Virus record (IMG/VR): IMGVR_UViG_3300037113_000024 | Span: 685 to 64,684 of that record | Reading direction: 5' to 3' (one strand) | DNA from: a virus | Taxonomy: Duplodnaviria > Caudoviricetes | Length of the DNA: 64,000 nucleotides | Shown here: piece by piece, positions 1-64,000 of the stretch | Layout: the number at the start of each line of letters is the position of its first letter | Numbering within the stretch: the first letter of the stretch is position 1 | Made by a program: the position numbers and the translations under genes | The notes under the pieces: generated by a model | What the model saw: only the letters and a program-made list of their open reading frames with translations | The model's database searches: none | Told to the model about the DNA's origin: nothing

Positions 1-1
1 G

Positions 2-148
2 GGAGGCGATGCGTCAGCGTGGCGACACCTTCAGATCGAGCAGCGGCCTTGCCCGTCCAACCCGTTGGGGTCTGACACTACCTACGACCTGTGCCCTGGC
101 TGCGCCGGGATGCTAGAGCACTTCCTGGGGATCGGGGTGAAGACATGA
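2..148 (+). CDS. 3' end of small Cys-containing phage protein (truncated by window start)
   Basis: Open frame ...WRHLQIEQRP...YDLCPGCAGMLEHFLGIGVKT*; its TGA overlaps the polymerase ATG (ATGA at 145-148). Confidence 0.55.
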   Translation, partial: GGDASAWRHLQIEQRPCPSNPLGSDTTYDLCPGCAGMLEHFLGIGVKT

Positions 149-2847
149 GCGACTGGGATGACGAGCAGTACATCGCCTTCGACTTTGAAACGTCGGGCAA
201 GCTGCCCGAGTACGGGCTTCAACCGTGGCGGCTGAGGACGGGCGAGGCATGGATCACGTCGCTCGCCTGGGTCTACCGGGAGAACGGCGAGACGAAGCGT
301 GGAGGAACCATTGACCCAGACCCGCTCTACATCGCCTGCTTTCTGGCGTGGGCTATCGAGAGTGGGCGCACCTTGGTTGGTTGGAACGTCCAGTTTGATA
401 TCCAGTGGTTACTGGCCCTTGGTCTGGACAACCACGTCCACCAGTGCCGGTTCGTTGACGGCATGCTGGTGTGGCGTCACCTTGAGATAGAGCCCGAGTA
501 CGAAACCACGCGGGTGTCGAAGAAGTCCTACAGCCTGAAGACAGCGGTGCGCGAGCACCTGCCTCAGTACGCCGGCTACGAGGATCAGATCGACTTCCAC
601 TCGACCGATCCCGCCGACCGCGTGAAGCTGCACACCTACAACATCCAAGACTGCCTGTTCACGCTGCGCATCACGAAGAAGCTCTACGAACAACTTAAGG
701 CGCGCCAGCGTCAGGCCATGTGGATCGAGGCCCAGTGCCTCGCCATGGTTGCGAAGGCGAACGTGGAAGGGATGCTGCTCGACACGACCTACGCGCAGTG
801 GTTGAGCAAGGTCAATCGGGATGTGGCGGCGAAGAAACTTGCGCTCCTTGCTCCCCACGGCGTGACAGAAGCGGTGGTGCGTTCGCCCAAGCAGCTTCAG
901 GTGCTCATGTACGATGTGTGGAAGCTGCCGGTCCTGAAGGAAACGACAAGCGCCAAGACGGGCACCGTGTCCCGCTCGACCGACAAGACGGTGCTGCACG
1001 AGTTGGCGTTCATCGACGTGCGGGCGAAGGAGCTACGCGCCTACCGCGAGGCGCTGAACAACGACACCAAGTTTGCGATCACTCCAATCAGGAGCGTGCA
1101 GTATTGCGGCGACGGCATGTCGCACCCCAACGCCCGCGTGTTCGGCACCTACAGCGGGCGCATGACCTACTCGTCCAAGCAGGGCAAGGGCGTGACCGAG
1201 CGGCCGACCGGCTTCGCCCTGCACCAAATGCCGCGCATGTCCGAGAAGCAGCCCTTGGACTTCCGCGCCCAGGTGATTGCACCCAAAGGCTACACCATTG
1301 TTGAGTTCGACGCCGCCGGCCAAGAGTTCCGTTGGATGGCCATGGCGGCGAACGACCTAACCATGTTGCAGTTGTGCCAGCCTGGGGAGGATGCGCACAG
1401 CTTCATGGGCGCGAAGATCGCGCGCATGGACTACAAGGAGTTTTTGCGGCGACTGGCGCTGAAGGAGCAGCACATCAAGGACGGGCGTCAGATGGGCAAG
1501 ATCGCCAACCTCTGCATCGCCAAGGGCGAGATCGTGTTGACAGATCGCGGACCTTGCAGTATCGAACTGGTCAAGTCTGATGATCTGGTGTGGGACGGCG
1601 AGGCGTTCGTCGCCCATGACGGCGTGTCGTTCAGTGGTGAACGCTGGACGATTGACAATGATGGTGTGATGGCGACGCCAAGTCATCAGGTTCTCGTGAG
1701 CGGAGCGTGGACGGCGCATGACGAAACACAGCGTATGGGCTGGGCCATTGATCGAGCGTGCGCCCCCAGGCACGCGCTACGGATCGTGGGCGGTATTGCC
1801 CGGCGAGCCGTTCGCGAAGCATGGCGCGATCTACGTGCGGGCGCGCTGCGCTTGTGGGATCGAGCGAGAAGCCAACCTGCGGTTCATGGAGACCGGACGA
1901 TCAACCATGTGCAAGGGCTGCGCTACGCGCTCGCGACATCAGCGGAGTGGCGACCTGATCGTGACCGACGCGGCGACGCGACGCTTGCAGAAGCGAGCCA
2001 GCGCATGGTTTCAACGATGTTGGAACCCGAAGGATCGCTCATGGCGAAACTATGGGGCGCGTGGGATCGAGTGTCGGTTCTCATCAGTGGCGGAAGCCGT
2101 GGCATACATCAAACAAACTCTGCCGCATCCCACGTACCTCAAACTCGACATCGACCGGCGAGACAACGAGGGTCATTACGAGCCTGGAAACTTGCGCTTG
2201 GTTACGCGCAAAGTGAACCTCGCAAATCGGCGCAAGTCGAAACCTACGATATCGTAAACTGTGGCCCGCGAACGCGCTATGCCATCAATGGTAGGATCGT
2301 TCACAATTCCCTTCAGTATCGCACGAGCGCGAAGAAGCTGCGGGTGGTGGCGCGCGTGGACTACGACGTGCCCATGACCATGACGGACGCCTACTTCATC
2401 CACGACCTCTACCGCACCACCTATTGGCGCGTGCCTGAGTATTGGGATCGCCAGATCGCGCTCACGATGCGGCGTCAGTGGGTTGAGACGTTCGCCGGCC
2501 GGCGAGTTCAAGTGAAAGGAGATTGGAACGGCAAGAACGGTTGGAGCATGGGTTCTACTGCAATCAACTACCGCATCCAAGGCACGGGCGCGGATCAGAA
2601 GTACCTCGCCATGATGATGATGCGTGACTATATACACACCATTGGTGCTCGCTTTTTTCTTGACTTGCACGACGGCATCTATCTATTGGTGCCCGACCGA
2701 CTGGCAAAGAGCGCCGCCAAGCACATCAAGAAGGAACTCGATAACCTTCCCTACGCACAAACATGGAACTTCATACCGCCTATTCCCCTGCCTTGGGATT
2801 GTAAGATGGGCAAGACATGGGGCGGCCTGAAAGAGTTCAAACCCTGA
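145..2847 (+). CDS. polA: Family A DNA polymerase with 3'-5' exonuclease domain, intein-containing
   Basis: ExoI DFETSG, GWNVQFD, YNIQD; TYSGRM; motif A EFDAAGQEFR; motif B GKIANL/SLQY split by intein; NYRIQGTGAD; motif C LHDGI. Start moved to ATG 145 because of ATGA coupling. Confidence 0.95.
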   Translation: MSDWDDEQYIAFDFETSGKLPEYGLQPWRLRTGEAWITSLAWVYRENGETKRGGTIDPDPLYIACFLAWAIESGRTLVGWNVQFDIQWLLALGLDNHVHQCRFVDGMLVWRHLEIEPEYETTRVSKKSYSLKTAVREHLPQYAGYEDQIDFHSTDPADRVKLHTYNIQDCLFTLRITKKLYEQLKARQRQAMWIEAQCLAMVAKANVEGMLLDTTYAQWLSKVNRDVAAKKLALLAPHGVTEAVVRSPKQLQVLMYDVWKLPVLKETTSAKTGTVSRSTDKTVLHELAFIDVRAKELRAYREALNNDTKFAITPIRSVQYCGDGMSHPNARVFGTYSGRMTYSSKQGKGVTERPTGFALHQMPRMSEKQPLDFRAQVIAPKGYTIVEFDAAGQEFRWMAMAANDLTMLQLCQPGEDAHSFMGAKIARMDYKEFLRRLALKEQHIKDGRQMGKIANLCIAKGEIVLTDRGPCSIELVKSDDLVWDGEAFVAHDGVSFSGERWTIDNDGVMATPSHQVLVSGAWTAHDETQRMGWAIDRACAPRHALRIVGGIARRAVREAWRDLRAGALRLWDRARSQPAVHGDRTINHVQGLRYALATSAEWRPDRDRRGDATLAEASQRMVSTMLEPEGSLMAKLWGAWDRVSVLISGGSRGIHQTNSAASHVPQTRHRPARQRGSLRAWKLALGYAQSEPRKSAQVETYDIVNCGPRTRYAINGRIVHNSLQYRTSAKKLRVVARVDYDVPMTMTDAYFIHDLYRTTYWRVPEYWDRQIALTMRRQWVETFAGRRVQVKGDWNGKNGWSMGSTAINYRIQGTGADQKYLAMMMMRDYIHTIGARFFLDLHDGIYLLVPDRLAKSAAKHIKKELDNLPYAQTWNFIPPIPLPWDCKMGKTWGGLKEFKP
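1513..2307 (+). mobile_element. Intein (265 aa) in polymerase motif B
   Basis: Block A CIAKGEIVLTDRG, block B ATPSHQV (TxxH), block F/G TYDIVNCG...INGRIVHN followed by Ser+1; removal restores KIANL-SLQY. Confidence 0.93.
1718..2257 (+). CDS. HNH-type (His-Me finger) homing endonuclease nested out of frame in the intein
   Basis: CACG...CKGC Zn motif; QRCWNPKDRSWRNYGARGI; IDRRDNEGHYEPGNLRLVTRKVNLANRR; own ATG with GGAG at 1702-1705. Confidence 0.85.
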   Translation: MTKHSVWAGPLIERAPPGTRYGSWAVLPGEPFAKHGAIYVRARCACGIEREANLRFMETGRSTMCKGCATRSRHQRSGDLIVTDAATRRLQKRASAWFQRCWNPKDRSWRNYGARGIECRFSSVAEAVAYIKQTLPHPTYLKLDIDRRDNEGHYEPGNLRLVTRKVNLANRRKSKPTIS

Positions 2848-2861
2848 CCAAGGAGTATCAG

Positions 2862-3083
2862 ATGAAAGCGTTCCTCTACCACACCAGCAGCGGCCGGATG
2901 TACGAGGTGGTCAAAGTCGAGAACGGCGAGATCACGCTGAAGAACTCGATGGCCACGTTCACCGACACCTACGACAAGGAAAAGTTCAAGCTACAGGGCT
3001 ACATCCGCGTCAAGGGCGAGGACGAGGACGAGGCGCGCGCCGCCGCGGAAGCCCTGGTCGCGGCTGAAGCCGAGGCCGAGTGA
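2862..3083 (+). CDS. Small hypothetical protein
   Basis: AAGGAG RBS then ATG 2862; acidic C-terminus. Confidence 0.75.
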   Translation: MKAFLYHTSSGRMYEVVKVENGEITLKNSMATFTDTYDKEKFKLQGYIRVKGEDEDEARAAAEALVAAEAEAE

Positions 3084-3481
3084 GCGGCAAGCGATCAACC
3101 AGCGCACGGGCTAGGCTGCGTTGGTTGTTGGTGCTGGTGTTGCGTGAGAGTATGCGGTGGTCGTTCGAGATGATAGGCGCTGAGATCGGCGTCACCGAAA
3201 GACGAGCGCGCAAGGTCTACAATCGCGCAGCGGAGAGATACAATGCCGAGCAGTCCTGGCTATGTGAGGAATTACAAGCAAGAGTACACGACGGCCAAAA
3301 GCCGCGGCGAAGACGGCACCGGGCACAACTCGGGCAGCGCGGAGCGCGACCGTCTGAGGCGAGCGGCGCTGAAGCGGGGCATGGTGAAGAAGGGCCAGGA
3401 CTTGGCGCACAAGGTGGCGCTCTCTGGGAAAGGCCCGAACACACTGGCGAACGCCCGCGCCGAGACTGTGCACGACAATAG
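3080..3481 (+). CDS. Putative sigma70 region-4-like HTH protein
   Basis: LVLRESMRWSFEMIGAEIGVTERRARKVYNRA resembles the r4 HTH; GTGA coupling with upstream gene; 3' half overlaps next ORF. Confidence 0.5.
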   Translation: MSGKRSTSARARLRWLLVLVLRESMRWSFEMIGAEIGVTERRARKVYNRAAERYNAEQSWLCEELQARVHDGQKPRRRRHRAQLGQRGARPSEASGAEAGHGEEGPGLGAQGGALWERPEHTGERPRRDCARQ

Positions 3482-3548
3482 GAGCTACGCCCGCAATGCG
3501 GACGGCTCGATGAAGGACAAGGTAGACCACCACAAGAAAGCGAAGTGA
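3243..3548 (+). CDS. Small HNH endonuclease
   Basis: RNYKQEY...QDLAHKVALSGKGPNTLANARAETVHDNRS, typical of small phage HNH proteins. Confidence 0.75.
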   Translation: MPSSPGYVRNYKQEYTTAKSRGEDGTGHNSGSAERDRLRRAALKRGMVKKGQDLAHKVALSGKGPNTLANARAETVHDNRSYARNADGSMKDKVDHHKKAK

Positions 3549-3904
3549 TGAGCAACCAACCCGACCACAGTGGACCGCTTGACGGGCCGACCCTACGCAA
3601 ACGTTCTGACCTTATGCTCGCCAACATGACCGAGCTTATGTACTCGGCGCAGCAGATGGCCTACACCGCAGGCTCCATGGACGCCTGCGATCTGCTCCGC
3701 GTCCTGCTGACGCATGTTGAGAAGAAGGGCAAGTTCGAGACGCCGCCCGCACAACCGCTCGACGTGTTCACGCTCAAGTACGTGATCAACGCGCTGCACA
3801 GTTCTATCCAGAACAACGTCAACAACATTGTTGTGACGGACGTGGTGGTCGTGCCGGGGTCGCCGGGTACGGAGGGACCGCCGCCGGGCACCAAGCTTTC
3901 CTAA
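3545..3904 (+). CDS. Hypothetical protein
   Basis: Coupled ORF with phage-like codon usage. Confidence 0.7.
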   Translation: MMSNQPDHSGPLDGPTLRKRSDLMLANMTELMYSAQQMAYTAGSMDACDLLRVLLTHVEKKGKFETPPAQPLDVFTLKYVINALHSSIQNNVNNIVVTDVVVVPGSPGTEGPPPGTKLS

Positions 3905-4026
3905 TCGGTAGGGGCAGGGTGGGAGGCCGTCGCCATCGACAAGCGCCCCCGTTCGCCGCGATCCTGTAACCGAACCGATCTAGGCCCCGCCGATGGCGGC
4001 GGGGCACCCGACCAAGGATAAGAGCC

Positions 4027-4764
4027 ATGTGGGCGTACCGACTGGGCAAGGCTGACGACAGCCTGCGGCTGCTCAAGCCATTCTCCGCTCTGCGCAAGTG
4101 GCTGCTTCGGCAGCACGAGGTGTGCGGGGACGAGACAGAAACATTGTTCCAACTGGACAACGATCTGAAGGTAGCCCGCAACATGGCGCGCGCCCTTGGT
4201 TGGGACACGTCCCTGGCTTGCCCAGAGCAATGTTTCTCCATGCCTGGACCCGACAGCACGCTGTACGGGTTCGTGATCACCCAAGCCACCAGCGGCCAGC
4301 GCTACGTCGTGTCGCCCGTCGAACTCGCCTACCTTACGAACGAGGTGGACTGGGACGCGCGCATCAACGAGGCTGAGGTGCGCAAGGTGCGGGGAGAACT
4401 CAGCGGAACAGTAGTTGACCGACCGCCGCTGCGCGTGGGCGAGTGGAAGCGCTCGGCCAAGGGCAACATGTGGACCACCATCAACGGGGCTAACTGCACG
4501 GTGTTCGCCAAGAACGATGGCACTGGCTATTGCGCCGTCATCATGAACCCCACGAGCAGCGGCCTGAAGGTCTACACCAGGGCGTTCGAGACAGAGTTGG
4601 AGTGTGCGAACTATGTCATTCAAGCCGACAACTTCTACAACCTTATCCGCGGGTGGCTCGGCAGTCCCGGCGAAGCCAAGTCCACCGATCTCGACAGCCC
4701 CTTCGCAGACATTGACTGGGAAGGAGAGGACGAACGAGGGCTCGATCCCGATATCCCGTTCTGA
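4027..4764 (+). CDS. Hypothetical protein with acidic SSB-like C-terminal tail (DPDIPF)
   Basis: AAGGA RBS; 245-aa ORF. Confidence 0.75.
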   Translation: MWAYRLGKADDSLRLLKPFSALRKWLLRQHEVCGDETETLFQLDNDLKVARNMARALGWDTSLACPEQCFSMPGPDSTLYGFVITQATSGQRYVVSPVELAYLTNEVDWDARINEAEVRKVRGELSGTVVDRPPLRVGEWKRSAKGNMWTTINGANCTVFAKNDGTGYCAVIMNPTSSGLKVYTRAFETELECANYVIQADNFYNLIRGWLGSPGEAKSTDLDSPFADIDWEGEDERGLDPDIPF

Positions 4765-4969
4765 CGCGGTATCAAACAAACTCGCCAACGATCTCGACCG
4801 TTACCTCGCCAATTACCGGACCACGGACAAGAAGAACTTGACCGAGGGTGAGGTGATCGTGGGCCTTGGGTTCCTCCTGGGCCTGCATCTGAAGGACCCC
4901 GAGCGGGTGAAGGCTTGGCTCGCCCAAGTCGGCATCGCGGGGCTTAGCGCCGTGAAGGATAAACCATGA
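4712..4969 (+). CDS. Probable small hypothetical protein, start uncertain
   Basis: Fills the gap 4765-4969 with coding-like codons; stop overlaps next ATG; only an in-frame TTG at 4712 is nearby. Confidence 0.4.
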   Translation: MTGKERTNEGSIPISRSDAVSNKLANDLDRYLANYRTTDKKNLTEGEVIVGLGFLLGLHLKDPERVKAWLAQVGIAGLSAVKDKP

Positions 4970-5598
4970 AAAACATTATGGTAGACTTAGAGACGTTTGG
5001 AACGAACCCGTTCTCCATGATCCTCAGCATTGGTGCGGTCTACTTCGACCCAACCAAGGTGGGCGACGCGGCGATCAAGAGTTCGTTCTACGTCACCATC
5101 GACCCCATCGCTTCGGGCAAGGCGGGCTTCATGACCGACATGTCCACGATCTGCTGGTGGCTCGACCCGGCCCGCCGGCCGGCGTGGGACGACTTCCTGA
5201 GCGTCGCCCACTTTGAACCGGCGGACGCCCTTCAGGGCTTCAGCCTGTGGATCGGGGGCCTGTTCGATCTGAGCCAGGACCCGACCGCCCACGACGATCT
5301 CGACTTCCCGAAGGACCCGGCGAAGCGCGAGACGTTCGAGCCCTCCACCCAGGTCGCGATGTGGGGCAATGGGCCGGCGTTCGACAACGAAATCCTGCGC
5401 AACGCCTACACGCGAATGAACATGGATGCGCCGTGGAAGCACTTCGGCGACCGCTGCTTCCGCACCATGAAGAACCTGGGCGGCGCGAGCAACCTCGCGC
5501 CCCCGCACGAGGGCCACATCCACAACGCCTTGGTTGACGCCCGTCAGCAAGCGAAGTGGCTCTGCAACATCATCAACACCCTGCACGTCACTATCTAA
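4966..5598 (+). CDS. DEDDh 3'-5' exo(ribo)nuclease (Rv2179c / exonuclease VIII-like domain)
   Basis: MVDLET, ILSIGAV, WGNGPAFD, RCFRT, HNALVDA motifs. Confidence 0.88.
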   Translation: MKNIMVDLETFGTNPFSMILSIGAVYFDPTKVGDAAIKSSFYVTIDPIASGKAGFMTDMSTICWWLDPARRPAWDDFLSVAHFEPADALQGFSLWIGGLFDLSQDPTAHDDLDFPKDPAKRETFEPSTQVAMWGNGPAFDNEILRNAYTRMNMDAPWKHFGDRCFRTMKNLGGASNLAPPHEGHIHNALVDARQQAKWLCNIINTLHVTI

Positions 5599-5607
5599 GG
5601 AGAACCC

Positions 5608-6507
5608 ATGTCTGCGCCTGACGGGGAGCATGCGCCCCACCAACTCATGCAAGCACCCGAGCCGTTGAGCAGCGTCCACATGGCGCTGCTCGAACTGCTC
5701 AACCATTGGCGTAACCGCGCCCACTGGATAGACGTGGAGCGCAGGGCCATAGGGGAACGGCTGCAAGTCTACGACAGCCTGCCCGATATGAAGCCGGCGA
5801 CACCGCCGCCCACGACGCCCGCTGACCAACTGGTGGCCGCCGTGCGAGGCAAGAACACCGAGCTTGAGGTTAAGCTGCAAGAGCAGGGCAACGCCATCCG
5901 CGCGCTGCACGAGCAGAACGTCACGCTGGTCAACGAGAACAACCGGCTGCGTCAGGAGAAGCGCGAACTGGCGCTGCAACTGGATCAGCTTCAGCACGAG
6001 CGGCCCGAGCCGATCAACACGCTGGAAGTCAGCGTCCCGCGCTTCGCCCAGGAGATGGGGCGCTGGTGCAAGGACACGTTCGGATCGGCGATCTTCTTGA
6101 ACCCCCTCGAACGCGCGGCCCGGCTGGTGGAGGAAGCCGTGGAGGTGGCGCAGGCTGTCGGGCTCGACAAGACGTACATCTACAATATCTTCACCATGGT
6201 CTACAACAAAGATCGTGGCGAGTTGAAGCAGGGGCTTGGCGGCGTCATCGTCTGTTGGGCCGTCATGTGCGACGCCCTGGGGATCAACCCGTCCGAAGTC
6301 ATAGTCAAGGCGAAGGACGACTGCTGGACCCGCCAGACCGCCATCAGGAACAAGCTGGCGGCCAAGGTATTGGTTGGAGCGTCACCAACCAAGATCGAGC
6401 ACGCGCCGGGGAACATCCCTGGTCCTAAATACGACGCTGGCGTAACCGCTGCCATCGAAAAGTGGCGCAAGTCTATCGACGGCTCGCCCGTGGCGGGAGG
6501 TAAGTAA
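5608..6507 (+). CDS. Coiled-coil protein with C-terminal MazG-like NTP pyrophosphatase domain
   Basis: Heptad region, then WCKDTFG...ERAARLVEEAVEVAQA...ELKQGLGGV. Confidence 0.6.
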   Translation: MSAPDGEHAPHQLMQAPEPLSSVHMALLELLNHWRNRAHWIDVERRAIGERLQVYDSLPDMKPATPPPTTPADQLVAAVRGKNTELEVKLQEQGNAIRALHEQNVTLVNENNRLRQEKRELALQLDQLQHERPEPINTLEVSVPRFAQEMGRWCKDTFGSAIFLNPLERAARLVEEAVEVAQAVGLDKTYIYNIFTMVYNKDRGELKQGLGGVIVCWAVMCDALGINPSEVIVKAKDDCWTRQTAIRNKLAAKVLVGASPTKIEHAPGNIPGPKYDAGVTAAIEKWRKSIDGSPVAGGK

Positions 6508-6512
6508 GAACC

Positions 6513-7196
6513 ATGCAACCGCTTCCGTTCACGTTCTCATCGCTCGACACGTTCAAGAACTGCCCGAGCCAGTTCCACCACAAGTATGTCCTCAAGGACG
6601 TGACGGAGGTGCAGTCGCCTCAGGCGGCTTACGGCGACGACGTTCACCAACTCTTTCAGGAGTACATCGAGGCCGGCGGCGCAAAGCCGCTGCGCCCCGA
6701 CCTGAAGCCGCATCAGGCTAAGCTCGACCAGCTACTCGCCAAGGACGGGATATTTTGGTGCGAAGAGAAGGTGGCGTTCGACAAGCGCCTCCAACCGACC
6801 CGGTACGACAACCCGGATCGGTTGTGGCGCGGCAAGGCGGACTTCCGCCTAGTTGACCGGGTGGAGCAGTCCGCCACCTTGGTTGACTACAAGACGGGGA
6901 AGAAGCACGACAAGTGGGCGCAGTTGGCAATCTACGCCCTGCACACCTTCGCGCTGTTCCCCAAGGTGCAAATCGTCAACGCCCAGTTCTATTGGACCAA
7001 GGACTTGACGACAACCAAGAAGGTCTGGGGGCGCGACGATATCGAGGGCCTGTGGCTCATGTTCGCGGGCGACCTAGCCCAGTACAAGCAAGCGTTCAAG
7101 ACGGACACATGGCAGGAACGGCCCTCAGGGCTGTGCCGAGGCTGGTGCCCGGTCACTACCTGCCAGCACTGGCAACCGAAGCGGGAGTTCAGATGA
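6513..7196 (+). CDS. PD-(D/E)XK exonuclease (RecB/Cas4-like)
   Basis: FSSLDTFKNCP, GDDVH, GKAD, VDYKTGK, QLAIYA, C-terminal CRGWCPVTTC. Confidence 0.9.
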   Translation: MQPLPFTFSSLDTFKNCPSQFHHKYVLKDVTEVQSPQAAYGDDVHQLFQEYIEAGGAKPLRPDLKPHQAKLDQLLAKDGIFWCEEKVAFDKRLQPTRYDNPDRLWRGKADFRLVDRVEQSATLVDYKTGKKHDKWAQLAIYALHTFALFPKVQIVNAQFYWTKDLTTTKKVWGRDDIEGLWLMFAGDLAQYKQAFKTDTWQERPSGLCRGWCPVTTCQHWQPKREFR

Positions 7197-7318
7197 TCAT
7201 CGTCTACCTCATGCCCCCGATCAACTCGGGGTGGGATGCGCTCGGCGCACTCGTGGGAGGACTGATCGGGCTGGTGCTTGCAGTCGCGGTAATCTTGGCC
7301 ATGATGAGGTGGGTGTGA
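7193..7318 (+). CDS. Small membrane protein
   Basis: ATGA coupling; one hydrophobic helix. Confidence 0.5.
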   Translation: MIIVYLMPPINSGWDALGALVGGLIGLVLAVAVILAMMRWV

Positions 7319-7352
7319 TGAGCAAACAACCAACTCTAGCTGAAGGTGGGGA

Positions 7353-7772
7353 ATGAACGCGCCGATCATCAAGAAGAACGAGAGCCACGTCAAGAAAGGC
7401 GTGAAGAAGATACTCGACGCACACCAATGGTTTTGGTGGATGACGCCGGCCAACGGCTACGGGGCATCGGGCATCGCGGACTTCTGCGCCGTGAAGCAGG
7501 GGATGTTCCTGGCCATCGAGACGAAGGCGAACCGCAACGACCCCACGCCGATGCAGCGCGCCTACCTCGATAGCATCCGAGCGTCCGACCACTTCGCCTT
7601 CGTGGTGCGCGACACGAACATTGGTGCGTTCGAGCAGTTCATCGAGTTGCTGGACAAGTCTATCCAGTATAGCGCTCAAGGCCAAATCCCGCCGGCCGAG
7701 ATCGGCGGACCCATGTTGGACGCAATCAAGCGTCTGACCGACGACGAAGTGGTAAAGGGAAAGCGATCATGA
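7353..7772 (+). CDS. VRR-NUC domain nuclease / Holliday junction resolvase-like
   Basis: ESHVK, GYGASGIADF, FLAIETKA, PTPMQ. Confidence 0.88.
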   Translation: MNAPIIKKNESHVKKGVKKILDAHQWFWWMTPANGYGASGIADFCAVKQGMFLAIETKANRNDPTPMQRAYLDSIRASDHFAFVVRDTNIGAFEQFIELLDKSIQYSAQGQIPPAEIGGPMLDAIKRLTDDEVVKGKRS

Positions 7773-8245
7773 GACTGCGAGTGCTGCTACCGGGGCTGGT
7801 CGCCTACATACGGATCATCATTATTTGTGTGCTGCTTCTCATGGCGCTGACACCCAAGGCCAGGGCCAGCGATCTCGCCCTGGGCGACAGCATCGCGCTC
7901 GGGACCGGCCACGCCTTGGGTGTCCCGACCGTGGCCAGGGTGGGTGCAGGGTCCTGCGAGATCGCCGACTGGCTTCCCAGGAGGGGGTCCTACAGGCGCG
8001 TGGTGATCTCGGCGGGCATCAACGACCAGGGGCTATGCGTCCAGGCCCTCCGCGCCGGCCTGCGGGCCAAGGAGGTGATCTGGATACTGCCGGCACCCAT
8101 CAACGCGGGGAGGGGCATGGTCCAGGCCGTCATGCAGCCGGGCGACAAGGCGGTGAGCTATCGCTGCGCCGGCCCCTGCACGCGCTCGAACTTCCACCCC
8201 GCCAGCTACCCCGCGGTGGCGCGTGCGATCAGGAGGGTATGGTAA
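7769..8245 (+). CDS. Secreted or membrane-anchored SGNH/GDSL-like hydrolase
   Basis: N-terminal hydrophobic signal (A-R-A cleavage), LGDSIA, GAGS, SAGIND, FHP. Confidence 0.65.
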   Translation: MRLRVLLPGLVAYIRIIIICVLLLMALTPKARASDLALGDSIALGTGHALGVPTVARVGAGSCEIADWLPRRGSYRRVVISAGINDQGLCVQALRAGLRAKEVIWILPAPINAGRGMVQAVMQPGDKAVSYRCAGPCTRSNFHPASYPAVARAIRRVW

Positions 8246-8592
8246 TGGATCAGGGCACACCCGAGATCGACGTGGACGAGGCGGTGGCGCGCACCCTGAG
8301 CATCATGCGCAGGAACCTTGAAGAGTTCGCGGTGGACAGCTACGCCCCAGAGGATATGTTGCAGGCGTCGATAGCGATCTCTGCGAAGCGGATCGCCGAC
8401 CACTTGGAGATGATAACGTTCCGCATGACTGAGCAGAACACTGGTTTGAACAGCCTATGCACCATCCTCAAGGAAGCGAAAGAGCAGCACCACCTTGACG
8501 CTCAATCCCTGACGCGCGCGATGTTCGATCTCGACCACTCCGTTCGGGACAATACCGGGCGCGAACTGCGCATCAACATCAGTAAGGACTAA
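8245..8592 (+). CDS. Hypothetical protein
   Basis: AGGAGG RBS, TAATG coupling. Confidence 0.7.
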   Translation: MDQGTPEIDVDEAVARTLSIMRRNLEEFAVDSYAPEDMLQASIAISAKRIADHLEMITFRMTEQNTGLNSLCTILKEAKEQHHLDAQSLTRAMFDLDHSVRDNTGRELRINISKD

Positions 8593-8594
8593 CA

Positions 8595-10166
8595 ATGTTC
8601 GTTCATCAGCCGACCAAATCGCTGGTCCTCAAGGTGGAGGACCCGGCCGCGGTGATCGCCACCCTGGGGGCGACGAACGCTCGGCTGGTGAACTCCCCGG
8701 AGGCGAACCTTGCTGTCCGCCATAACGTGGACACAGTGCGCATCTTGAGGAACATGGGTATCGACGCGCCGTCCCCGATCTGGACAGACTACAACTGGCC
8801 GGGCCGGTTCAAGCCCTTCGACCACCAGTACGTGATGGCCGACGTGATGAGCGTGCACCCCCGCGTCTTCAATCTGAGCGAGATGGGGACAGCCAAGACG
8901 GCGGCGGCGCTGTGGGCGGCCGACTACCTCATGTCCGTGGGGCTGGTGAAGCGCATCGCCATCATCACGCCGCTAAGCACCATGTATTCTGTGTGGCAGG
9001 AAGAAATCTTCGGCACGCTCCTTCATCGCCGGTGCGCCGTGGTCCACGGATCGCGCGAGAAGCGGCTGAAGGCGCTGAGCCTGGACGTGGACTTCTACGT
9101 CATCAACCACCACGGCGTCGCGCTGGACGAGGTGGCCAGGGCGCTGAAGGCGCGCAAGGATATCGACCTGATCATTCTGGACGAGGCGAGCGCCTTCCGT
9201 AACCACAAGACGAATATCTATCGCTACCTCATGTGGATACTGAAGAAGCAGAGCAAGCGCTTTTGGTTGCTGACGGGAACACCCACGCCGACCGAGCCCG
9301 CCGACGCCTGGGCGCTGTGCCGCATGATCGCGCCCCAGAACGTGCCCGTGCACAAGGGCGAGTTCTGGCGACAGACCATGGTGCAGGCGAGCGAGTTCAA
9401 GGCGGTGCCGAAGAAGGGCTACGAGAAGATCGTCTACGACGCCATGCAGCCGGCCGTGCGGTTCAAGAAGAAGGACTGCCTGAACCTGCCGCCGCTGACG
9501 ATCATCCCCAAGCGCACCGGCATGTCGAAGGAGCAGAAGCGCGCCTTCAACGAGATGCAGTCCGAGATGGAGGCAGAGGTGGCGAGCGGCGTCGATATCA
9601 CGGCGGTGCACGCGGCCGATCAGATCAACAAGCTGCGCCAGATTTTGTGCGGCTCGATCCACGACAAGACGACGGGCAAGTACATCACGCTGCCGCACAC
9701 CGAGCGGTTCGTGGACTTGGTTGATACGATAAACGAGGCGCTGGCCAAGGTGATCATCATTGTTCCGTTCAAGGGCATTACCTACATGCTCGAAAAGGAA
9801 CTGACCGCGGCGAAGTTCACGGTAGCCGTCCTCAATGGCGACGTGTCGGTGGGTCAGAGACGCACTATTATAGACGACTTCAAAAATAAGGCCGACCCGC
9901 GCATCCTGCTCTGCCACCCCAAGGTCATGGCGCACGGGCTCAACCTGACTGAAGCCGACATGCTTATTTTCTACGCGCCCATATATAGCTACGACGAATA
10001 CGCGCAGGTGATCGAGCGCATCAACCGGCCTGGACAAACACGGAAAATGACGATAGTACGTATGGGCGCTCACCCTATCGAGTGGTCGATCTATCGGACA
10101 CTGGACGAGCGCGGGATGAACCAGCAGAACATCCTCGATCTGTATGCCGAAGTTACCATAAGGTGA
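8595..10166 (+). CDS. SNF2-family (SF2) helicase
   Basis: EMGTAKT, ILDEAS, LTGTP, HGLNL, QVIERINRPGQ. Confidence 0.93.
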   Translation: MFVHQPTKSLVLKVEDPAAVIATLGATNARLVNSPEANLAVRHNVDTVRILRNMGIDAPSPIWTDYNWPGRFKPFDHQYVMADVMSVHPRVFNLSEMGTAKTAAALWAADYLMSVGLVKRIAIITPLSTMYSVWQEEIFGTLLHRRCAVVHGSREKRLKALSLDVDFYVINHHGVALDEVARALKARKDIDLIILDEASAFRNHKTNIYRYLMWILKKQSKRFWLLTGTPTPTEPADAWALCRMIAPQNVPVHKGEFWRQTMVQASEFKAVPKKGYEKIVYDAMQPAVRFKKKDCLNLPPLTIIPKRTGMSKEQKRAFNEMQSEMEAEVASGVDITAVHAADQINKLRQILCGSIHDKTTGKYITLPHTERFVDLVDTINEALAKVIIIVPFKGITYMLEKELTAAKFTVAVLNGDVSVGQRRTIIDDFKNKADPRILLCHPKVMAHGLNLTEADMLIFYAPIYSYDEYAQVIERINRPGQTRKMTIVRMGAHPIEWSIYRTLDERGMNQQNILDLYAEVTIR

Positions 10167-10169
10167 AAC

Positions 10170-10562
10170 ATGGGTGACGTCACATGGGAGAGGATGATCA
10201 GCGCCTACATCAAAATGCGCGATGCGCGCCACGCGCTGAAGGCCGAGTACGAGAAGAAGGACAAGGAGCTTAGGGACAACCAAGAGCAGCTTGAGGATTT
10301 CATGCTCGGGCAGATGAACACGAGCGGCGTCACCAGCCTGAGGACGCCGCACGGGACGGCCTACCGCACAGAAACAATGGTCCCTACGGGGTCCGACTGG
10401 ACAGCGTTCTATGCGTGGGTCAAGCAGACCAATGGTTTCGACTTTCTCTTTCGCCGCATCAAGGCTGACGCGGTGAAGGATTACATGGATCAGCACGACG
10501 GGGAGGTGCCGCCCGGCGTCGCTGTTTACTCCAAGCTCGGCGTCACTATCAGAAGGAAGTAA
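10170..10562 (+). CDS. Conserved phage replication-region protein
   Basis: YIKMRD...SLRTPHGT...DWTAFYAWV...VPPGV pattern common beside phage helicases. Confidence 0.75.
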   Translation: MGDVTWERMISAYIKMRDARHALKAEYEKKDKELRDNQEQLEDFMLGQMNTSGVTSLRTPHGTAYRTETMVPTGSDWTAFYAWVKQTNGFDFLFRRIKADAVKDYMDQHDGEVPPGVAVYSKLGVTIRRK

Positions 10563-10563
10563 C

Positions 10564-11808
10564 ATGGCCGACCAACTGCCTGCAATCTTCAAACAGAGCG
10601 CCAACCTGCCGGCGCATCTAATGGACGATACCGAGAAGAACATCATCGCTCGCGCGAGCGTCAACGCCTTGACCTTTGAGGGCAAGGTCTGGGCGATCTC
10701 GCTCGACGGCAAGAAGACGAAGCTCATGAGGACGGACGCGGACGGCGAGGAACAGCCCGTCCAAATCTTCACGGGCGTCTTGCTGGACTACAACAAGGCG
10801 CGCGGGCGCTCGTTCTACACGGGTCCGTACGATCCGAAGAACCCGCGCATCCCCGACTGCTGGTCGGAAGACGGCGTTCGCCCGCACGAGAACGTGCCGA
10901 GCGAGACGAAGCAGAGCACCACCTGCGCCGCCTGCCTGAACAGCAAGAAGGGATCGAGCCAGAACGACGACGGCAAGTCCACCACGGCCTGCTCGCAGTT
11001 CAAGAAGCTCGCAATCGTCCCCATGCAGAAGCTCGGGCAGTTCCCGCCCCTGCGCCTGACGATCAAGATCACGAGCATCTACGACAAGTCCGGCGCCGAT
11101 AGCCACCCTGGTTGGTACGCATGGGACCAATACATCGACCTGCTCGTGAGCAACAACGTTCCCCACACCGCGAAGCTGCCCACCAAGATCAAGTTCGACC
11201 CGTCCACCAGCTACCCCAAGCTGCTGTTCGCGCCGGGCAAGGATTGGTTGACGGACGAGCAGTGGGATATCGTGAAGCCCCTCGCGGCGAGCGATGAAAC
11301 CAAGGCGCTGCTGGCCGACAGCTTCAGCCCCGTTGCGGACAAGACGGGCACCAAGCCCCTCCCCGAGGACGAGGAAGAGACTGAACTGCCGGTGGCCCCG
11401 ATCCCGGCCCAGGCGAGGGCACCCAAGGCCGCGAAGGCTCCCCCGGCCCCGGCGGCTGAGGAAGACGAAGAAGAGGCTCCCCCGGCCCCGCCGGCCAAGC
11501 CCAAGGCCACGAAGGTTCCCCCGGTCGCCCCGCCGGCCGAGGAAGAGGAAGAGGAACCCGACGCCGAGCAGATCGCCGCCGCCAAGCGCGCGGAGGCCGC
11601 TGCGAAGGCGCAGGAGACGGCCAACAAGGTGGTGGCCAAGGCCGCCAAGAAGGCCGCCGCCCCGCCGCCGGTGGAGGAAGATGAGGGTGACGAGCCCCCG
11701 GCTGCGCCGGTCAAGCCCAAGGCGGGCGGCGCGAAGGCCACCCCCGCGAAGGCTCCGGTTGCCGCCCCGGCGGCCATCGGCGGCCTGCTGGACGACTGGG
11801 ACGAATAA
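10564..11808 (+). CDS. Putative ssDNA-binding/annealing protein with Pro/Ala/Glu-rich tail
   Basis: PDCWSEDG, CAAC, AC motifs; low-complexity tail ending LLDDWDE; function inferred from context. Confidence 0.65.
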   Translation: MADQLPAIFKQSANLPAHLMDDTEKNIIARASVNALTFEGKVWAISLDGKKTKLMRTDADGEEQPVQIFTGVLLDYNKARGRSFYTGPYDPKNPRIPDCWSEDGVRPHENVPSETKQSTTCAACLNSKKGSSQNDDGKSTTACSQFKKLAIVPMQKLGQFPPLRLTIKITSIYDKSGADSHPGWYAWDQYIDLLVSNNVPHTAKLPTKIKFDPSTSYPKLLFAPGKDWLTDEQWDIVKPLAASDETKALLADSFSPVADKTGTKPLPEDEEETELPVAPIPAQARAPKAAKAPPAPAAEEDEEEAPPAPPAKPKATKVPPVAPPAEEEEEEPDAEQIAAAKRAEAAAKAQETANKVVAKAAKKAAAPPPVEEDEGDEPPAAPVKPKAGGAKATPAKAPVAAPAAIGGLLDDWDE

Positions 11809-11814
11809 GTCCTT

Positions 11815-11842
11815 TTGACGCAACCCTGAACTGAGCTATCTT
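11815..11842 (+). promoter_or_regulatory. Possible housekeeping-sigma promoter
   Basis: TTGACG-16-TATCTT with GC before -10, resembling the alphaproteobacterial consensus. Confidence 0.4.
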
Positions 11843-11871
11843 GCGCCCTCGCCCCAAACGAGGGCGCAAGA
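11839..11871 (+). terminator. 13-bp stem-loop
   Basis: TCTTGCGCCCTCG-ccccaaa-CGAGGGCGCAAGA, short T tract. Confidence 0.55.
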
Positions 11872-11889
11872 CTTTAGGGGCACCCGACC

Positions 11890-12273
11890 ATGCCAACCAC
11901 TACATTTAGTCATGAAGAGTACGCTCGCGTATTAGAGAACGCTTTCAAGATCATTCGTCACGACCTGCCCGATGTGGCCGACGATACTTTCAGGGAGATG
12001 GCCAAGCTTGGTACGTTGAAGGGCGGCGAGTACGCTCATGGCGACGACAGGCTCGACAACTTCCGGCGCAACGGCGAGGCCCTGGGCCTCCCCATGGAGG
12101 TCGTCTGGGCCGTCTATGCGGCAAAACATTGGGACGCCGTTACTCAGTACGTATCGGACCTTAACAAGGGCATCAAGCGCGAACGGCTTGAAGGCATCCG
12201 CGGGCGCATTGACGATCTCTTGGTCTATCTCGTCCTGTTCAAGTGCATGGTGATCGAGCGCGAGCGGGAGTAG
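11890..12273 (+). CDS. All-alpha MazG-fold / nucleotide-modification-associated (DUF1599-like) protein
   Basis: KGGEYA...DRLDNF...KHWDA...RIDDLLVYLVL pattern. Confidence 0.6.
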   Translation: MPTTTFSHEEYARVLENAFKIIRHDLPDVADDTFREMAKLGTLKGGEYAHGDDRLDNFRRNGEALGLPMEVVWAVYAAKHWDAVTQYVSDLNKGIKRERLEGIRGRIDDLLVYLVLFKCMVIERERE

Positions 12274-12279
12274 CGTTCG

Positions 12280-15111
12280 ATGAACAGTAAGGACTTCCTC
12301 AAGCTGGTCTGGCCGGACCAGGGGTTTTACTGCGTCGCCACCCCTAACGCTACACGCACCGGCTACCGGCATTATGTCTTCGTCACCTTGGATGACGCCT
12401 ACTCGCACGCTCGTTCGCTCTACAATCAGTTCGACGTGTACTTCGGCGTTCATGCTCACATCAACCAATTCGAGTACAACCAACGCTATAACCGCAACAC
12501 GCCGTGCCGCAAGAAGCACAACATGCGCGCGGCGCGGTGCCTGTTCCTCGATCTGGACGTGGGCAAGGGGACGAAGGAGAAGCCGAAGTATCCCACCCAG
12601 GCCGCCGCGCTCGCCGCGCTGGCCAAGCTCATCTTCCAGACGAACCTACCCGAGCCCGTCGTTGTCTCATCGGGCAACGGCGTGCACGTCTATTGGCCGT
12701 TCGAGGATGAGGTGCCGTCCGAGGATTGGAGGCAGCACGCCGCCAATCTGAGGCTGCTGCTCGACAAGCACGGCATGCTCTACGACCCCTCGCGCACGAC
12801 CGACATTACCAGCGTGCTGCGGGTGCCGGCGACGCTCAACCACAAGGACCCGGCTAACCTCAAGAAGGTGGAGATATTGTTCACGGGCGAGAAGTTCCCT
12901 TCCGTGAACACCACCCTGTTCGGCATGCTCGCGCTTCAGACCGCGGGCCTGCAACGGCTGCGCACACCGACGCAGGGCATGGCCAAGGACATGTCGAACA
13001 TCACGCCGGGTCTGTTGGGCTTCCCGCCCACTGACGCGGACGACGTGGCCGCCGAGTGCGAACAGATGAGGATATTCCGTGACACGAAAGGAAACATACC
13101 GGAACATCATTGGTACGCCGGCCTGGGCATCCTAGGGTTTTGCACCAACGGTGCACAGGTTGCGCACCAGTGGTCCTCAGGGCACCCGAACTACTCGGCG
13201 CAGGAAACCGACAATAAGCTTGCACAGTGGAAAGCGAACGGATCGGTCACCTCCTGCGCCAAGCTCGGCGCTGACGGCGCGCCGAATGTCTGTGCCCGGT
13301 GCCCGCACTTCGGCGGCCCGTACAAGAACCCCATCGTCATCGTCAACAAGAAGCCCCTGACGCAGGCGTTCGTGGCCGCGACTTCCACGATGCAGCCTGC
13401 TCCCACGATCCTGCCGCCCCACCCCTACAGCCGGCTCGCCGGCATGGGCGTGGTCAAGGACACGGGCGTGGGCGCACCTGCGGTGGTCATGAAGGACGTA
13501 GACTTGTATCCGATCGCCACCGCTTCAGGCGTGATCAACGGCCTCAAGATCAACAACGGAGTATCAACCTGGGTGGCTCGCGAGCACAACGTCACGCAGC
13601 AAACGTTATCAATTCAGTTCGATGTGCCCAACGAACTGCTCAGCGACCCGAAGGCCATGAGCGTGCACTTCGCCGCGCACGGCCTCTACCACCCTGCAAC
13701 AGTTGAAGTGGTTCGCTACATGAGCGCGTATCTCAAAGAGCTAAAGCGTCACGTCGGCATGACGGTGCAGCACCCGCATATCGGCTGGAAGGGCAAGGAC
13801 GATCTGTCCGAGTTCGTCCTGGCCGGCAAGGTCATCGACCCCAAGGGCGACGTGCACGAGTGCACCATGGCCCCGTCAACCAAGATCGCCACGGACGGTA
13901 TGGGGACCGGCGGCACGCTGCCGCATCAGGTCGCCGCGCTGTCGTTCTACAACCACCCGGCCTACTCGGCGTCGAAGTTCATGTTCCTGGCCTCACTGTC
14001 CTCGCCGCTGTTCATGGCGACCGGCCACCACGGCGTTGTCATCAACGCGAGCGGTGATAGCTCGGCCGGCAAGAGCACGGCCCTGCGCGCGGCTGCGGCG
14101 GTGTGGGGCGACCCTGACAAGTTCGTCGTCAACGGCACAGCCCGCGGCATGTCGGCAATGGCCAGGGACCTTCGTATGACGGTCATGGGCAACCTGCCCA
14201 CCATGATTGACGAAATAACGCACATGGACCCCGACGACGCGCGAGCCACGGTCATGAGCGTGTCGCAGAACCAGTTACGCACGACGCTCACTTCAGGCCG
14301 CGAGGTGCGCGAGAAGCCCACCGGGTTCCGCTCCGCGCCCCTCCTGTCCACCGGCAACTCGGACCTGCATCAGACCATCGGTATCGACAACAAGGCCGCC
14401 GGCACCGCGGGCTCAGCGCGCATCCTGCAACTGCCGTTCGATCTCGCCGCGCCGCATACGAAGGATCAGATCGACGCCTTCAACCACAACCTGTCCGCGA
14501 ACTTTGGGTGGATCGGGGCCTACATCCTGAGCAAGGCCATGCCCTGCATGCCGCTGCTGTTCGAGAGCGTGCAGGAGATGGTGAGGCAGATCAACCAAGA
14601 CACACTGGCGAAGGGCGTCGAGCGCTTCACGGTCGCGGCGGCTGCGCCGGTGTTCGTGATGGGCGCGTTCGCCGCCTACCACGGCATCATCGAATGGGAC
14701 ATTGACGAGCTATATCACTGGTTCCTGACCGTGCAGCACCCGGCGCTGCGAGCGCAGATGACTTCCCAGGCGCAGGCTGTCGCGCCCGACAACGTGATCC
14801 GCGAGTTCCTGAGCGCCAACGTCAACGACACCGTTGAGACTGACGAGCACGACCCGAGCAATCTGCCCATGCCCATGGTGCGCAACAGGGTCGTGGTGCA
14901 TGTGCGGCGCGAGATTAACGAGGTGTGGGTCAGCCAGGATGAGCTTAAGGACTGGTGCAGCGCGAAGGGCATCCCCTACGAGAGCATGATCGTAGACCTG
15001 AAGAAGGGTGGCCTTATACTGAAAACCAATGCTCGTAAGTACATGGGGCAAGGCACGAAGTATCAACTCGCGCGTAACCGCGTGGTCGTCCTCGCCAAGG
15101 ACAAGCTCTGA
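12280..15111 (+). CDS. Primase-helicase (AEP/RepB-like primase, PriCT, DUF927 helicase)
   Basis: FLDLD, SSGNGVHVYW, VLRVPATLNHK, Cys cluster CAK...CARC, Walker A GDSSAGKST, IDE. Confidence 0.9.
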   Translation: MNSKDFLKLVWPDQGFYCVATPNATRTGYRHYVFVTLDDAYSHARSLYNQFDVYFGVHAHINQFEYNQRYNRNTPCRKKHNMRAARCLFLDLDVGKGTKEKPKYPTQAAALAALAKLIFQTNLPEPVVVSSGNGVHVYWPFEDEVPSEDWRQHAANLRLLLDKHGMLYDPSRTTDITSVLRVPATLNHKDPANLKKVEILFTGEKFPSVNTTLFGMLALQTAGLQRLRTPTQGMAKDMSNITPGLLGFPPTDADDVAAECEQMRIFRDTKGNIPEHHWYAGLGILGFCTNGAQVAHQWSSGHPNYSAQETDNKLAQWKANGSVTSCAKLGADGAPNVCARCPHFGGPYKNPIVIVNKKPLTQAFVAATSTMQPAPTILPPHPYSRLAGMGVVKDTGVGAPAVVMKDVDLYPIATASGVINGLKINNGVSTWVAREHNVTQQTLSIQFDVPNELLSDPKAMSVHFAAHGLYHPATVEVVRYMSAYLKELKRHVGMTVQHPHIGWKGKDDLSEFVLAGKVIDPKGDVHECTMAPSTKIATDGMGTGGTLPHQVAALSFYNHPAYSASKFMFLASLSSPLFMATGHHGVVINASGDSSAGKSTALRAAAAVWGDPDKFVVNGTARGMSAMARDLRMTVMGNLPTMIDEITHMDPDDARATVMSVSQNQLRTTLTSGREVREKPTGFRSAPLLSTGNSDLHQTIGIDNKAAGTAGSARILQLPFDLAAPHTKDQIDAFNHNLSANFGWIGAYILSKAMPCMPLLFESVQEMVRQINQDTLAKGVERFTVAAAAPVFVMGAFAAYHGIIEWDIDELYHWFLTVQHPALRAQMTSQAQAVAPDNVIREFLSANVNDTVETDEHDPSNLPMPMVRNRVVVHVRREINEVWVSQDELKDWCSAKGIPYESMIVDLKKGGLILKTNARKYMGQGTKYQLARNRVVVLAKDKL

Positions 15112-15119
15112 AATTGGAA

Positions 15120-15149
15120 GGGCGGCACCTCGGGGGAAGTGCCGCCCTA
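15120..15149. terminator. Stem-loop at the convergence of replication and structural arms
   Basis: GGGCGGCAC-ctcgggggaa-GTGCCGCCC. Confidence 0.7.
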
Positions 15150-15192
15150 ACGCTATCGAGTGGCCGCGAGGCCGGTCAAGCGTTCGAGTGTC

Positions 15193-15381
15193 TTACGGGT
15201 CGGGGTTCGGCGCGTCAAGCGGCGCAGGAGCCGGCGCAGGAGCCGGCGCAGGCGCAGGAGCCGGCGAGGTAGTGTTCGCCTCCTTTTGCCCGCCGTCCTG
15301 CTCCTTGGTCACCGTACCGGGCAGAGCGCCCGTCTTGGTGGGTTCGAGATGGCGACCGTGAGTGTGCTTGTGCTCGGACAT
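15193..15381 (-). CDS. Small Pro/Ala-repeat protein
   Basis: AAGGAG RBS; (PA)n tract encoded by 12-bp repeats. Confidence 0.65.
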   Translation of the reverse strand: MSEHKHTHGRHLEPTKTGALPGTVTKEQDGGQKEANTTSPAPAPAPAPAPAPAPLDAPNPDP

Positions 15382-15390
15382 GTTCGCTCC

Positions 15391-15807
15391 TTACGCGGTG
15401 CCCGTGCCCTGCGCGGTGGTCTGCGCCGGGGCGGGGGTGGGGGCCTGGGCGGGGGTCGCCGGGGCGGGAGTGGGGGCCTGGGCGGGGGTCGCCGCGCCGC
15501 CGGTGTTCTGCGCGGGGGCGGGGGCCGGGGCGGAAGCGTTGGCGACCGCGAGGTTGAACTGGGCGGTGTTCGCCTTCAACTGCTGCGCCAGCGTCTCGAT
15601 ATCGCCGTCCGCGTCGCCGAGAGCCACGGACGCAAGCTGCGCCGCGTCGGCCGCGATCTGCTTCGCCGCTGTCGTCATCGCGGCGGCATTGTCGATGATT
15701 GCCTGCTTCAGGTCGTCTTCGCCACTCATGATATTCTCCAACAGTTGGGTCTGACGGCGCAGCGTTCCTTCGATGCGCGTCAAGGCGTTGCGTATGTCGC
15801 CTTCCAT
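15391..15807 (-). CDS. Coiled-coil protein with Pro/Ala/Thr tail
   Basis: AGGAG RBS; duplicated ATPAQAPTPAP. Confidence 0.7.
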   Translation of the reverse strand: MEGDIRNALTRIEGTLRRQTQLLENIMSGEDDLKQAIIDNAAAMTTAAKQIAADAAQLASVALGDADGDIETLAQQLKANTAQFNLAVANASAPAPAPAQNTGGAATPAQAPTPAPATPAQAPTPAPAQTTAQGTGTA

Positions 15808-15821
15808 AACGCTCTCCTAGC

Positions 15822-17180
15822 CTACTTGGCCCCGGCCTTCGCCGCAACTTTCTGTGGCAGACCTTTCGCCCCAGGCTTGGGTGCAGCCTTCTTCGGCGGC
15901 GGCATGCCGCGTCCAGGGGTACGTGCAGGCCCCATCGTACCATTGGGGCTAGGTGGCGTTGCGGGCGGCATGCCTTGAGCGGCCATCTTCTGAGCACCCA
16001 AGGAGTTGAGCATAGCGATTGCGCCGCGGCCCATGTGCTGCGCCGCGCCTGCGTTCAGGACCGCCTCCTGCGGGGCGAGCGTCGCCGGCACGCTGTCCAC
16101 GTTCGGCGGACCCTTGCCGGGCACCTTGGCCGTCCCGCCCTTGGCGTTGATCGTCGTCGCGCCGCCGGCCGCCTTCACGCCCATGCCCAGTTGCTTGCGC
16201 AAGTCTTGGTTCGGCGTGGGCGACCCCCAGGTGCCGTTGGTGATGGTCTGGCCGGGGCCGGGACCGGCCGGCGTGGGCGAGGTGGGCTGAGGCTGCACGT
16301 TGGTCGCGCCGCCGGCCGCCTTCACCATGCCCAGGCCGCGCCGTAGGGACTGGTTCTGGCCGTTGGGGTTGGGCGTGTTGCCGCTGAGGTCCGCGGGGTT
16401 CCACGAGCCGTTGGTGACCGTCTGACCCGGTGCTGGCGCGGGCGGCTGCACCACAACAGTAGTGGCCCCGCCAGCCGCGTGAAGCGCCTGCATGGCGTGC
16501 GCGACGACATGGGCCAGGGGATGCACCCCAGGCGGGGGCATGGGCGACGGTGGGGCGGCCTGAGGCTGTTTCATGTGGGCTCCTTGGGGTGGGACACTCG
16601 GTGTGCCTGCGGCGAAGTGGTAGCCCTGCGCCGCGCGCTGCCGCTTGGCGTTCAACACCTCAGGGCTATCGGTGACGCTTGCGTTGTTGTCGTCCACGGG
16701 GCTCATGGTGGTCATCGACGTGCCCTGGATGTTGATCCCGTTGGGGTCGCCACCAGGGTTCTGAAGCGTCGAGCCACCCAGGCCGTAGCCCTTGTTCGAC
16801 AGCCCCGTGTAAAGCTGGTGCTGGACGAACGGGTGGACCGGCTCGTTATCCCAGTCGAGATGGCGCGACTGCGCGCCGTAGTAGCCGGCCTCCGCGCCCG
16901 AAAGGTTGCTCTGCGCGCCGTAGTAGCCGGTCTGCGCCTGGGCGAGCGGGATCTCTCCCTGGTAGGTGTGGGCGATACTGGCGTCGGCCAGGGGCATGAC
17001 CGACTTGCCCTGCTGCGTGGTGGCGTAGGTCTGCGCGCCGCGCAACGCGATCTCGGACGGCGTGAGAGCCCCGATCTGCTGAGCCTGCGCCTGTTCGAGC
17101 GCGCCCCGATCCGAAGCCTCCTGCTGCATAATGTCGTACTTGCGATTGATCAGATCGCTGAAGCCAGCGGGTGCGGGCAT
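15822..17180 (-). CDS. Low-complexity putative internal virion protein
   Basis: AAGGAG RBS; repeats AQTGYYGAQS and KAAGGAT; VPGKG...DSVPATLAPQEAVLN motif. Confidence 0.7.
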   Translation of the reverse strand: MPAPAGFSDLINRKYDIMQQEASDRGALEQAQAQQIGALTPSEIALRGAQTYATTQQGKSVMPLADASIAHTYQGEIPLAQAQTGYYGAQSNLSGAEAGYYGAQSRHLDWDNEPVHPFVQHQLYTGLSNKGYGLGGSTLQNPGGDPNGINIQGTSMTTMSPVDDNNASVTDSPEVLNAKRQRAAQGYHFAAGTPSVPPQGAHMKQPQAAPPSPMPPPGVHPLAHVVAHAMQALHAAGGATTVVVQPPAPAPGQTVTNGSWNPADLSGNTPNPNGQNQSLRRGLGMVKAAGGATNVQPQPTSPTPAGPGPGQTITNGTWGSPTPNQDLRKQLGMGVKAAGGATTINAKGGTAKVPGKGPPNVDSVPATLAPQEAVLNAGAAQHMGRGAIAMLNSLGAQKMAAQGMPPATPPSPNGTMGPARTPGRGMPPPKKAAPKPGAKGLPQKVAAKAGAK

Positions 17181-17192
17181 AATGGTTTCTCC

Positions 17193-19052
17193 TTAGGTGC
17201 TTTCGCTGTAGATATGCTCGTCCACCGCAGACGTGCTGGTGGACGTGACAGACGATAGGCTTGAGGACGCGCTCCACTGGGACGAATTGGACCAGTGTAT
17301 AGCACCCAAGGCTGCTGCGCCCAACTGGGCCATAACGGTGGCCGCGCCCTTGATCGCCTCGATGCTGGTCTGGCGGGCCGAGATCGCCAGTTGCGCGTTG
17401 GCCTCGCTGACCTTCACCTGCACCTGGGCGATCTGCATCTGCTCGTTCAGGATCGCCTCCCACGTCTTCACCAGCACGTCGTTGTAGGTGCCCATGGCCT
17501 GCACCTGGGCGGTGTACTCGGCGGTGGCGGCTTGGTTGAACTCGCTCGTGGCGCGAGCCTGCTCCACCATCGCCTGAAGGCTGGCCTTGTAGCCCTCAAG
17601 CTGCGCCTCGTAGCCCTGCACCTGCGCCTTGTACTGCTCAACCAGCGCGCCGGTGTACTGCGCGGCGGCGTTCACCTGCGCAGCGTAAGCCTCCACCTCC
17701 GTCTTGTAGACGTTCTCGATGGCGCTCTGGGCCTCTGCGTTGGCCTTATACCCTTCGACTTCGGCGGTGTAGGCGTTCACGGTCGATACGAACGCCTGTA
17801 TCTGCGCCGAGTAAACGTCCACCTTCGTCTTCTCGACGTTGGCCTGTGTCTGGATGATCTCGACCTGCACCTTGGCGATATCGAGCGTGAGCGACGCTGC
17901 GCTTATCTGCGTCTTGTACTGTTCAACCAAGGCCGTGTTGATCTCGGCCTTCGTCTTCTCGAACTCGATCTCGGCGTTGAGCACGGCGACGCGCGCCTTG
18001 ACGCCTTCGATGAACGCCTCGTAGGCTTGGATCGTGGCCTTGAAGCCCTCCAACCTGATCTCATAGATTTTAACGTCGGCGTTGTAGATTTCGATGGCCG
18101 CCTCAGTCTGGAACTTGGCCGTCTCGAACACGCGCTGCGCAACATTGTTGGCGTACTCGATCCAGTGGCTCTCCAACGTGACCGCCATCTCGCGCGACTT
18201 CATCACGTTTTCAAGCCGCATCTCGGCCTGCTTGACCATGATATCGCGCGAGAGCGTACCCATGGTGTAGGCCGTCTCGGTCCTGATCTTGATCCGGTTG
18301 TCGTTCCACACACCACTGGGCAAGGCGTAGCCCAAGGTTTCCTGATCGCGGTTCAGAGCGTCCAGGGTTTCCACCTGCTGGCGATACTCGCGTTCGCGCG
18401 CGGCGTCCCACATCGCCTGCTGCGTCGAAGCGTCCAGGCCGGTGTCCTGGCCGTTGGTGAGCGCGCTGTCCAGGCTCGCGGTCAAATCGCCCAGGAGCGT
18501 GCTCACGTAGGCCGGCGGCTCCACGAACGCGAGGATGTTGGGCTGCGTGATCGAGAGCGTCGGGACCTGCCCCGTGAAGCTCGGGATCGCGTAGTCGCTC
18601 GGGTTGAACGTCACCGTGTCCAGCGAGAGAAGCGTGGGCGGGTTGGGAAGGTTCACCGAGGGCGTCGGGTAGTTGAAGTTCAGGTTGACGCTCGGGCTGG
18701 TCGGGATCGAGCCGTACGACGGCTGCGGCAGAGAGCCGAAGTTGAGCGTGGGCGCGAGGCCCTGGAACGCCCCAGGGAACAAACCCTGGATGCTCGGCGG
18801 CAGTACCGAGAACGCGGCCGGCGCGTTGGGCGTCGTCCATGTCACGGTTTCAAGCGTGGGCTGACCCGGCAACTGAGGTATCGGCGGGTTCGCGATCTGC
18901 GGGAAGTAGGCGCTGACCGTGACCGGCTGAAACCACTGTTGATTGGAAAGCGACGTCACCAATTCCTCAGCCTTCGACACCAACGTATTGCTGGTGGAGA
19001 ACATGTCGTCTGCGTTACCCCATACTGGGGCTATTCCTGCTTCACCGGCCAT
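17193..19052 (-). CDS. Virion protein with long alpha-helical repeat region
   Basis: Repeated Y-x-A-x-V-x-[AG]Y pattern; position in structural arm. Confidence 0.75.
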   Translation of the reverse strand: MAGEAGIAPVWGNADDMFSTSNTLVSKAEELVTSLSNQQWFQPVTVSAYFPQIANPPIPQLPGQPTLETVTWTTPNAPAAFSVLPPSIQGLFPGAFQGLAPTLNFGSLPQPSYGSIPTSPSVNLNFNYPTPSVNLPNPPTLLSLDTVTFNPSDYAIPSFTGQVPTLSITQPNILAFVEPPAYVSTLLGDLTASLDSALTNGQDTGLDASTQQAMWDAAREREYRQQVETLDALNRDQETLGYALPSGVWNDNRIKIRTETAYTMGTLSRDIMVKQAEMRLENVMKSREMAVTLESHWIEYANNVAQRVFETAKFQTEAAIEIYNADVKIYEIRLEGFKATIQAYEAFIEGVKARVAVLNAEIEFEKTKAEINTALVEQYKTQISAASLTLDIAKVQVEIIQTQANVEKTKVDVYSAQIQAFVSTVNAYTAEVEGYKANAEAQSAIENVYKTEVEAYAAQVNAAAQYTGALVEQYKAQVQGYEAQLEGYKASLQAMVEQARATSEFNQAATAEYTAQVQAMGTYNDVLVKTWEAILNEQMQIAQVQVKVSEANAQLAISARQTSIEAIKGAATVMAQLGAAALGAIHWSNSSQWSASSSLSSVTSTSTSAVDEHIYSEST

Positions 19053-19060
19053 CGCTTACC

Positions 19061-21061
19061 TCACTGAGAATATTCCCAACCCGTAAACCGCTGATACTTG
19101 AACGGCAGATCGCCACCGACCCCTGTGAACGGAATTGGCTTCGGCGGGGGATTGTCCTTGAATATCTGCGCGTAGGCGTCCTGCTGGCGCAGATACATGT
19201 TCTGGGTGTGATCTTGTAGATACTGCGTCGCGAGATCGAAGCACTGTTGGTAGGTCAACCAAGCCTGCCCCGTCCCGCCGAAGAATGACCCGTTGTAGTT
19301 CTCGGGGTCGAAAGCGGGGTTGCCGTTGATGTCGAACAGCAGCTTGTTGCCATAGTTGTAGGAGTAGAGCCACCTTGCCGTGGCTTGCGGAAGCGTGAGG
19401 GCCGGCGAGTTCCAGCAGAACAAATACTCCTGCAAAAACCCGGCGCTCTCGTGCACACCCTGCGGGTCTACGTCCGCCGTGCGCACGAAGTCGTTAGTAA
19501 AGAAGTTCTGCGAAGTCGCCAAGATTTTTCCGTTAGCGTCGGTGTTTACGTCCCAGAACGATTGGACGTTCTGCGTCTGTATCCACTCCTTGGCGTACTG
19601 TCCTGTGAAAGAGTAATCCGTCTGCCACTGGGTGGTGAGCCTCTGGATTGTCGCGTTGTACTGCGCGTTCTGCTCAGCATTGGCTTGTTGCCACCCAGTG
19701 AGCGCGGCTTCAGCCTCTTGACTGACCGCCTGCCCAGGACCACGCCCAGGATTGTCACCACCACCAACTATGAGACAGTCGTGCGGCCCCATCAGCGACG
19801 GGTTCGGGCTGTTCTCGTCCAGAACAATAAGGCCGCCATACTCGGTGTGCGCCGCCGCGTAGTTGGGCTTGTCCTTGGTGTTCGCAGCCGTCAGATCAAA
19901 AGGCATGTTGCTACCGTTGCCCGTGCCGTAGCCGATCTGATAGTCCATTTCCGCAAACAACAATGGAGTGTTGTTCGCGGCAATAGTTTGGTCGGGCCTC
20001 TGGGGAACATTCCACGACTGCCGCACAGTCATATACTTACCACGGTCGTAGAACTCCGCGACGAAACAATCGAAGCAAGGCGCGTATGTGTCTGCGAAGC
20101 CAAGCACGCCAACTGTGTTCTGACCTTTGGCCTTGAGCGGGCTTTTGCCGTCCCGCACATCGGGGAAATAGATGCCGCCCCAGACAGCCGGATTGCCGAT
20201 GTGCGCCTGCCCATCGGCGTGCTGGCTCCAATCCTCCGCGGACTTCCAAAGCTGGTAATCGTTCCAACGGAGGCCGCCAGTACCTACGTAATTGACAAAC
20301 GAGCAGTTATTAAAAACGTTCATCCAGTCGAACAGACCATAGTTGAACTTCTTTGCGACCTTGGGCTGGTTGGTGCCGTCTATCTCATCGCCAGCGTCAT
20401 ACTGACCAGGGCTGTCGGGGGTCATCTTGAACGGCAGCTTGAAGTTGCCGGCGTTGATAAGGTCGTTCATCTTCTCCACATCACCAGTGTACGACGCGCA
20501 CAAGAGCGCCGTCTTACCGAAGAGCATGGCATAGGCAGCACAATTTCCACCTTGGAAATAACTGCTTGGTTGAACGCTTTCCTCTATCAGATAACCGTTC
20601 ATGAAGACTGCATAAGGACCAACAGGCACAATGCCTATGGGACTTTGCACGGGGTAGATTGGCTCGCCGTGTATCCAGAGAACGTAGCCATCCAAGTTGG
20701 TGTCGGTCGTGGTGTCGAGTTCGAGCGCGCCGCCGGTCGGGTAAACGTCGATCAGCAGCTTTTCAACACCATTGTTGTAGGTGTAGCGCGCCCGCAGGTC
20801 GTCGCCGATACGCATATTGTCCGCCCGGTAGCCCAGGCCCGAGAGCGAGTTCTGCTGGCGGTTGTTGGCGATGAAGCGATCCAGCAGGGAGCTATGCCCC
20901 TGGATGATCTGCCCCGCCACCTGCATCAGCGCGCCCTTGTCTGTGCTGTTCACATCCGCCGGCAGTTGAGCGTCCACCTGCAAGCTCATAGGCCGCTGAG
21001 CGCCATCGGGCGGTGAGGACTGCCAGGGCAGGGGCCTGTAGGTGTTAGACACGACGCCCAC
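19061..21061 (-). CDS. Putative tail / receptor-interacting protein
   Basis: 666-aa ORF rich in aromatics, Gly and Asn; lower GC in the central part. Confidence 0.65.
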   Translation of the reverse strand: MGVVSNTYRPLPWQSSPPDGAQRPMSLQVDAQLPADVNSTDKGALMQVAGQIIQGHSSLLDRFIANNRQQNSLSGLGYRADNMRIGDDLRARYTYNNGVEKLLIDVYPTGGALELDTTTDTNLDGYVLWIHGEPIYPVQSPIGIVPVGPYAVFMNGYLIEESVQPSSYFQGGNCAAYAMLFGKTALLCASYTGDVEKMNDLINAGNFKLPFKMTPDSPGQYDAGDEIDGTNQPKVAKKFNYGLFDWMNVFNNCSFVNYVGTGGLRWNDYQLWKSAEDWSQHADGQAHIGNPAVWGGIYFPDVRDGKSPLKAKGQNTVGVLGFADTYAPCFDCFVAEFYDRGKYMTVRQSWNVPQRPDQTIAANNTPLLFAEMDYQIGYGTGNGSNMPFDLTAANTKDKPNYAAAHTEYGGLIVLDENSPNPSLMGPHDCLIVGGGDNPGRGPGQAVSQEAEAALTGWQQANAEQNAQYNATIQRLTTQWQTDYSFTGQYAKEWIQTQNVQSFWDVNTDANGKILATSQNFFTNDFVRTADVDPQGVHESAGFLQEYLFCWNSPALTLPQATARWLYSYNYGNKLLFDINGNPAFDPENYNGSFFGGTGQAWLTYQQCFDLATQYLQDHTQNMYLRQQDAYAQIFKDNPPPKPIPFTGVGGDLPFKYQRFTGWEYSQ

Positions 21062-22157
21062 TCATGGAGGGGATGAACTCGATGTTGTTGAAGCTGAAGT
21101 CCTGCCCGTCCACCGTCTCGACGTGCCAGCCCATAAAGCGAGATTTGAGGCCCTTCCCGATCCTGAACTTGGTGCTCATCAGCCCTGGGTTGGAAGAGGT
21201 CTGATAGGAGAACTCACGCCCGTCGCCGGTGTCGAGCTTGAGCAACCAATCCGGTGTGCTCCCTTCGCCTTGCCCGGTGACGCCCACATAGACGCCCTTC
21301 AGGCCGGCGAACTTGCCGCCGTTGGGTTCGAGATAGCCGCCGGTCAGCGAAGCGATGACCTTCACGCCATCGTCGCTCGGGCCATTGAGTTCGTAGATGC
21401 CGTTCGCATCCGCCGCGATATACTTGCGACCAATGGTCGCGAAGCTGTTGTAGTTGAAGCCGCGGTACTCGGTGACGGCTTGGGTGCGGGTGTTGACCGC
21501 CCATGCGGTGCTGTCCCCTGAGAGGGTCCACGTCTCGCCCGCGATCACGAGATCGCTGAGCGTGACCTGATAGGCTCCCTGCAGCAGGGGCGTGTCCGAA
21601 GCCAGGGCCGTGGAGACGACTACGACGTGCGCCGTGCGCACAGCCACATAGTACTCGCCGGCCGCGGCGCTGTCGGTCAGGACGGCGTTCGCCTTGTAGG
21701 TGACCGTCACGCTGTCGTGGGCGGCTGCGCTGTCGCTCCACCCCTTGGCGGTGAGGACTGTCCAGCTATCGGTCGCCTCGGCGCTCGTGGCCTGGGACAG
21801 GTGGAAATGCGCGGTCGCGCTCGCGCTGTCGGTCGCTCGGACCTTCTCACTCACCCGCGTGTTGCGCGTGAGGGTGTAGCTCTCCGTCGCGTTGGCGCTG
21901 CTCGACTGGGAGATAACCCGCTTGATCAACCAAGCGTCGCTCGCCTTGGCCGCGTCGGCGAAGGTCGCCCCGCCTGACTTAGCCCCGTACGAGGCGCTAT
22001 CGGTCGCCTTGGCGCTGTCCGAGATCAGGCCGCCGGGGTAGAACTTGAACGTAAAAACGCCACTGACGGACACGGTGTCCGTCAGCGCAATGCCGGTGAC
22101 GAGGGTCAAATTCTCGGACGCGAGTGCGCCGTCTGCGCCCGAGATTTGATCGACCAT
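21045..22157 (-). CDS. Structural protein with SA-x-ATDS repeats
   Basis: Repeats such as DSAKATDS and TSAEATDS; C-terminal tail-like domain (WAVNT...YRGFNYNSF). Confidence 0.7.
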   Translation of the reverse strand: MVDQISGADGALASENLTLVTGIALTDTVSVSGVFTFKFYPGGLISDSAKATDSASYGAKSGGATFADAAKASDAWLIKRVISQSSSANATESYTLTRNTRVSEKVRATDSASATAHFHLSQATSAEATDSWTVLTAKGWSDSAAAHDSVTVTYKANAVLTDSAAAGEYYVAVRTAHVVVVSTALASDTPLLQGAYQVTLSDLVIAGETWTLSGDSTAWAVNTRTQAVTEYRGFNYNSFATIGRKYIAADANGIYELNGPSDDGVKVIASLTGGYLEPNGGKFAGLKGVYVGVTGQGEGSTPDWLLKLDTGDGREFSYQTSSNPGLMSTKFRIGKGLKSRFMGWHVETVDGQDFSFNNIEFIPSMSGRRV

Positions 22158-22160
22158 GGG

Positions 22161-22700
22161 TTAGCTCGACGTTAGGGTGGTCTGATACGTGACCGTGATG
22201 CTGTCCGTGTTCGCCACCGACTTAGACGAGCCGAACTGCGCCGCGCTGTAGAGCGTGCCGCTGTTGGAGGCCGGCGTCGCGGACGAGATGATGAACGCGC
22301 CGGTGAGCGTGGCCGAGCCCGTGAAGTTGAACGTCGCCTGCGAGGCGCTGTTGGTCAGCGTGGGGCTCGACGTGGCCTGGGCCGGGCTGAAGGTCGGACG
22401 CGCGCCGCCCGAGTAGCCCGTAAACTCGCCCGCGTTGCTCACGATGCTCGACGCCGTGTCGGTAGCGACCGGGGTGTAGTTGTTCTGGAACACGCCCACG
22501 TACCAACTGGTCAGCGCCGTCAGCCCCGCGAGGCCGGCGTTGAGCAGGTAGACGAGCCCCTGATTGACCACCGTGTTCTCGGCTTCCCACTCGTCAATCT
22601 TCTCGCCCTTGCGGAAGTGCTCGACGCGGTAGAGCCCGCCCGCCCGCGCAAGCTCGTGATCGGGGATCAGCAGCCCACCACTGGTTTCCTTGTACCTCAT
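22161..22700 (-). CDS. Small beta-rich virion/fibre subunit
   Basis: ATGA coupling; NTVVNQGL...YSGGARP...SGTLYS; resembles 32253-32681. Confidence 0.75.
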   Translation of the reverse strand: MRYKETSGGLLIPDHELARAGGLYRVEHFRKGEKIDEWEAENTVVNQGLVYLLNAGLAGLTALTSWYVGVFQNNYTPVATDTASSIVSNAGEFTGYSGGARPTFSPAQATSSPTLTNSASQATFNFTGSATLTGAFIISSATPASNSGTLYSAAQFGSSKSVANTDSITVTYQTTLTSS

Positions 22701-23812
22701 GAAAACTGCTCCGTTGCCTTGGCGCTGTCCGCCATATCGACCCACATAGCATTACCACGGATAATTCCGGGGTCCACATACTTCCCAGTCCTTGCACCGT
22801 TGACCGGCGCACCGTCAGAGGTAAGGCAGACCACGTAGTGGTTCATGCCATCCTGCCGTCGAAACATGGCTGCTGCGGTGGTGGCCACGGGAAAGAACAC
22901 GGTCGCTTCCGTGATGTTCGTGCACTTGCCGCCGTCGTCGCCCACGCAAAAACCCCTGGTGGTCATGAAGGCCACGCTGACCTGCATGGGCTCTTGGTTC
23001 TCGCCCTGCTGCTTCGGGTTGCCAAGCTCGCCGGGGATTTCGACGGCCGATCCTGGGATCACGCCGCTGTCCATGACGCGCTGCCGCTTCAGCGTCTCGA
23101 ACGAACCGCCCGCGAGGAAATAGACGCCTTCCGTGGTGCCGACGTAAACCCCGTCGAGCACCACGCCAAGCATAGTAATGTCGGCCTCGAATTGGATGAA
23201 GCCGCGGTTTTTGTCTACGAAGTTATACGCCTGAAACTCCGTGGCCCAGAGCATCTTACCCGCCGCCAAGTAGATGCGACCATTGTAATAGACGAGGGCT
23301 GTGGCCAGCGGAGGCGCGCCAAGAAGCTTCCCACGGATTGCAGGAAGCGTTGAAGAAGTGTCAACGATGGGGCTCAGCCATATGTCTTGGGCTGGACCCC
23401 AGTTGTTCACAGCCCCCGTCGCATGAGTGATAATGCCTGAGCCAGTGGCGCAGGTGAAGTAGACGTACTCACCCAAGTGCTCGAACGCGACGCCCGCGGG
23501 TCCAACATCCGACAGATCGCCAATACCGTTAAGCAGGACAGTGAAAGAGTAGTCGGGTCCAACAATTCCAAGTTCGCCATCTTTCACTCCATAGACTACG
23601 CCATCGTCTGCGGTCCACAGACTATGGCAGTTGCCGGTCACGACCTGTTTTCGGCCGCGACGCCGGTGCGGCTCGCCCACGTCATCGAGATCGACGTTGA
23701 CGGCTCCTGCGAGTTCGCGAGAACTCAAGTCCTCGCGAGCAACAGTGTTTCGTATGCCGGTGAAGCCCTTCAGCATAATGCTCTCGGGCACGCCCTGCGG
23801 TGTCTCAGGCAT
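22697..23812 (-). CDS. Tail tubular/nozzle-like beta-propeller protein
   Basis: FTGIRN...AVNVDLDDVG...RRRG N-terminus typical of podoviral stabilisation/nozzle proteins. Confidence 0.65.
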   Translation of the reverse strand: MPETPQGVPESIMLKGFTGIRNTVAREDLSSRELAGAVNVDLDDVGEPHRRRGRKQVVTGNCHSLWTADDGVVYGVKDGELGIVGPDYSFTVLLNGIGDLSDVGPAGVAFEHLGEYVYFTCATGSGIITHATGAVNNWGPAQDIWLSPIVDTSSTLPAIRGKLLGAPPLATALVYYNGRIYLAAGKMLWATEFQAYNFVDKNRGFIQFEADITMLGVVLDGVYVGTTEGVYFLAGGSFETLKRQRVMDSGVIPGSAVEIPGELGNPKQQGENQEPMQVSVAFMTTRGFCVGDDGGKCTNITEATVFFPVATTAAAMFRRQDGMNHYVVCLTSDGAPVNGARTGKYVDPGIIRGNAMWVDMADSAKATEQFS

Positions 23813-24176
23813 TGGCTTTCCCCTTGGGCATGGTGCAGACCGCCATGTGATCGTCGTAGAGCTTGCGCAGCCGGTCGCGCTCTGCGCGCATGTCCTTCAG
23901 GTCACCCTTGATTGCAACCAAGTCCTGGCTCATGCCTTCGATGTGCGCCTCGTAGCCGTCCATGAGCGCCTTGAAGCGGTCTGTCAGATCGGTGGTCTGC
24001 GCGGTCGCGTCGCTGCGGCGCTTGGCGTCGTCAAGGAGACGCCGGTCCTCTTGCGCCATCTTCGCCTTTTCCTTCGCCGTGTAGACAACGCCCGTCAGGG
24101 CGAGCACCCCCGCAATGATCGGGGTTGCCCAGTCTTTCCATGGCAGGCTTTTGAGATATGCGATCCAGTCGTCCAC
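23805..24176 (-). CDS. Single-TM coiled-coil protein (holin/antiholin-like)
   Basis: GAGG + GTG start; IIAGVLALTGVVY TM followed by coiled coil. Confidence 0.55.
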   Translation of the reverse strand: MDDWIAYLKSLPWKDWATPIIAGVLALTGVVYTAKEKAKMAQEDRRLLDDAKRRSDATAQTTDLTDRFKALMDGYEAHIEGMSQDLVAIKGDLKDMRAERDRLRKLYDDHMAVCTMPKGKANA

Positions 24177-24198
24177 CGCGGGGTCCTCTACGCCCTCG

Positions 24199-24501
24199 TC
24201 AGACGTTGTTCGCTTGGTTGGCGTAAACCTCAAAGCAGCCTTGGGCGGCGGCCTGAAGGGTTCCGAAGCCGTAGATCATCCAGTCCACGGTGCCCTCGCC
24301 CGACGCCGAAGTGTCCCAGGTCCCTACCCATGCTCCTGTAACAGCATTGTAAGTAAGACCAATGCTGACTTGGTGGGCCGCCCCGCCTTGATCGTTATAC
24401 GTGATGACGGCGTTCGCCTCTGAGGGCTGCGTGGCCGAGCCATCGGCGGCGACGAACACGGTAGATAGGGTCACCACATTTTTGCGTACGAAGCTCGGCA
24501 T
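24199..24501 (-). CDS. Small Ig-like virion protein
   Basis: 100-aa beta-rich ORF with GAGG RBS. Confidence 0.65.
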   Translation of the reverse strand: MPSFVRKNVVTLSTVFVAADGSATQPSEANAVITYNDQGGAAHQVSIGLTYNAVTGAWVGTWDTSASGEGTVDWMIYGFGTLQAAAQGCFEVYANQANNV

Positions 24502-24508
24502 TGCACCC

Positions 24509-26854
24509 TCACCTGATATTCACCCGCGCTGTCGCTAATTGGCCGACACTTACACTGGCTGCTGCAAGTTGTGTGATCTCCGTACTTGCCCCTGCAACTG
24601 CTGCGATGTTTACGCTTACGCCTGCTGTTGCCCCAACAGATACTGCGGCGGTGCCTGGGCAAATTTCCTGTTCGGTGTCAGAATATCCGATGACCAGGGA
24701 ATATGCTACTGCTCTGCCTGTGCTCGCCGATATTGCGCCAGATGCGCCGATCACGCTCGCGCCGCCGTTGGCGAACCCCCGCGCCTGGACAGGCGTATTG
24801 CTGAAGCCCTGAACGAGCGCTGAACCATTGGCGTAGCCGTGAGCGTAGACGACGCCCTGCGCCGCGCCAGACGCCGTGCTCGACCCTGTGGCTGTGCCCG
24901 CGGATGGTGCGGACGCCGCGCCGACCCCTGCCGCAGTCGATGACCCGGCCGCTGCGCCTACGCTGTTCGACGTGGCCCCGCTGACGCCCAGAACGATGCT
25001 TTGGCCCGTGGCGACGCCCACCACGCTGTTGATGAAAGCGCTAACGCCTTGCGCCGTGCTTATGGCGATGGCGTGGCCAGCGCCAGCACCAAGGGAGCCT
25101 GACACACCCGAGGCCGCGGATGAACCCGTTCCCAGGCCCACGCCGCCTACAAGGGCATGCCCAACACCCGAAACGCTGGCCACGCCTGCCGCCGCGCCTG
25201 CTCCACCGGCTGCGACCACTCCCGCGCCTGAGAGGGTGGCCGAGCCTACAGCCGTGCCGACGCCCTGGTTATACGACGCCCCTACGCCGTTGACCAGTGC
25301 TCCACCGGACGCATTGCCTGTAACGCTGACGCCATTGCTGCCGTAGCCAACAACCAAGGCTTGGCCGGTGGCGGTGCCCACCACGCGCGCTTGGCCGGTG
25401 GCGGTGCTGGACCCTGCCGCTGTGCCGACATGGCCGCCAGCGACGCCCGTGACGGTCGCTGAGCCGTAGGCCGTGCCCACACCTTGGCCCTGGATCGCGC
25501 CCACGCCCAGAACCGTGGCGAAGCCCGTAGCGGTCGCCGTGATCTGGACCACGCCGAAAGCGCTGCTCGTGCCGGCCGCCGCGCCAACGCCCGCGAGCGT
25601 AGTTGTGGATGGCGCGACCCCTTGCGCGTTGCTCGACCCGAAGGCAAGGCCCACGCTGTAGGTGTGGCCCAGGCCCACCCCCGAGACAGTCGCGCCTCCC
25701 GAAGCAGACCCCACGGCCTGCCTCGCCTCGATCCCGACGCCTGCGACGGTCGCCACGCCAAGCGCCGCGCCAACGTTCACGACGTAGGAGCTAACGCCCG
25801 AGACAGTGGCGCTCCCCGTCGCAGAACCAGTGGTTGTAAGTGCCTCTACGCCTACGCCGTAGCCATAGCTTACACCGAAGGCCCCTCCTACGTAGGTGAC
25901 AGGAACGCCTACGCCGCTCACTGAGGCCGATCCAGCCGCCGAGCCTGCCGCGGGCTCCAGCGCGCGGCCGACGCCGCTCACGGTCGCTGCGCCGGTCGCC
26001 GTGCCTACCGCAGGGTAAGCGCTGCCCGATGCGCCGAGCACCTGGGCGCGGTTGTTGTTCGAGCGGCCAACACCCTCGAACTTCGCCGCCCCCACGCCCG
26101 AGATCGTGGCGGACCCGGTGGACACGCCATAGCCCACGCCACCGTTGACGCCGTGACCCGTGACAGAACTGACGCCCGAAGAAGACCCAATGGCGGCCAC
26201 AATCGCGAAAGGGAAGCCCTGGACGGCTGCAACGCCATAAGCGAAGCCTAGAGCCGCCTTCTGCGCGGCGCTGACGCCAGTGACCGTCGCTACACCCGAC
26301 GCATGGCCTATGAAGCCGGGCACACCCTGCGCGGTGCTCGTGCCGGTCGCTGTGCCCGCGCCCTGCGAGGTGGGGCTGCGCCCATCGACATTCGCGCTGC
26401 CGGTCGCTGTGCCGACGCCAAGAGGGACGGCCACGCCTGTAACAGTCGCCGCGCCGCGCGCATCGCCGGTGCCGCTGCCCTGGGTGACCTGTAGGCCAAC
26501 GCCCGAAGCGCTCGACGCGCCGGTCGCTGTGCCCACGGCGTTGAAATAGTTGGGCGGGTAGGTGGTCGTGGCCGCGATTGGCCCAGAACCCATCGCGCTC
26601 GACGCCAGCATGGGGTAGGCGTGCAGCGGCCAGTCAGCAACCGGAACCGTGAGGCTGTAGGAGACTTCCAGCTTAATCGCAGCGCTGACGGCCTTGGGAT
26701 TGCCGGCGTGCGCGACTTCGGCTTGGACCTTGGCGGTGACGCCTGTGGGCGCACCACCATGAGCGACTTCCGCCTGGACCTTCGCCGACTTGCCCTTGGG
26801 GTTACCCGCGTGCGCGACTTCAGCCTGAACCTTCGCAGTCGCGCCGGTGGTCAT
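24509..26854 (-). CDS. Gly/Ala/Ser/Thr/Val-rich repeat fibre protein
   Basis: Dozens of G-x-A-x-G-x-A-x-V-x-G units; N-terminal AKVQAEVAH x3. Confidence 0.8.
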   Translation of the reverse strand: MTTGATAKVQAEVAHAGNPKGKSAKVQAEVAHGGAPTGVTAKVQAEVAHAGNPKAVSAAIKLEVSYSLTVPVADWPLHAYPMLASSAMGSGPIAATTTYPPNYFNAVGTATGASSASGVGLQVTQGSGTGDARGAATVTGVAVPLGVGTATGSANVDGRSPTSQGAGTATGTSTAQGVPGFIGHASGVATVTGVSAAQKAALGFAYGVAAVQGFPFAIVAAIGSSSGVSSVTGHGVNGGVGYGVSTGSATISGVGAAKFEGVGRSNNNRAQVLGASGSAYPAVGTATGAATVSGVGRALEPAAGSAAGSASVSGVGVPVTYVGGAFGVSYGYGVGVEALTTTGSATGSATVSGVSSYVVNVGAALGVATVAGVGIEARQAVGSASGGATVSGVGLGHTYSVGLAFGSSNAQGVAPSTTTLAGVGAAAGTSSAFGVVQITATATGFATVLGVGAIQGQGVGTAYGSATVTGVAGGHVGTAAGSSTATGQARVVGTATGQALVVGYGSNGVSVTGNASGGALVNGVGASYNQGVGTAVGSATLSGAGVVAAGGAGAAAGVASVSGVGHALVGGVGLGTGSSAASGVSGSLGAGAGHAIAISTAQGVSAFINSVVGVATGQSIVLGVSGATSNSVGAAAGSSTAAGVGAASAPSAGTATGSSTASGAAQGVVYAHGYANGSALVQGFSNTPVQARGFANGGASVIGASGAISASTGRAVAYSLVIGYSDTEQEICPGTAAVSVGATAGVSVNIAAVAGASTEITQLAAASVSVGQLATARVNIR

Positions 26855-27865
26855 TTAGGGCACCTTGTAGCCGATACTCGCCGAGTTCACGTTAGCATAC
26901 GTCCATGCCGCACTGGTATGCGGGTCCGCCTCGAACACGGACGACTGGATGCCCCAGGACGTGGTTAGAGCCTGCGACGATCCGTCGCCCTCCGTGGTGT
27001 TCGATACAACCAAGGGTTCGAGGCTGTACGCGCCCGCGTCGCTCTTTTGGCTCACCATCTTGATCGAGACGGCGTGCACGATGGCCGGCGTGCTCACGAG
27101 CGCCCCGTGGCCGAACACTTCCTTGTCACCACTGGTGTTGGGCATGGTGAGATAGTCGGTCACGTCGAACTGGGGCTCGTCCACCACGGCGTAATGGCTC
27201 GTCCCCGTGGAAGGCGTTGCGTTGTTCGTCCCCGCGTCGCTGGTGGGCACCAGGGTTTCGATCCGGCTATCGCCGACACGACCATTGTTGATCGAGCCCG
27301 ACAGGTCGTTGACGATCCAGTCGTCAATAGACATGGTGAGGCCCTGACCAGACAAATTGTCGCTGATGTGCGCTGTCACGAGTTGGGTGATGCCCGAGTC
27401 GTAGACCGTGTTCGCGCCGGTCACGTTGATCACCTGAACGTTGTCGATCCACACCTCCATGACGCCGACCGTAGCGCTGAGCTTGCAATGAATGTCGATC
27501 CAGTGCCAGCCCGACGTGAGCACGCTTACGGCTGTGCCAAGCACCGTGTTCATGTGGCCACTCCACACTTTCCACGCACCTGTGAATGAGTTGTACGTCA
27601 CCGCATCCTCGATACCCGACGTGCTGCCGAACATCGCCACAACCCTGTCCGAGGAACTGGAAGATGAAGCGCTTAGTGCGAACGAGGACCAAATCTCAGA
27701 CGACGCAGGGATGGGCCTTACGAGGCCGTAATAGCTGGTTTCCCACGCGCCCCCGCCGAACCGGCCCCCAGTGGTGACGATGGTGCCCGAGTAGCTGGTG
27801 TAAGCCATGCCGATATCGGTTTGGCTGTTGTAGAGGTCAAAACCGTCCTGCCAAAGAATGGCCAT
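26855..27865 (-). CDS. ConA/LamG-like virion protein
   Basis: MAILWQDGFD...GWHWIDI...VMEVWIDNVQVI. Confidence 0.7.
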   Translation of the reverse strand: MAILWQDGFDLYNSQTDIGMAYTSYSGTIVTTGGRFGGGAWETSYYGLVRPIPASSEIWSSFALSASSSSSSDRVVAMFGSTSGIEDAVTYNSFTGAWKVWSGHMNTVLGTAVSVLTSGWHWIDIHCKLSATVGVMEVWIDNVQVINVTGANTVYDSGITQLVTAHISDNLSGQGLTMSIDDWIVNDLSGSINNGRVGDSRIETLVPTSDAGTNNATPSTGTSHYAVVDEPQFDVTDYLTMPNTSGDKEVFGHGALVSTPAIVHAVSIKMVSQKSDAGAYSLEPLVVSNTTEGDGSSQALTTSWGIQSSVFEADPHTSAAWTYANVNSASIGYKVP

Positions 27866-27866
27866 G

Positions 27867-28829
27867 TTAAGCTCCTGGGATGTTCATCACGAACGCACGC
27901 GAGGTGCCCGACGCGACGGATGCCGTGACGCCAACATTGCCTGCGCTCGGTATAGCGTTCCACCCGGCCTGCATATCGACATACAAGGAAGGCTGGTACG
28001 CACTGACTTGAGTGCTCCCTGGTGACGTGACTGAGGGCAGTGCGCTACCGTCGCCGCCCACGAAGAAGATACTGAGCGAATTTGCGTAGTTGCTCGCTTG
28101 GACAGCCGTAGGCGACGAACTCAGCACGCTCTGTGTCTCGGTCATAAGCGCTAGGTTCGCGCCTGAGATTTCAAGCGCGAGGGCGTTCATTATGTTTAGG
28201 TTATTATTGGGGTAGACGCTGCCCACGGTCAAGTTCTGTAGTGAGGCGGCATTAGCGCTTGTCACCCTTGCGACGCCATGACCAACCAACCAAGCTGTGC
28301 TTGGGTTCTCGTTGTACTGCGTGTCCGCCGCCGTCCAATTAAACCCGTGAATACCGTCTGCACTCGGGTTGTTCGCAATGACGATGATGACGTTGCCCGG
28401 TGTCGGCACGCTAGGAAAGCTTACATCCACGAAGTATGTGCCCACCCCGCCTGAGGAATACTCGTGCTGCACAACGGTAGGCGCTGTGCTGCCCGCAGAA
28501 CCCAAGCTTGCCATCAGGTCCGACGCCTGCACGATGCCACTTACGACCGCGTTCGACGTAGCGCTGACCTGGGTTGTCCCGCCCGCGCTCGACTGCGTAA
28601 CCGTGTCGCGCGAAAGCGTCCCGCTCGAATGGTATGTGCCGACACCGATCTCCCACACCGAGCCGACCGGCGATCCGTCCTCGATCAGATACGAGGTGGT
28701 GTCGCCATCGGACATGCCCGCAGCCGAGAAGCTTTGGAACCCTGTGCCCGCAGCGTTGAGTGTCAGCGTGCCGGTGCCAGGAGTACCGGACACCGACATG
28801 CGCGCCCGGTTGAGCAGCTTGAAAGCCAT
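27867..28829 (-). CDS. Tail fibre / RBP 2
   Basis: N-terminal ~100 aa similar to 28837-30873 (RAxMSVSGxPGTG...WExGVxTY). Confidence 0.75.
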
Positions 28830-28836
28830 GGTCCCC

Positions 28837-30873
28837 TCAGTGCGTAATTAGGACGAACGCTTGGTTGAACTGAGCCGCCGTGCTCATGACCCCGAGCATG
28901 CCGTAGGTCGGGTTGTTACTGTCGCAGTGCGCGTAGGCCGCATGCGCACCCGCGGCGCTGGTTAGGTTCGCGTCCACGTTCGCAATGCCGAATATGCTCG
29001 TGAGCGTGTTGGCTTGACTGTTTGCGGGCGCAAGCGACGCCAGGAACAGCGTGCTAGTCGCCTGCGGAATGGTGGTGGTCTGCGCAACACTCGCCGTGCT
29101 GTTGAACTGAGACGCCGATGCAAACAGGACTGGCGAAGTCGCGTTCTGCCCTGAGACTTCCCAAATGCCCTTCGACCAGTGCCCACCGCCGCCGCTGCTA
29201 AGTGGGTTCTGAGACGTGCTCTCAGACGCACCCGCCACCTTGGTGAGGACGTACTGATACCACAGACCCGTGGACGAGGATGCCTGAACCGTCCAACCCG
29301 AAGCCGCGACAGGCGTAGCGTTATCGCTGTAGAGGATAGCAACCAAGAAGTTGCCGTTGGTTGGAGCCGCGCCCATCGTGACCGCAGCGTCCGAGCCACT
29401 CGCTGTGGCTGTCGCGAACTGCACCACGGTCGGGGGAGTGCCGACCGTGAAGCCCACCGTCGCCGGGGCTTTGTTCTGCCACTTGCTGGACGACGCCTCG
29501 TAGGTCAGCACTTGCCCGTCCGCGGGGGACGAGATCAGCACGTCCGTGGTCAGGCCCGATAGCGACGTGCCGCCGCCGCCCGACACGCTCTTAAGCTCGA
29601 ACTTGCCAGCGCCATTGTTCCAGTAGACGCAGTAGCCGTCCACGCCCGAGCCCGTGGTGATCGACACGTCGCCCAAGCTGGCGAGGTTCCACGACGCGCT
29701 GGTGGGCTTGCTGGTCAGGTCCGTGTAGGAGCCACTGGTCGCCACGGTTGCCAGCGAAGGGGTGCCCGAGAGATCGCTATAAGCGCCACTGGTGGCCACG
29801 GTCGCGAGAGCCTTCGCCTCCCACTTCGACGCACCATTGTTCCAGTAGAGCACATAGCCGTTGATGCCGGACCCTTCGGTCACGCTCACATCAGAGAGGC
29901 CCGAAAGCGTGCTGGACCCGCCGCTCCCTGTTGGGAGCGTGATCGTGACGGCATGGCCGGAAGTCGTGATTGACGTGGCGTTGATGAAGTTGAGCGAGAC
30001 AGCCGCGGTTTCTACGGAGGACCCATTGTTGAGAACCGCGAGGGACGAGCCCCCACCGCCACCACCCGAGACGTTGGTTGCTACCCACTTACCCGTGGAG
30101 TTATTCCACGTCAGGGAATAGCCGTCGATGCCCGATCCCTCGGTCACGGTCACGTCGGTAAGAGCGTTGAGCGTGGCCCCGCCGCCGCCACCCAAGGTGA
30201 CGTTCGCTTGCGTGCCGCCCACGGACGTGGTGATCGACGCGGCGTCAACGAAGTTGATCGTCGTGAACGCGCCGACGCTGCCAATCAAAGTGCCGTTCTG
30301 GCGAATGGTCGATCCGCCGCCCGAGCCTGCGCCCGCGAGCGTGACGGTCGCCGCGCCTCCCGACGCCGTGATCGAGGACGCATTAACGAAGTTGATCGAC
30401 GTGACGCTGCCCAGAGAGGTGTTGTTGTTCTGAAGGATCAAGCCGCCCGATGGCGCTTCGCCTTCCCACTCCCCGGCCGTCAGGTTCCACGTCAGCACCG
30501 AGCCGTTGGCAAGCGTGTTTTCGTTGATATTCACGTCAGGTAAAGTCGCGAGCGTCGCGCTGTTGCCCGACACGTCTTCAGCCCGCAGCACCGCAGTAAT
30601 GATCACCTGGGTGCTCAAGCTCAAGGGAGAGGCGTTCTGCGCGCTCGTCTTGGTGACGGTGCGGGTGAGCGTGCCTGTGAGCGCGGTGTAGGTGGCTACG
30701 CCGAACTCCCAGGCACTCCCGTCAACCGCCGAGTAAGCGAAGGTGTCCCCATCGAGAACACCTGCTTGGGCGAATGACTGGTAGCCGGTCACCGCCGCGC
30801 CGAGCGTGATGTTGCCGGTGCCGGGAGCGCCGGACACCGACATTTTGGCGCGGTCGAGTATCCTGAACACCAT
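28837..30873 (-). CDS. Tail fibre / RBP 1 with internal repeats
   Basis: Five LxDV...GxxLxWN...KW repeats, three INFVNAxSIT repeats, [13 protein letters not shown]. Confidence 0.8.
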
Positions 30874-30885
30874 CAGTCGGTTTCC

Positions 30886-31230
30886 TTATTCGACCGCGCC
30901 GTCCCGACGCAGGCACTTGCCCTGCGAACGATCCCAGACATGGGCCGCAGGGTCATTGCCGTAGCAGGCGATGATGAGGGCGTTCGTTTTCTTGTAGGCT
31001 TCGACCTGAGCCTGGGCTTCGGCGTAGCCTTGCTTGATCCAGTACGCCCGCCAGACGAAGATCGAGTTGACGATCACGAACACCACGGCGATGAACAGGT
31101 CCACCTTGATGTTCGTCAGGTAGCGCATGAGCACGCCGAAGATGATGATCCCGACGAAGATCACCACCCAGATCATCAGGGGGACGTGCGTGAGGGCTTC
31201 CCCGATACCCTTGAACAGGAACTCAACCAT
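30886..31230 (-). CDS. Membrane protein downstream of endolysin (spanin/holin-like)
   Basis: Two TM helices; short periplasmic helix with two Cys. Confidence 0.55.
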   Translation of the reverse strand: MVEFLFKGIGEALTHVPLMIWVVIFVGIIIFGVLMRYLTNIKVDLFIAVVFVIVNSIFVWRAYWIKQGYAEAQAQVEAYKKTNALIIACYGNDPAAHVWDRSQGKCLRRDGAVE

Positions 31231-32215
31231 GGTGCGTTACTTCTCCTGTGAACTCGGAAGCGGGGACGACCACCGGGACAGGAGTGGGAACCTGTGCCGC
31301 TGGCGGATTAGCCGGCGTCTGCACCACCGATTGTACGGGCGTGGGCGCAGTCTTACCGGATACAGACAGGATCGCCGTGTCTGCTTCAAGGTCCACCGTT
31401 GCCTTTCTGACCGCCGTGGACGCTGCACGGTTGGCCTGCTGCGAGAAGTAGACGATCAATCCCGCCACAGCACCAACCAAGGTCAAGCCGCCCAGGACAT
31501 ACTTGAGCCACGCGAAGCTGTCGCTGGCCGGCGCGAGCGCCGAACCCGCCTGCGCAGCGCCCGTGACGATCACGCCGCCCAGGGTGCCCGCGTGGGTGAT
31601 CGCGGTGCTGACCTTGGACTGGGGCACGTCCTGAGGCCGCGACTTGGCGTTGCCGCCTGCGGTGTGAACCGGCACAGCTTCCGGCTCGTCCCCCGCCTGC
31701 GCCCAGGCGAGCGCCGTCTTCTGCACGTTGGCGATACGCGCAGCCCACCCCTTGCCGAACTTGCCCCATGTCGGGAGACGCTGAAGCGTGCCCAGGCGAT
31801 GGGAGCAGAACTGCTCGATGAAGTCCTCCGGGTCCGTGCCTAGGACGGCGGTTTCCGTCTTCGGCCCCCAGTCGCCATCGGTGTTGACGCCGGCCACCGC
31901 CTGCGCCCACTTGGTTGCTCCCCCAACGCCTGAGTTGACCGCGGCGTCGAACAGGCAGAAGTCCACGCCGGGCGGGAGGTTGTCCGCATCGAGGCGGTCC
32001 CAGTATTCCGTCTTGTAGATCGTGGCCACGTCCTTGTCGGGGATGTTGCGCACAGGCGTGGCCGTCAACCCCTGACGAACGCGCCACGAGTTGTAGGTAG
32101 CCTGGGTGATCCCCTTCATGGTTGGTCCGCCGGGATCGCCCGGTACGTTGGCGTAGCCGCCCTCGTAGACGAGGACGCGGGCCAACGCCTTGTCGAAATT
32201 CTCCTGCATACGCAC
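31223..32215 (-). CDS. Endolysin, glycoside hydrolase family 108 with PG-binding domain and C-terminal TM
   Basis: EGGYANVPGDPGGPTMKGIT, FDAAVNSG, DGDWGPKT, FGKGWAARI. Confidence 0.92.
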   Translation of the reverse strand: MRMQENFDKALARVLVYEGGYANVPGDPGGPTMKGITQATYNSWRVRQGLTATPVRNIPDKDVATIYKTEYWDRLDADNLPPGVDFCLFDAAVNSGVGGATKWAQAVAGVNTDGDWGPKTETAVLGTDPEDFIEQFCSHRLGTLQRLPTWGKFGKGWAARIANVQKTALAWAQAGDEPEAVPVHTAGGNAKSRPQDVPQSKVSTAITHAGTLGGVIVTGAAQAGSALAPASDSFAWLKYVLGGLTLVGAVAGLIVYFSQQANRAASTAVRKATVDLEADTAILSVSGKTAPTPVQSVVQTPANPPAAQVPTPVPVVVPASEFTGEVTHHG

Positions 32216-32252
32216 GCTCCCCTTAAAACGATCCCCCTTGCGGGGGACCTAA

Positions 32253-32681
32253 TTAGCTCTCGGTGATCGAGGTAGCCGTGGTCAGTTGGGGCGTCACGCC
32301 GCTGGCAATCGCGATATTCGGGCTGATCGTACCCGAGTAGAGCAGTTCGCCAGTGCCGGTGGAAGCCGTGCCGATGCCGAAGTTGGTTGCCGTCGCGGTG
32401 CCGCCCGTGCACGCCGGCCAGGAGATCGTTGCCGCCGGGTTGACGCTGTTGCCGCTGACCGTCCAGCCGGACGTGGATCGCGCGACCGCCACGCGCGCGT
32501 AGCCGGTGTAGCTCACCTCGCTGCTGGTCTGATTGCCCGCCGACGTGGGGTCCGCGGTGTGCAGCGACAGATACAGGTTCGTCAGCGGGCTCGTAGCCGT
32601 GTTGTCCGCGATGTTGGCGATGTTCGTCGCATTAAAAATCAGCTTGAGAAGCTGATTGTCGAAAGTTGCACCCTTAGCCAT
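32253..32681 (-). CDS. Small beta-rich virion/fibre subunit
   Basis: LYLSLHTADP, EVSYTGYARVAV, GELLYSG, a widespread phage structural family. Confidence 0.8.
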   Translation of the reverse strand: MAKGATFDNQLLKLIFNATNIANIADNTATSPLTNLYLSLHTADPTSAGNQTSSEVSYTGYARVAVARSTSGWTVSGNSVNPAATISWPACTGGTATATNFGIGTASTGTGELLYSGTISPNIAIASGVTPQLTTATSITES

Positions 32682-32693
32682 TCCAAGTCTCCG

Positions 32694-35600
32694 TTACTGC
32701 CCACCACCAAGGTTAACATACTGGACCATGCCCCGCATCATGAGATTACGAGGCGAGACACCCAAGGGCGTGCCTAGCGCGCCCGCCAGCGCGGCCGACC
32801 GCGCGTGCTGCTTCAGGTAGTCAGCGAAGCCCATGGCGGGCGGCTTGACCCCTGGGTTGTTCATCATGAACTGCTGCGAGGCGTTGAGCCATTCCCCGTA
32901 GCTCTGCGGGTCCTCGCGATTGTAGGCCAGGGCAAGGTGCCGCATGATGTTCTGCTGGTCATACTGCTGACGGGCCTGCAAGCCCGACATGGTGCCCTTG
33001 ACTTCTTTGTATTCGGCCTCCTGGCTCGTGTCGAAGCCGAGCAGCTTCATCAGCGAAGCGCTGGTGGACCCGGAGATCGGCAGCTTGAAGCCCGACTTGT
33101 CCTCAAACCCATGTTCTCGGATCAGTTCCGCATCGGCCGCGTTCCTCAGCATCTCGGGGAGGCCGCGCGACGCCGCTTGCAGGTAGTCGCCGTTATACAT
33201 GTCGCGACCGGCCAGGACGATATCTGAGCCCAGGCCGAACGCCGACCCGGCCATGCTCTTGAGCCAGTCCTTCTCGGCGTCCTCCCACTGGCGCTTCTCG
33301 GTCATCGCCTGGGTGCCGAGCATGATGCGATCCTCGCCCAGGTGGGAGAGGTCGAGCCCGGCCACGCGCGGGACGCCGTGCGCTAGCACCTCGCCCACGT
33401 CCTTGCCGAACGTGGTGTTGAGGAAGTCCCGATAGCTGGCGCGGATATCGTGGGTGTCGTCGCGCGTGATCAGATCGGCCAGCCGGTCGTAGAGGCCAGC
33501 GAACATGCCCGTCATCGGCAAACCCATGGTTCCACTTAGCGCGGCCATCGCCGCGAGGTGCATCCCCATGAAGCGCCGGCCCTGCTTGGCGTAATCCTCG
33601 CCGCGCTGACCGAAGGCGTCCGCCGTCTCGCGGTAGAGCTTTTCGAGCAGCTTGAAGTGGTAGCCCGTGAACTGCGCCACCAGGGGCGACGCCTGCCCGA
33701 GCAGACCATGCTTGCCCGTGTAGCGCGGGTTCAGATCGGGGTTCCAACTAAACTGCGAACGGTTCACCTTGTCGCTGACGAAGGAGTGCAGGTCGTTGAA
33801 GGTCGCACCCTTCACAGGGCTCTGGGTGTAGAGATCGCGCGCCGCCAGAGCCGTGACCAAGCGCGGGAGCATTTCGGCATAAAGCGTCGATGCGCCCGAT
33901 GCGTCATGGAGCACCTTGGGTATGACCGTGCCGTGCTGGTTCTCGTAGACCCACTGGGTGTAGGACGACAGGTTGAAGTCGCCACGGTTGTTTTGGTGCA
34001 GCACGAAGTCCGCAACGTCCTTCGGGATACCGGCCGCCGCCAGCTTCTCCGGGGTGATTGCGAAATGCCATTTGTCCGCGCCCGTGAACGCCGCCTTCAT
34101 GATCTTGAAGGCCATGGGCGTGAACTTCGCCATCGACTTCGCCGCGCCCAGATAGCCGTGCTGCTTGGCAAGCTCGCCCCAGGCCAGCGTCGGTATCTGA
34201 GACATGAGCGTGATCGTGTAGGGCACGGAGAACCCAAGCTCGAACATGTGCGTGAGGTGGCGCACGGTGTCGAACGGGGTATGCGCCAACTTCCACCCGC
34301 GCTGTGCGTTGCGAAGCTGAAGCTCGGTGTACGCCTGCTGCGCACGGATCGCGTCCTGCGGGTTCGAGTTCCCGTCCGTCTTGAGCGCCTTCACCTCATC
34401 GCGCATGCCGTTGTTGATGTTTGCGAACTCATCGCTGGTAGCGACGTTGGCGAGGCCACGCGCGCTACTCATTGCGCGGTCGCTGAAAGCCCCGGCCATG
34501 TCTGCACTCGCGCCCTGAACGCCCTCACGCCGAGCAAACAGCTTCGACAGGGAGCTTTCCGGCAGCGCGTCCATGTACTGCTGGACCATGCTGTCCAGGG
34601 CGTGCTCACGAGCCGTCTTGTACGCATCCTTCAGCTTGGGGTCAGCGTCATCGTCAAGGTCCGGCATGTTCCCGCGCACATTCTTAATTGCTTCCTGCAA
34701 CCAAGACGGCAGCACACCCGAATGGTCATAGAGCGACGCCGCGGAGCCGTGGTTGATGTTCTTCTTCGGGTCCAGAAGGTTTTCCTTCTGCGCCTGCTGG
34801 AACGCCTTGATCAAGTTATCGTTCTGCGCCCGCGTTTCGGTGCGAATGTAGACGGTGTTGTTGTCGGCGTTCGGCTGGATCACCACATCGTGGAAACCCT
34901 TCTCCTGCAATATTTGCTGGAAGCGCCTGACCTGATCGGGCGTGCGCCCGGCCGCGAGCGTGCCCGACACCATGTACTGGCCCCGGCGGCGCAGCGCGAA
35001 GTTGGGGGCCTGCTCGGCACCCGTCATCGCCGCCGACGCATCGCGCTCAAGGCCCGACAGAGACTTGATGTGATCGCGGATCGCCTGCGCGCCCGCCTTG
35101 TCGCCCTTGTCGGTCGCCTCCTTCAGCAACGCCTTCTGTTTGGAGAGCATCGAGCGGATCGGCGCAAGGTGCGCCTCAACCTGCTTTTGCCAGTAATCCG
35201 CCGCGGCGCGCGGGTCGTTGTGCAGCCGGTCAGCGAACTGATAAGCCTTGAACGGGTCCGCCCCTAGCTGGAACTCGCCCGCATGGTTGGCCAGCACCTC
35301 GTTGCGCAGCGCGCCGGTGAAGAACGCGAACCGGTGCGTTCGGTTGGTGTTGTCCATTGCGAGGTAGGCTTTATCGCCGCCCTTGCGCTTGATCTCGTTC
35401 CACAGCTTGTTGGCCTTCGCCACCTCAGCCTTCATCGCTGCGGTGTCGGGGTGGTTCTGCAACCAAGTGTGCTCGGCCCACGAACGGCGGGGGTCGATCT
35501 TCAGGTTGGTGAAGGTCGCCGCCTCGTTGACCATTTTCTGCACGTCCTTGGGCAGCGCGTCGAACGCCGCCCTAGACACCTTGGCCAGGGAGTTGAACCG

Positions 35601-38600
35601 ATCCTCGATCACGCGGTGCGTGTCGGCCATGGCCTTGTAGCGCAGCATGCTCGGGATCAGTTTGTGATAGCTGTCCGCGATGCTCTCGATGGTGCGCCCG
35701 CCGAGCAGCGCCTTGGAGATGTTGTCGCCCCACCCCTTCGGGTTGAGGTGACGATCCACGGCGTCCATGACGCGCTCGCCATCTTCGATCAGGCCACGCG
35801 CGTACAGACCAGTGGTTTGGTCCATGCCCTGCGCCGTGCCCACCTTGCGGGTCAGGTCGCCATTGGTTTCGTCAATGGTCTGGCCCGCGAGGTGCATGAC
35901 GTGATCGAGCATGGTTTCGGCCCCCTTGGGGAAGCCGAAGATGCGCCGCACCACTTCCTTGAACGCGCGCCAGATCGACGCGCCGGGCAGCGTGCCTTGC
36001 ATGTCCTTGGGCGGCTTCAGCGTATCGAGGAACGCCGCAAAGTGCGGGTTCGACATGGCCTCTGCGACCATCTCCTTAGTGTTGGTGAAGCCGTACTGCT
36101 TGGCCTCGTCAGGACTGATCTGCTCCTTCGCCGCCTTCAGCAGCTTGTCGAACTGGCCAGCGATGGCCGGGTCCTTCAGGCCCTTGATCGTCGCCGCGTG
36201 CGTAAACTCATGGATGATCGAGTGCTCCATGTCCGCCTTGTCGAACACGCGGATGCGCCCGTAGCCGTCGTGGTAGTCAGCAAACACCTGCGCGAGGTTG
36301 GGGTGCGACTTCACCGCCTCAGCCTGGGTGCCGAAGCGGATCGACGGGTCCGCCTTGCTTGTCTGCAACAGCTTGGCGGCAATGGTCCGCCGCGCGCTGG
36401 TGGTGCCGTTGCGGATGATGTGTTCGAGCAACTGACGAGGCGTCGCCCCGCGATCAACCAAGTACGCCAGATCGCGGTCCATTTGCGTCTGCGGCTTGGC
36501 CGAGCCCACGCTGAGCGGATCGGCCTTGTTCTGGCCGGTCGCCTCGCGCACCGCGTCCATGACCGCTTCGGCGTGGTTGTTGTTGAACTCAAGCAGCTTG
36601 CGCGTGCGGTTGTCCACCAGCCCCGAGTATTTCTGCCTCAGGTCGATGCTGTCTGCGAGGTGCGTTTCCTTGAGCGCCGACAGAGCCGCATGCGGGTCCT
36701 GCGACTTCAGCGCCTTGCCGACAGCCGCCGTCGCAGCGTCCACCTTGTCGATGGCCTGCTGGAAAACAGTGTCGCGCTTCTCGAACTGGGTGTCGTTCTC
36801 CCCCTTCACGCGGGGCAGCTTGCGCTCGATCAACTCACCAATGTTGGCGCGCATCTTCTGAAGCGCGCCCAGGACTTGAGCTTTGCCCTCAGACGAAACA
36901 GTAGGCTTCGGGGCCGCTTCCTTCGCTTGTGGACCCTGTTCGTTCGAGGGCCGCGTCGGCTTCGCCTCCTTGGCCGGGGGGACTTCTCCCCCAAGAGGCT
37001 TCTTGCCTCGCGTCGCGAAATCAGCCGCCGCACGCTGCGCCGCATCGCTCGCGCCCATCTCCTGAGCACGCTGAGCATTGTCTGCCAGATATTTGTCGCG
37101 AGCATTGGGCTCCCCCTGCGGGCCGCTCTTCGACGGCCGGGGAGGCGTCTCAGGAGCAGGTGCCGCAGGGGGAGGTTCGGCCGGCGTATCGAATTTCTTC
37201 GCGCCGGTCGCCTCGTCAACCGGGGGCTTGGCCTCGGTCGTTGGCACGGGTTTAGCCTTCCCTTCGGCCTTGTCAATGACTTTTTGCGCCTCAATTATCT
37301 TCTTGATCTTGTTTGTTTGAGACACGACTTGGCCCACCTCACCCTGCTTGGGATTGGCGAGCTTGTCCTGTAGCATGCTGATCTTGTCGTTCAGCGGGTC
37401 ATCCGGCTGAAGGTTGGACTTTATGTCCTGAAGCGCTTGCCACTTCGGTTGATGCTGCTCGGGGATAGCCGTGGGCATGACCGCGGGCTTCGGCGGCGGC
37501 ACAGGGTTTGCCTGCTCGGGCGCGGCCTCAGTCTCGGGGCCAAGGTTGGTCGTACCCTGCGCTACCGTGCGCGGGTCCGTGGTGTTGCCCTTCTCGTCCA
37601 TGATATCGAACGACTTGGCGAGGTTCTGAAGCGTGTTGCTCGGCTTGTCTGCTGCTTGCAGCCGGTCGTAGATAGCCGACTTCACCGCAAGGTCATCACC
37701 CAAGAGTGGGCGCAGGTAGCTCGGGATCGAGCCCTTGGTTGCAGATTTGATCTTCTGCACATGCTCGGCGGCAGCGGTGACCTTGGCGTTGGCAGCGTCC
37801 TGGGCGTCCTGCTGAGCCTTACGCTCGGCGTCCTGCTGCGCCATCTGATCGCGGATATCGTCGGCCGTGGGCGCGGTGAACTTGTTCTTCTCCCACTTCA
37901 GCCGCTCGGCCATCACTTCCAACGCGGCGCGGCCCGACTTGGTGTCAAGCCCCGCCGCCTGAGCGTGCTGCAACAATGTTGCGTTGTCGAGAGGACGTAG
38001 GCGGTCCTTATAGGCTTCCGTCGTCTCGTCCGGCATCATGATGCGCGGCGGTTCGAGCGCGGCCACGGCGGGGTGCGCCGGCCCCGACACGGGAGCTTCA
38101 GGCGTGATCACGTCGCCCGCAACCGGGCGCGTGTCGTTCGGCCCCGTCAACAGCCGTCCAGGCTCGGGCTCGGGAGTAACGCGCTCGATAGGCGCGCCCA
38201 TGTAAAGCGTCTCGGCCGAGCCTGGGCGCACGCCCTCCTGCTGGAACGGGGCCTCAAGCTGCTTGGGGGTCGTATCGACGGGCTCGCCGGTGTGCACCTC
38301 ACCCTGATAGATCGGCTGACCCGCGACAGGCCGCGACGCAGGCTCAAGCGCGGGCGCAGGCAAGCCCCTGATCGCCTGACCGGGCTGCGCCGGGGTCGTC
38401 GCCACATCCGGCGGCGTGCCCAGGTCATCCGGCGTCTGCGGGAAGCGCTGAGGCGGTTCGAGCGCGGCAGGGCCTACCTCACCCGGCCGCGGCAGCGCGA
38501 GCGTCGGCGGCGGCGCGGGCAGTTGCGGCGTGATCGCCTGATCGACCGTGCTCGACAGGTTCTCGTTGGTGAGGTGCGCCGGGTCCGCCTTGGCGAACAC

Positions 38601-39509
38601 ATGCGTCAAGCCACCAAACAACGCGCCTTGCGCCGCACCTCCCAGGGCCGCGTCGAGCATGTCCTGCGAACGCTGCGCGAAGGTGCGGTTGGGGTCACCC
38701 ATCGCACTCATCAGGCCCGCGGTGGCGGCCTGGACAGGGGCCTGGATCGCCGCGCCCACAGCCGCGCCCTTGGCGGCCTTGCCCAGGAGGCCAGTCTTGA
38801 CTTCCTGCGTAGTCGTGTTGCCGGCGGCGTCGGTGACCGTCTTCTTGAACGCCTTGGGCACCATGGACGGGAGACGCTGTGCCAGCCACCCCTCGCCCAT
38901 AGACGGCAGGATACCTTGCAGGGCCGCCTCAGGGACACCCAAGGCCAACGCCTTGCCCGCCGCGCCCTGATCGAGCGTCTGGCCTGCCTGATCGCCTGCT
39001 TCGACGTTCTGGCCCACCATGAAGGGGTAGGCCGCCGCACCCGCGCCCGCAGCCCCGCGGATCGCCGCCGTGCGCGCCGCAGCCGTCAGCGCAGCCGCAC
39101 CTGCGCCACCCGCGATCAGTTCGTCAGGCCCGGCCAGACCCGCAGTCGCCAACGCGGTGCCGCCGGTCATAGCCGCCAGCATCGGCAAGCTCTGGACCGC
39201 CTGATAGGCCAGCTTCTCGGGGTGCCAGAACGGCAGAGCGTCGATATCGGGACGAGCGCTCGCCGCAGCATTGGCCTGCTGCTGCGTCGCCCAGTCGCCC
39301 ATGCCCTGGCCCAGGTCCGGCGCGCCCACCGCCGTGGACACCGCACGACCAGCGTTCGCAAGGTTCGACAGGCCACCGTACCAGCCCGTCTTGAGCGCGC
39401 TGCTTAGGAACCCTGGTTGTGCGGGCGTGGGTGCGCTGCTGGCGCTGGTCGCGCGCAGAACGTCGTCGATCCCCGGAAGATTGGAGGTCGGACTACCGAA
39501 GTCGGCCAT
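32694..39509 (-). CDS. Large internal virion (ejection) / polyvalent protein with zincin-like motif
   Basis: 2271 aa; IIHEFTHAAT...EMVAEAMSNP; LRRRGQY (PLxRFG-like); hydrophobic Gly/Ala N-terminus. Confidence 0.8.
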   Translation of the reverse strand: MADFGSPTSNLPGIDDVLRATSASSAPTPAQPGFLSSALKTGWYGGLSNLANAGRAVSTAVGAPDLGQGMGDWATQQQANAAASARPDIDALPFWHPEKLAYQAVQSLPMLAAMTGGTALATAGLAGPDELIAGGAGAAALTAAARTAAIRGAAGAGAAAYPFMVGQNVEAGDQAGQTLDQGAAGKALALGVPEAALQGILPSMGEGWLAQRLPSMVPKAFKKTVTDAAGNTTTQEVKTGLLGKAAKGAAVGAAIQAPVQAATAGLMSAMGDPNRTFAQRSQDMLDAALGGAAQGALFGGLTHVFAKADPAHLTNENLSSTVDQAITPQLPAPPPTLALPRPGEVGPAALEPPQRFPQTPDDLGTPPDVATTPAQPGQAIRGLPAPALEPASRPVAGQPIYQGEVHTGEPVDTTPKQLEAPFQQEGVRPGSAETLYMGAPIERVTPEPEPGRLLTGPNDTRPVAGDVITPEAPVSGPAHPAVAALEPPRIMMPDETTEAYKDRLRPLDNATLLQHAQAAGLDTKSGRAALEVMAERLKWEKNKFTAPTADDIRDQMAQQDAERKAQQDAQDAANAKVTAAAEHVQKIKSATKGSIPSYLRPLLGDDLAVKSAIYDRLQAADKPSNTLQNLAKSFDIMDEKGNTTDPRTVAQGTTNLGPETEAAPEQANPVPPPKPAVMPTAIPEQHQPKWQALQDIKSNLQPDDPLNDKISMLQDKLANPKQGEVGQVVSQTNKIKKIIEAQKVIDKAEGKAKPVPTTEAKPPVDEATGAKKFDTPAEPPPAAPAPETPPRPSKSGPQGEPNARDKYLADNAQRAQEMGASDAAQRAAADFATRGKKPLGGEVPPAKEAKPTRPSNEQGPQAKEAAPKPTVSSEGKAQVLGALQKMRANIGELIERKLPRVKGENDTQFEKRDTVFQQAIDKVDAATAAVGKALKSQDPHAALSALKETHLADSIDLRQKYSGLVDNRTRKLLEFNNNHAEAVMDAVREATGQNKADPLSVGSAKPQTQMDRDLAYLVDRGATPRQLLEHIIRNGTTSARRTIAAKLLQTSKADPSIRFGTQAEAVKSHPNLAQVFADYHDGYGRIRVFDKADMEHSIIHEFTHAATIKGLKDPAIAGQFDKLLKAAKEQISPDEAKQYGFTNTKEMVAEAMSNPHFAAFLDTLKPPKDMQGTLPGASIWRAFKEVVRRIFGFPKGAETMLDHVMHLAGQTIDETNGDLTRKVGTAQGMDQTTGLYARGLIEDGERVMDAVDRHLNPKGWGDNISKALLGGRTIESIADSYHKLIPSMLRYKAMADTHRVIEDRFNSLAKVSRAAFDALPKDVQKMVNEAATFTNLKIDPRRSWAEHTWLQNHPDTAAMKAEVAKANKLWNEIKRKGGDKAYLAMDNTNRTHRFAFFTGALRNEVLANHAGEFQLGADPFKAYQFADRLHNDPRAAADYWQKQVEAHLAPIRSMLSKQKALLKEATDKGDKAGAQAIRDHIKSLSGLERDASAAMTGAEQAPNFALRRRGQYMVSGTLAAGRTPDQVRRFQQILQEKGFHDVVIQPNADNNTVYIRTETRAQNDNLIKAFQQAQKENLLDPKKNINHGSAASLYDHSGVLPSWLQEAIKNVRGNMPDLDDDADPKLKDAYKTAREHALDSMVQQYMDALPESSLSKLFARREGVQGASADMAGAFSDRAMSSARGLANVATSDEFANINNGMRDEVKALKTDGNSNPQDAIRAQQAYTELQLRNAQRGWKLAHTPFDTVRHLTHMFELGFSVPYTITLMSQIPTLAWGELAKQHGYLGAAKSMAKFTPMAFKIMKAAFTGADKWHFAITPEKLAAAGIPKDVADFVLHQNNRGDFNLSSYTQWVYENQHGTVIPKVLHDASGASTLYAEMLPRLVTALAARDLYTQSPVKGATFNDLHSFVSDKVNRSQFSWNPDLNPRYTGKHGLLGQASPLVAQFTGYHFKLLEKLYRETADAFGQRGEDYAKQGRRFMGMHLAAMAALSGTMGLPMTGMFAGLYDRLADLITRDDTHDIRASYRDFLNTTFGKDVGEVLAHGVPRVAGLDLSHLGEDRIMLGTQAMTEKRQWEDAEKDWLKSMAGSAFGLGSDIVLAGRDMYNGDYLQAASRGLPEMLRNAADAELIREHGFEDKSGFKLPISGSTSASLMKLLGFDTSQEAEYKEVKGTMSGLQARQQYDQQNIMRHLALAYNREDPQSYGEWLNASQQFMMNNPGVKPPAMGFADYLKQHARSAALAGALGTPLGVSPRNLMMRGMVQYVNLGGGQ

Positions 39510-39520
39510 GTGCCCCTACT

Positions 39521-40375
39521 TTATTGTGCAGGCATACCAGTGGTGATCATGTGCAGGACTTGCTGAAGCTGCTTGTCCGCCGCGCCACCGTCGTTCGCCG
39601 GCCCACCGTTCGGGTGAGCCGCATTGGCTTGGTTGGTCAGACCCGAAAGGTAGCCCGCCACGGCCTGCTGCTGCGGGTTCAGGTAATGCTGCATCTCCCA
39701 CGCCTGCGCAGCCTGACGGTTGGTCATGCCGCGCGTCGCCGCTTGGAACTCTGGCCACGAATATTGGTGCGGCTCGGTGATCGCGTGCGCTGCGCCCACG
39801 GCTATGCCATGGGCTTTCGCCACTGCCGCGGTTAGCTGCGGGTTGGTGTTCGTCTTCACCATGCCGTTGCCATGGTCCAGCGCCTCAGGCTGCGCCGTCC
39901 CCGCGTTGGCGTGAGCATCCAAGATCGGCCCGAGCTTCATCGCGAAGCCCACCGGGTCCTTCTCCGCGAAGGTTAGTTGGTCGGGATGCTGTGTGAAATA
40001 GCTCGTGGCCGCGGGCTTGGCGTAGGTGTCCGCTGCGCCTTGGCGCGCGTCGAGCGCCGCGCTGCCCGCGCCCGAGGTGCCGCCGGTGAGCCCGGTCCAG
40101 TTCAGGAACCGTTCCGCGACGCCCGGCCCGGTGTCGGCCAGGGCGTTGGTGCGCTGCGTGACGTTCTGGATCGCCACGTTGCGGGCGTGCATGTTCGCCA
40201 TGCCCGACAGGTTGGGATCGTCCGGCGGGGCCGCCAACGCCGCGCCCTGCATCATGCCGCCCCAGGTGGGCAGGCCAGCGGTGGGATCGCTGCCCGGCGG
40301 CGCGAACCCCGGCCCGCCAGCGGGGCTCGTCGGCGGGAGGGGTGCGCTCGTCGGGTCAGGCATCAGGTGCTCCAA
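39521..40375 (-). CDS. Putative internal virion protein
   Basis: ORF between adaptor and large ejection protein. Confidence 0.65.
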   Translation of the reverse strand: MEHLMPDPTSAPLPPTSPAGGPGFAPPGSDPTAGLPTWGGMMQGAALAAPPDDPNLSGMANMHARNVAIQNVTQRTNALADTGPGVAERFLNWTGLTGGTSGAGSAALDARQGAADTYAKPAATSYFTQHPDQLTFAEKDPVGFAMKLGPILDAHANAGTAQPEALDHGNGMVKTNTNPQLTAAVAKAHGIAVGAAHAITEPHQYSWPEFQAATRGMTNRQAAQAWEMQHYLNPQQQAVAGYLSGLTNQANAAHPNGGPANDGGAADKQLQQVLHMITTGMPAQ

Positions 40376-41148
40376 TCACGCTCGTAGGTGAACCCGTTAC
40401 CGCCGAACTGAAAGGCGGCCGGCGCGAATAGCCGTCGTTTTAGCTCACGTTTCGCGTCTTGAACATGGGCCTCGAAACTGTCCTTCAGGTCTTTCGCGCG
40501 GCCGGGCGCATCGCCGCCGGCTATGTCAAGGTCGGGCTGACGCAACGCCAAGTAGCCGGCCCAGTCCAGCATGTCGAGATGATAGGTTTCGGGTATCTCG
40601 GGCTGGCCTTCCAGATCTGAGAGCTTAAGAGTTCGGATGGGAAGCCGCACCACCCGCATGTTGACCAGCACCGCGTTGCCTGCTCCCACGTTGGGATAGG
40701 TGCGGAAGGTCATGCAGTTCAGGGCGTTCTTGGCGTCTGCCAGCAGTCCTTCATCTGTGGTGAAGGCAATGACTTTGCCGGGTGTAAGTGTAGAGATGTA
40801 TGAGGTATCGAAAAATCGAGTATCGTTAGCGCGATACGTATCCAGATTACTGTGGCCAGCGCGCGCCAGATCGTAACCATCACCCACACATCGCGCGCTG
40901 AGAATACCAAGGAGTTTCGGGTGAAGTGCATAGTCTTGCTGCCCTGCCACGAGTTGCAGTTGGCACACCTCCGGGGTGGCCGCGTCGCGAAGGCACTCGG
41001 AGCGCTTCGCGAAGCGCTCCTGAGCTTGGTTGATGTAACGGACCAATGTTGTGTCGGACCATCGCTGGTCCGTACGCACCCCGACCTGATCCGACTTGTC
41101 GCTCAGGATGTTATCCCGAAGTTCCTCAAGAAGATCGCCGAGGCGCAT
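40363..41148 (-). CDS. Head-tail adaptor / tail tubular protein A-like
   Basis: LLEELRDNIL...WSDTTLVRYINQAQ...PEIPETYH pattern. Confidence 0.75.
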   Translation of the reverse strand: MRLGDLLEELRDNILSDKSDQVGVRTDQRWSDTTLVRYINQAQERFAKRSECLRDAATPEVCQLQLVAGQQDYALHPKLLGILSARCVGDGYDLARAGHSNLDTYRANDTRFFDTSYISTLTPGKVIAFTTDEGLLADAKNALNCMTFRTYPNVGAGNAVLVNMRVVRLPIRTLKLSDLEGQPEIPETYHLDMLDWAGYLALRQPDLDIAGGDAPGRAKDLKDSFEAHVQDAKRELKRRLFAPAAFQFGGNGFTYERDWST

Positions 41149-41158
41149 TGGTTGGTCC

Positions 41159-41503
41159 TTACGCTGCTTCGCGGTCGCCCTGGCCCGGCGCGGTGCGGTA
41201 GGGGAACCGAAGCCGCGAGCGCCACCCAGTCACCTGCTTGGTCTGCGGATCGACCACAGGCACCTGTGTAACCGCGTTGTCAAGGATTTCGACCAGCGGG
41301 TAGGGCACGTCGGCCCACTCGCCGGGGCGCAGCATGTAGGTGTTGCCGTTGTGGCCCAGGAACAGGCCGGTGGGCGGAATGTCGCTGTTCTCTTCCAGCA
41401 AGATGCGCCACGTCTTGGCCTTGATCTGCGGGGCCACGCGGCGCACGGACTTGCCCGGCGGCGTGCCGCGCTGAAGGTTGGAAGGCAGTTCGCTATCGCT
41501 CAT
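41159..41503 (-). CDS. Conserved head-region protein
   Basis: FLGHNG...LRPGEWADVP...EILDNA pattern found after N4-gp56-type capsids. Confidence 0.7.
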   Translation of the reverse strand: MSDSELPSNLQRGTPPGKSVRRVAPQIKAKTWRILLEENSDIPPTGLFLGHNGNTYMLRPGEWADVPYPLVEILDNAVTQVPVVDPQTKQVTGWRSRLRFPYRTAPGQGDREAA

Positions 41504-41784
41504 TACTCATCTCCATCGGGTTCAGACGCAGCAGTGTCAAAGGCGGTGCCGAAGTCATCGCTCTTTGTTTGAACGATGGCTTTCTTCAGGTTCTTCTTCA
41601 GGAACGCCACGACACCATCGGCGTCCTTGAACACGAAGGACTTCCAGGGGTCCTTGTAACTGACCCCCATCTTCTCCCGCTTTTCGTAGGGAAGGCTGTT
41701 GCGCTTGTCGATGGCGGGGTCACGAATTTCCACCGTGAACCCGTTCTCAAAGCGCTCGATGCGGACGCAGCTATCGCTCATCAT
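41503..41784 (-). CDS. Hypothetical protein
   Basis: TAATG-coupled on both sides; VRIERFENGFTV. Confidence 0.7.
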   Translation of the reverse strand: MMSDSCVRIERFENGFTVEIRDPAIDKRNSLPYEKREKMGVSYKDPWKSFVFKDADGVVAFLKKNLKKAIVQTKSDDFGTAFDTAASEPDGDE

Positions 41785-41948
41785 TAGAACCTTCCCGATA
41801 GCAGCAGGATTAGCAAGATGATGACCAGCAAGCCGATCCCGCCTCCTGCTCCCCACCCGGCGGGGCCTACGAAGCCGCCGCGGTAATAGCCAAAGCCGCC
41901 ACCGCCCAGGACCAGCACAATCAGGATGATTAGGACGATGGTGGTCAT
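41784..41948 (-). CDS. DUF3309-like small membrane protein (54 aa, not in ORF track)
   Basis: MTTIVLIILIVLVLGGGGFGYYRGGFVGPAGWGAGGGIGLLVIILLILLLSGRF; AAGGA RBS. Confidence 0.8.
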   Translation of the reverse strand: MTTIVLIILIVLVLGGGGFGYYRGGFVGPAGWGAGGGIGLLVIILLILLLSGRF

Positions 41949-41958
41949 GGTTGATCCT

Positions 41959-42369
41959 TTACATGCCGAAGCGGGTATAGCCGATCTTCAGCGTGCCGTT
42001 GAACGCCGCCGCGCCCGAGTTGTGGATTTTGATCACCAGCGAACCCGCGGCCGGCGTCACAGCGCCCACCGTGGGCGAGCCGCCGGTGTTGGAGCCGTTC
42101 GTGACATTGACGAACACGAGATCGCTCGCCAGAACTTTGTTGTTGGTGATCGTCAGGGTGTAGTCGGACCCCGCCGCCGTGGTGACGCTCTCGGTGGTGA
42201 TGAGGCCAGCCGACTTGTTGAGCGTCACCGCGCCGGCCGAACTGGTGCCGGCCTTGCCTGTAGCGCCGCCGGTGTCCACCACCAGCGGGTTGCCGTTCGC
42301 GGGGATCGCGTCCGCCTCGAACTGAACCACATCGCCCTGGGTGTTATATGCGAGCAACCGAGCCATCAT
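41959..42369 (-). CDS. Capsid decoration / head fibre-like protein
   Basis: GAVTLNKSAGLITT beta-rich; AGGAGG RBS. Confidence 0.7.
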   Translation of the reverse strand: MMARLLAYNTQGDVVQFEADAIPANGNPLVVDTGGATGKAGTSSAGAVTLNKSAGLITTESVTTAAGSDYTLTITNNKVLASDLVFVNVTNGSNTGGSPTVGAVTPAAGSLVIKIHNSGAAAFNGTLKIGYTRFGM

Positions 42370-42380
42370 GCCCTCCTAGG

Positions 42381-42408
42381 AAAAAAGGGGGACCATTGCT
42401 GGCCCCCC
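42381..42408 (-). terminator. Rho-independent terminator
   Basis: Minus strand GGGGGGCCA-GCAA-TGGTCCCCC-TTTTTT. Confidence 0.8.
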
Positions 42409-42437
42409 GCGTAGCAACCAAGCCGTGGGAGGCTGGC

Positions 42438-42851
42438 TTAGGTGATCTTGTAGGTGATGCTCTTGGCGGTGCCGCAGAGCGTCGTGCCGAGCGTCACGGT
42501 GCCGATCCCGCCGGTGCCGTTCGACAGCGAGCCGCTGACGGTGATCTGTGACGTGGTGTCCTGCGCGGACGTGAGCGAGCCGCCCAGGACCGTCTTAATG
42601 GAGTTGGCCGCCGGCATGCCGATTTGCCACTTCCACGTAATGCCGTCCGTGACGTTCACGATCTCCACCTCTGTGGCCACGAAGCCGATGTTGATCTGCG
42701 TCGCGTTGCCGTTGGAGGTGAAGTAGCCGGCCACTTCCTGGCCCGAGCCATCGGGGGCGTTGACGGGGTTGCCAATGAGCGTGCCCGGCCCCGTATAAGT
42801 GCTCGGGAAGGAGGAACCATGGAACATGGTGTCGATGATATTGGTGGTCAT
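42438..42851 (-). CDS. Putative capsid decoration protein
   Basis: Directly after MCP; beta-rich. Confidence 0.7.
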   Translation of the reverse strand: MTTNIIDTMFHGSSFPSTYTGPGTLIGNPVNAPDGSGQEVAGYFTSNGNATQINIGFVATEVEIVNVTDGITWKWQIGMPAANSIKTVLGGSLTSAQDTTSQITVSGSLSNGTGGIGTVTLGTTLCGTAKSITYKIT

Positions 42852-42880
42852 ATGACCCTCGAAAGTTAGCTGTGAGACTA

Positions 42881-42912
42881 AATTTAGCCCTGGGACTTAC
42901 CAGGGCTAAATT
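42881..42912 (-). terminator. 13-bp stem-loop after major capsid gene
   Basis: AATTTAGCCCTGG-gactta-CCAGGGCTAAATT. Confidence 0.65.
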
Positions 42913-42916
42913 CGCG

Positions 42917-43987
42917 TTACGAGGTGCAGCCGACTTCCAGGCGCGCCATGAAGGCGTCCTGAAGGATCACGGTGCCCGTCCACAGCTTCCAGCCGACCGT
43001 GCCGCGCTGCGCCAGCGGATCGCCGGGAGCCGGCTTCGGATTGACCACCATGGGCGTCATCGAGCTTTTCCCCTTGAGGGGGACTAAGCCGAAGGCGTCG
43101 CGCCCGAAGATCAGCACCGGGTAAACGTCAGCGTAGGTGCCTGACGTGGACCGCAGCGAACCCAGGGTGCCCGAAGTCGCCGCATCTGCGAACGGCGCGA
43201 ACACGGTGGAGGTCAGGTAGCGCACCTGCTCGACGGACCCGATCTCGCCCTCGAACGGGCTGGTGTGCGGGCCGTAGGACGCGACCGGCACGAAGCCGGT
43301 CATGTTGCGGATATCGCTTTCCAGATCGGGGTGGCAGATCGCCATGTAGGCGGCTTCGACCGACTTCGTGTTGAAGTCGGGGTTGGACGCCACGACGGTG
43401 CTGATCTTGCGCGCGTTCTGGCGGTTCAGACCAGTGGTGACGCGGCGCTGATCGGTCAGCGCGATCGCGGTGGAGACGTTGACGCGGCCCGCCACGTTGT
43501 TGGCGTACCAAACATTGGTGCCGGCCTTCAGGACGTTGAAGCGCAACGTCTCAAGGGTGATCGCCGCCTGCTCGCCCAGAATGTCCGTCATCTGCGCGAG
43601 GACGGGATCGGTGTGCGTGTCCTCGATCACGTCGGTGATCGTGACGTAATCGCCGTACTGCGCCAACTGAACCGTGTAGTCCTGATTGGCGATGATCGAG
43701 CCGGACGGCGTGACGCCTTCGACCAGCGGCGTGATGGCCACCGGGATGTTGAAGGCAGTACCGGCGCCGTTGGTGCCCGCGCCGTTGTCTGGACCGGCCG
43801 AGCCGCCTGCGCCGAGCATGTAGTAGCGGCGGAACTTCGCCGTCTGCGTGCTGTTCGTGGGCAGCGGGTAGGTCTGGCCGAACTTCTCGATATGCAGATA
43901 CGGCATGGCGCGCTTCAGCATGCGCACCACGGAATACGCGGCGACCGCCGGGCTAATGTCGCCGTAGGAAGTGATTGCCTGGGCCAT
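42917..43987 (-). CDS. Major capsid protein, N4-gp56 family
   Basis: YGDISP, EKFGQTYPLP, KFRRY, LVEGVTP, QYGD, CHPDLESDIR, EIGSVEQVRY, DPLAQRGTVGWK. Confidence 0.93.
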   Translation of the reverse strand: MAQAITSYGDISPAVAAYSVVRMLKRAMPYLHIEKFGQTYPLPTNSTQTAKFRRYYMLGAGGSAGPDNGAGTNGAGTAFNIPVAITPLVEGVTPSGSIIANQDYTVQLAQYGDYVTITDVIEDTHTDPVLAQMTDILGEQAAITLETLRFNVLKAGTNVWYANNVAGRVNVSTAIALTDQRRVTTGLNRQNARKISTVVASNPDFNTKSVEAAYMAICHPDLESDIRNMTGFVPVASYGPHTSPFEGEIGSVEQVRYLTSTVFAPFADAATSGTLGSLRSTSGTYADVYPVLIFGRDAFGLVPLKGKSSMTPMVVNPKPAPGDPLAQRGTVGWKLWTGTVILQDAFMARLEVGCTS

Positions 43988-44011
43988 ATGGTCCTCTCAG
44001 CCGAAACTCAG

Positions 44012-44941
44012 TTACGTGATCGCCTTGGCGAACTGCTCAAAGGCATCTTCGTAGGTTGCAGGGGCGGCCTGCGTAGGAGCAGACCTTTTGCCGCTGACTG
44101 GGGCCAACCGCTGCGCCGCTTGTTTGGCCAACGGGGACAACTCAGGAGCCTTAGCAGGCGGCGGGGGAGTTTGACGTCCGCCCTGCGCCTGAGGTGCGAT
44201 CCCAGGGTTAGGGTTGGGTGACGTGACGCCCGTCGCCTGCCGGTAACGGTCGAACAAATCCGCGATTTCCTCGACCGTCCCCTGCTGAATAACACTGTTC
44301 ATACCGGCTTGCAAGTAGCCCGGCTGCGTCTTCACCCAGTTGACCACTTGGTCGTGAAGGGTGTCGTAGTCGGGCACGCGCTGACTTATCTGGCCATATA
44401 CCGTGGTATCGGCCACTTGGCCGAGAAGGGCCAACTGCGGGGCCAAGTATTCGGCCACCTGTTGGAAAATGTGCTGCGTCAACTGACGGTATTCGCTTCG
44501 GCGGATCAGGGCCTCCGCTTTCACCACATCGGGGTAGTCCTGCGCGTACTGACGCAGCACCGCCAGTTCCTCGCCCGAGAAGACGGGCGTCGGCTGCGGC
44601 AAGGGTTGCGGCTGAGGCTGCTGCGTCGTCTGCTGACGCTGCGCCAGCATGTCCGCCAGCCGCGCAATGGGGTCATCGGCCGGCGGCGCAGGCTCGGGGT
44701 TCTCAGGCGGCGGCGGGGGCTCGGGGTTCTCCGGGTCCGGCGGCTCGATCTCGGTGACTTCTGGCGCAGGCGCGGCGGCCTCAGCGGCAGGAGGCACAGG
44801 CGCGGCGGCCTCAGCGGCAGGAGGCGTAGCCGGCGGCGTCTCGCCTTCCTTCACCTTGGCTGCGGGCGGCGGCGTGGCAGAGCCGTCCGGCTTCTCCCGC
44901 ACCAGCGTGTCGAACATATCTTCAAAGCTTTCACCGGCCAT
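44012..44941 (-). CDS. Scaffolding protein
   Basis: Pro/Glu-rich N-terminus, helical core, immediately upstream of MCP. Confidence 0.75.
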   Translation of the reverse strand: MAGESFEDMFDTLVREKPDGSATPPPAAKVKEGETPPATPPAAEAAAPVPPAAEAAAPAPEVTEIEPPDPENPEPPPPPENPEPAPPADDPIARLADMLAQRQQTTQQPQPQPLPQPTPVFSGEELAVLRQYAQDYPDVVKAEALIRRSEYRQLTQHIFQQVAEYLAPQLALLGQVADTTVYGQISQRVPDYDTLHDQVVNWVKTQPGYLQAGMNSVIQQGTVEEIADLFDRYRQATGVTSPNPNPGIAPQAQGGRQTPPPPAKAPELSPLAKQAAQRLAPVSGKRSAPTQAAPATYEDAFEQFAKAIT

Positions 44942-44959
44942 GACTACCTCGCAACAATG

Positions 44960-45190
44960 TTAAGACTTATTCCCTGTGAGGGTCTTAAGGATTTCCCTAT
45001 ACGCCTTGGCCTCCCCCTGCAACCGGAGGACTTCCGGCCCCTCCGCTGAGGTCAGGCGCTCCTTGACCGCCTCCAACCGAAGGGTCGCCCATTGGTGGAC
45101 CGCCCTGACCCCCGTCTCCCCCCGCTGGAAGCTGTCCGCTATCTGCTGCCCCATCACTACCAGGGAGCCCCTGTCCATTGAGTGCGCCAA
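44960..45190 (-). CDS. Small conserved protein between portal and scaffold, overlapping the portal 3' end
   Basis: LEAVKERL...EVLRLQGEAKAYREIL motif. Confidence 0.65.
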   Translation of the reverse strand: MAHSMDRGSLVVMGQQIADSFQRGETGVRAVHQWATLRLEAVKERLTSAEGPEVLRLQGEAKAYREILKTLTGNKS

Positions 45191-47273
45191 CGTTCAACCC
45201 CTTCTCCAACAACGCTACAACCGCGTTCACCGTATCGGCGTCAGCCGCCGCCGTGTTCTTCTGAGCCTGCGAGATATTCTTGAAGGCGTCAGACAGCACC
45301 TTGCGGATCGCCGCCTCAGCCGTGCGCTGCTGCACGTCCTGCTGCTGCTGCGTCGTCTGGCTCTGCTGAGCGATGCGCCGCGTGGCCTCCGTCTCGTCAA
45401 CCATCACGTCATCCATGTCGCGAGCGCGCAGGCGCGCCTTCAACAGCTTCTCGTGGTCGATGTAAACCGCCTCGTCCGGCGTTAGGGACTTCACAAGCTC
45501 GTCCGCCTGCATGCCCCTGATCTCCTTCGCCATGAGCGAAGTGGCCCCACGCGCGATCACGTCGTAGTCGCCATCGGGGGCCAAGTCGGGGTTGAACTTC
45601 CTGTTGAAGTTGACGCACGCCTGGATGATCGACTGCGTGAAGCGGTCGAACGCCCTTATCATGTCTTTGAACGGGAGCGCCGCGTCGCCCCGCAACATGG
45701 ATGCGCCGGCGGCAGTCCGCATGGGTTCCGAAGGCGCGTTCGACATGTCGCCGCCCGTCGCCGGCCCAACGAACGTCTCCATGTCCGCAAACTTCATAAA
45801 CGTATCAATGATCTTGAGCAGGCTGTCGATATGCGCGTCGATCTCCACCTTGCGCACCGCGGGCCACTGGGCGTCCGCGCCCTCGCCTTCCCGATACCAA
45901 ATCTTGTAAGCGCCGATGGCTTCCAAGTCCTGATCCTGCCGCAGCAGGTCGGTGTTGATCTCAAGCTGCGGCCCGCACACCACGCTGGCGTTATCGAGCA
46001 GCATACGTGATGCAGCCGACACCGCCATCTGGCTATCGCGCACAGCGTTGGGCAGGCCGAACCCGATAGCGCTCGTATCGTCCTCGTCAAAGAGGAAGGT
46101 GTGGATCAGGTCCATGTCCACGCCCAGGTCTGCCCAGGCGTTGGTGTCTGCCTTGATCACATTGCCGTCGATCAACCAAATCTCGGCGTCGATCTCGTAG
46201 GCCATCTTGTCAGGGCTCACGGTGCAGCCGCACAGGCTCAACGCCAAGCCGGACACCTTGCCGTGCCAGATAATGATCTCGTACTTCTGCGTCTCGACCT
46301 TCTGCTCGTTGACGTTGGCCTTCACGCCCATGGCGCGAAGCTCGCTCTCGTACCAGTCGGGCCGATAGTTACCAGTGGTGTGCCGGTTGAGGTACTGGTC
46401 GATTTGATCGTCAAAGAAGTTGGGCTTCTTCTTGAGCGCGAGTATCTGGGAGCGGTTCATGACGTGACGGATGAAGTAGCCGTCCATGGCCTTGAACCGC
46501 TTGGCGCTCATGTCCGGGTAGAAGTCCCACACCGGAAGCCACTCGAACATGGGTTTGTAGACGGTGGCGCGCTTGGGCATGGGGACCTGCCCGCTGGTGT
46601 CCCACTTAATGCCCTCGCACTCGCGCACGAACGGACCCCGAAGCACGCCCAGGCCGTAGAGGATACCCGATTGCAGGGCCTTCCTGTTAAGCGCTACGTA
46701 ATCTTCTGTCTGATCGCCACCCAACTCCTGAAGCTGGTCGTCAATCAAGTCCGACAGCTTCTCGGCGCGCTGCTGCGAATAGACCCGGATCGCCGCCATC
46801 ATGTAGTCCATGTCGGGCGGGGTGTTCGGGTCGAAGGCGCCGGCCTTCTTGTCCTTGTCGAGCGCTTGGCTGATCGCCTCCTGAACCTCCTTCAAGGTCA
46901 TGTCGGGGCTCGGCGCGGAACGAAGCTCCCAGTTGCGCTCGTTGCCCTGAAACATGAGGTTCATGATGCGCGAGAGCACGCTTATGCACTTGACCCTGGT
47001 CAGGCGCGGGTACGCGCGCGAGCGCGAGGTGTTCAGCGTCGTCTCGACTTCGGGGTCGTAGACACCCAAATACTGCCGCTGGTTGCGCAGCCACCTGAGT
47101 TCCGCCAGTCGCCTGTCCGAGCGATACTGATTGAAGAGCATGTTGAGGTTCTGGCCCAACTGCTTCAGCGCGTCCTTGTTGATCACCTTGACCGGCGCGT
47201 CGTCGTTCGACGCAATGGTCGTCGCAGGCGGATCAATGGTGGCCTGTGCGTAGGCTACGTTCTGCGCTACCAT
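44997..47273 (-). CDS. Portal protein
   Basis: 758 aa after terminase; ILYGLGVLRGP, WDFYPD, GFGLP, RTAAGASML. Confidence 0.88.
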   Translation of the reverse strand: MVAQNVAYAQATIDPPATTIASNDDAPVKVINKDALKQLGQNLNMLFNQYRSDRRLAELRWLRNQRQYLGVYDPEVETTLNTSRSRAYPRLTRVKCISVLSRIMNLMFQGNERNWELRSAPSPDMTLKEVQEAISQALDKDKKAGAFDPNTPPDMDYMMAAIRVYSQQRAEKLSDLIDDQLQELGGDQTEDYVALNRKALQSGILYGLGVLRGPFVRECEGIKWDTSGQVPMPKRATVYKPMFEWLPVWDFYPDMSAKRFKAMDGYFIRHVMNRSQILALKKKPNFFDDQIDQYLNRHTTGNYRPDWYESELRAMGVKANVNEQKVETQKYEIIIWHGKVSGLALSLCGCTVSPDKMAYEIDAEIWLIDGNVIKADTNAWADLGVDMDLIHTFLFDEDDTSAIGFGLPNAVRDSQMAVSAASRMLLDNASVVCGPQLEINTDLLRQDQDLEAIGAYKIWYREGEGADAQWPAVRKVEIDAHIDSLLKIIDTFMKFADMETFVGPATGGDMSNAPSEPMRTAAGASMLRGDAALPFKDMIRAFDRFTQSIIQACVNFNRKFNPDLAPDGDYDVIARGATSLMAKEIRGMQADELVKSLTPDEAVYIDHEKLLKARLRARDMDDVMVDETEATRRIAQQSQTTQQQQDVQQRTAEAAIRKVLSDAFKNISQAQKNTAAADADTVNAVVALLEKGLNVGALNGQGLPGSDGAADSGQLPAGGDGGQGGPPMGDPSVGGGQGAPDLSGGAGSPPVAGGGQGV

Positions 47274-47282
47274 TTATTTCCC

Positions 47283-48788
47283 CTATCGCGCGTGGTAGTT
47301 GGGTGGCTTCCACTGGCGCGGTGGTGACCTGAACCCGCCCTTGGACGAGATACCATACTTTTCTTCGCGGAGCACACCCTTATGGAAGTAGCGGCAGAAG
47401 TACCCGAAAGCGTCCCCTACGTGGGAAAATGGGTTCTTGTCGGGTTGCGATCCCTTGAGGATATCCTTCTTGAGGTCGGCCGTATAGCGCCAGCCGCCTT
47501 TCAGCGCGCGGATCAGGACTGGGCACCCGCGGGGGTCGATCTGGACTGCGCCCGTGCCCTGAATGAGCTTGGATGTGAAGTGCTCTATGGCGTTCAAGCG
47601 AAGTGGGAAGCGGTTATTGCTCTCAACCTCAACTTGGAAATAACGTTTGAATATTTTGACTACCGAGCCTTCGTCAGTTGGGGTTCGGTTGGCCGCGGCC
47701 GGGTCAGGCACGATGATGACTTCCGCGCCGTGAAAGTCCTGACGCAGAACTGGGATCAGACGTTCCTCAATCAGGCGTTGCGCGCCGTAGCCCTCCTGCA
47801 CCAGTTCCCGGTAGATGTTGATCCGCCCGTCATAATCCTCCTGCCCGAGCAGCATCGCACTCCCCGCGATGCCGGGGTCAAGCGATACAATCAGGGGCTT
47901 GTGCTTATTCCACTGTAGTGGCCGCCTCGCGACATGTATCTCTTCACGGAACTGCGGGACCACGGGCTGGCCCGCGATGCTGAAGCCCCACTGGGCTTCG
48001 ATGAACTGCTTCACCCAAGCATCGCTCTTGCCCTTCGCGGCTTGGCTGTAGTAGCCCCTGTTGCCCGGCAAGTTCTCAAGGTTCTCGGCCTGCTCGCTGA
48101 ACCCGCTTGGTTGGTGGAAGTAGATCGCGTTCGGCGTCGAGCCGTAGCGCATGACGTGCTCGGCTTTCCTGCGGTTGAACTCGTCCGCGTCGGCGGTCCA
48201 CTTGAGCATGGCGTCGCCGTGCAGGTAGTCGAACCACCAATTATCCTCGGTGCTCGGGTTGGACGAGCCCCACATGCCCCAGATGGTCACGAGCGTGCCG
48301 TCAGGCTGCTTATACCGGCCCAAACGCGCAGAGAGAGCGTCCACGATGGGCTTCGGGATTTCCACGAACTCGTCCAGGATCGCGAAGTTGATTTCGAGCG
48401 AGAGCACGCGCGCCACGTCGTCGGGCGTATCCAGCGGGCGAAAGAGAACTTCGCACACCACATCGGCGTACTTGAGCGTAAAGATTTTGTCTGTGGCGTT
48501 CCACTTGCCGGCAATGCCGTCTTTGAACCAGTACCCCCAGGACACCAATGTTGTGTCCTTCAACTGGGGCATCGTATTACGAACGACCACCGCGCGCGTG
48601 CGCCTGATCCCGTCCTGGCTCGGGGCCTGCTTCTTCGCCAGATGGATCAGCTTCATAAAGAGCGCGGTCGTCTTGCCCGAGCCAACTGGACCAATGATCC
48701 AGTTGTAGAACAGTTGGCTCGTCTTATGCGACCGTATGAACGACCTTATGGTGAGCGGTGGGGTGTAGTCGATGCTGATCTTCGCCAT
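47283..48788 (-). CDS. terL: Terminase large subunit
   Basis: GPVGSGKT, VVRNTMPQLKDTT, ILDEF, SSNP, SLDPG, PDPAA, SHVGDA. Confidence 0.95.
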   Translation of the reverse strand: MAKISIDYTPPLTIRSFIRSHKTSQLFYNWIIGPVGSGKTTALFMKLIHLAKKQAPSQDGIRRTRAVVVRNTMPQLKDTTLVSWGYWFKDGIAGKWNATDKIFTLKYADVVCEVLFRPLDTPDDVARVLSLEINFAILDEFVEIPKPIVDALSARLGRYKQPDGTLVTIWGMWGSSNPSTEDNWWFDYLHGDAMLKWTADADEFNRRKAEHVMRYGSTPNAIYFHQPSGFSEQAENLENLPGNRGYYSQAAKGKSDAWVKQFIEAQWGFSIAGQPVVPQFREEIHVARRPLQWNKHKPLIVSLDPGIAGSAMLLGQEDYDGRINIYRELVQEGYGAQRLIEERLIPVLRQDFHGAEVIIVPDPAAANRTPTDEGSVVKIFKRYFQVEVESNNRFPLRLNAIEHFTSKLIQGTGAVQIDPRGCPVLIRALKGGWRYTADLKKDILKGSQPDKNPFSHVGDAFGYFCRYFHKGVLREEKYGISSKGGFRSPPRQWKPPNYHAR

Positions 48789-48969
48789 GGCTCACTTTAT
48801 TCGTTGCGCCCTCGCGCGTCGAGAGAGCGTTATCGAATGAGCCTGGGGGCTCATCGTAGAACCTTGTCCTGATCTCATCCAGTATGCCAGCACCCAACCT
48901 ACGCAGGCGCTCCAAGTCCTCGTTCATGCGGGCTTGGTAGGCTTTGTCGCGAGCTTCTTTGGTGGGCAC
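48724..48969 (-). CDS. Hypothetical protein
   Basis: AAAGGAG RBS + GTG. Confidence 0.55.
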   Translation of the reverse strand: MPTKEARDKAYQARMNEDLERLRRLGAGILDEIRTRFYDEPPGSFDNALSTREGATNKVSHGEDQHRLHPTAHHKVVHTVA

Positions 48970-49053
48970 GGTCGGGTTGCTCCTTTAGTCCCAATGTGGG
49001 GTTGACCCCACATCGGATAATCACAGCCGCGTGATTAACTCAAGCGGTATGAT

Positions 49054-49377
49054 TTACACCTTGGTCCTGATGAAATTGCTCAGCTTGGCAATGTCGGCCG
49101 CCAGCGCCTCCACCTCATCGAAGGCCAGGGTGGAGTAGTGGCCGACGTTGTGCACCACGGTGGTGAGCGTGCCCACCTTCGACTTGATCTCAGCGATGGC
49201 GTGGGACGGGTCAAGGATGCGGTGGACGGGGGTGGGGGTGGGCTCGGGCTCGGGCTCGGGCACAGATGCGCTAGGGCTCTGTGTGACCGTGGGCTCGGGC
49301 GCGGGCGTTCGTTGGGTAAAAGAGGCTTCGACCTGATCCGTCGCCTTGGCTGCACTCACAGTACCCTTTGCCATCAC
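49054..49377 (-). CDS. Hypothetical protein
   Basis: AGGAG RBS; coupled to upstream ORF. Confidence 0.65.
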   Translation of the reverse strand: MMAKGTVSAAKATDQVEASFTQRTPAPEPTVTQSPSASVPEPEPEPTPTPVHRILDPSHAIAEIKSKVGTLTTVVHNVGHYSTLAFDEVEALAADIAKLSNFIRTKV

Positions 49378-49835
49378 GCATCTCCTAGGTTAATGTTGAT
49401 CTGGAAGTTGTTGTTGCCACCACCAGCGCCTCCCTTTTGATCGAGGGACGCATCCAGACCAGCAACGCGGGTGGTGTATTTGATCAAGTCTGCCTTGACG
49501 ACAGGTGGCGTGTCCTTGCCGTGGATCAAGGCCCACGTCGTCTTCAGGAGTTCTTCTGCCTGTATCTGGGCCTTGAGCTTGAAGCTCATGCCGTCTTTCT
49601 TCAGCAGGTCTACGTAGCCCACAAGCACACTTTGGAACCCTGGGTCGCTCCTGAGCCGGTCCCACTCCTGCCGGTCGATCCCGTGCGCGGCGCATATGTC
49701 CTTGATCGGGGCGACCTTCAGGGCGACCTCGATGGGGAACGTGGCGGGCCACCCAAGCTCGCTCGGGTCGCTCGGCGTCACATACGCAGGGAAGGGGGTC
49801 AGGGCGTTCATGTGGAGGGAGTATATCGCAGACAC
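49374..49835 (-). CDS. Probable terminase small subunit
   Basis: HTH-like IKDICAAHGIDRQEW, helical core, C-terminal FQININL; upstream of terL. Confidence 0.65.
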   Translation of the reverse strand: MSAIYSLHMNALTPFPAYVTPSDPSELGWPATFPIEVALKVAPIKDICAAHGIDRQEWDRLRSDPGFQSVLVGYVDLLKKDGMSFKLKAQIQAEELLKTTWALIHGKDTPPVVKADLIKYTTRVAGLDASLDQKGGAGGGNNNFQININLGDA

Positions 49836-49970
49836 CCCCCGCTGCGCTAGTGCCCTGTAAGTGGTGGGTAAGGCGCGAGGGATCGAGCAGAGGGTGTCGA
49901 GACGCCCAGGCTTTAGGCCCAGTGAGGGGCGTTCTCCACCCTTACGTCCGTAGCTCGTCCGAGCTTCTAT

Positions 49971-50007
49971 AAAAAGGCCCCTGCCCTCGTGAAAGGGACA
50001 GGGGCCT
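49971..50007 (-). terminator. Rho-independent terminator
   Basis: Minus strand AGGCCCCTGTCCCT-TTCACG-AGGGCAGGGGCC-TTTTT. Confidence 0.75.
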
Positions 50008-50047
50008 GAGCGGTTGGCTTCCCGACCAAGGTGGGCCTACAGGCTCT

Positions 50048-50076
50048 TACATAACTCTCGACCCCTTGCGTGTCAA
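50048..50076 (-). promoter_or_regulatory. Sigma70-type promoter facing the late arm
   Basis: TTGACA-17-TATGTA on the minus strand. Confidence 0.6.
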
Positions 50077-50102
50077 GTATCCCTCCACGAGACACATGGT
50101 TG

Positions 50103-50351
50103 TCATACGCCGGGGCCGGGAAGCGTCTCGATCCGGGGGTCGGTGGGGTCCAAGTCTTGAATGATGAACGTGCGCGTGGTGGTCACGTAGCCCTCCCAGT
50201 GGGGGAGCGGCGGGGCGATCCATTTGCTCTCTTTGTCCCAACGTCCCGGCTGTAGAACCATGGATGTTTCCGTGGCTTTACCCGCATAGGCGTCGCGCGT
50301 GACTACGAGGACGTGGTGGCCGGCGACTTCGACAACGACTTTGGTGGTCAT
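50103..50351 (-). CDS. Small hypothetical protein
   Basis: GAGGG RBS, ATG, own promoter. Confidence 0.65.
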   Translation of the reverse strand: MTTKVVVEVAGHHVLVVTRDAYAGKATETSMVLQPGRWDKESKWIAPPLPHWEGYVTTTRTFIIQDLDPTDPRIETLPGPGV

Positions 50352-50376
50352 GTGTATCCCTCTTTCTTGCTGGCCA

Positions 50377-50405
50377 AGCTTAGTTGCTTTTATCCCCCAT
50401 GTCTA
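50377..50405 (-). promoter_or_regulatory. Sigma70-type promoter
   Basis: TAGACA-17-TAAGCT on the minus strand. Confidence 0.5.
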
Positions 50406-50408
50406 TGA

Positions 50409-50554
50409 CCCTCGTATTTCCCCTCTTATTTCCCCTCTTATTTCCTATACGTGACCACCCTCTTATTTCCTATACGTGACCACCCTCTTATTTCCTATAC
50501 GTGACCACCCTCTTATTTCCTATACGTGACCACCCTCTTATTTCCTATACGTGA
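50409..50554. repeat. Tandem array: two 12-bp partial units plus ~5 x 25-bp CCCTCTTATTTCCTATACGTGACCA
   Basis: Units start at 50433, 50458, 50483, 50508, 50533; partial units at 50409 and 50421. Confidence 0.95.
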
Positions 50555-50733
50555 GGAACATGGTTTTCAAATTTCTGGAAAAAATGTAAGCGCGACTATG
50601 GAACGCCCCGACCGGGCGCGCGAAAAACCCCCTCTACCACCGCACTCCACCCCAAGTAATTCTTTCATGGCACGTAGGGCGCTGCGCCGCCCGCGCTCGA
50701 CCAATCAAGCACGACGCGCGCTCGCACGGCGTT

Positions 50734-50750
50734 TGATACGCGCCGTATCA
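50734..50750. promoter_or_regulatory. Palindromic operator-like site 1 (TGATAC-N5-GTATCA)
   Basis: ttTGATACgcgccGTATCAaa. Confidence 0.85.
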
Positions 50751-50762
50751 AAAGACCATGGT

Positions 50763-50791
50763 TTGACAGTATGGGCGACTTATGCCATTAT
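50763..50791 (+). promoter_or_regulatory. Early sigma70-type promoter
   Basis: TTGACA-17-CATTAT with TG upstream of -10. Confidence 0.65.
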
Positions 50792-50835
50792 TGGGTGGTC
50801 GGAATGAGCCGACAGAGTGTGAAGGAATAGAGATC

Positions 50836-51438
50836 ATGGCCACGAAGCAGACTGATACCGCCACCTTGCTCGCCACGTTCATTGCTAACGTCGCGACGTT
50901 CGCTCTAAGCGTGAAGGCGCTTGGCGCTTCCCTCAAAGCTGTATGGGGCAAGATTGAAGAGGACGTGCTGAAGGAGCAATTCCACGTCACCTATATCGTT
51001 AACAAGTTCGGCGTCACGAAGGAAAAGGCCGTCGAGGCTTATGGCAAGGCTTGGCTCACAAAGGACAATGCCGGCGGGGCTAACGTCATGTCGAAGGCGC
51101 AATTCAATTGGATGCACGCGGCTAAGCAGCAATGGGGCCGGGCGAAGGATGAGGCCGGCGTGACTGTCAAAAACCCTAACAAGGTCGCCGCGAAAAAGAC
51201 GGCCGATGCGGCCGATGTTTCAAAGGTGGTCATGCCGAAAGGCGCGCCCAAAGTGGTAAGCTCCATTGATTTCGCCGCGCTTGCCCTCGCCTACGCTTCT
51301 GTACCTAAGGATGTTTATCTCAACAACAGGACGCATAAGGCTTTCGCCGACAAGCGCGCTGAAGAGGTTTACGCGGCGATTGCTGATCACGTCGATTGCC
51401 TGAAGGCAATCATTGCCAAGTATGAAGAGATGGCTTAA
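50836..51438 (+). CDS. First early protein, Ala/Lys-rich, unknown function
   Basis: AAGGA RBS, ATG 50836. Confidence 0.75.
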   Translation: MATKQTDTATLLATFIANVATFALSVKALGASLKAVWGKIEEDVLKEQFHVTYIVNKFGVTKEKAVEAYGKAWLTKDNAGGANVMSKAQFNWMHAAKQQWGRAKDEAGVTVKNPNKVAAKKTADAADVSKVVMPKGAPKVVSSIDFAALALAYASVPKDVYLNNRTHKAFADKRAEEVYAAIADHVDCLKAIIAKYEEMA

Positions 51439-51460
51439 CCATTGTTCTAGACCATGGGTT

Positions 51461-51477
51461 TGATACGCTTCGTATCA
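51461..51477. promoter_or_regulatory. Operator-like site 2
   Basis: gggttTGATACgcttcGTATCAaaccc (11-bp arms). Confidence 0.85.
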
Positions 51478-51503
51478 AACCCTACTTCAAAGGAGTATAG
51501 AGC

Positions 51504-51590
51504 ATGAATGTACCTCGCATGGCTCCCACGTTTCGCGCCAAGTCAAGGCTTATCTGGCCGATGTGGCTACTAAGGTTCCTGATCGCTTAA
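51504..51590 (+). CDS. 28-aa peptide
   Basis: AAAGGAG RBS; MNVPRMAPTFRAKSRLIWPMWLLRFLIA; followed by terminator. Confidence 0.55.
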   Translation: MNVPRMAPTFRAKSRLIWPMWLLRFLIA

Positions 51591-51609
51591 GCCTTCCCGC
51601 TTATTTCCC

Positions 51610-51641
51610 AGCCCGCCAGCGCAAGCTTGGCGGGCTTTTTC
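51610..51641 (+). terminator. Rho-independent terminator
   Basis: AGCCCGCCAGC-GCAA-GCTTGGCGGGC-TTTTT. Confidence 0.85.
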
Positions 51642-52224
51642 GTTTGTGCTTATTTCACTGACAAACTCTGTACTGCCTTACCTTTGTCCGAAATGTGGCG
51701 AAGCCTCATGGCGAAAATGTGGCAAAAAAAAGTCGTTGATTTAAGGGGTATTTTAATAACCTGCTAACAAAACAAGAACATTGACACATCAACTGTTAAC
51801 ATTACACGAAAGTGAGGATACTCCATAACTAAAAATCCTCAATGTTCTCGTCATGTCCCAGGGCGTGCCACTCTCTACACGCGCCTGGGACGAGCGAAAC
51901 AGTAGTCGTATCAACGTGTTAAAAACGACTTGGCTTACGCACCCACCCAGCTGGGACGAGCAATAACCCAACGATATCAATACCCCATATCATATACTTT
52001 ACTATACTTACCTAGAAAAAGAAAAGAGAGAGAATTTACGCGCGCGCGCGCCGCGTCGCGACACGTGCTCAAACACGCACAAATATTTATCTCTCTTTCC
52101 GGCGATCCAACCAAACAGGGCGAATAGGCACGCCTAACACTCTGACATATAAGAGAATTAACCAGTCCCATCGAACGTGCCAAACTGGCCTTGCCTTCCA
52201 AACCCGCCCACTATACCCTTGATT

Positions 52225-52241
52225 TGATACAGCGAGTATCA
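52225..52241. promoter_or_regulatory. Operator-like site 3
   Basis: tTGATACagcgaGTATCAa just upstream of an RBS. Confidence 0.85.
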
Positions 52242-52258
52242 ATCCCAGGAGACAGAGC

Positions 52259-52771
52259 ATGGCTAAGAGCTACACCCACGCACCCAAAGGCGCGATAATC
52301 TGGACACGCGAGGATCAGGGCTACTTAATGGCGCGCCTCAACATCGCCGTCGTCGTATCAATCATCTACGACCCAGAAAGGCTTCTCCACGGCGCACACA
52401 TCAAGAGCACCAACGTCTACACTCGCACCGATGACGAAGCCGCATCAGAGATCGCGCGCCGTGCGTTCGACACGTCATCCCAGTATCACGCCCTCTGCGC
52501 CAAAGCCCAGGCGTTCTACGAGCAACAAAACTTCTACGGCTACGTCGGCGCATGGGAGGACGGCTGCGGCCACCGCAAAAACAACTATTGGCTCAAGCGC
52601 GCCCTCATGCCCGGCCGCATGCGTGGCCTGACGCAGCCCCGCGACACCTTGGATGCTCTGAAGTCCAAGCCCAAAGCCCAACGCATCAACGCCCAAGTCT
52701 TCATGCGCACAGCTTCATGGGCGCACAAGTACCACGTGCAGCCCATAAAGCCCGTACGAACGAAACAGTAG
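52259..52771 (+). CDS. Hypothetical early protein
   Basis: AGGAG RBS. Confidence 0.75.
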   Translation: MAKSYTHAPKGAIIWTREDQGYLMARLNIAVVVSIIYDPERLLHGAHIKSTNVYTRTDDEAASEIARRAFDTSSQYHALCAKAQAFYEQQNFYGYVGAWEDGCGHRKNNYWLKRALMPGRMRGLTQPRDTLDALKSKPKAQRINAQVFMRTASWAHKYHVQPIKPVRTKQ

Positions 52772-52795
52772 TCACGGGACCACACACCACACAGC

Positions 52796-52824
52796 ATACG
52801 TCAATATACGTCAATATACGTCAA
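52796..52824. repeat. 3 x 10-bp tandem repeat ATACGTCAAT upstream of promoter
   Basis: catacgtcaatatacgtcaatatacgtcaaaa. Confidence 0.85.
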
Positions 52825-52830
52825 AACCAC

Positions 52831-52859
52831 TTGACACCAGTGGTAATACGTGCTATAAT
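52831..52859 (+). promoter_or_regulatory. Consensus sigma70 promoter
   Basis: TTGACA-17-TATAAT with extended TG. Confidence 0.9.
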
Positions 52860-52895
52860 GCACCCTCAATAAGAACAGTGTTTCCCGCAAGAGTT

Positions 52896-52912
52896 TGATA
52901 CGGAGTGTACCA
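52896..52912. promoter_or_regulatory. Operator-like site 4 (spacer contains the RBS)
   Basis: ttTGATACggagtGTACCAaa. Confidence 0.8.
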
Positions 52913-52916
52913 AATC

Positions 52917-53840
52917 ATGGCTATGGTGCTTCAGAACGTGAAAGTGCTTCGCTCGTTCGGCGACTGCGCCGCGTACTACGAGAAAGCCCACCAGTGGCGT
53001 ACCCTCGCGGGACGCGAGGAAGCGTATAGCGAGCGCTCGGGCATCCAGATTGAGCCGGGCTTCAACGCCCACCCGCAAGGCTCGCGGGCGCTCGACCCAC
53101 ACAACCACAAGCGCTACCTCAGCATCCGGCCCATCGAGAACGGTGAGGGCTACGCCTGTCGCTACCGCAACACCGACGTGGTGGTCTGGCGCTCGGGATC
53201 GAACCCGAACACCGAGGGACGAGGTGAGACGGTTACCGTGCGTGGCTACACGTCACGCTCGACCGCGCTCATGGCCGAAAACCTCACGCCTCTCGGGATC
53301 GACTTCAAGATGCACTACGACGACGCCTACTTCGCCTTCGTTAGGGGGCGCGTCTATGGCTTCGACAAAACCATCACGTTCGCGGCGCGCAACGAATGGT
53401 TGCCCGTGGATCACACCTACAAACTCACGTTTATTGACTACGCCTCGCCCTCGCTTCAGAACGCGCTCAACAAAACCCGCTACAAAGACTTCGTGGCTTG
53501 GTTGAACGCGGTCATGTCGTTCGATCAGTTGCCCGTGTCCTACAACAATGGTTCGCCACGCGACATAATCGAGCGCGCCGACGACGAGATCGCAACCCAT
53601 GGTGTGCTCGGTTTGCTACAGGACGTATCAAAGTGGGAGCACCTGAAGAGCTTCCACGGTTGGATAGACCACGAGAACCCAAGGAGCGTGCTGGCTCGCG
53701 CCGACAGGATCAAGCGCGAGATACGCGAGCACATCTACCGCGAGTTCAAGGCTGTTCCCGTGCGCGAGGTGGAGTGGTACGATGCAGACCAGTTCGACCG
53801 CCAGCGCCACCTCCACGAGAAGTATTCGTGGGCGCTTTAA
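52917..53840 (+). CDS. Hypothetical early protein (paralogue of 56031-56873)
   Basis: GGAG RBS; shared motifs with 56031-56873; contains site 5 at 53614-53630. Confidence 0.8.
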   Translation: MAMVLQNVKVLRSFGDCAAYYEKAHQWRTLAGREEAYSERSGIQIEPGFNAHPQGSRALDPHNHKRYLSIRPIENGEGYACRYRNTDVVVWRSGSNPNTEGRGETVTVRGYTSRSTALMAENLTPLGIDFKMHYDDAYFAFVRGRVYGFDKTITFAARNEWLPVDHTYKLTFIDYASPSLQNALNKTRYKDFVAWLNAVMSFDQLPVSYNNGSPRDIIERADDEIATHGVLGLLQDVSKWEHLKSFHGWIDHENPRSVLARADRIKREIREHIYREFKAVPVREVEWYDADQFDRQRHLHEKYSWAL

Positions 53841-53854
53841 CATAGGAGAGAACC

Positions 53855-54283
53855 ATGGCCTACTCGCTCCCTCTCAAACCGCCTGCCCAAAGCGCCGCCG
53901 CCAATCGCGTGCCTGACACCGAGCGTTGGTTGATCACGCCCGACATGTGGAGCGTGGCCGACCACAGGCAAGCCTCGCGCGAGGGCTGGTATATCAACTG
54001 TAGCCCTGACGCCGGGATGACCCGCATCTGCGCATGCGATGCGCCTGTCGGCACGGGCGAAGAGTGGGCGCAAGGCAACGGTTGGTCCCTGCCTACCGCC
54101 CAACCCGTGCTCATGGTTGGCGTATCAGTCAGGTACGACCCACGCGACCCCGAGTGGTCCGCGTTCGTCAGCGACACCCAGGCCGCGGAATGGGTGGTAG
54201 AGCAGATGCACCGAGGTTCTGCGTTTCATGAGCGCGCGTGGCGCGCCGTCGTCAAAGCCCAGATGCAAGGAGCACTCGAATGA
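53855..54283 (+). CDS. Early protein, W-x3-D-x3-A-GW family
   Basis: AGGAG RBS; WSVADHRQASREGWYI...GSAFHERAW. Confidence 0.8.
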   Translation: MAYSLPLKPPAQSAAANRVPDTERWLITPDMWSVADHRQASREGWYINCSPDAGMTRICACDAPVGTGEEWAQGNGWSLPTAQPVLMVGVSVRYDPRDPEWSAFVSDTQAAEWVVEQMHRGSAFHERAWRAVVKAQMQGALE

Positions 54284-54351
54284 GCCACAACCCCCACATA
54301 CTCCAAATAAGTAGTGCACGCACCTTAAACATAAACAGGAGAACCCCCATC

Positions 54352-54708
54352 ATGGGTGAGAGCAAGCTGCCGTGGGTGATCCCGCCCAAACTATGGTCCA
54401 ACTGGGATCAGACATGCGCGAAGGAGGCGGGCTGGCATATCTACTTCGACGCCAACCGTTGGATCATCGCGCAATGCCGGACAGCCAAGGGCATCGTGCG
54501 CTTCGATTCAAACGAGCACGCACGCGATTGGGTGTCGAAGCAGGCCGACAACGGATCGAAACGCCACATCCGCGCCATCCGCGCGCTGATCGCGGCGAAC
54601 ATCTCGGGCCACAGGCCCATGCACATGCCGCGCTTCGGCGTGTCGGAAAGCGATCAGTATGACGCTGTCGCCTACGAACAGTTCATCAACAGGACGCAAC
54701 GGCCATGA
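54352..54708 (+). CDS. Early protein, W-x3-D-x3-A-GW family
   Basis: AGGAG RBS; WSNWDQTCAKEAGWHI...GSKRHIRAI. Confidence 0.8.
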   Translation: MGESKLPWVIPPKLWSNWDQTCAKEAGWHIYFDANRWIIAQCRTAKGIVRFDSNEHARDWVSKQADNGSKRHIRAIRALIAANISGHRPMHMPRFGVSESDQYDAVAYEQFINRTQRP

Positions 54709-54845
54709 TCAAGTCTCTCATAATCGGGTTCCTCATATCCCTGTTCTTCGTCGGCGGCACGACCGGCGGCAACCTGCTCGCTTGGGTGGTGGTCTGGCTC
54801 GTGATCTCGGGCGTCACCTACATCATCTTGGAGGACAAGCCATGA
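54705..54845 (+). CDS. 46-aa two-TM membrane protein
   Basis: ATGA coupled at both ends; MIKSLIIGFLISLFFVGG... Confidence 0.65.
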   Translation: MIKSLIIGFLISLFFVGGTTGGNLLAWVVVWLVISGVTYIILEDKP

Positions 54846-55093
54846 GCAGGGGCATCGTTGACAGCCACGGCCGACCGCTGCCGCGCTTCTACGAACTCGA
54901 TATCCCAACGCGGGGGTTCGTCATCCAGCACGAGCGCGCCCACGCTTACGTGCGCCGCTCGTACCTCAGCCCCGTCGAGCGCTTCAAGGACGTGGCCCGC
55001 ACGCTCAGTGCGGGCGACAGCATGCACGCGCTCGACCTCTACGACGGGCGCGAGCAGAAGGAACTCTACCAGCGTATCCTGATGGGAGTTTGA
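54842..55093 (+). CDS. Hypothetical early protein
   Basis: GGAGG RBS, ATG 54842. Confidence 0.7.
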   Translation: MSRGIVDSHGRPLPRFYELDIPTRGFVIQHERAHAYVRRSYLSPVERFKDVARTLSAGDSMHALDLYDGREQKELYQRILMGV

Positions 55094-55107
55094 TACCATG
55101 CGTACCA
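55091..55107. promoter_or_regulatory. Operator-like site 6 (contains upstream stop and downstream start)
   Basis: ttTGATACcatgcGTACCAaa. Confidence 0.8.
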
Positions 55108-55547
55108 AAGACAACTTCGACCCGTCCAAGCTCACGCCTGCCTTCCTGGCCCAGGTGTTCAAAGCGCAGCAGGACTTGATCGCCAAGCACGAACAGATAC
55201 GCCTCACGCTCTACGAGATGATGGCGAGCATGGGCTACCACGCGCCTGTGGTGCGCCCGTGCAAGCTGCGCTTCTTCGCTCTGCGGGGCGTCGTGATCGA
55301 GCAGCCAAGCCATTGGTTGGTGTTCGGCAACGAGGACAAGCATCGCGTGCGCGCCTACGCCGAAGACACGCTGACCGAGCCGAGCGTGCCGCCGCGTCCT
55401 CTCGGCTTCATGATCCCCACCGGCAAGTTTCACGCGAGCCGCGACGGCTCGCTCGATGCTTACTACCACTGCCTCAGGGGCAAGGAGTATCTGGGCGTGG
55501 ACCGCACAGCGCGGGGCGTCTATGCGATCACCTCCTATGAGCGATGA
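55098..55547 (+). CDS. Hypothetical early protein
   Basis: GGGAG RBS. Confidence 0.75.
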   Translation: MRTKDNFDPSKLTPAFLAQVFKAQQDLIAKHEQIRLTLYEMMASMGYHAPVVRPCKLRFFALRGVVIEQPSHWLVFGNEDKHRVRAYAEDTLTEPSVPPRPLGFMIPTGKFHASRDGSLDAYYHCLRGKEYLGVDRTARGVYAITSYER

Positions 55548-55959
55548 TCGAGACAACCAACGCGCGCTGCGCAAGATCATCGACCATGGCCGCAACTATG
55601 GCATGGGGCCTACCTCCATGCTCAAGGCCATCAAGGCCATCAAGGGCATGGAGGCTACGCTTGTCTCCATGGACGAGTACAGCACCATCGGCAAGGAAGT
55701 ATGGGAAAGGTTGGTGGACGCCATGAAACAACAATGGATCATTGAGGGCGAGTGGTCGCAGTACCATTCGATGGTGGCCCAAGGCCAGGGGTGGGGCCTG
55801 TCGCATGTCAAGGGCATGTGGCAGGTGGTCACGCTGGACCCCGCCAGGTTCGCAGACAACGAAGCCGCGCGGCTCTACGTGCTCGAACACGAGAAGGATC
55901 AAAACAGTAGTTTGTACGCGATTGCCGTGCAGGCTGTGATCGTGGGCAACATGCGATGA
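55537..55959 (+). CDS. Early protein with C-terminal W-x3-D-x3-A-GW family domain
   Basis: WSQYHSMVAQGQGWGL...FADNEAARLYV. Confidence 0.7.
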   Translation: MSDDRDNQRALRKIIDHGRNYGMGPTSMLKAIKAIKGMEATLVSMDEYSTIGKEVWERLVDAMKQQWIIEGEWSQYHSMVAQGQGWGLSHVKGMWQVVTLDPARFADNEAARLYVLEHEKDQNSSLYAIAVQAVIVGNMR

Positions 55960-55973
55960 AGACGGAAGCGGCG

Positions 55974-55990
55974 TGATACATTGGGTATCA
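55974..55990. promoter_or_regulatory. Operator-like site 7
   Basis: TGATACattggGTATCA, intergenic. Confidence 0.85.
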
Positions 55991-56030
55991 AAATCCCCCG
56001 TACTGAAGACCAAGTGTAAGGAGTAGTGTC

Positions 56031-56873
56031 ATGGGTTGGAGAGCAGGTATCAGCACTTACGGACTACCCTCTGTGGGTTCGTACGACGACGCCAAGAGGG
56101 CGTGGGAGAGGGCGCGCGTGGCGCGGGGCAATCTGACCCGGCGCTACCTGAAGCTGAAGGACACCACCAAGTTCATCGACTATTACACCGACAACGGCGG
56201 CCCGCCGACCTACTTCATGGGCTTCGGGCGCGAGCTTGTCCGCTACTACGCCACGGGCCGCATCTGCGTCAGCGAGGGCTACACCGTGGGCGACGCCGAC
56301 TTCGCGAACCACACGTTGCCGGGCGGCGTTTACGCTAACTACAAAAGTTGCCTGGGCAAGACGCTCAGGGTCTACTCCCGGCTCTACCGGCTCGACGGGC
56401 TTCTGGCCCTGGAACTGGACGGAAACGGGGGCTACGCCGTGACCGAGCCCTCCCGGCCATGGAAGTGGCCCCGGCTGGACGCCGCCCACGGGCGGGCTGC
56501 GCTGAAGGAATGGGAGTTTCAGAACTTTTGTCACTGGACGCGAGCAACAGTTCACATGGACTGTCTGCAAGCGCCGCGGTCCCTGGCCGACATAACCACG
56601 CCCATGGCCATGATGCGCGACCGCAGTTCGACCGGCCTCACGCATGTCGCGTCGGCGCTCAAGAACCCCGACCGTTGGCACGAGGTGGTGCGCACGCTCA
56701 TGGCGGACGGCAAGCGTGGGGACAACCTGATCAAGGCCGCGTGCGACATGGCCAGGACTGCGATACACTTCGCCAGTGGAGCGCTGGCCGTGCACGAGTT
56801 CGATCACATCCACGAGAACGATGCGGCGCGATACTATCGCGCCGTAAGTAAGTACCATGGTCTTGCGGGGTGA
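56031..56873 (+). CDS. Hypothetical early protein (paralogue of 52917-53840)
   Basis: AAGGAG RBS. Confidence 0.8.
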   Translation: MGWRAGISTYGLPSVGSYDDAKRAWERARVARGNLTRRYLKLKDTTKFIDYYTDNGGPPTYFMGFGRELVRYYATGRICVSEGYTVGDADFANHTLPGGVYANYKSCLGKTLRVYSRLYRLDGLLALELDGNGGYAVTEPSRPWKWPRLDAAHGRAALKEWEFQNFCHWTRATVHMDCLQAPRSLADITTPMAMMRDRSSTGLTHVASALKNPDRWHEVVRTLMADGKRGDNLIKAACDMARTAIHFASGALAVHEFDHIHENDAARYYRAVSKYHGLAG

Positions 56874-57226
56874 ACATCATGACCGAAGCCGTACCCAACT
56901 ACCTATGGGACAATAGGGACCAAGAGAGAGCCAAAGCGCATGGGTGGGTTGTCGAGACGGTGGGCTTCGTCGGCCATGGCGAGGCACGCAACTTCGGCGG
57001 CATCGCCATTGACGACAGCCTCAGCTTCGGCAGCTATTCGTTCTACTGGATTGACCCCATGGTCATGGGCAAGACTTGGACCGATAGCCTCGTGGACTTC
57101 ATCGCTGAAGAAGCAGCCAAGGGCGTGCCTCTCTATGAGAAGGCTTGGTTGCTGTACTGCTACATAGACCTGCGCGGCAAGCTGCGCAGGGCTACCCAGA
57201 TCACAGCATGGGGTGACCCCTGCTGA
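56870..57226 (+). CDS. Early protein, W-x3-D-x3-A-GW family
   Basis: LWDNRDQERAKAHGWVV...GVPLYEKAW. Confidence 0.75.
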   Translation: MNIMTEAVPNYLWDNRDQERAKAHGWVVETVGFVGHGEARNFGGIAIDDSLSFGSYSFYWIDPMVMGKTWTDSLVDFIAEEAAKGVPLYEKAWLLYCYIDLRGKLRRATQITAWGDPC

Positions 57227-57240
57227 TACGAAGCGTATCA
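57224..57240. promoter_or_regulatory. Operator-like site 8
   Basis: TGATACgaagcGTATCA; TGA is the upstream stop codon. Confidence 0.85.
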
Positions 57241-57264
57241 AACAAGAGAGCGAGTACCCGACCA

Positions 57265-57807
57265 ATGAGTAATGTCTATCAGACAGAGCAGCGTGTCGTC
57301 TGCGGGCGTCATGTCAAAATCGAGTGGGCGTACGACCAGCACTTGGGCAAGCCATGGAAAGAGTGCGACGGGAACGGCCCCGTGAGCGAGTGGCGACCCA
57401 AGGACAGCAAGAAGCCCGGCGAGCGTGAGCTATCGAGAGACGGCGCGTCCCGTCGCTTCTACGATTGGGAGGCCGCGATCAAGCAGGCGCGCAAGGAGAG
57501 TTGGGGCCTGGGCATCAACGGATACACCGCCCTCATGTGCGAACTGCGCCGCGTGCCGACCGCCAAGCAGGTGCGCGAGCGCGCCGTCAAGAACAACTAC
57601 GAATGGCTATGGGACTGGTGCCACGACAACTGGCACTGGTGCGGTATCGTCGTCACCGATATCCAGAGCGGCGTGGAGCGTTCGCTGTGGAGTATCGAGA
57701 GCACCAACGAGCACGGATACCACGAAGAGATAATCACCGATCTCGTTGAGGACATGTACGTTGACGTGGTGCGCGTCCTCATGGGCGGCGAAGACGAGGC
57801 AGCATGA
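57265..57807 (+). CDS. Conserved phage hypothetical protein
   Basis: PWKECDGNGPVS...WCHDNWHWCGIVV...SLWSIES pattern. Confidence 0.8.
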   Translation: MSNVYQTEQRVVCGRHVKIEWAYDQHLGKPWKECDGNGPVSEWRPKDSKKPGERELSRDGASRRFYDWEAAIKQARKESWGLGINGYTALMCELRRVPTAKQVRERAVKNNYEWLWDWCHDNWHWCGIVVTDIQSGVERSLWSIESTNEHGYHEEIITDLVEDMYVDVVRVLMGGEDEAA

Positions 57808-58154
57808 GTACGCCGTTTCTGTTCAAGGACGAAGAAGGCGAGCCTCTCGGATCGTTCGCCTTCTTCGAGACAGCCGAGGACAAGGCGCTGTGGCCCCTGA
57901 AGCTGCGGCGTCGCGCCCATGTAATGGGGTTCGAGATCACGCCATGGCGCGCCTTCACGGCCACGGGCATGAACTACGCCATGGGTTGGACTAACTTCAA
58001 CGCACCCGGCGAAACAGTAGTCGAGTGGTTGCAGTCCCACCTAGAGGTGGTTGAACGCGAAGGCGTGGGCGACCTTGAACTATGGGAGAGCGCATGGAGG
58101 TTCTACATCGTACTGAGCATGGGGCACAGGCTACGCTTCAAGGTAGGCAGATGA
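57804..58154 (+). CDS. Hypothetical early protein (possible divergent family member)
   Basis: ATGA coupling; RRRAHVMGFEI...LWESAWRFY. Confidence 0.7.
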   Translation: MSTPFLFKDEEGEPLGSFAFFETAEDKALWPLKLRRRAHVMGFEITPWRAFTATGMNYAMGWTNFNAPGETVVEWLQSHLEVVEREGVGDLELWESAWRFYIVLSMGHRLRFKVGR

Positions 58155-58420
58155 TAGGAGGCACATGGGGACCACTGTGGAGCGCACACGACAACAAGCA
58201 CGCCATACGACGACATGGTTGGTCGCTCGCGTGGCAATGGAACCCGGAACAGCGTTGCTGGCACGCGGTCATCTCAACAAGGCACCCACCGTTCAGCGCG
58301 CTCGAACGGCGGGTGCTCAAGCGCTTTGACCTGTTCTACCGTGAGGGTCATGACCTTCACGTCCGAGCCTGGGCAACCATTGTTGCGTCCCGAATGGACC
58401 CCAACATGGTGTCGCCTTAG
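58151..58420 (+). CDS. Early protein, W-x3-D-x3-A-GW family
   Basis: LWSAHDNKHAIRRHGWSL...GHDLHVRAW. Confidence 0.75.
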   Translation: MIGGTWGPLWSAHDNKHAIRRHGWSLAWQWNPEQRCWHAVISTRHPPFSALERRVLKRFDLFYREGHDLHVRAWATIVASRMDPNMVSP

Positions 58421-58440
58421 GGAAACTATGACCATTGGTG

Positions 58441-58469
58441 TTGACACACCATGGTTTATGTGCTATTGT
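58441..58469 (+). promoter_or_regulatory. Sigma70-type promoter
   Basis: TTGACA-17-TATTGT with extended TG. Confidence 0.75.
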
Positions 58470-58497
58470 ATATGGGTACTGACCAAGGATAGGAACT

Positions 58498-59622
58498 ATG
58501 CAAACTCTCGATAGCGTCGGCGTAGCCGAGTTCATTAAGCATGTCGCGATTAAGCTCGATCAGCCTGTCATGGTTGTCGGCACGTTCGGTTCGGCCAAGA
58601 GCGCCGTAACCAACCAAGTCGCGAGCGACCTTGACAGCCCCGAAGCGCTCGACGCGCTCCTGGGCGACCGCAACCAGTCTTTGATACCGACCGTATCAGA
58701 CGACGGCGACACGCTCTACACCAAGTTCACCGGGACGATACTCTGCGACGTTCGCCTCGCTCAATACGAGAGCGTCGATCTCCGCGGCTTCCCCGGCGTC
58801 AACAAGGCGACGGGCATGACGGTGTGGCATGCGCCGAGCACGCTTCCCTTCGTCGGCAACGACGACTTCCCCGACGACAAGATCATCATCCTGTTCCTCG
58901 ATGAGATCACGTCGGCGACGCCGCCTGTCTTCAGCGTGGCCTACCAGTTGGTCAACGAGCGCCGCGTCGGCGAGCATGTGCTGAAGCCCAACGTTCGCGT
59001 GGTCTGCGCGGGCAACCTCGAAAGCGACAAGGGCGTCGTCAACCGCATGCCCATGCCGTTGTGCAATCGCCTGACCTGGGTGCAGCAGGTCGTCAACCAC
59101 AAGTCGTGGGCCGACTGGGCGCAGAGCGTCGGCATCACGCCGGTGGTCATCGCGTTCATCCACTTCAAGCCCAACCTACTCATGACCTACGACCCGGCCA
59201 AGGCCGAGAAGGTGGTCGCGACGCTGCGCACTTGGGAGAAGGCGGCTGCGTACTTGGTTGACGACATGCCCGAAGAGATCAAGTGGGCGGCGTGCGCCGG
59301 CTCGATTGGTCAGGGACCGGCGACCGAGTTGCGCGCCTTCATTGATATCTGGCAGAAGGTGATCCCGCCCAAGCAGATCGCTGCCGACCCCGAGGGCACG
59401 CCGGTGCCGACCGAGGCGAGCATGCGATATGCGACTGCTGTATCTATCTCGGGAGCAATGTCGGGCAAGCTGCTCGCGCCGCTCTATCAGTACCTCAAGC
59501 GTCTGCCGCCTGAGTTCATCGTGCTGGCGTGGCAGTTGGCGCAGAAGCGCGACCAGCGGCTCTACAACACGCCCGAGTTTATGGATTTCACGAAAAGATA
59601 TAGAAGCATATTCAATATGTAA
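58498..59622 (+). CDS. MoxR-like AAA+ ATPase
   Basis: Walker A GTFGSAKS, DLRGFP, Walker B LFLDE, CAGN, PLCNRL, TLRTWE; contains site 9 at 58682-58698. Confidence 0.88.
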   Translation: MQTLDSVGVAEFIKHVAIKLDQPVMVVGTFGSAKSAVTNQVASDLDSPEALDALLGDRNQSLIPTVSDDGDTLYTKFTGTILCDVRLAQYESVDLRGFPGVNKATGMTVWHAPSTLPFVGNDDFPDDKIIILFLDEITSATPPVFSVAYQLVNERRVGEHVLKPNVRVVCAGNLESDKGVVNRMPMPLCNRLTWVQQVVNHKSWADWAQSVGITPVVIAFIHFKPNLLMTYDPAKAEKVVATLRTWEKAAAYLVDDMPEEIKWAACAGSIGQGPATELRAFIDIWQKVIPPKQIAADPEGTPVPTEASMRYATAVSISGAMSGKLLAPLYQYLKRLPPEFIVLAWQLAQKRDQRLYNTPEFMDFTKRYRSIFNM

Positions 59623-59647
59623 GTATAGAGTTTCGGAGTAACCGAAA

Positions 59648-60049
59648 ATGCGTAATGATCCGATACGTAGAACGTATCTAGTCTGGTTCGCAATGGTGGG
59701 ACGTTGCACTAAGCGTCACCACAAAAGCTATCCAGACTACGGCGGGCGAGGCATCCGCGTGTGCAAGAGGTGGCTAATATTTAGCAACTTCCTTGAGGAC
59801 ATGGGGCCATGCCCGTTGGGGTTGACACTCGAACGTCGCTGCAACGGCCGAGGGTACTGGCCGTCGAACTGTCGGTGGGCGACGCGCGCTGAGCAGGCGC
59901 GCAACTATCGCCGCAACGTGTGGATCACATGGCGCGGCGAAACCAAATGCGTGAAGGACTGGAACACGCACTTCGGCCTCAAGCCGAACGTGCTCGCGTC
60001 ACGTCTCAAGCGACGAACTGTGCGTCAAGTCTTTTGTGAGCTTGACTAA
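59648..60049 (+). CDS. Free-standing HNH-type homing endonuclease
   Basis: RC...SYPDYGGRGIRVCKRW..F.NFLEDMG...TLERR.N..GY.PSNCRWATRAEQARN. Confidence 0.88.
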   Translation: MRNDPIRRTYLVWFAMVGRCTKRHHKSYPDYGGRGIRVCKRWLIFSNFLEDMGPCPLGLTLERRCNGRGYWPSNCRWATRAEQARNYRRNVWITWRGETKCVKDWNTHFGLKPNVLASRLKRRTVRQVFCELD

Positions 60050-60060
60050 CAAAACCATGG

Positions 60061-60077
60061 TGATACGCGCCGTATCA
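60061..60077. promoter_or_regulatory. Operator-like site 10
   Basis: TGATACgcgccGTATCA, same spacer as site 1. Confidence 0.85.
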
Positions 60078-60098
60078 ACCGAAGGAAAGGAATATGTT

Positions 60099-60602
60099 GT
60101 GGCACCCAGGACACGAGAGCAGCAGGACGCTTACAACGAGAAGCGTCGGCGTGAGAGTGCAGCGAAGCGTGGTGCGCCCCCGCCCGCACCGAAAGGGAAA
60201 GCGCCAGCAAAGAAGGCGAAGGCCCAAGCCAAAGTGAACGGCCACGCGCCGCCCAAGGTGAAGGCTAAGCCTCTACACGCCAAGGAGGGCCGAGCCAAGC
60301 CTGTCAAGTCGATCCCCGAGCATAAGATCGAGGACGCCCGCACCAACATGATCCAGCCAAAGCTGGCGACGATCCAGCAAACGAAACTGCCCGGCTTCAC
60401 CATGGCCGGCTCGTACGTCCGCAAGACGGGAGCGGGCAAGGGCAAGTTGCGCAACGGCACGCACCAATGCACTGTGGCTTTCACCACCGAGCAAATGAAC
60501 TGGCTCGTGGCGAAGGCCGGCTTCAAGCTGGTGTCGCTTGCGGAGATGATCCGCATATGCGTGGTCGAGAGGATGGCGCGCCCCGATGGGAGTTCGACTT
60601 AG
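60099..60602 (+). CDS. Basic protein with C-terminal ribbon-helix-helix domain
   Basis: AAGGA + GTG 60099; Lys/Ala/Pro tract; CTVAFTTEQMNWLVAKAGFKLVSLAEMIRICV. Confidence 0.65.
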   Translation: MAPRTREQQDAYNEKRRRESAAKRGAPPPAPKGKAPAKKAKAQAKVNGHAPPKVKAKPLHAKEGRAKPVKSIPEHKIEDARTNMIQPKLATIQQTKLPGFTMAGSYVRKTGAGKGKLRNGTHQCTVAFTTEQMNWLVAKAGFKLVSLAEMIRICVVERMARPDGSST

Positions 60603-60828
60603 CGACTACGACTGGACGGTGCTCGCTGCCTGCCAACTAGGCGGCGTGCGTCGCCGGTATAAGGACACGCCGTCCGGCATCTTGGTTGAATACTTCACCA
60701 TGGGTGACACGGACGTGACGCAAAGCATCACCCGCCTAGAGCGGGCGGGCAGGATCGAACCACATCATATCACGTTGGGTGTGGACAAAGAGGGTCTGAA
60801 GGCCGCCATGAGAAGGGTAGTGAAATGA
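60586..60828 (+). CDS. Small hypothetical protein (winged-helix-like)
   Basis: LSDYDWTVLA...VTQSITRLERAGRI. Confidence 0.6.
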   Translation: MGVRLSDYDWTVLAACQLGGVRRRYKDTPSGILVEYFTMGDTDVTQSITRLERAGRIEPHHITLGVDKEGLKAAMRRVVK

Positions 60829-62039
60829 GCACCGCAGCAATCAAGCTAGACACCTACGACAAGGCGCGCTCGCAACTGCTGATCCGTCAGCCGTTCTTCG
60901 CGAGCGTCGTCCTGTCCACTGAGTGGATACCGGACGAGAAGATACCCACGGCCTGCACCGACATGGTGAAGGTGTGGTACAATCCCAAGTTCATTGACGA
61001 CTTGGGCGTGGACCACGCGATGTTCGTGCTGGTGCATGAGATCATGCACATCATCCTGAAGCACGGGCTGCGCCGCGGCTCACGCAAGCCGATCCGTTGG
61101 AACAAAGCGTGCGACTACGCGATCAACCAAGAGTTGGTGGACAGCGGGCTGTCCATGCCGGACAGCGGGCTGATCGACAAGGCGAAGTACGGCGGCATGA
61201 CGGCCGAGCAGATATACGATATCCTTACGCAGGAGAAGGAGAAGGGCGGCGGCAAGGGCAAGGGCAAGCCCCCGCCGGGCACGAAGGTTCAGCCGGGTCA
61301 GCCGGGCGACCGCCCCGATGACGACGACGACGTTACCGACCTGGGCGAGATGGGCGCGGACGTGATGACGCCCGGCGAGCGGGACGGCAACGAGCCGACC
61401 GAGGCTGAGGCGCGTCAGATCAGCGCGAGCATCGACGGCAAGGTGGCGCAGGCTGCGACCATGGCGCGCGCCGCGGGCAAGCTGCCGGCGAACATCGCGC
61501 TCTTGGTTGACGGCGTGCTCAATCCTCCGCAGCCCTGGGAGATTGTGCTGCGCGAGTTCATGACGCGCATGGTGCAGCAGAATGAAACGTGGTCGCGCCG
61601 CAACCGGCGCTTCACTCCTATCCTACCCACGTCGTTCGATGTGGGCATGGGAGAGTTGGTCATCATCGGCGACACATCGGGCTCGATGATGGTGGACAAA
61701 ATCTTTGCGCAGATCGCGGTGGAGATCAATCACTGCCGCGAGTACGTGAAGCCCGAGCGGACGCGCGTGGTCTGGGCCGACTACGCCGAGTGCTCGCATG
61801 AGCAGGTGTTCGAGCCGGACGAACAGGTGGTGCTCGAACCCAAGGGCGGCGGGGGCACAGACATGCGCCTGCCTCTCAGGTATGTGGAGAAGTTCCACCC
61901 CGACGTTGTGATCCTGATCACGGACTGCGAGACGCCGTGGCCTTCACAGGAGACACCCTACCCGCTGATCGTGGCGAGCACGACCAATCAGAAGTGTCCC
62001 GACTGGGCGCTTCGCCTGCAACTGAGGACGCATGCCTGA
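60825..62039 (+). CDS. DUF2201-like metallopeptidase + vWA domain protein
   Basis: PTACTD, HEIMH, WNKACDYAIN, DTSGS MIDAS, GGGGTD, ITD. Confidence 0.9.
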   Translation: MSTAAIKLDTYDKARSQLLIRQPFFASVVLSTEWIPDEKIPTACTDMVKVWYNPKFIDDLGVDHAMFVLVHEIMHIILKHGLRRGSRKPIRWNKACDYAINQELVDSGLSMPDSGLIDKAKYGGMTAEQIYDILTQEKEKGGGKGKGKPPPGTKVQPGQPGDRPDDDDDVTDLGEMGADVMTPGERDGNEPTEAEARQISASIDGKVAQAATMARAAGKLPANIALLVDGVLNPPQPWEIVLREFMTRMVQQNETWSRRNRRFTPILPTSFDVGMGELVIIGDTSGSMMVDKIFAQIAVEINHCREYVKPERTRVVWADYAECSHEQVFEPDEQVVLEPKGGGGTDMRLPLRYVEKFHPDVVILITDCETPWPSQETPYPLIVASTTNQKCPDWALRLQLRTHA

Positions 62040-62322
62040 AACGATGAAAGCGTACGACGTGCTTGCCAACATCGACCCGGACGGGAAAGCGGTGGCGACC
62101 AACGTCATCGTCCACCGCACGTTCAAAACCATCAACGACTACTTCGATCATGAGTACGTGCGTTGGTTGGTGGTGCGCGAGCATGGTGATCCGGTTGTTC
62201 GGGTCATTGACTTATGGGCCACGGAGATGACAGAAAGGTTTCCGTATGTTACGCCGTGGTTCATCCAAGAAACATTCGCGACGGCCGACCAAGCCGTTGC
62301 GTTCATAGCCCTCACTATCTGA
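62032..62322 (+). CDS. Hypothetical protein
   Basis: GAGG RBS; overlap-coupled. Confidence 0.65.
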   Translation: MPETMKAYDVLANIDPDGKAVATNVIVHRTFKTINDYFDHEYVRWLVVREHGDPVVRVIDLWATEMTERFPYVTPWFIQETFATADQAVAFIALTI

Positions 62323-62336
62323 TACGTGTTGTATCA
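62320..62336. promoter_or_regulatory. Operator-like site 11
   Basis: TGATACgtgttGTATCA; TGA is the upstream stop codon. Confidence 0.85.
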
Positions 62337-62356
62337 ACCGACCAAGGAGTAGAGTT

Positions 62357-63223
62357 ATGCAGATTGATCTCGCCTCGCGCATGATGCTCGTCAACGTCTC
62401 GATCTCTGTGTGGGAGGGGCGCAAGCTGGACAAGCGCATCACCCGCAAGACCATCGCTGACAACCACGTCAACGACGAGAAGGGGCTGCGCGTCAACAAG
62501 CTGCTCATCGACAGCGACGCCTTCAAGGAGGTGCAGGCCACGTCGTCCGAGGTGCGTGACTTCGTGAAGACGAACACGCTGCCGTGGTACGACAAGGGCT
62601 ACCGCGCTCTGCTGCGCCAGCGCTATCAGGCGTTCGTGGAAAAGTTCCACATCAAGGAGCAGAACTGGTGGGCCGCTGTCGATCACTTCGTCCGCGTCAA
62701 GTATCCGGCTGAGGTGGCGAAGGCCAGCTTCCGACTAGTCGATGCGTTCGTGGAGAGCGACTACCCCGGCGTCAACGAACTGCGGGACCGCTTCAAGCTG
62801 ACGCTGGACATTGCGCCCATCGCCGGCGCGGATGACTTCCGCGTCAAGCTGGACGAGGCCACCGTCACAGACATACAGGACAAGATCAGGGCGGCGACCG
62901 AGCAGCGCGTGCACGACGCCATGGTGGATGTGTGGGAGCGCGTCGAGAAAGCGGTGCAGCACTTCGCCGCCCGCACCGGCCCCGACATTGAGCGCTTCCA
63001 TGCCACCACCGTGACGAACATGGTGGAGTTGGTTGACCTGCTGCCGGCGCTCAACCTGACCAACGATCCCAAGCTGAAGGAGATGGCGACCAAGCTGCGC
63101 AGCACGCTGTGCACCTACGACCCGAAGGACCTGAAGAAGGACCTGTCCGTCCGCAAGGCGGCCAACCAAGACGCGGCCAAGATCATGGAAGACATGGAAT
63201 CCTTTATGCAGGCGTTCCGCTGA
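62357..63223 (+). CDS. DUF3150-like protein
   Basis: LVNVSISVWEGRKLD...NKLL...TLPW...DYP...LNLTNDP; usual partner of AAA/vWA genes. Confidence 0.75.
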   Translation: MQIDLASRMMLVNVSISVWEGRKLDKRITRKTIADNHVNDEKGLRVNKLLIDSDAFKEVQATSSEVRDFVKTNTLPWYDKGYRALLRQRYQAFVEKFHIKEQNWWAAVDHFVRVKYPAEVAKASFRLVDAFVESDYPGVNELRDRFKLTLDIAPIAGADDFRVKLDEATVTDIQDKIRAATEQRVHDAMVDVWERVEKAVQHFAARTGPDIERFHATTVTNMVELVDLLPALNLTNDPKLKEMATKLRSTLCTYDPKDLKKDLSVRKAANQDAAKIMEDMESFMQAFR

Positions 63224-63286
63224 CCCGACTTGACGTAACCTTGGGTGCGGGGCTACCCCGTACCCTCCACAACAAAACAGTAGTTT

Positions 63287-63303
63287 TGATACACGGAGTA
63301 CCA
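63287..63303. promoter_or_regulatory. Operator-like site 12 (overlaps the RBS)
   Basis: ttTGATACacggaGTACCAa. Confidence 0.8.
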
Positions 63304-63306
63304 AGT

Positions 63307-64000
63307 ATGCAACTTAGCGACGATAGCATCTGGCACTTATGTCACCCAGGCGTAGCGGACGGGCTCAAGGATCGTGACCGGCTGCGCGATCCGAGGACGG
63401 GCTACCCGCTGCCGATGATCACGCCGTTCCTTGAGAGCAAGTACATCGTCAACGGCAAGTCCGCCGGCCTCAGCGTGGCGTCCTACGACCTCAGGATCGC
63501 CCACGACCTGACCCTGGGACCGCACCCCGGCTATCGCCTACAGGCGGGCATCCGGCGCGCCCTGTTCGCGGTCAAGGCGGTGCGTGAGCGGCGCGCCGAG
63601 CGCTCGCGCAACGGCGAGACGGCCATGACCATCATCATGGAGGAACCGGACGACCTCGACATGATGCTGCCGGGGCTGTCGATGGCCATGGAGGACAGCC
63701 CGCCTCCGTTCGCCCTGGCGCACACCATTGAGAACTTCGCCATGCCCTTGGATGTGTCAGGGCAGATTTGTGATAAGAGCACCTATGCACGCATGGGGCT
63801 TTCGTGCTTCAACACCTTCTTCGATCCGGGGTTTATAGGGAACGGCACCCTCGAACTCGTGAACCTTTCGTCGGAAACGATAGTTATTAGGGCAGGCGAC
63901 CCGATCTGCCAAATAGTATTCAACAGGTTGGATAAGCCTGTAGCCCAGGGCTACACAGGGAAGTACCAGTATCAACCACAGCAGCCTGTGCCGGCGATTA
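63307..64000 (+). CDS. dcd: dCTP deaminase (runs off window end; absent from ORF track)
   Basis: Manual translation: MQLSD...GLSVASYDLR...FALAHTIE...DKSTYARMGL...DPGFIGNGTLELVN...GDPICQIVF...YTGKYQYQ. Confidence 0.88.
   Translation, partial: MQLSDDSIWHLCHPGVADGLKDRDRLRDPRTGYPLPMITPFLESKYIVNGKSAGLSVASYDLRIAHDLTLGPHPGYRLQAGIRRALFAVKAVRERRAERSRNGETAMTIIMEEPDDLDMMLPGLSMAMEDSPPPFALAHTIENFAMPLDVSGQICDKSTYARMGLSCFNTFFDPGFIGNGTLELVNLSSETIVIRAGDPICQIVFNRLDKPVAQGYTGKYQYQPQQPVPAI

Follow-up and report, generated by a model that had tools for sequence, protein, structure and literature searches.

Selection maintains an asymmetric octamer, CTTGGTTG, at synonymous sites across a phage genome, in far greater number than expected by chance. 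Copies on the same strand are kept apart, and among related phages their positions turn over while their density is kept. We tentatively propose that the primase-helicase of the AEP (archaeo-eukaryotic primase) type encoded by the phage itself recognises CTTGGTTG; we infer this reader from the resemblance of the word to the site of the NrS-1 prim-pol and from the same genomic pattern in coliphage CAjan, whose primase has a helix-bundle domain of the NrS-1 type.

Excess of the octamer and selection at synonymous sites

The window, the whole 64-kb stretch analysed here, covers bases 685-64684 of a 64,684-base record from an uncultured phage from peat. An exact-match count found 41 copies of CTTGGTTG/CAACCAAG in it, 19 on the + strand and 22 on the - strand, and the whole record also holds 41. 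Every coordinate listed in an earlier sequence-only reading was matched, with no copy elsewhere. The copies, all located by exact match and the three kept in L189 also by alignment, are:

372..379, +, CTTGGTTG copy
4195..4202, +, CTTGGTTG copy
5051..5058, -, CTTGGTTG copy
5529..5536, +, CTTGGTTG copy
6386..6393, -, CTTGGTTG copy, partial inverted copy a few bases off
6878..6885, +, CTTGGTTG copy
7012..7019, -, CTTGGTTG copy, kept in place in L189
9716..9723, +, CTTGGTTG copy
10277..10284, -, CTTGGTTG copy
13877..13884, -, CTTGGTTG copy, within primase gene
14592..14599, -, CTTGGTTG copy, within primase gene
17531..17538, +, CTTGGTTG copy, kept in place in L189
17924..17931, -, CTTGGTTG copy, kept in place in L189
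19256..19263, -, CTTGGTTG copy
20565..20572, +, CTTGGTTG copy
21927..21934, -, CTTGGTTG copy
23915..23922, -, CTTGGTTG copy
24213..24220, +, CTTGGTTG copy
25351..25358, -, CTTGGTTG copy
27007..27014, -, CTTGGTTG copy
28287..28294, -, CTTGGTTG copy
28860..28867, +, CTTGGTTG copy
29340..29347, -, CTTGGTTG copy
31474..31481, -, CTTGGTTG copy
31910..31917, +, CTTGGTTG copy
34698..34705, -, CTTGGTTG copy
35460..35467, -, CTTGGTTG copy
36455..36462, -, CTTGGTTG copy
37734..37741, +, CTTGGTTG copy
39628..39635, +, CTTGGTTG copy
41025..41032, +, CTTGGTTG copy, outside gene calls
42415..42422, -, CTTGGTTG copy, outside gene calls, last - copy before a 16-kb gap
48106..48113, +, CTTGGTTG copy, sole one in head-packaging module
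53497..53504, +, CTTGGTTG copy
57144..57151, +, CTTGGTTG copy
58611..58618, -, CTTGGTTG copy
59253..59260, +, CTTGGTTG copy
60681..60688, +, CTTGGTTG copy, outside gene calls
61124..61131, -, CTTGGTTG copy
61502..61509, +, CTTGGTTG copy
63163..63170, -, CTTGGTTG copy

Dinucleotide shuffles (n=100) gave a mean of 1.64 copies and at most 5, with 0 of 100 reaching 41, and Markov models of orders 0 to 4 predicted 1.6, 1.7, 5.1, 5.7 and 9.5. At the codon level, synonymous-codon permutations within gene calls (n=300) averaged 5.49 copies (s.d. 1.47, maximum 10) and codon-order shuffles (n=300) averaged 5.03 (maximum 10). When all octamers were ranked against 60 synonymous permutations, CTTGGTTG came out on top (z 15.5), with six overlapping sub-words directly below it; the first unrelated high-count octamer was CGCCGGCC (41 versus 15.4, z 6.5). 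Because 41 copies lie far above the codon-level nulls and CTTGGTTG is the top outlier, the excess stands against both codon-preserving shuffles and Markov models. The 7-mers TTGGTTG and CTTGGTT occur 64 and 45 times. Additional copies of the 7-mer core had been noticed before, although the estimate of about 15 was too low, as the 3' 7-mer TTGGTTG has 23 extra. Comparison of the flanks of the 41 copies revealed no conservation.

Crude gene calls place 21 sites on the coding strand, 17 antisense and 3 between genes, and all three frames are occupied, coding and antisense alike, consistent with the earlier description of mostly genic copies (38 of 41) in both orientations and mixed frames. The sites use minor codons (TTG is 14.5% of Leu codons elsewhere, GTT 11.7% of Val and CAA 21% of Gln), as that reading had stated; its inclusion of AAC was wrong because AAC makes up 86% of Asn codons. 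CTTGGTTG is realised at 40 of 79 codon-compatible places, compared to 0-11% for 30 permuted control words. In the related phage L189, aligned places encode the same residues with common codons, e.g. CTG GTG for TTG GTT. Codon permutations, place occupancy, strand spacing and the L189 alignment together support well the earlier proposal of a selected DNA-level signal within coding sequence, whereas none of the functions named for it then was established here.

Strand-wise spacing and turnover among relatives

The closest same-strand copies are 626 bp apart, so that none of 41 same-strand gaps falls below 600 bp (uniform null mean 6.9, P 0.001, 2000 draws). Subsets drawn at random from 78 codon-compatible places contained 4.57 such gaps on average (P 0.0028, 5000 draws). 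Opposite-strand copies are placed independently, with the nearest pair separated by 134 bp and 9 of 19 + sites lying less than 600 bp from a - site (random mean 6.4). Same-strand spacing averages 3.4 kb on the + strand and 2.9 kb on the - strand. We conclude that the word is read per strand.

Several observations on spacing count against the primase reading. The - strand has a 16-kb stretch without the full octamer (42.4-58.6 kb), although its largest gap is 6.0 kb when measured with the 7-mer. A search for a replichore-like strand switch found none (best two-break statistic P 0.31), and in the relatives G001 and G411 same-strand spacing is absent for the 6- or 7-mer core.

Four related phages, L189, G410, G411 and G001, keep the core TTGGTTG, realising 22-35% of codon-compatible places, compared to 3-7% and no enrichment in G002, G003, G004, G005, G412 and G413. 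Three sites remain in place in L189, but copies in the relatives are mostly at other positions. The commonest 8-mer of G411 is TTTGGTTG, with 13 copies where 1.3 are expected. In a quick tree, the four carriers with a readable primase share one 14-row clade (SH-aLRT 93), from which G410, a fragment without the primase gene, was left out. Arguing against the primase reading, G004 is without the word though its primase nests inside this clade, and in most phages carrying more distant members of this primase family no octamer dominates; one phage with a primase of this family, L105, has a palindromic octamer 13 times in 17.3 kb. Gene comparison found only four genes, all from the tail region, that carriers G000, G001 and G411 have and G002, G003 and G005 lack, and a shared host factor would therefore explain the distribution as well.

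Host-linked and duplex-binding alternatives

The main rival, which we consider unlikely, is a Chi-like signal, in which a host (RecBCD or AddAB type) or phage helicase-nuclease would read one strand and be attenuated, protecting phage DNA at breaks. The word is short, asymmetric and read per strand, and its positions turn over at a maintained density. In the available text of Bobay, Touchon and Rocha 2013 (PMC3784561), Chi is likewise an asymmetric octamer under selection in coding sequence and read on one strand, in excess in phages without RecBCD inhibitors. Co-variation of carrier status with tail genes suggests a shared host range, and G004, wordless with a related primase, has a different GC content (0.56), both in keeping with a Chi-like site. 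However, the strands are equal (19/22) and the genome shows no polarity (P 0.31), and the density of 0.63 per kb (1 per 1.6 kb) is threefold the about 0.2 per kb given for Rec- coliphages and their host in the same available text. Carriers also differ in flank preference, G000 favouring C at -1 and G001 favouring T or G at +1, and the CAjan word TGTGGTTA differs from E. coli Chi and has few copies in 50 kb sampled from E. coli. Finally, the enrichment in candidate host genomes that a Chi-like site predicts was not seen in 656 sampled bacterial genomes, none of which exceeded about 1 copy per 10 kb (highest count 422 in 4.1 Mb); this is a thin sample, comprising 4 metagenome-assembled genomes holding relatives, 401 genomes from G008's class and 251 from G006's phylum. 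The Chi-like site suggested by the sequence-only reading was not established, given the lack of polarity, of a host with the word among the sampled genomes and of a Chi-like density.

Two further proposals of that reading fit less well. Docking on duplex DNA by a phage-encoded protein, for instance to organise, protect or mark the genome, would agree with a high copy number independent of frame and with the many early genes of no known family. We regard this as improbable, as a duplex binder should ignore strand, whereas spacing is kept only within each strand and opposite-strand copies come as close as 134 bp; moreover, copies show no clustering or intergenic link, with 38 of 41 in genes, and no gene other than the tail genes was found to track the word. 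Somewhat less probable still are programmed nicks of the T5 or phiKMV type or motif-specific base modification in virion DNA. A short, asymmetric word at many places would suit such sites, but a modification target needs neither enrichment nor spacing, and no methyltransferase, nickase or modification family appeared among the 31 window proteins scanned, which are part of the gene set.

Least probable is a hyper-abundant host-genome tag, uptake-sequence-like or from repair bias, acquired by the host's phages: carrier status does accompany tail genes, but no density above about 0.1 per kb was seen in the 656 genomes, the phage's own head-packaging module is nearly word-free (2 of 13 possible places), and a mutational drive would not give same-strand spacing.

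A candidate primase-helicase reader

Our candidate reader of the word is a phage-encoded AEP primase that includes a helical Cys4 domain:

12280..15111, +, candidate reader, 943-aa primase-helicase with AEP, Cys4 helical, DUF927 and P-loop helicase parts (Pfam DUF927, PHROG primase/helicase families)
12280..12948, +, AEP catalytic domain, residues 1-223 (AlphaFold2 model, fold matches)
12985..13407, +, helical domain, residues 236-376, with four invariant Cys (invariant columns)

The protein has 86 homologues. The AlphaFold2 model of its AEP domain (mean pLDDT 77) matches S-2L PrimPol 6zp9 (VIA-align Z 17.4, rmsd 2.7, 175 aligned) and RepB' 3h25 (Z 13.2), with D91, D93 and H136 invariant. The helical domain, with invariant cysteines C260, C326, C338 and C341, has weak fold matches to the PriL Fe-S domain 6di2 (Z 4.9), PriX (Z 4.6) and NrS-1 residues 191-294 (Z 2.8), and is possibly a template-binding module.

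According to the primase reading, selection would hold CTTGGTTG, with its core TTGGTTG, at a set density on each strand, where it would be read strand by strand as a template recognition sequence by the AEP primase-helicase, which would start primers there for discontinuous DNA synthesis. This reading, the best-supported here, was absent from the earlier list of candidates.

The available text of PMC8718748 and PMC7102993 describes NrS-1 prim-pol as requiring an 8-nt template word, 5'-TTTGGTTA-3', and as having no zinc finger, unlike the window primase with its four invariant cysteines. The window word has the identical central six bases, TTGGTT, and TTTGGTTG of G411 differs from the NrS-1 site in the last base alone. 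As an eight-base word, CTTGGTTG would, like the NrS-1 site, be read on single-stranded template DNA by a phage AEP protein with a fused helicase. In the NrS-1 genome the site occurs just twice, once on each strand, and is presumed to mark an origin (available text of PMC7102993), in contrast to 41 copies genome-wide here, and the NrS-1 site is biochemically defined whereas the window word is described here from sequence. An NrS-1-type helix-bundle domain was not detectable in the window primase, for which a Pfam search (E up to 0.01) gave no match to the NrS-1 HBD. NrS-1 was also absent among the matches listed for the N-terminal model, and the helical domain matched NrS-1 no better than Z 2.8. 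All of these count against the primase reading.

Coliphage CAjan shows the same genomic pattern. Its first 50 kb contain 41 exact copies of the non-palindromic eight-base word TGTGGTTA (22+/19-, expected 2.2), a count equal to that in our 64.7-kb genome, compared to 2 copies in 50 kb sampled from E. coli K-12. As in the window phage, strands are near-equal and placed independently, with 0 same-strand gaps below 600 bp where random placement gives 8.5 on average. Both words have a TGGTT core despite differing hosts and phage lineages. CAjan's primase gp63 matches the NrS-1 polymerase HBD (Pfam PF22763, E 1.6e-6), unlike the window primase, and profile comparison could not align the two (probability 0.1), which counts against the primase reading. 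We found no paper on TGTGGTTA in CAjan and its relatives.

The T7 gp4 primase reportedly has a short specific template recognition site. It and the GP55 primase of lactococcal phage 1706, as far as available texts describe them, likewise start at a specific template word, but one of 3-5 nt that is frequent by chance, so that genome seeding is unneeded, in contrast to the eight-base window word. The GP55 site, 5'-CCAAC-3' (available text of PMC12205980), resembles part of the word's complementary strand when G follows, and a GP55-like reading would use the strand opposite to an NrS-1-like one; the extended form, CCAACCAAG, occurs at 11 of the 41 copies.

A dispersed octamer within coding sequence

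The octamer CTTGGTTG, with core TTGGTTG, occurs 41 times in the window, and an exact count recovered every position listed by the sequence-only reading and no additional copies. Dinucleotide shuffles predict 1.6 copies, and Markov models of orders 0 to 4 predict 1.6 to 9.5. Under codon-preserving shuffles the expectation was 5.5 copies when synonymous codons were permuted within genes and 5.0 when codon order was shuffled, both values being inflated because the octamer's own codons remain in the pool; the largest count was 10 across 300 runs of each shuffle. No other octamer family in the window came near this word.

As had been noticed from the sequence, most copies (38 of 41) lie inside genes, in both orientations and in different frames: the coding strand carries 21 and the antisense strand 17, with three frames on each, and 3 fall outside gene calls. 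Dispersed operators or stoperators were rejected on this placement, which is intragenic and not oriented with transcription. The random flanks and the spread of copies over six frame and orientation classes also led us to reject a longer repeat or a protein motif as the source. The claim that the sites draw on disfavoured codons held for TTG (14.5%), GTT (11.7%) and CAA (21%) but failed for AAC, which is the preferred Asn codon.

We then asked how often the octamer is realised where synonymous choice would allow it, using our own gene calls (a crude GC3-based pick, with ORFs below 60 aa left out of the codon tests). It is present at 40 of 79 codon-compatible places (51%), whereas 30 permuted control words of the same composition use 0–11% of theirs, bearing out the proposal that a selected DNA-level signal is written into coding sequence.

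The copies divide into 19 on the plus strand and 22 on the minus strand, and none of the 41 is followed on its own strand by another within 600 bp, the shortest same-strand gap being 626 bp. A uniform null gives a mean of 6.9 such gaps (P 0.001), and random subsets of 78 codon-compatible places give a mean of 4.57 (P 0.0028). Of the unused compatible places, 13 of 39 have a used same-strand copy within 600 bp. Octamers on opposite strands are placed independently, the closest pair being 134 bp apart. The absence of short same-strand gaps indicates that the octamer is read on each strand separately and that a close second copy adds nothing. Together, these results establish a signal that is real, strong, under selection and read per strand. 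Whatever the reader, strand-wise spacing is a useful diagnostic for separating one-strand words from duplex binding sites.

The missing short same-strand gaps are the sole robust feature of the spacing. Overall even spacing was rejected (CV 0.82, P 0.14 for all sites; 0.57, P 0.007 on the plus strand; 1.11 on the minus strand), as was a strand polarity or replichore switch, for which the best two-break statistic gave P 0.31 with the octamer and P 0.36 with the 7-mer. Hairpin context was likewise rejected: 68-nt windows around the octamer had an MFE of -21.0 compared to -20.0 in 400 random windows (P 0.34), and the central 8 nt were no more often unpaired than in random windows.

One region is poor in the word. 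Between 40000 and 56000 the octamer occupies 2 of 13 codon-compatible places, compared to 38 of 66 elsewhere. The genes for head and packaging lie here, together with the beginning of the early arm, and the capsid protein is 77–85% identical among phages whose other proteins share 30–60% identity. The word-poor stretch and the well-conserved capsid may reflect a recent module exchange.

The core word in related phages

The window spans bases 685–64684 of a single 64,684-base virus contig and has 62% G+C. The phage encodes a family A DNA polymerase, an SNF2-type helicase and a 943-aa primase-helicase, and the window also holds a PD-(D/E)XK nuclease, a 3'-5' exonuclease-like protein, terminase, portal and major capsid proteins, and a 2271-aa protein. 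The closest named phages are all distant (the capsid protein of Pseudomonas phage Rollin is 43% identical), and a megablast search of phages with the 6.8-kb gene gave no match. At least 80 IMG/VR loci carry a capsid protein 77–85% identical, plus one that is identical. Public runs containing window DNA are labelled as peat, pond and freshwater metagenomes; the 22 listed are all stored as assembled contigs. The window has no tRNA genes, so tRNAs give no hint of the host.

Four related phages are enriched in the core.

Copies of the core word in related phages
L189 (primase 50% identical), 22.8 kb: TTGGTTG, 23 copies, 3.6 expected
G410, 32.7 kb: TTGGTTG, 26 copies
G411, 53 kb: core, 37 copies, among them TTTGGTTG with 13 copies vs 1.3 expected
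G001, 66 kb: TTGGTTG, 34 copies, and TTGGTTT, 35 copies

These four use 22–35% of their codon-compatible core places, and the carrier G000 uses 40%; six other genomes (G002, G003, G004, G005, G412 and G413) stay at the control level of 3–7%. The core mostly sits at different positions in the relatives: of the aligned places compared, L189 has a copy at 5 of 18, G001 at 4 of 39 and G411 at 2 of 33. Selection thus keeps a density and not particular sites. Flank preferences also vary among carriers, with C at -1 in G000 and T or G at +1 in G001. A dominant octamer is absent from most phages whose primase is a more distant member of the window's primase family, and none that is dispersed and dominant was found in the first 50 kb of phage Rollin.

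Candidate readers of the octamer

The sequence-only reading had proposed a Chi-like site, nick or modification sites, or loading sites for a coating protein. We add the phage's own primase, with the following features.

12280–15111, plus strand: 943-aa primase-helicase, matching PHROG primase/helicase families and DUF927
12985–13407: helical domain within this protein, with invariant cysteines C260, C326, C338 and C341

The protein has three parts: an AEP primase domain, the helical four-cysteine domain, and DUF927 with a helicase part. The AEP domain is firmly predicted from its modelled fold (Z 17.4 to S-2L PrimPol 6zp9 and 13.2 to 3h25). Fold matches of the helical domain are all weak (PriL Fe-S domain, Z 4.9; PriX, Z 4.6; NrS-1 residues 191–294, Z 2.8). 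The best two are primase accessory domains, and the first of them comes from the large subunit of the eukaryotic primase; the four cysteines may form a site for a metal or an Fe-S cluster.

A precedent for a primase word comes from phage NrS-1, whose prim-pol requires the template word 5'-TTTGGTTA-3', according to sections of two papers (PMC8718748, PMC7102993). This word shares 6 of 8 bases with the window's octamer, namely the central TTGGTT, and 7 of 8 with the word of the relative G411. By our arithmetic, the chance of a six-base match in a given register and orientation is about 1 in 4,096.

A second parallel is found in coliphage CAjan (NC_028776.1, bases 1–50000), in which TGTGGTTA occurs 41 times, 22 on the plus strand and 19 on the minus strand. 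No same-strand gap is under 954 bp, the same strand-wise spacing as that of the window's octamer. Only 2 copies occur in 50 kb sampled from E. coli K-12, indicating that CAjan's word is intrinsic to the phage. CAjan gp63, an annotated primase, matches the NrS-1 polymerase HBD (Pfam PF22763, E 1.6e-6).

The placement of the octamer, on both strands and with per-strand spacing on the scale of kilobases, fits the expectation for lagging-strand priming apart from a 16-kb stretch of the minus strand that has no copy. Several observations weigh against a primase reader. Homology to the recognition domain of NrS-1 and CAjan was not detected: the window's primase has no Pfam match to PF22763 at E up to 0.01, and hhalign against CAjan gp63 gave a probability of 0.1. 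The genome G004 has no word although its primase nests in the carriers' clade in a quick IQ-TREE tree, whose rows we picked ourselves: 30 from the DNA examined, one of them the window's primase, and 15 from among the remaining 85 homologues in the database. Finally, by BLAST presence and absence, only four genes, all from the tail region, are present in the carriers G000, G001 and G411 and missing from G002, G003 and G005, which makes a shared host factor a live alternative. On balance, we regard a primase recognition word as the likeliest single reading, if somewhat short of an even chance.

A Chi-like signal would also suit the tail-gene distribution, through a shared host factor. The copies lack the polar arrangement this would lead one to expect, being almost evenly split between strands without a supported break, and their density of 0.63 per kb exceeds the roughly 0.2 per kb of Chi in Rec- coliphages given in part of one source (PMC3784561). 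Among 656 sampled bacterial genomes, a thin sampling, the octamer reached at most about 0.1 per kb. The sample comprised 401 genomes from the class to which genome G008 belongs, 251 from the phylum of genome G006 and four metagenome-assembled genomes that contain relatives; seven flagged as unpublished (G048, G305, G150, G317, G565, G437 and G462) were counted as negatives only. We consider a Chi-like signal unlikely.

Docking sites for a protein on duplex DNA are improbable, as such a protein would not give the strand-wise spacing. Programmed nick or modification sites of the T5 or phiKMV type appear slightly less probable still. We give the least credence to a host-wide tag of the uptake type (DUS/USS), whose hyper-abundance was not seen in the sparse sample of 656 genomes. 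The remaining probability lies with something else.

Returning to the primase, a fuller proposal, which we advance tentatively and regard as doubtful, is that the octamer is the obligatory start signal of an Fe-S-type AEP primase. A peat and freshwater phage lineage would have made the octamer obligatory for this enzyme and seeded its whole genome with the word, strand by strand, through synonymous recoding with rare codons. The flanks would drift among relatives, some of which would carry a second, clustered class of ACACTGAT type. Hundreds of synonymous sites would then be shaped by the specificity of a replication enzyme and not by protein coding, and newly imported modules such as the head genes would be visible as word-poor islands.

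If the octamer is a primase start signal, it would be a clear case of replication-enzyme specificity written genome-wide against codon preference. NrS-1 carries its word only twice, according to part of its description (PMC7102993), and this single biochemical precedent would be extended: what may mark an origin there would become a priming code for a whole genome. Replication mode, recent module exchange (as word-poor islands) and the co-evolution of enzyme and word would become readable from sequence alone. A literature search found no paper presenting such words, CAjan's included, as genome-wide phage or primase signals.

Other over-represented words

Some relatives carry a second over-represented word class, of ACACTGAT type, with no counterpart found in the window. 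In G001 (L082-L085) there are 42 copies of AACACTGAT(G), and G410 (L222-L223) has 12. The word in G002 (L086-L089) is (G)ACACTGAC, with 25 copies of ACACTGAC and 63 of its core CACTGAC, and CATCATTGAT-type words are present in G411 (L219-L221). The copies are clustered and not spaced in G001 and G002, both of the genomes whose spacing was tested; in G001, 13 same-strand gaps fall under 600 bp vs 7.8 expected. BLAST presence and absence identified no gene that tracks this class.

G001 also contains overlapping 8- and 9-mers, 17–22 copies each, that together build a word some 14 bases long, ATCTGGGTAGCTAC, which may be a promoter or other regulatory repeat. In the genome G003 (L090-L093), CCCACCGG has 42 copies on one strand at about 33.5–53 kb; we rejected it as an analogue of the octamer since it forms a few dense clusters, with the look of tandem repeats within late genes and not of a dispersed signal.

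In several relatives (L031, L037, L044, L075 and L123) the most frequent enriched octamers include words of the GCTGGCG/CGCCAGC type; L031, for example, has 13 copies in 20 kb. We take them to be similar to the Chi word of Pseudomonas; base composition also makes GC-rich words common. In L105, a 17.3-kb IMG/VR locus whose primase belongs to the window's primase family (28% identical), the palindrome GTTTAAAC has 13 copies, with 0.4 expected. Further enriched words across the whole window are CAAGCTGC (23 copies, 4.1 expected) and AACAATGG (12, 1.6 expected), alongside GTATCAAA (13, 0.9 expected) and AGGGCTAC (15, 1.8 expected).

What the first reader, a model, noticed from the sequence alone, without database searches (positions are those of the whole stretch)
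1513..2307. PolA intein whose homing endonuclease is overprinted in a different reading frame
Seen: a complete class-1 intein (Cys1, TxxH, HN/Ser+1) sits in polymerase motif B. Its in-frame central ~180 aa are Arg/Ala-rich with no LAGLIDADG or HNH motif. The +1 frame (1718-2257) encodes a full HNH-type endonuclease with a Zn-binding N-terminus, its own ATG and a GGAG. Both frames are stop-free over 540 nt, and the nested ORF lies between splicing blocks B and F. Established: intein endonucleases are normally in-frame domains. Inference: a free-standing endonuclease gene invaded a mini-intein out of frame, and the intein splices out the resulting junk peptide. This would uncouple nuclease expression from polymerase synthesis. 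I cannot check how much precedent this architecture has.
Basis: partly seen in the sequence, partly recalled or inferred. Interest (0 to 1): 0.85.

Follow-up and report, generated by a model that had tools for sequence, protein, structure and literature searches.

The report
Polymerase intein with out-of-frame nuclease gene
A self-splicing protein insert (intein) in this phage's DNA polymerase gene carries its likely mobility nuclease as a separate gene in a shifted reading frame of the same DNA; the layout is real and shared by many phages, but it was already described in 2025-26.

Summary
A 265-aa class-1 intein (1513-2307) sits in motif B of a phage family-A DNA polymerase. A 179-aa HNH-type nuclease ORF (1718-2257) lies inside it in the +1 frame, and the polymerase frame stays open.

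It is not an assembly error. A second viral contig and contigs of three other runs show no indel.

Selection acts on both frames:
- The third codon position of the nuclease frame is the least conserved in 666 of 666 pairs.
- The polymerase frame is open in 70 of 71 distinct elements, against 1.5 expected.

In three censuses of viral contigs, no intein-linked copy was in frame. Both +1 and +2 offsets occur, alongside mini-inteins and split forms. 43 of 48 related polymerases have an empty site.

Translation, splicing and cleavage are inferred, not shown.

Out-of-frame intein nucleases were reported in 2025-26 preprints for other hosts and nuclease types. My four literature searches found no paper on this polymerase family. 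This scan has noted the same layout before on other DNA (55 notes, at least 48 genomes).

Verdict: a new member of a known, rare kind, of moderate interest.

The parts
145..1512 (+). N-extein of the family-A DNA polymerase: exonuclease-like N-terminus and polymerase motifs up to the first half of motif B (...GRQMGKIANL)
   Evidence: ORF list. Pfam DNA_pol_A E=1.7e-31 and NCBIfam PolA models. Relatives at 38-99% identity.
1513..1752 (+). Intein N-terminal splicing region (residues 1-80): Cys1, block B T55-P-S-H58
   Evidence: Invariant C1, T55 and H58 in 56 aligned inteins. Model pLDDT 95-97. Foldseek top hits are inteins and other HINT domains, probability 1.00.
1702..1705 (+). Shine-Dalgarno-like GGAG, 12 nt upstream of the nested ATG
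   Evidence: Sequence. Across the family, 73 of 124 first ATGs have GGAG/GAGG/AGGA 5-17 nt upstream, against 11% at random positions.
1718..2257 (+). Nested 179-aa HNH-type (His-Me finger, possibly PacI-like) endonuclease gene in frame +1 relative to the polymerase
   Evidence: phrog_374 E=3.2e-22. 74 homologous proteins at 35-79% identity. GC3 0.69 in this frame against 0.54 in the polymerase frame. Third-position variability in 666 of 666 pairs. Model pLDDT 91.3. Best structural match PacI, Z 5.7.
1753..2229 (+). Read-through 'linker' of the intein (residues 81-239) in the polymerase frame: Arg/Ala-rich, low-confidence structure, kept stop-free
   Evidence: pLDDT mostly 47-69. 31% Arg+Ala. 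Poorly conserved in 56 inteins. This frame is open in 70 of 71 family members against 1.5 expected.
2230..2307 (+). Intein C-terminal splicing region (residues 240-265): block F (ETYDIVNCGPR, Asp246) and block G (IVHN)
   Evidence: Invariant D246 and N265. pLDDT 96-97. Exact boundary against empty alleles.
2308..2847 (+). C-extein of the polymerase, starting with the Ser+1 nucleophile (SLQYRTSAKK..., second half of motif B) and including the stop codon

Best explanation
This is a mobile class-1 intein in motif B of a phage family-A DNA polymerase. Its endonuclease slot holds a separate, overlapping gene rather than an in-frame domain.

The polymerase is translated straight through the insert. 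The two ends of the insert (about 80 + 26 residues) fold into a HINT splicing domain. That domain excises the whole 265-aa insert, including a 159-residue Arg/Ala-rich read-through peptide with no role of its own. Splicing restores motif B (GKIANL-SLQY).

From the same mRNA, ribosomes start independently at GGAG...ATG (1702/1718) in the +1 frame. They make a free 179-aa HNH-type nuclease. In mixed infections this nuclease cuts intein-less polymerase alleles at or near the empty site, and repair copies the intein in (homing).

Shown here: the anatomy; purifying selection on the nuclease frame; selection for an open polymerase frame; family-wide conservation; empty alleles in relatives; the predicted folds.

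Inferred: independent translation, splicing competence, nuclease activity and its target.
For: Anatomy and exact boundaries.

The nested ORF is a real protein family:
- phrog_374 at E=3.2e-22.
- 74 of 120 candidates at E<=0.001 in the protein collection.
- Invariant motif residues.
- Model pLDDT 91.3.
- Best structural match is the HNH enzyme PacI: Z 5.7, rmsd 3.0, 80 residues aligned.

The coding signal switches frame:
- GC3 is 0.69 in the nested frame and 0.54 in the polymerase frame, against 0.73-0.85 in the exteins.
- Mean nucleotide identity at nested codon positions 1/2/3 is 0.58/0.64/0.37. Position 3 is lowest in 666 of 666 pairs.

The polymerase frame is kept open by selection:
- Open in 70 of 71 distinct elements, against 1.5 expected from synonymous reshuffling. 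The third frame is open in 0 of 71.

The intein fold:
- Residues 1-80 and 240-265 have pLDDT 95-97. The middle is about 50, apart from one isolated helix.
- Foldseek top hits are mini-inteins and other HINT domains, probability 1.00 and E about 8e-3.

Not an error:
- L004 differs at 6 of 2703 nt with no indel.
- Contigs from runs X2, X3 and X4 cover 1400-2420 without indels.

Family censuses found no in-frame copy:
- HNH-seeded, 97 hits: 64 at +1 and 15 at +2 with an open polymerase frame.
- IntN-seeded, 85 hits: 55 at +1, 3 at +2 and 23 mini-inteins.
- Third set, 147 distinct hits: 62 at +1, 1 at +2 and 8 split.

Mobility: 43 of 48 scoreable relatives have an empty site and 5 have intein plus HNH.

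Own start: an SD-like 4-mer precedes 73 of 124 first ATGs, against 11% of random positions.
Against: - No direct evidence of translation, splicing or cleavage. The only RNA-library signal is one 217-nt contig (2061-2277) in run X19, which could be carried-over DNA.
- Pfam and NCBIfam intein and HNH models do not hit either frame.
- Structural matches are modest. The nuclease has no Foldseek hit at E<=0.001 and PacI scores only Z 5.7. The intein Foldseek E-values are about 8e-3.
- The canonical first His of the HNH motif is an Arg here (D146-R147). Activity would depend on H153 or Y154, as with the Tyr of PacI. That is an inference.
- The GGAG-ATG spacing of 12 nt is on the long side.
- Among the best 150 library representatives, two proteins carry the HNH in the same frame as one intein half (P0189 with IntN, P0204 with IntC). 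So 'never in frame' is not absolute, and I could not see their DNA.
- The censuses cover the best-scoring 80 loci per search, not all 487 or more than 560 hits.
Confidence: 0.8

Rival explanations
1. The HNH is not translated from its own start. It is reached by programmed ribosomal frameshifting from the polymerase frame, giving an N-extein-IntN-HNH fusion in a fraction of translation events.
For: The nested ORF begins inside the polymerase ORF on the same mRNA. Two library proteins show the HNH fused in frame to one intein half (P0189, P0204). In the window the SD spacing is long, at 12 nt.
Against: Both +1 and +2 offsets occur in the family, so both +1 and -1 shifting would be needed. A stop in the nested frame 18 nt before the ATG leaves a very short window for a shift, and I saw no X_XXY_YYZ slippery heptamer when I read 1700-1770 by eye. 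SD-like motifs are enriched before nested ATGs, 73 of 124 against 11%.
Confidence: 0.06
2. The nested gene is real but no longer serves homing in this phage. It may be a decaying relic, or it may have been co-opted, for example for competition between phages or as a DNA-binding factor.
For: The homing cycle predicts decay. Some relatives have broken HNH frames (L059, L062; L165). Mini-inteins derived by deletion are common. The canonical catalytic His is replaced by Arg.
Against: The window's copy is intact and keeps all residues that are invariant in 48 homologues. The family shows strong purifying selection. Its distribution among polymerase alleles is sporadic, 5 of 48.
Confidence: 0.1
3. 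Artefact: two compensating frameshift errors in the assembly hide an ordinary in-frame HNH intein, or the nested ORF is a chance open frame in GC-rich DNA.
For: The DNA is 62% G+C, where long spurious ORFs occur. Only contigs, not raw reads, could be laid.
Against: The identical frame layout appears in an independent viral contig (6 substitutions, no indel) and in contigs of runs X2-X4. The same layout appears in every intein-linked copy of the three censuses, including 37-50% G+C phages. It also appears in the three phage records checked: EBPR siphovirus 2 and the cultured Salmonella and E. coli phages. Homology is at E=3.2e-22.
Confidence: 0.01
4. The insert is a group I intron or another RNA-level element that carries a free-standing endonuclease gene, not an intein.
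For: Phage polymerase genes are known to carry intron-encoded HNH genes (PMC3428280, search listing only).
Against: The polymerase frame is open through the insert under selection. The insert ends carry intein blocks and a predicted HINT fold. Its length is exactly 265 codons relative to empty alleles. No Rfam family matches in 1-5000 at E<=0.1.
Confidence: 0.01

Closest known systems
Actinobacteriophage inteins with a homing endonuclease in a separate reading frame (endonuclease VII-like gene in 'frame 3'). Gosselin, Arsenault and Gogarten, bioRxiv 10.1101/2025.01.02.630785; passages read.
   Same: Same architecture: a class-1 or class-3 intein whose in-frame middle has no recognisable structure. 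A nuclease gene on the same strand in another frame lies between the splicing blocks. The authors propose origin from a free-standing endonuclease and continued mobility. Endonuclease VII is also a His-Me finger enzyme, and the window's ORF weakly hits phrog_1035 'endonuclease VII' (E=1e-5).
   Different: Their hosts are actinobacteriophages. Their host proteins are listed as DNA polymerase (DNA polymerase III alpha appears in their host-gene list), minor capsid, terminase and thymidylate synthase. Here the host gene is a family-A polymerase of an uncultivated phage, and the nuclease is of the YG(G/A)RGI...DRxDN-GHYEPGN type. I could not see their supplementary tables, so I cannot say whether the families overlap.
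Cyanobacterial DnaX intein with an out-of-frame LAGLIDADG endonuclease. Phillips, DeSimone and Gogarten, bioRxiv 10.64898/2026.09.14.751524; abstract and two sections read. It cites Gorbalenya 1998 'non-canonical inteins', which is not held here.
   Same: The ORF overlaps a disordered in-frame linker. The endonuclease frame has low dN/dS and the polymerase frame shows a relaxed signal. Shine-Dalgarno motifs precede the ORF. Full, mini and empty alleles coexist. The authors propose secondary invasion of a mini-intein.
   Different: The host is cellular (cyanobacteria). The nuclease is LAGLIDADG rather than HNH-type, the host gene is dnaX, and only a +2 offset is reported.
Fractured genes: split inteins flanking a free-standing endonuclease gene. 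Dassa et al. 2009, PMC2677866; search listing and start of the abstract only.
   Same: A free-standing endonuclease gene lies between the intein halves. Relatives of the window's intein show exactly this form (L007a, L047 and L151; eight loci).
   Different: In the window the polymerase frame is uninterrupted, so the intein is contiguous and cis-splicing is expected.
[quoted passage not shown]
   Same: Same splicing blocks, the same position of the endonuclease slot, and the same presumed homing role.
   Different: In those inteins the nuclease is a domain of the intein polypeptide. Here it is a separate product, and no in-frame copy was seen in the censuses.
'Intein-containing DNA polymerase precursor' of Salmonella phage vB_SenS-Ent1 (gp37) and other Guernseyvirinae, including E. 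coli phage fEg-Eco19 (GenBank annotations).
   Same: The intein splicing ends are homologous and the nested HNH is homologous (33% identity). The insert is also in motif B, and the HNH is also out of frame.
   Different: The offset is +2, not +1. The insertion point is three residues upstream (GKA|CELGLGY). The Ent1 record annotates the intein as 'encoding splicing domains' without a nuclease. I found no paper describing its nested gene.
ShiLan insertion in a mycobacteriophage methylase with a hidden out-of-frame HNH. Arsenault et al. 2025, PMC11855218; abstract and Discussion read.
   Same: An out-of-frame HNH gene lies inside an insertion that keeps the host gene's frame open.
   Different: That insertion has no splicing domains and is thought to remain in the protein. 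Here intein blocks and a HINT fold are present.

Membership tests
Class-1 intein (HINT domain) | Cys/Ser/Thr at position 1 and a nucleophile (Cys/Ser/Thr) at +1 of the C-extein | tested here: met
   Cys1 at 1513 and Ser+1 at 2308. C1 is invariant in 56 aligned inteins.
Class-1 intein (HINT domain) | Block B TxxH, block F Asp, block G His-Asn at the C-terminus | tested here: met
   T55, H58, D246, H264 and N265 are present. T55, H58, D246 and N265 are invariant in 56 inteins.
Class-1 intein (HINT domain) | HINT fold formed by the N- and C-terminal parts | tested here: met
   In the AlphaFold2 model, residues 1-80 and 240-265 have pLDDT 95-97. Foldseek top rows are mini-inteins, bacterial intein-like and hedgehog domains at probability 0.96-1.00, but E is only about 8e-3 over 75-90 columns. 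Pfam and NCBIfam intein models do not hit.
Class-1 intein (HINT domain) | Precise in-frame insertion into a conserved site of a host protein, absent from homologues | tested here: met
   The gap is 795 nt in the window's lineage and 0 nt in 43 of 48 scoreable relatives, whose motif B reads GK.ANL|SLQYR.
Class-1 intein (HINT domain) | Protein splicing activity | not testable with these tools
   Inferred from the conserved catalytic residues and from the fact that motif B of an essential polymerase is interrupted.
HNH / His-Me finger endonuclease | Sequence membership in an HNH family | tested here: met
   phrog_374 'HNH endonuclease' at E=3.2e-22, plus 7 further nuclease PHROGs. Pfam and NCBIfam give no hit.
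HNH / His-Me finger endonuclease | Beta-beta-alpha-metal fold | tested here: inconclusive
   The model has a strand-strand-helix at residues 143-171. The best VIA-align match is PacI: Z 5.7, rmsd 3.0, 80 residues aligned, model residues 80-174. Foldseek's best is the Gme HNH nicking enzyme at E=0.21.
HNH / His-Me finger endonuclease | General-base His at the end of strand 1 (the first H of H-N-H) | tested here: inconclusive
   By my recalled comparison with the HNH_3 motif, the expected position carries D146-R147. H153 and Y154 in the following loop are invariant in the 48 aligned homologues. In free-standing relatives the His varies while the Tyr stays. PacI uses a loop Tyr instead of His (PMC5714182, passages). 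The residue equivalence was not checked in 3D.
HNH / His-Me finger endonuclease | Structural and metal-binding Asn residues | tested here: met
   N158 and N170 are invariant and N167 is at least 90% conserved. Their assignment to roles is inference.
[quoted passage not shown] | Endonuclease ORF on the same strand, in another frame, within the intein, with the host frame open throughout | tested here: met
   Family-wide evidence.
[quoted passage not shown] | Purifying selection in the endonuclease frame and a relaxed, unstructured in-frame peptide | tested here: met
Homing endonuclease (functional class) | Sporadic presence among otherwise homologous alleles | tested here: met
   5 of 48 scoreable polymerase relatives carry intein plus HNH and 43 are empty.
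Homing endonuclease (functional class) | Cleaves the intein-less allele near the insertion site | not testable with these tools
   Not tested.
Fractured gene / split intein with free-standing endonuclease | Host gene split into two ORFs, each ending or starting with an intein half | tested here: not met
   The window's polymerase frame is open from 145 to 2847. Relatives L007a, L047 and L151, and eight loci, do show the split form.

The most novel reading that the evidence does not exclude
In this large phage intein family the out-of-frame position of the nuclease gene is an obligatory, selected design, not a frozen accident.
- No in-frame copy appears among the intein-linked copies sampled.
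- Two different frame offsets are each inherited stably within intein clades.
- The family resolves only to mini-inteins (by in-frame deletion) or to split inteins, never to a fused domain.

This would mean one of two things. Either a fused HNH is incompatible with splicing or cleavage, or separate translation is needed to set nuclease dose and timing independently of the polymerase.
Probability: 0.25. Interest if true: 0.7.

Novelty: new member of a known kind. Interest (0 to 1): 0.45.

Why it matters
- It shows that dual-coded, non-canonical inteins are not rare curiosities of actinophages and cyanobacteria. They form a widespread family in phage family-A polymerases, including cultured Salmonella and E. 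coli phages.
- Standard annotation either hides the nuclease gene or labels the intein as lacking an endonuclease.
- The family displays full, mini, split and empty states side by side. That makes the 'splicing first, endonuclease invades later' model of intein origin testable, along with the homing cycle.
- Cultured E. coli phages carry the same layout, so translation, splicing and homing can be tested in ordinary laboratory strains.
- For this particular window the result is confirmatory. The same layout has been reported in preprints and noted repeatedly by this scan.

Tried and rejected
- **Pfam and NCBIfam** found no intein or HNH model in either frame. I relied on PHROGs, alignments and predicted folds instead.
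- **blastn of 1-2900 against phage records** found nothing.
- **Foldseek on the nuclease model** gave no hit at E<=0.001.
- **A profile search of PDB sequences** gave only chance-level rows.
- **A search for longer, fused proteins (315-2000 aa)** scored none of 439 candidates. The tool itself calls this weak evidence.
- **The full-library profile search** then showed two partial exceptions, P0189 and P0204. It also showed P0137, where a polymerase N-terminus runs into the HNH without an IntN. I looked for their DNA in viral contigs. Only 38-60% identical relatives turned up, so their contexts stay unknown.
- **Rfam** gave no match in 1-5000, which argues against an intron.
- **Frameshift sites:** I considered a frameshift-fusion reading. 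I saw no slippery heptamer when reading 1700-1770 by eye, but ran no formal scan.
- **Direct repeat:** a 16-nt imperfect repeat brackets the nested ORF (1712-1727 and 2228-2243). My rough estimate is that about one such match is expected by chance in this GC-rich stretch, so I give it no weight.
- **Expression:** the RNA-library contig of X19 (2061-2277) is not evidence of transcription on its own. RNA runs X21 and X22 held next to none of the words.
- **dN/dS:** I ran no true per-frame dN/dS. The closest relatives are either nearly identical (L004) or at most 65% identical, so I used codon-position identity instead.
- **Tree:** the FastTree tree of 136 splicing domains has few columns and many unresolved forks. 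The counts of state changes are therefore rough.
- **Literature:** my searches for a paper on this polymerase family were made, and none was found. Gorbalenya 1998 is not held. I did not ask for supplementary files. The supplementary tables of the 2025 preprint could show overlap with this family.

Full report
**What is there.**
The window is all but the first 684 bases of a 64,684-base viral record that CheckV rates complete. It has 62% G+C. Its first large gene (145-2847, + strand) is a family-A DNA polymerase. Pfam DNA_pol_A matches in two stretches at E=1.7e-31, and several NCBIfam PolA models also match.

Between GRQMGKIANL and SLQYRTSAKK lies a 795-nt insert (1513-2307). It starts with Cys, carries TPSH at residues 55-58 and an Asp in ETYDIV at residue 246. 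It ends in VHN and is followed by Ser.

A second ORF (1718-2257, 179 aa) runs through the middle of the insert in the +1 frame. GGAG lies 12 nt before its ATG, and a stop in its own frame lies just upstream.

**Is the nested ORF a gene?**
- It matches phrog_374 'HNH endonuclease' at E=3.2e-22 and seven other nuclease PHROGs. Pfam and NCBIfam are silent.
- The large protein collection holds 74 relatives at E<=0.001 among 120 candidates, at 35-79% identity.
- An alignment of 48 of them shows invariant C44, C65, R93, R100, C101, Y112, G113, R115, G116, D146, R147, N150, H153, Y154, G157, N158, R160 and N170.
- With that alignment AlphaFold2 gives a confident model, mean pLDDT 91.3.
- Foldseek finds no PDB match at E<=0.001.
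- The exhaustive VIA-align search puts the HNH restriction enzyme PacI first: Z 5.7, rmsd 3.0 over 80 residues, model residues 80-174. That is a modest score.
- By my recalled comparison with the HNH_3 motif, the position of the canonical first His carries Arg (D146-R147).
- PacI also lacks that His and uses a loop Tyr (PMC5714182, passages).
- The family's invariant Y154 could play that part. This is inference only.

**Which frame is under selection?**
In the exteins, GC3 in the polymerase frame is 0.73-0.85. Across 1718-2257 it drops to 0.54, while the nested frame has 0.69.

I built codon alignments of 82 nested-frame sequences. Mean nucleotide identity at nested codon positions 1, 2 and 3 is 0.58, 0.64 and 0.37. 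Position 3 is the least conserved in 666 of 666 pairs with 40-95% amino-acid identity. The nuclease frame is therefore the one read as protein by selection.

The polymerase frame must nevertheless stay open. I reshuffled synonymous codons of each HNH gene. The polymerase frame stayed open in 3% of shuffles for the window. Summed over 71 distinct elements, 1.5 open frames were expected and 70 were observed. The third frame is open in 0 of 71.

**Is the insert an intein?**
Fifty-six in-frame translations of related inserts align well over the first 80 or so residues and the last 25, and poorly in between. C1, G29, G37, G42, T55, H58, D246 and N265 are invariant.

In the model of the window's 265 residues, residues 1-80 and 240-265 have pLDDT 95-97. 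The middle is mostly 47-69, apart from one isolated helix at residues 88-120.

Foldseek's top rows are all mini-inteins, bacterial intein-like domains or hedgehog autoprocessing domains. Probabilities are 0.96-1.00, with E about 8e-3 because only 75-90 columns align.

The middle (residues 81-239) is 31% Arg+Ala, against 16% in the exteins.

Of 51 related polymerases in viral contigs, 48 could be scored:
- 43 have an uninterrupted site (gap 0 nt, motif GK.ANL|SLQYR).
- 5 carry intein plus HNH (gaps of 795-993 nt).

The boundaries are therefore exact and the element is sporadic among alleles. No Rfam family matches in 1-5000.

**Is it an error?**
- A viral contig from another data set (L004) differs at 6 of 2703 positions of the gene, with no indel.
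- Contigs of three further coded runs (X2, X3, X4; labelled peat metagenomes) cover 1400-2420 with at most one substitution and no indel.
- These are contigs, not raw reads.
- X3 and X4 share the L004 variant, and the tool flags their near-identical contigs as a possible source of this DNA, so they may not be independent of each other or of the window.
- An RNA-library contig (X19) covers 2061-2277. It does not prove transcription.

**The family.**
tblastn of the nested protein against 50,697 phage records finds 370 records. Of these, 146 are Salmonella phages and 15 are Escherichia phages. Among the records listed, most Salmonella and Escherichia hits lie under genes annotated as DNA polymerase or 'intein-containing DNA polymerase precursor'.

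In EBPR siphovirus 2, Salmonella phage vB_SenS-Ent1 and E. coli phage fEg-Eco19, the HNH match is at offset +2 within the polymerase CDS.

I built profiles of the intein N part, the intein C part and the HNH, then scanned three sets of viral-contig loci in all three forward frames. No in-frame copy turned up in any set.

| Census | Hits examined | Offset +1, open polymerase frame | Offset +2, open polymerase frame | Other |
|---|---|---|---|---|
| HNH-seeded (best 80 of 487 relatives plus 9 earlier loci) | 97 HNH hits | 64 | 15 | 4 with the C part not found; 1 with the intein halves in different frames; 1 with stops in the polymerase frame; 12 with no intein N part |
| IntN-seeded (best 80 of more than 560) | 85 IntN hits | 55 | 3 | 2 cut at a contig end; 1 with a closed polymerase frame; 23 mini-inteins of 106-195 aa without HNH; 1 with the halves in different frames |
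| Third set | 147 distinct HNH hits | 62 | 1 | 8 split forms using three frames; 76 with no intein |

- Of the 12 hits with no intein N part in the first census, 11 are free-standing ORFs and 1 is cut by a contig end.
- The three sets overlap and include the window's own record. Pooled from the first two, they hold 136 distinct splicing domains: 101 at +1, 15 at +2 and 20 mini.
- The inteins sit at several sites of motif B and at other polymerase motifs.

**Exceptions.**
The full-library profile search found 129,034 representatives at E<=0.001. Among the best 150 listed:
- P0189 has the intein N part and the HNH in one frame.
- P0204 has the HNH, the intein C part and the C-extein in one frame.
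- P0137 has a polymerase N-terminus running into the HNH with no intein N part.

I could not obtain their DNA. 'Never in frame' is thus a strong tendency in the sampled contigs, not a law.

**History.**
On a FastTree tree of the 136 splicing domains, the +1/+2 label needs only 2 changes. The tree has few columns and many open forks. The mini-intein label needs 17 changes, close to the shuffled expectation of 18.9. The offset is therefore a lineage trait, and mini-inteins arise repeatedly.

I inspected three mini-inteins at the nucleotide level. Each is a different in-frame deletion of an HNH-bearing relative that is otherwise nearly identical. In one case the 555-nt segment is flanked by a 9-nt direct repeat.

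Free-standing relatives of the HNH are common. One lies in this same genome at 59648-60049. This fits an old invasion of a mini-intein by a free-standing gene, followed by vertical and horizontal spread, decay to mini-inteins and occasional splitting.

**Translation.**
In 129 distinct elements, 124 have an ATG between the upstream stop and the HNH core. Of these first ATGs, 73 have GGAG, GAGG or AGGA 5-17 nt upstream, against 11% at random positions of the same genes. This favours independent initiation over frameshifting, which would have to work in both directions. It is still indirect.

**Comparison with what is known.**
Out-of-frame endonuclease genes inside inteins have been reported in two places.
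- Actinobacteriophages carry an endonuclease VII-like gene in 'frame 3'. The authors say this had not been reported before (bioRxiv 10.1101/2025.01.02.630785, passages).
- The cyanobacterial DnaX intein carries a LAGLIDADG gene in a +2 ORF, with the idea traced to Gorbalenya 1998 (bioRxiv 10.64898/2026.09.14.751524).

A related non-intein case is the ShiLan insertion (PMC11855218).

My four literature searches found no paper on this arrangement in family-A polymerases or in Salmonella and E. coli phages.

The scan's own notes hold 55 findings in at least 48 genomes with these words. Several have follow-ups that reached the same reading. I consulted them after my own tests, and they agree.

**Verdict.**
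The window holds a typical, intact member of a large family of phage polymerase inteins with an overlapping, out-of-frame HNH-type gene. It is a new member of a known, recently described kind.

Interest is moderate for this window. The family as a whole is still largely unpublished, and it could be tested experimentally in E. coli phages.

Noticed in passing
window 59648-60049 (+): A second, free-standing 133-aa relative of the nested nuclease (YGGRGI...NCRWAT type) matches the nested-family profile at E=4e-13. It follows a 374-aa ORF ending at 59622. It lacks the His of the GHYEP motif but keeps the Tyr.
   Followed up: partly
L007 1125-1906; L047 2730-3518; L151 2501-3463; also L238, L252, L255, L258, L266, L295, L325, L333: Relatives in which the polymerase frame has several stops across the HNH region. 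In L007 and the eight later loci, the two intein halves also lie in different frames, so three frames are used. This is the 'fractured gene' or split-intein form with a free-standing HNH between the halves.
   Followed up: partly
L101 vs L095/L100; L118 and L135 vs L122: Three mini-inteins are different in-frame deletions of nearly identical HNH-bearing inteins. In L095 and L100 the 555-nt segment missing from L101 is flanked by a 9-nt direct repeat (ATCATCAGC), which suggests deletion by microhomology.
   Followed up: partly
L009 74-922 and 1382-2341; L160 2501-3277 and 3812-4705; L104; L153/L154: Some polymerase genes carry two inteins of this family at different sites. Both may have an out-of-frame HNH, or one may be a mini-intein. 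L153 and L154 differ in whether the second intein has the HNH.
   Followed up: no
proteins P0189, P0204, P0137 (library representatives): P0189 has the intein N part and the HNH in one frame. P0204 has the HNH, the intein C part and the C-extein in one frame. P0137 is a polymerase N-terminus (motif A and the start of motif B) running straight into an HNH with no intein N part. They may be real single-junction fusions or frameshifted contigs.
   Followed up: partly
window 1712-1727 and 2228-2243: A 16-nt imperfect direct repeat (14 of 16 identical) brackets the nested ORF. The first copy spans its ATG and the second lies 12 nt before its stop. The spacing is 516 nt, a multiple of three. It is probably chance in GC-rich DNA.
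   Followed up: no
window 2061-2277: A 217-nt contig from a metatranscriptome library (coded run X19) matches with no difference. It covers the 3' part of the nested gene and block F. The tool warns that DNA can be present in such libraries.
   Followed up: no
proteins P0078 (834 aa), P0101 (642 aa), P0083 (503 aa): Long free-standing proteins made of two to four tandem copies of the whole HNH module, each with its Cys-rich N-terminal part.
   Followed up: no
loci (for example L058 2739-3662, L053 212-1009, L009 1382-2341, L192): The same intein family occupies several insertion points. There are at least five registers within motif B, which is my reading of the junctions listed. There is a site in motif A (DSAQIE|CR) and a site before NFQNLP. 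L192 sits one residue downstream of the window's site.
   Followed up: no

Follow-up and report, generated by a model that had tools for sequence, protein, structure and literature searches.

An early-arm palindrome in an uncultured peat/pond phage recurs twelve times, mostly at gene starts, and may be a set of DNA operators

Results

Twelve palindromes in the early arm

The stretch of DNA analysed here (the window; 64,000 nt) comprises bases 685–64684 of the 64,684-bp genome of an uncultured peat/pond phage, referred to as G000; G015 is its near-identical variant. A genome scan for the palindrome TGATAC-N5-GTATCA recovered eight exact copies and four copies with one mismatch, mostly at the starts of early genes (Table 1). 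In shuffled sequence 0.01 sites are expected at up to one mismatch, and twelve were reached in none of 100 shuffles. The whole 64,684-bp genome contains no further site with up to two mismatches, so that all twelve are confined to 12.6 kb of 64.7 kb. The twelve positions given in the preliminary description of this DNA were thus all found again, and the absence of sites that it reported for the first 50.7 kb extends to all of the genome outside the cluster.

Table 1. Palindromes, promoters, terminator and first gene of the early arm (positions in the window)
Feature	Position	Strand	Description
Site 1	50734..50750	.	exact; centre at about -56 from P1, the first early sigma70-like promoter
E1	50836..51438	+	first early gene; product of 200 aa; lies between sites 1 and 2; fast-evolving family
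P1	50763..50791	+	sigma70-like, TTGACA-17-CATTAT; opens the early arm
Site 2	51461..51477	.	exact; 23 nt past the E1 stop, 26 nt ahead of a tiny ORF
Terminator	51610..51646	+	intrinsic-terminator-like hairpin with T run; ends the P1 transcript
Site 3	52225..52241	.	exact; ATG at 52259, 17 nt later
P2	52831..52859	+	perfect sigma70 consensus, 12/12
Site 4	52896..52912	.	GTACCA variant; spacer holds GGAG; ATG 4 nt past site; centre at about +38 from P2
Site 5	53614..53630	.	TGCTAC variant within ORF 52917-53840; variant base gives a Leu codon
Site 6	55091..55107	.	GTACCA variant; TGA is stop of upstream ORF; ATG of next gene in spacer
Site 7	55974..55990	.	exact; ATG at 56031, 40 nt later
Site 8	57224..57240	.	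exact; TGA is stop of ORF 56870-57226; ATG at 57265, 24 nt on
P3	58441..58469	+	sigma70-like; precedes the ATPase gene
Site 9	58682..58698	.	exact; within MoxR-like ATPase gene; about +214 from P3
Site 10	60061..60077	.	exact; upstream of likely GTG start of gene for basic RHH-like protein
Site 11	62320..62336	.	exact; TGA is stop of ORF 62032-62322; ATG at 62357, 20 nt on
Site 12	63287..63303	.	GTACCA variant; GGAG inside site; ATG of dCTP-deaminase-like gene 3 nt past

The half-sites match exactly in 20 of 24 cases. The spacer is 5 nt long at every site and is represented by ten distinct pentamers, with GCGCC common to sites 1 and 10 and the spacer of site 2 (GCTTC) being the reverse complement of that of site 8 (GAAGC). 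Exact half-sites combined with varied spacers indicate that what is selected is a pair of 6-bp words at a distance of 11 bp, and not a copied unit. TT flanks the left arm in eight sites and AA the right arm in seven. The four deviations, a GTACCA right arm at sites 4, 6 and 12 and a TGCTAC left arm at site 5, all hit position 3 of the half-site, and none is compensated in the other arm. On spacer, flanks and variants the preliminary description is borne out.

The same applies to the gene context that it gave. Ten of the twelve sites lie at gene junctions and two (sites 5 and 9) are intragenic; at sites 6, 8 and 11 the TGA within the palindrome serves as the stop codon of the upstream ORF, and sites 4, 6 and 12 overlap a ribosome binding site (RBS) or start codon. 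The three GTACCA variants, which retain 11 of the 12 specified bases, are precisely these three RBS/start-overlapping sites (by our own calculation, a 1 in 220 chance). In the ATPase gene, site 9 comes after 184 nt and falls in a lineage-specific insert of 16 residues that is absent in the relative G004. The tiny ORF after site 2 ends at the intrinsic terminator, and the GTG start after site 10 is deduced from the N-terminus of the homologue in another relative, G003.

Only three sigma70-like promoters were found on the + strand of the early arm, leaving most sites without an adjoining promoter, as had been described. Promoters lie beside two of the twelve sites: P1 follows site 1, and P2 precedes site 4. 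None of the twelve overlaps a promoter core, and only site 1 is near one, being situated upstream of the -35 hexamer and not over it. Because it is upstream of P1, site 1 is outside the P1 transcript. Consensus sigma70 promoters head the early arm in this phage and in relatives. The first site is found at -50 and -53 from the promoter in G002 and G004, respectively, and, as read by eye, 8–9 bp ahead of a -35-like hexamer in G003 and G005. In five genomes, internal promoters have a site downstream of them, at +38 to +79.

Predicted hairpins

As sense RNA the eight exact sites fold into hairpins of -5.1 to -7.5 kcal/mol, compared to -2.7 +/- 2.4 kcal/mol for random 21-mers, and the three GTACCA sites reach -1.2 to -1.6 kcal/mol. 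This weakness, together with the retention of 11 of 12 bases, suggests that an mRNA hairpin is selected against at these three sites while the DNA word is kept. The bottom strand of the GTACCA variants preserves a G-T/G-U pair and folds at -5.7 to -6.6 kcal/mol, so that a template-strand hairpin may form there; such a hairpin is retained at 11 of the 12 sites.

Relatives carry palindromes of their own

The preliminary description had proposed a comparison with relatives. The sites proved to be family-wide, since 13 of 14 related IMG/VR genomes or stretches have their own clustered palindrome in equivalent gene-start positions, but the word differs between relatives and falls into seven types. 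The early arm itself consists mostly of ORFans, which differ from one relative to another. One word, TGTTAC-N5-GTAACA, is common to G004, G008, G009 and G010, whose arms of about 20 kb can be aligned over only 4–7 kb at 70–76% identity and yet share it.

The spacers of the relatives' words are mostly 0–5 nt long, which are typical hairpin-loop sizes, and measure 8 or 11 nt in two words. For the TGTTA half-site, arms parted by N5, N6, N7 or N8 are seen in different phages, a variation that a hairpin tolerates more easily than a protein dimer. In G004 and G005 the spacer occurs in both orientations and the flanks in one. Its orientation thus seems immaterial, as expected of a symmetric binder, and the flip-flop suggests extrusion of the palindromes at some stage, in the form of hairpins or cruciforms. 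The entire unit, including the spacer and the near flanks, is identical between copies in G003, G004 and G005, and in G006 and G007 the Shine-Dalgarno sequence lies within the word, which borders directly on the ATG. StenR_269, a cultured distant relative, has a 12-bp palindrome with no spacer, in ten exact copies and four with one mismatch, immediately ahead of the RBS and ATG; any hairpin formed by it would, we infer, be very weak.

The first early gene and the search for a binder

E1 opens the series of early genes in G000, G002, G003, G005 and G007 and comes second in G004. A profile search with E1 recovered 486 library representatives at E<=1e-3. E1 was not found in StenR_269 or Rollin, nor in the stretches of G009 and G014 that were searched. 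At one position the E1 of G000 has Met where at least 90% of the family has Arg. In the predicted structure (pLDDT 88.9) a helical N-domain is followed by a basic linker and then by a C-terminal helical hairpin. Whole-model Foldseek searches of the pdb and viral sets gave no match at E<=0.001, and in VIA-align only the generic C-terminal helical hairpin was matched, with Z up to 8.4. When modelled as a homodimer, E1 forms a symmetric complex with a score of 0.76 (best control 0.00), three runs agreeing in at least 96% of the contacts and the partner pLDDT being at least 78; the homodimer mark was reached by 20 of 30 solved one-chain pairs and by 1 of 23 solved single chains. The model supports, rather than demonstrates, pairing of E1. 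By its position E1 is the best candidate for the binder of the palindromes, although a candidate only.

Pfam searches detected no DNA-binding family in 20 early-arm and 10 middle proteins or in 12 E1 homologues, and PHROGs detected none in the proteins scanned. Neither integrase nor partition genes were found among the approximately 50 proteins scanned, many ORFans remaining, and the genome looks lytic.

Discussion

Several phage systems place a repeated short word among their genes. The preliminary description compared the palindromes to mycobacteriophage stoperators, which occur in Cluster A phages such as L5 and Bxb1. A single short word is present there in many copies, scattered over transcribed genes and mostly at junctions; related phages have different words, and the word changes with its binder (PMC6550527, PMC9283540). 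Similarly, the present phage has its copies packed into a single region and ten of them at junctions, and the family shows seven words. The joint change of scattered sites and their repressor thus has a precedent in the Cluster A phages (PMC6550527). The analogy fails on symmetry, however, since the stoperators described there are asymmetric words of 13–14 bp oriented with transcription, whereas here the word is a palindrome of two 6-bp arms. Stoperators are bound by the monomeric immunity repressor of a temperate phage; here neither repressor nor integrase was found among the proteins scanned, and the genome has a lytic appearance.

The start-associated sequences (SAS) of Cluster K mycobacteriophages are likewise repeats at the translation starts of some non-structural genes, and the extended SAS (ESAS) are inverted repeats in which the spacer varies and the consensus differs between subclusters. 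As presented in PMC3203893, the SAS is an asymmetric 13-bp word that contains the RBS, and the ESAS has imperfect 17-bp arms 4–13 bp apart; the palindromes have arms of 6–8 bp and a fixed 5-bp spacer, two copies are intragenic, the start codon may be as near as the spacer itself or as far as 40 nt away, and most copies do not include the RBS. G006 and G007 are nearer to the SAS pattern than this phage.

The PeSLs of T4-like phages share with the palindromes a conserved short motif bounding variable early genes, with exchange points there (PMC4122927, PMC2839356). They are described in PMC4122927 as composite units of terminator and early promoter, while 11 of the 12 sites in this phage lack an adjacent promoter, a T run follows none, and no breakpoint between G000 and G015 coincides with a site. 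The lytic phages T1 and Citrobacter phage Stevie carry 16–20 copies of one 22-bp repeat, mainly intergenic; according to the account in PMC4319613, however, these are asymmetric and oriented with transcription.

RNA hairpins controlling translation were an alternative in the preliminary description. A leader hairpin read by a phage-specific RNA-binding protein or nuclease could process, stabilise or translationally repress the early mRNAs, and such a role would suit the folding of the exact sites, the sites following internal promoters, the SAS-like word of G006 and G007, spacers of 3–5 nt, which are fit for hairpin loops, and the fact that 10 of the 12 sites are in leaders or junctions with a start codon 3–40 nt further on (85 nt at site 1; within the spacer at site 6). 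The sense-strand hairpin, however, is lost without compensation at four of the twelve sites, and the stems are fixed while the loops are free, although it is usually the loops that RNA-binding proteins read. Moreover, site 1 precedes its promoter in several genomes, spacer orientation flips, the StenR_269 word lacks a spacer altogether, and two sites are within ORFs; at site 9, inside the ATPase insert, an element for translation start or processing would make no sense. We therefore disfavour hairpins as the primary role, the word being kept where the mRNA hairpin is destroyed, and regard an RNA element as unlikely. Alternatively, the palindromes might be recombination linkers, comparable to PeSLs (PMC4122927), a junction word that lets co-infecting relatives swap early genes and that is homogenised by the same short-homology recombination. 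The preliminary description had considered cassette boundaries too, and on this point the evidence is divided. In the four genomes sharing TGTTAC-N5-GTAACA, 17 of 180 BLAST block ends are within 30 bp of a site (4.2 +/- 2.0 for random placement, maximum 13 in 1000 trials), and a block end lies within 60 bp at 9 of 16 site junctions versus 30 of 117 site-free junctions (Fisher p 0.018), a test that is small because only 16 of 32 sites fell on a called junction. The variable ORFans of the early arm and the identical units of G003, G004 and G005, as copying would give, point in the same direction. Between G000 and G015, in contrast, none of four indel or replacement junctions is at a site, the nearest being 28 bp off, and the spacers differ at nearly every site of this phage, which argues that the arms are held by selection on the word and not by copying. 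Linkers would also leave unexplained the palindrome, its fixed 5-nt spacing and the site in the ATPase gene, and we consider exchange as the main function to be quite improbable.

Another possibility, modelled on N4, is that extruded DNA hairpins serve as promoters for an RNA polymerase that is either injected or encoded by the phage. The strand layout is N4-like, one strand bearing the early and replication genes and the other TerL, portal, capsid and a giant virion protein of 2271 aa, and in tblastn the capsid protein weakly matches vibrio, roseobacter and acinetobacter phages, some of which we take to be N4-like. The sites stand ahead of early genes, the template-strand hairpin is almost always kept, and the word differs from phage to phage, as do polymerase-promoter pairs. 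A polymerase was not found, however: the giant protein has neither a Pfam family nor a PDB sequence match and lacks R-x3-K-x6-8-YG, the pattern searched for in it when looking for a polymerase, and its tblastn matches are to a T7-gp16-like transglycosylase segment and to DarB-like proteins. A search of the genome with PF00940 gave no match, the controls being equally silent. The 'vRNAP' label in StenR_269 is based solely on size and helix content, as the account in PMC10747016 puts it. N4, a podophage whose early genes are likewise preceded by inverted repeats and which also has a giant virion protein, uses three promoters and an identified polymerase, and requires conserved loop bases and a GC-rich centre (PMC4496689), whereas here there are twelve sites with ten different spacers, and thus free loops, and consensus host promoters are present. 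Since, in addition, one start codon lies in a spacer, two follow the site by 3–4 nt and two sites are intragenic, hairpin promoters appear very improbable.

Our preferred, though tentative, reading from the sequence pattern is that the palindrome is a DNA word recognised by a phage-specific symmetric dimer in a stoperator-like shut-off network. The preliminary description had proposed a similar operator network. Much agrees with it: fixed arms and free spacers, uncompensated deviations at a single position, a word kept without its mRNA hairpin, a site upstream of a promoter, two intragenic sites and a word that varies between relatives; against it stand the lack of promoter-core overlap and of a regulator among the proteins scanned. 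In this model the twelve palindromes would be double-stranded operators of one phage-encoded, two-fold symmetric protein, possibly E1, whose specificity would be private to the phage. Host RNA polymerase would start early transcription at the strong sigma70-type promoters P1, P2 and P3. The binder, once accumulated, would occupy the site just upstream of P1 and those downstream of promoters at nearly every junction, and the occupied sites would silence the early arm, acting as roadblocks and/or being bridged to one another. We propose that coding sequence does not easily accommodate a 12-base word, which would be the main reason why the sites are at gene boundaries. Incidentally, a word held in common would provide a short homology patch at which related phages may exchange early genes. 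In the family as a whole, the palindromes look like a fast-evolving, phage-private set of putative protein-binding sites.

Genome layout and promoters

The IMG/VR record is rated 100% complete. Its two ends (positions 63970-64000 of the window and the 684 bases before it) share a stretch of about 31 bases that differs at one position, so the assembly is either closed or terminally redundant; a dCTP-deaminase-like gene spans the join. The gene map, built from a composition-based gene call combined with PHROG and Pfam scans, has two arms. The plus arm starts with about 25 mostly unknown early genes, followed by a MoxR-like ATPase, a free-standing HNH gene, a DUF2201/VWA protein and the dCTP-deaminase-like gene, downstream of which lie the genes for DNA polymerase, exonucleases, helicase and primase. 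Three sigma70-type promoters and a terminator-like hairpin indicate that the early arm is very probably transcribed by the host polymerase and, judged by these elements, is more than one operon. Neither Rfam nor a tRNA scan gave a match in the window.

Features of the phage genome (positions in the window)
Feature	Position	Strand	Remarks
Plus arm	50.8 kb through record end to 15.1 kb	+	early, then replication genes
Structural genes	50.35 to 15.2 kb	-	terminase, portal, capsid, 2271-residue protein, tail genes
Giant virion-arm protein	32694-39509	-	2271 residues
Tandem array	50409-50554		perfect 25-bp unit, 4.9 copies, 100% matches, plus 12-bp sub-repeat
Sites 1-12 (starts)	50734, 51461, 52225, 52896, 53614, 55091, 55974, 57224, 58682, 60061, 62320, 63287		TGATAC-N5-GTATCA palindromes
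P1	50763-50791	+	sigma70-type promoter
E1	50836-51438		first early gene
Intrinsic-terminator-like hairpin	about 51610-51636		closes P1 unit
A+T-rich stretch	51650-52225		about 580 bp, without convincing ORF; GC 0.525 vs about 0.62 elsewhere; no Rfam match
G000/G015 difference	51723-51844		replaced in G015
Short repeat	52796-52824		10-bp unit ATACGTCAAT, 2.9 copies
P2	52831-52859	+	sigma70-type promoter, perfect 12/12 consensus
Paralogue pair	53855-54708		two adjacent small early paralogues; family with 4 copies in G003
G000/G015 difference	53914-54663		749-bp block, two paralogous genes; missing in G015
G000/G015 difference	55581-55632
P3	58441-58469	+	sigma70-type promoter
Three-gene set	58498-63223		MoxR-like AAA ATPase, DUF2201 metallopeptidase/VWA protein, 288-aa protein with weak DUF3150 match
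G000/G015 difference	59622-60033		HNH gene region; differs between G000 and G015
HNH endonuclease gene	59648-60049		free-standing; between ATPase gene and site 10
RHH-like protein	60036-60602		basic, 188 aa
80-aa protein	60586-60828		winged-helix look by eye; no Pfam match

The 25-bp array lies between the divergent structural and early arms, some 180 bp ahead of site 1; it may be an origin, a set of iterons or a further array for protein binding. The 10-bp repeat is immediately upstream of P2, and the A+T-rich stretch separates the P1 terminator from site 3. The relatives G003, G004 and G005 keep all three members of the MoxR/DUF2201/DUF3150-like set, whereas G007 keeps the first two.

Twelve palindromes confined to the early arm

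The preliminary description had listed twelve TGATAC-N5-GTATCA palindromes in the early arm. A pattern search recovers all of them at the same coordinates, eight exactly and twelve at up to one mismatch; chance matches amount to 0.01 in dinucleotide-preserving shuffles, and none of 100 shuffles reaches twelve. Their confinement to the early arm is borne out as well, since the whole 64,684-bp genome holds no further copy even at two mismatches and all twelve palindromes fall within the initial 12.6 kb of the plus arm. The arm variants (a GTACCA right arm at three sites, a TGCTAC left arm at one), the 5-nt spacer of constant length and variable sequence (10 different spacers in 12 sites) and the frequent TT/AA flanks (TT in 8/12 sites, AA in 7/12) were likewise described correctly. 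The same holds for their placement: at three sites the preceding ORF ends on the TGA of the palindrome, at three the palindrome overlaps a start codon or RBS, and two are intragenic.

Half-sites are exact in 20 of 24 cases and the spacers are divergent. Since the arms are identical while the spacers have diverged, copying of the unit cannot account for arm identity. All four deviating half-sites differ at their third position, without a compensating change in the other arm. One spacer is common to sites 1 and 10, and those of sites 2 and 8 are mutual reverse complements. The centre of site 1 precedes the P1 start by about 56 bp, whereas site 4 lies at about +38 from P2 and site 9 at about +214 from P3. 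Site 9 is 184 nt into the ATPase gene, within a 16-residue insert missing from G004, and the variant base of site 5 creates a Leu codon. By inspection, we rejected the word itself as a sigma70 promoter, because its -35-like and -10-like parts are only 7 nt apart. Among 40 of the 69 variant places from contigs of four DNA runs, none falls inside a site, where about one would be expected, too few for the result to count. Between this phage (G000) and its near-identical variant G015, the 144 arm bases show no substitution, the roughly three expected at 2% divergence being too few to count.

Relatives carry words of their own

The nearest cultured phage is Pseudomonas phage Rollin, with a terminase identity of 42%, and megablast of the early arm against cultured phages gave no match. 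In IMG/VR, 229 contigs encode a related capsid protein, the best 80 of the 229 being 77-100% identical. The same twelve sites are present in G015, which comes from one sample. The TGATAC-word cluster was found in none of the 14 large relatives, nor in Rollin, and an exact-word scan of IMG/VR returned single chance copies per contig among the matches listed.

A de novo scan for repeated palindromes revealed that 13 of the 14 related genomes or stretches have their own clustered word in the equivalent arm; the remaining stretch, G012, is without a clustered palindrome and may not include the early arm. The words are AGTAAC-N5-GTTACT in G002, TCTGGGTAGCTACCCAGA in G003, TGTTAC-N5-GTAACA in G004, G008, G009 and G010, TGTTA-N7-TAACA in G001, AGTCAA-N5-TTGACT in G005, TTTGT-N11-ACAAA in G006 and G007, and TGTTAA-N4-TTAACA in G014, with further words in partial loci. 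On the transcribed strand, the relatives' sites lie directly 3' of stop codons and 5-40 nt ahead of the RBS-ATG, and 8-12 bp separate their first site from the -35 of the first early promoter, which lies downstream of it. The sites of several relatives extend into the replication genes, so the restriction to the early arm is peculiar to G000. The Rollin record (OR577172), which contains 100 N, has 4-5 copies of AAAAGGTAG-N7-CTACCTTTT within about 500 bp at the record start, not dispersed.

Stenotrophomonas phage StenR_269 (OR838459) is a distant cultured relative whose capsid protein is 34% identical. It has a TTTAACGTTAAA palindrome in 10 exact and 4 one-mismatch copies, all in the plus-strand early/replication arm and mostly directly between a stop codon and the following RBS-ATG. 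This word is spacerless, which would make a stable hairpin unlikely. It is comparable to the palindromes with spacers and may be an instance of the same phenomenon. By term counts, the StenR_269 paper (PMC10747016) mentions no promoter, palindrome or hairpin, and uses "repeat" once, for technical repeats.

DNA word or RNA hairpin

The palindromes had been proposed to form an operator/stoperator-like network. The sequence pattern favours the part of this reading that invokes a DNA word, while the asymmetry of stoperators is absent. Quite possibly the sites are operators, that is, a DNA word read by a symmetric phage protein, and we stop short of calling this probable. We argue from the following patterns that in G000 the DNA word, rather than an mRNA hairpin, is conserved. 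Site 1 is outside the P1 transcript, and the positions of sites 1, 5 and 9 have no RNA logic, which favours a DNA word. When folded as RNA 21-mers, the eight exact sites reach -5.1 to -7.5 kcal/mol and the four variants -1.2 to -1.6 kcal/mol, random 21-mers of the arm giving -2.7 +/- 2.4 kcal/mol. The three GTACCA variants are exactly the three sites that overlap translation starts (calculated chance 1 in 220), and of the transitions available at that base pair, T-to-C in the right arm is the only one to disrupt the sense-strand hairpin. In our reading, the mRNA hairpin would be a harmful by-product that buries starts and was weakened there, the word being otherwise retained. Moreover, spacers occur in both orientations with constant flank orientation (G004, G005), and that of site 1 is inverted between G000 and G015; such flips agree with the DNA-word reading. 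The same flip-flop also suggests hairpin or cruciform extrusion, and a hairpin as the conserved element, which we favour less, would fit the mostly loop-sized spacers across relatives, the occurrence of the TGTTA half-site with four different spacings in different phages, and the wobble pair kept on the bottom strand by the three GTACCA variants.

Hairpins could also serve as N4-type promoters for a virion polymerase, an explanation to which we assign a low probability. The genome layout recalls N4, and the giant protein of StenR_269 is labelled "putative virion-associated RNA polymerase"; the paper bases this label only on size, absence of cysteine and helical content (PMC10747016). According to PMC4496689, N4 promoters require conserved loop bases, whereas the loop is variable in G000, and consensus host promoters head its early arm. 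The 2271-residue protein of G000 has no Pfam family and no PDB sequence match, and a search for a motif-B-like pattern found none. By tblastn, it is similar to T7-gp16-like internal virion transglycosylases over residues 1041-1214 and to DarB-like antirestriction proteins over residues 1638-2214. Relatives share only 26-33% identity in this protein, against 78-83% in their capsids. A search of the genome for PF00940 found no match, and the controls were silent too.

Candidate binders

The best candidate binder, on the strength of its position and predicted pairing, is the product of E1, the first early gene. E1 is also first in G002, G003, G005 and G007 and second in G004, with sites on both sides. 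It was not found in the G009 and G014 stretches, the G009 contig breaking at the expected gene place, and has no match in StenR_269 and Rollin. The family alignment comprises 12 proteins from 10 loci at 14-22% identity, and in G000 a Met replaces the family's most conserved Arg. A word-indexed protein search detects only 8 relatives, and the E1 profile 486 representatives at E<=1e-3 in a 50%-identity library. The model from a 143-row alignment has a pLDDT of 88.9, that from 12 rows being unusable (48.8), and predicts an N-domain of five helices, joined by a basic linker to a C-terminal helical hairpin. Pfam detected no DNA-binding family in E1. A fold search with the full model returned an uninformative generic helical hairpin only, PDB profile searches gave E>=0.079 only, and atlas look-alikes in named clusters, including DUF3102, a T4 RegA-like cluster and a Streptomyces phage repressor cluster, scored at most 0.82, which is chance level. 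A two-copy model of E1 scores 0.76, a mark attained by 20 of 30 proteins with structures solved as one-chain pairs and by 1 of 23 solved as single chains, and the best of three controls scores 0.00. The two-copy runs have at least 96% contact agreement and a pLDDT of at least 78. This modelling supports pairing of E1 as a homodimer.

The basic RHH-like protein is a poor candidate, as its homologues are restricted to G001, G002 and G003 and its presumed DNA-reading strand is near-constant (Q-T-T/A) while the words differ; its RHH-like C-terminus was assigned by eye and has no Pfam match. A partition or silencing system of the ParA/ParB or KorB type was rejected, since the MoxR-like ATPase lies next to the DUF2201/VWA protein and not next to a ParB. 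The 80-aa protein has a homologue only in G003.

Possible gene exchange at the word

The suggestion that the sites mark cassette boundaries finds mixed support. Between G000 and G015, none of the four internal differences is at a site, the nearest being 28 bp off in the breakpoint check. In the TGTTAC group (G004, G008, G009, G010), where 4-7 kb of the roughly 20-kb arms align at 70-76% identity, block ends are enriched at the word: 17 of 180 BLAST block ends lie within 30 bp of a site, vs 4.2 +/- 2.0 at random positions. A block end is found at 9 of 16 site junctions vs 30 of 117 siteless junctions (p 0.018), in a small sample with half of the sites on called junctions. From these alignments, we regard the swapping of genes at the word as a probably genuine but secondary effect.

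In one contig of run X6, 54302 is joined to 54590, which would fit recombination between the two small early paralogues. The place of the HNH gene is taken in G015 by a 166-bp non-aligning stretch.

Discussion

Dispersed regulatory words are known in a few actinobacteriophage clusters and in T1-like and T4-like phages. To our knowledge, a mechanism is known only for stoperators, the SAS/ESAS and T1/Stevie repeats having no assigned function. Stoperators follow the same logic and their word likewise changes between relatives; however, they are asymmetric, oriented and serve the repressor of a temperate phage, whereas the word of G000 is a palindrome. The other nearest systems are Cluster K SAS/ESAS, the oriented intergenic T1/Stevie repeats, the PeSLs of T4-like phages and the N4 hairpin promoters. 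The palindromes of G000 lack a defining feature of each nearest system and thus belong to none. Their likeliest mode of action is that of a symmetric version of stoperators.

A more far-reaching proposal, which we consider unlikely, is a private operator code in a lineage of widespread uncultured soil and freshwater podophages. Each phage would have a fast-evolving symmetric regulator (possibly the product of E1, which is expressed first) paired with a palindromic word peculiar to that phage, placed at nearly every early-gene junction and in relatives at replication-gene junctions too. The pair would time early-gene shut-off. As the word is private, a resident phage would shut off superinfecting siblings while leaving cousins unaffected, which would amount to homoimmunity in a lytic phage, and the shared word would double as a joint for early-gene exchange.

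Such punctuation is now seen in a large, uncultured, apparently lytic lineage, represented by the 229 capsid relatives in IMG/VR, and the comparable word of StenR_269 opens the question to bench testing. The system has useful properties: it is palindromic, its word changes from phage to phage while the positions stay constant, and in G000 arms and spacers are cleanly separated. If the cognate binder were found, the lineage would offer many natural protein-word pairs in which to study the joint change of a specificity and its set of sites, as well as orthogonal repressor-operator parts.
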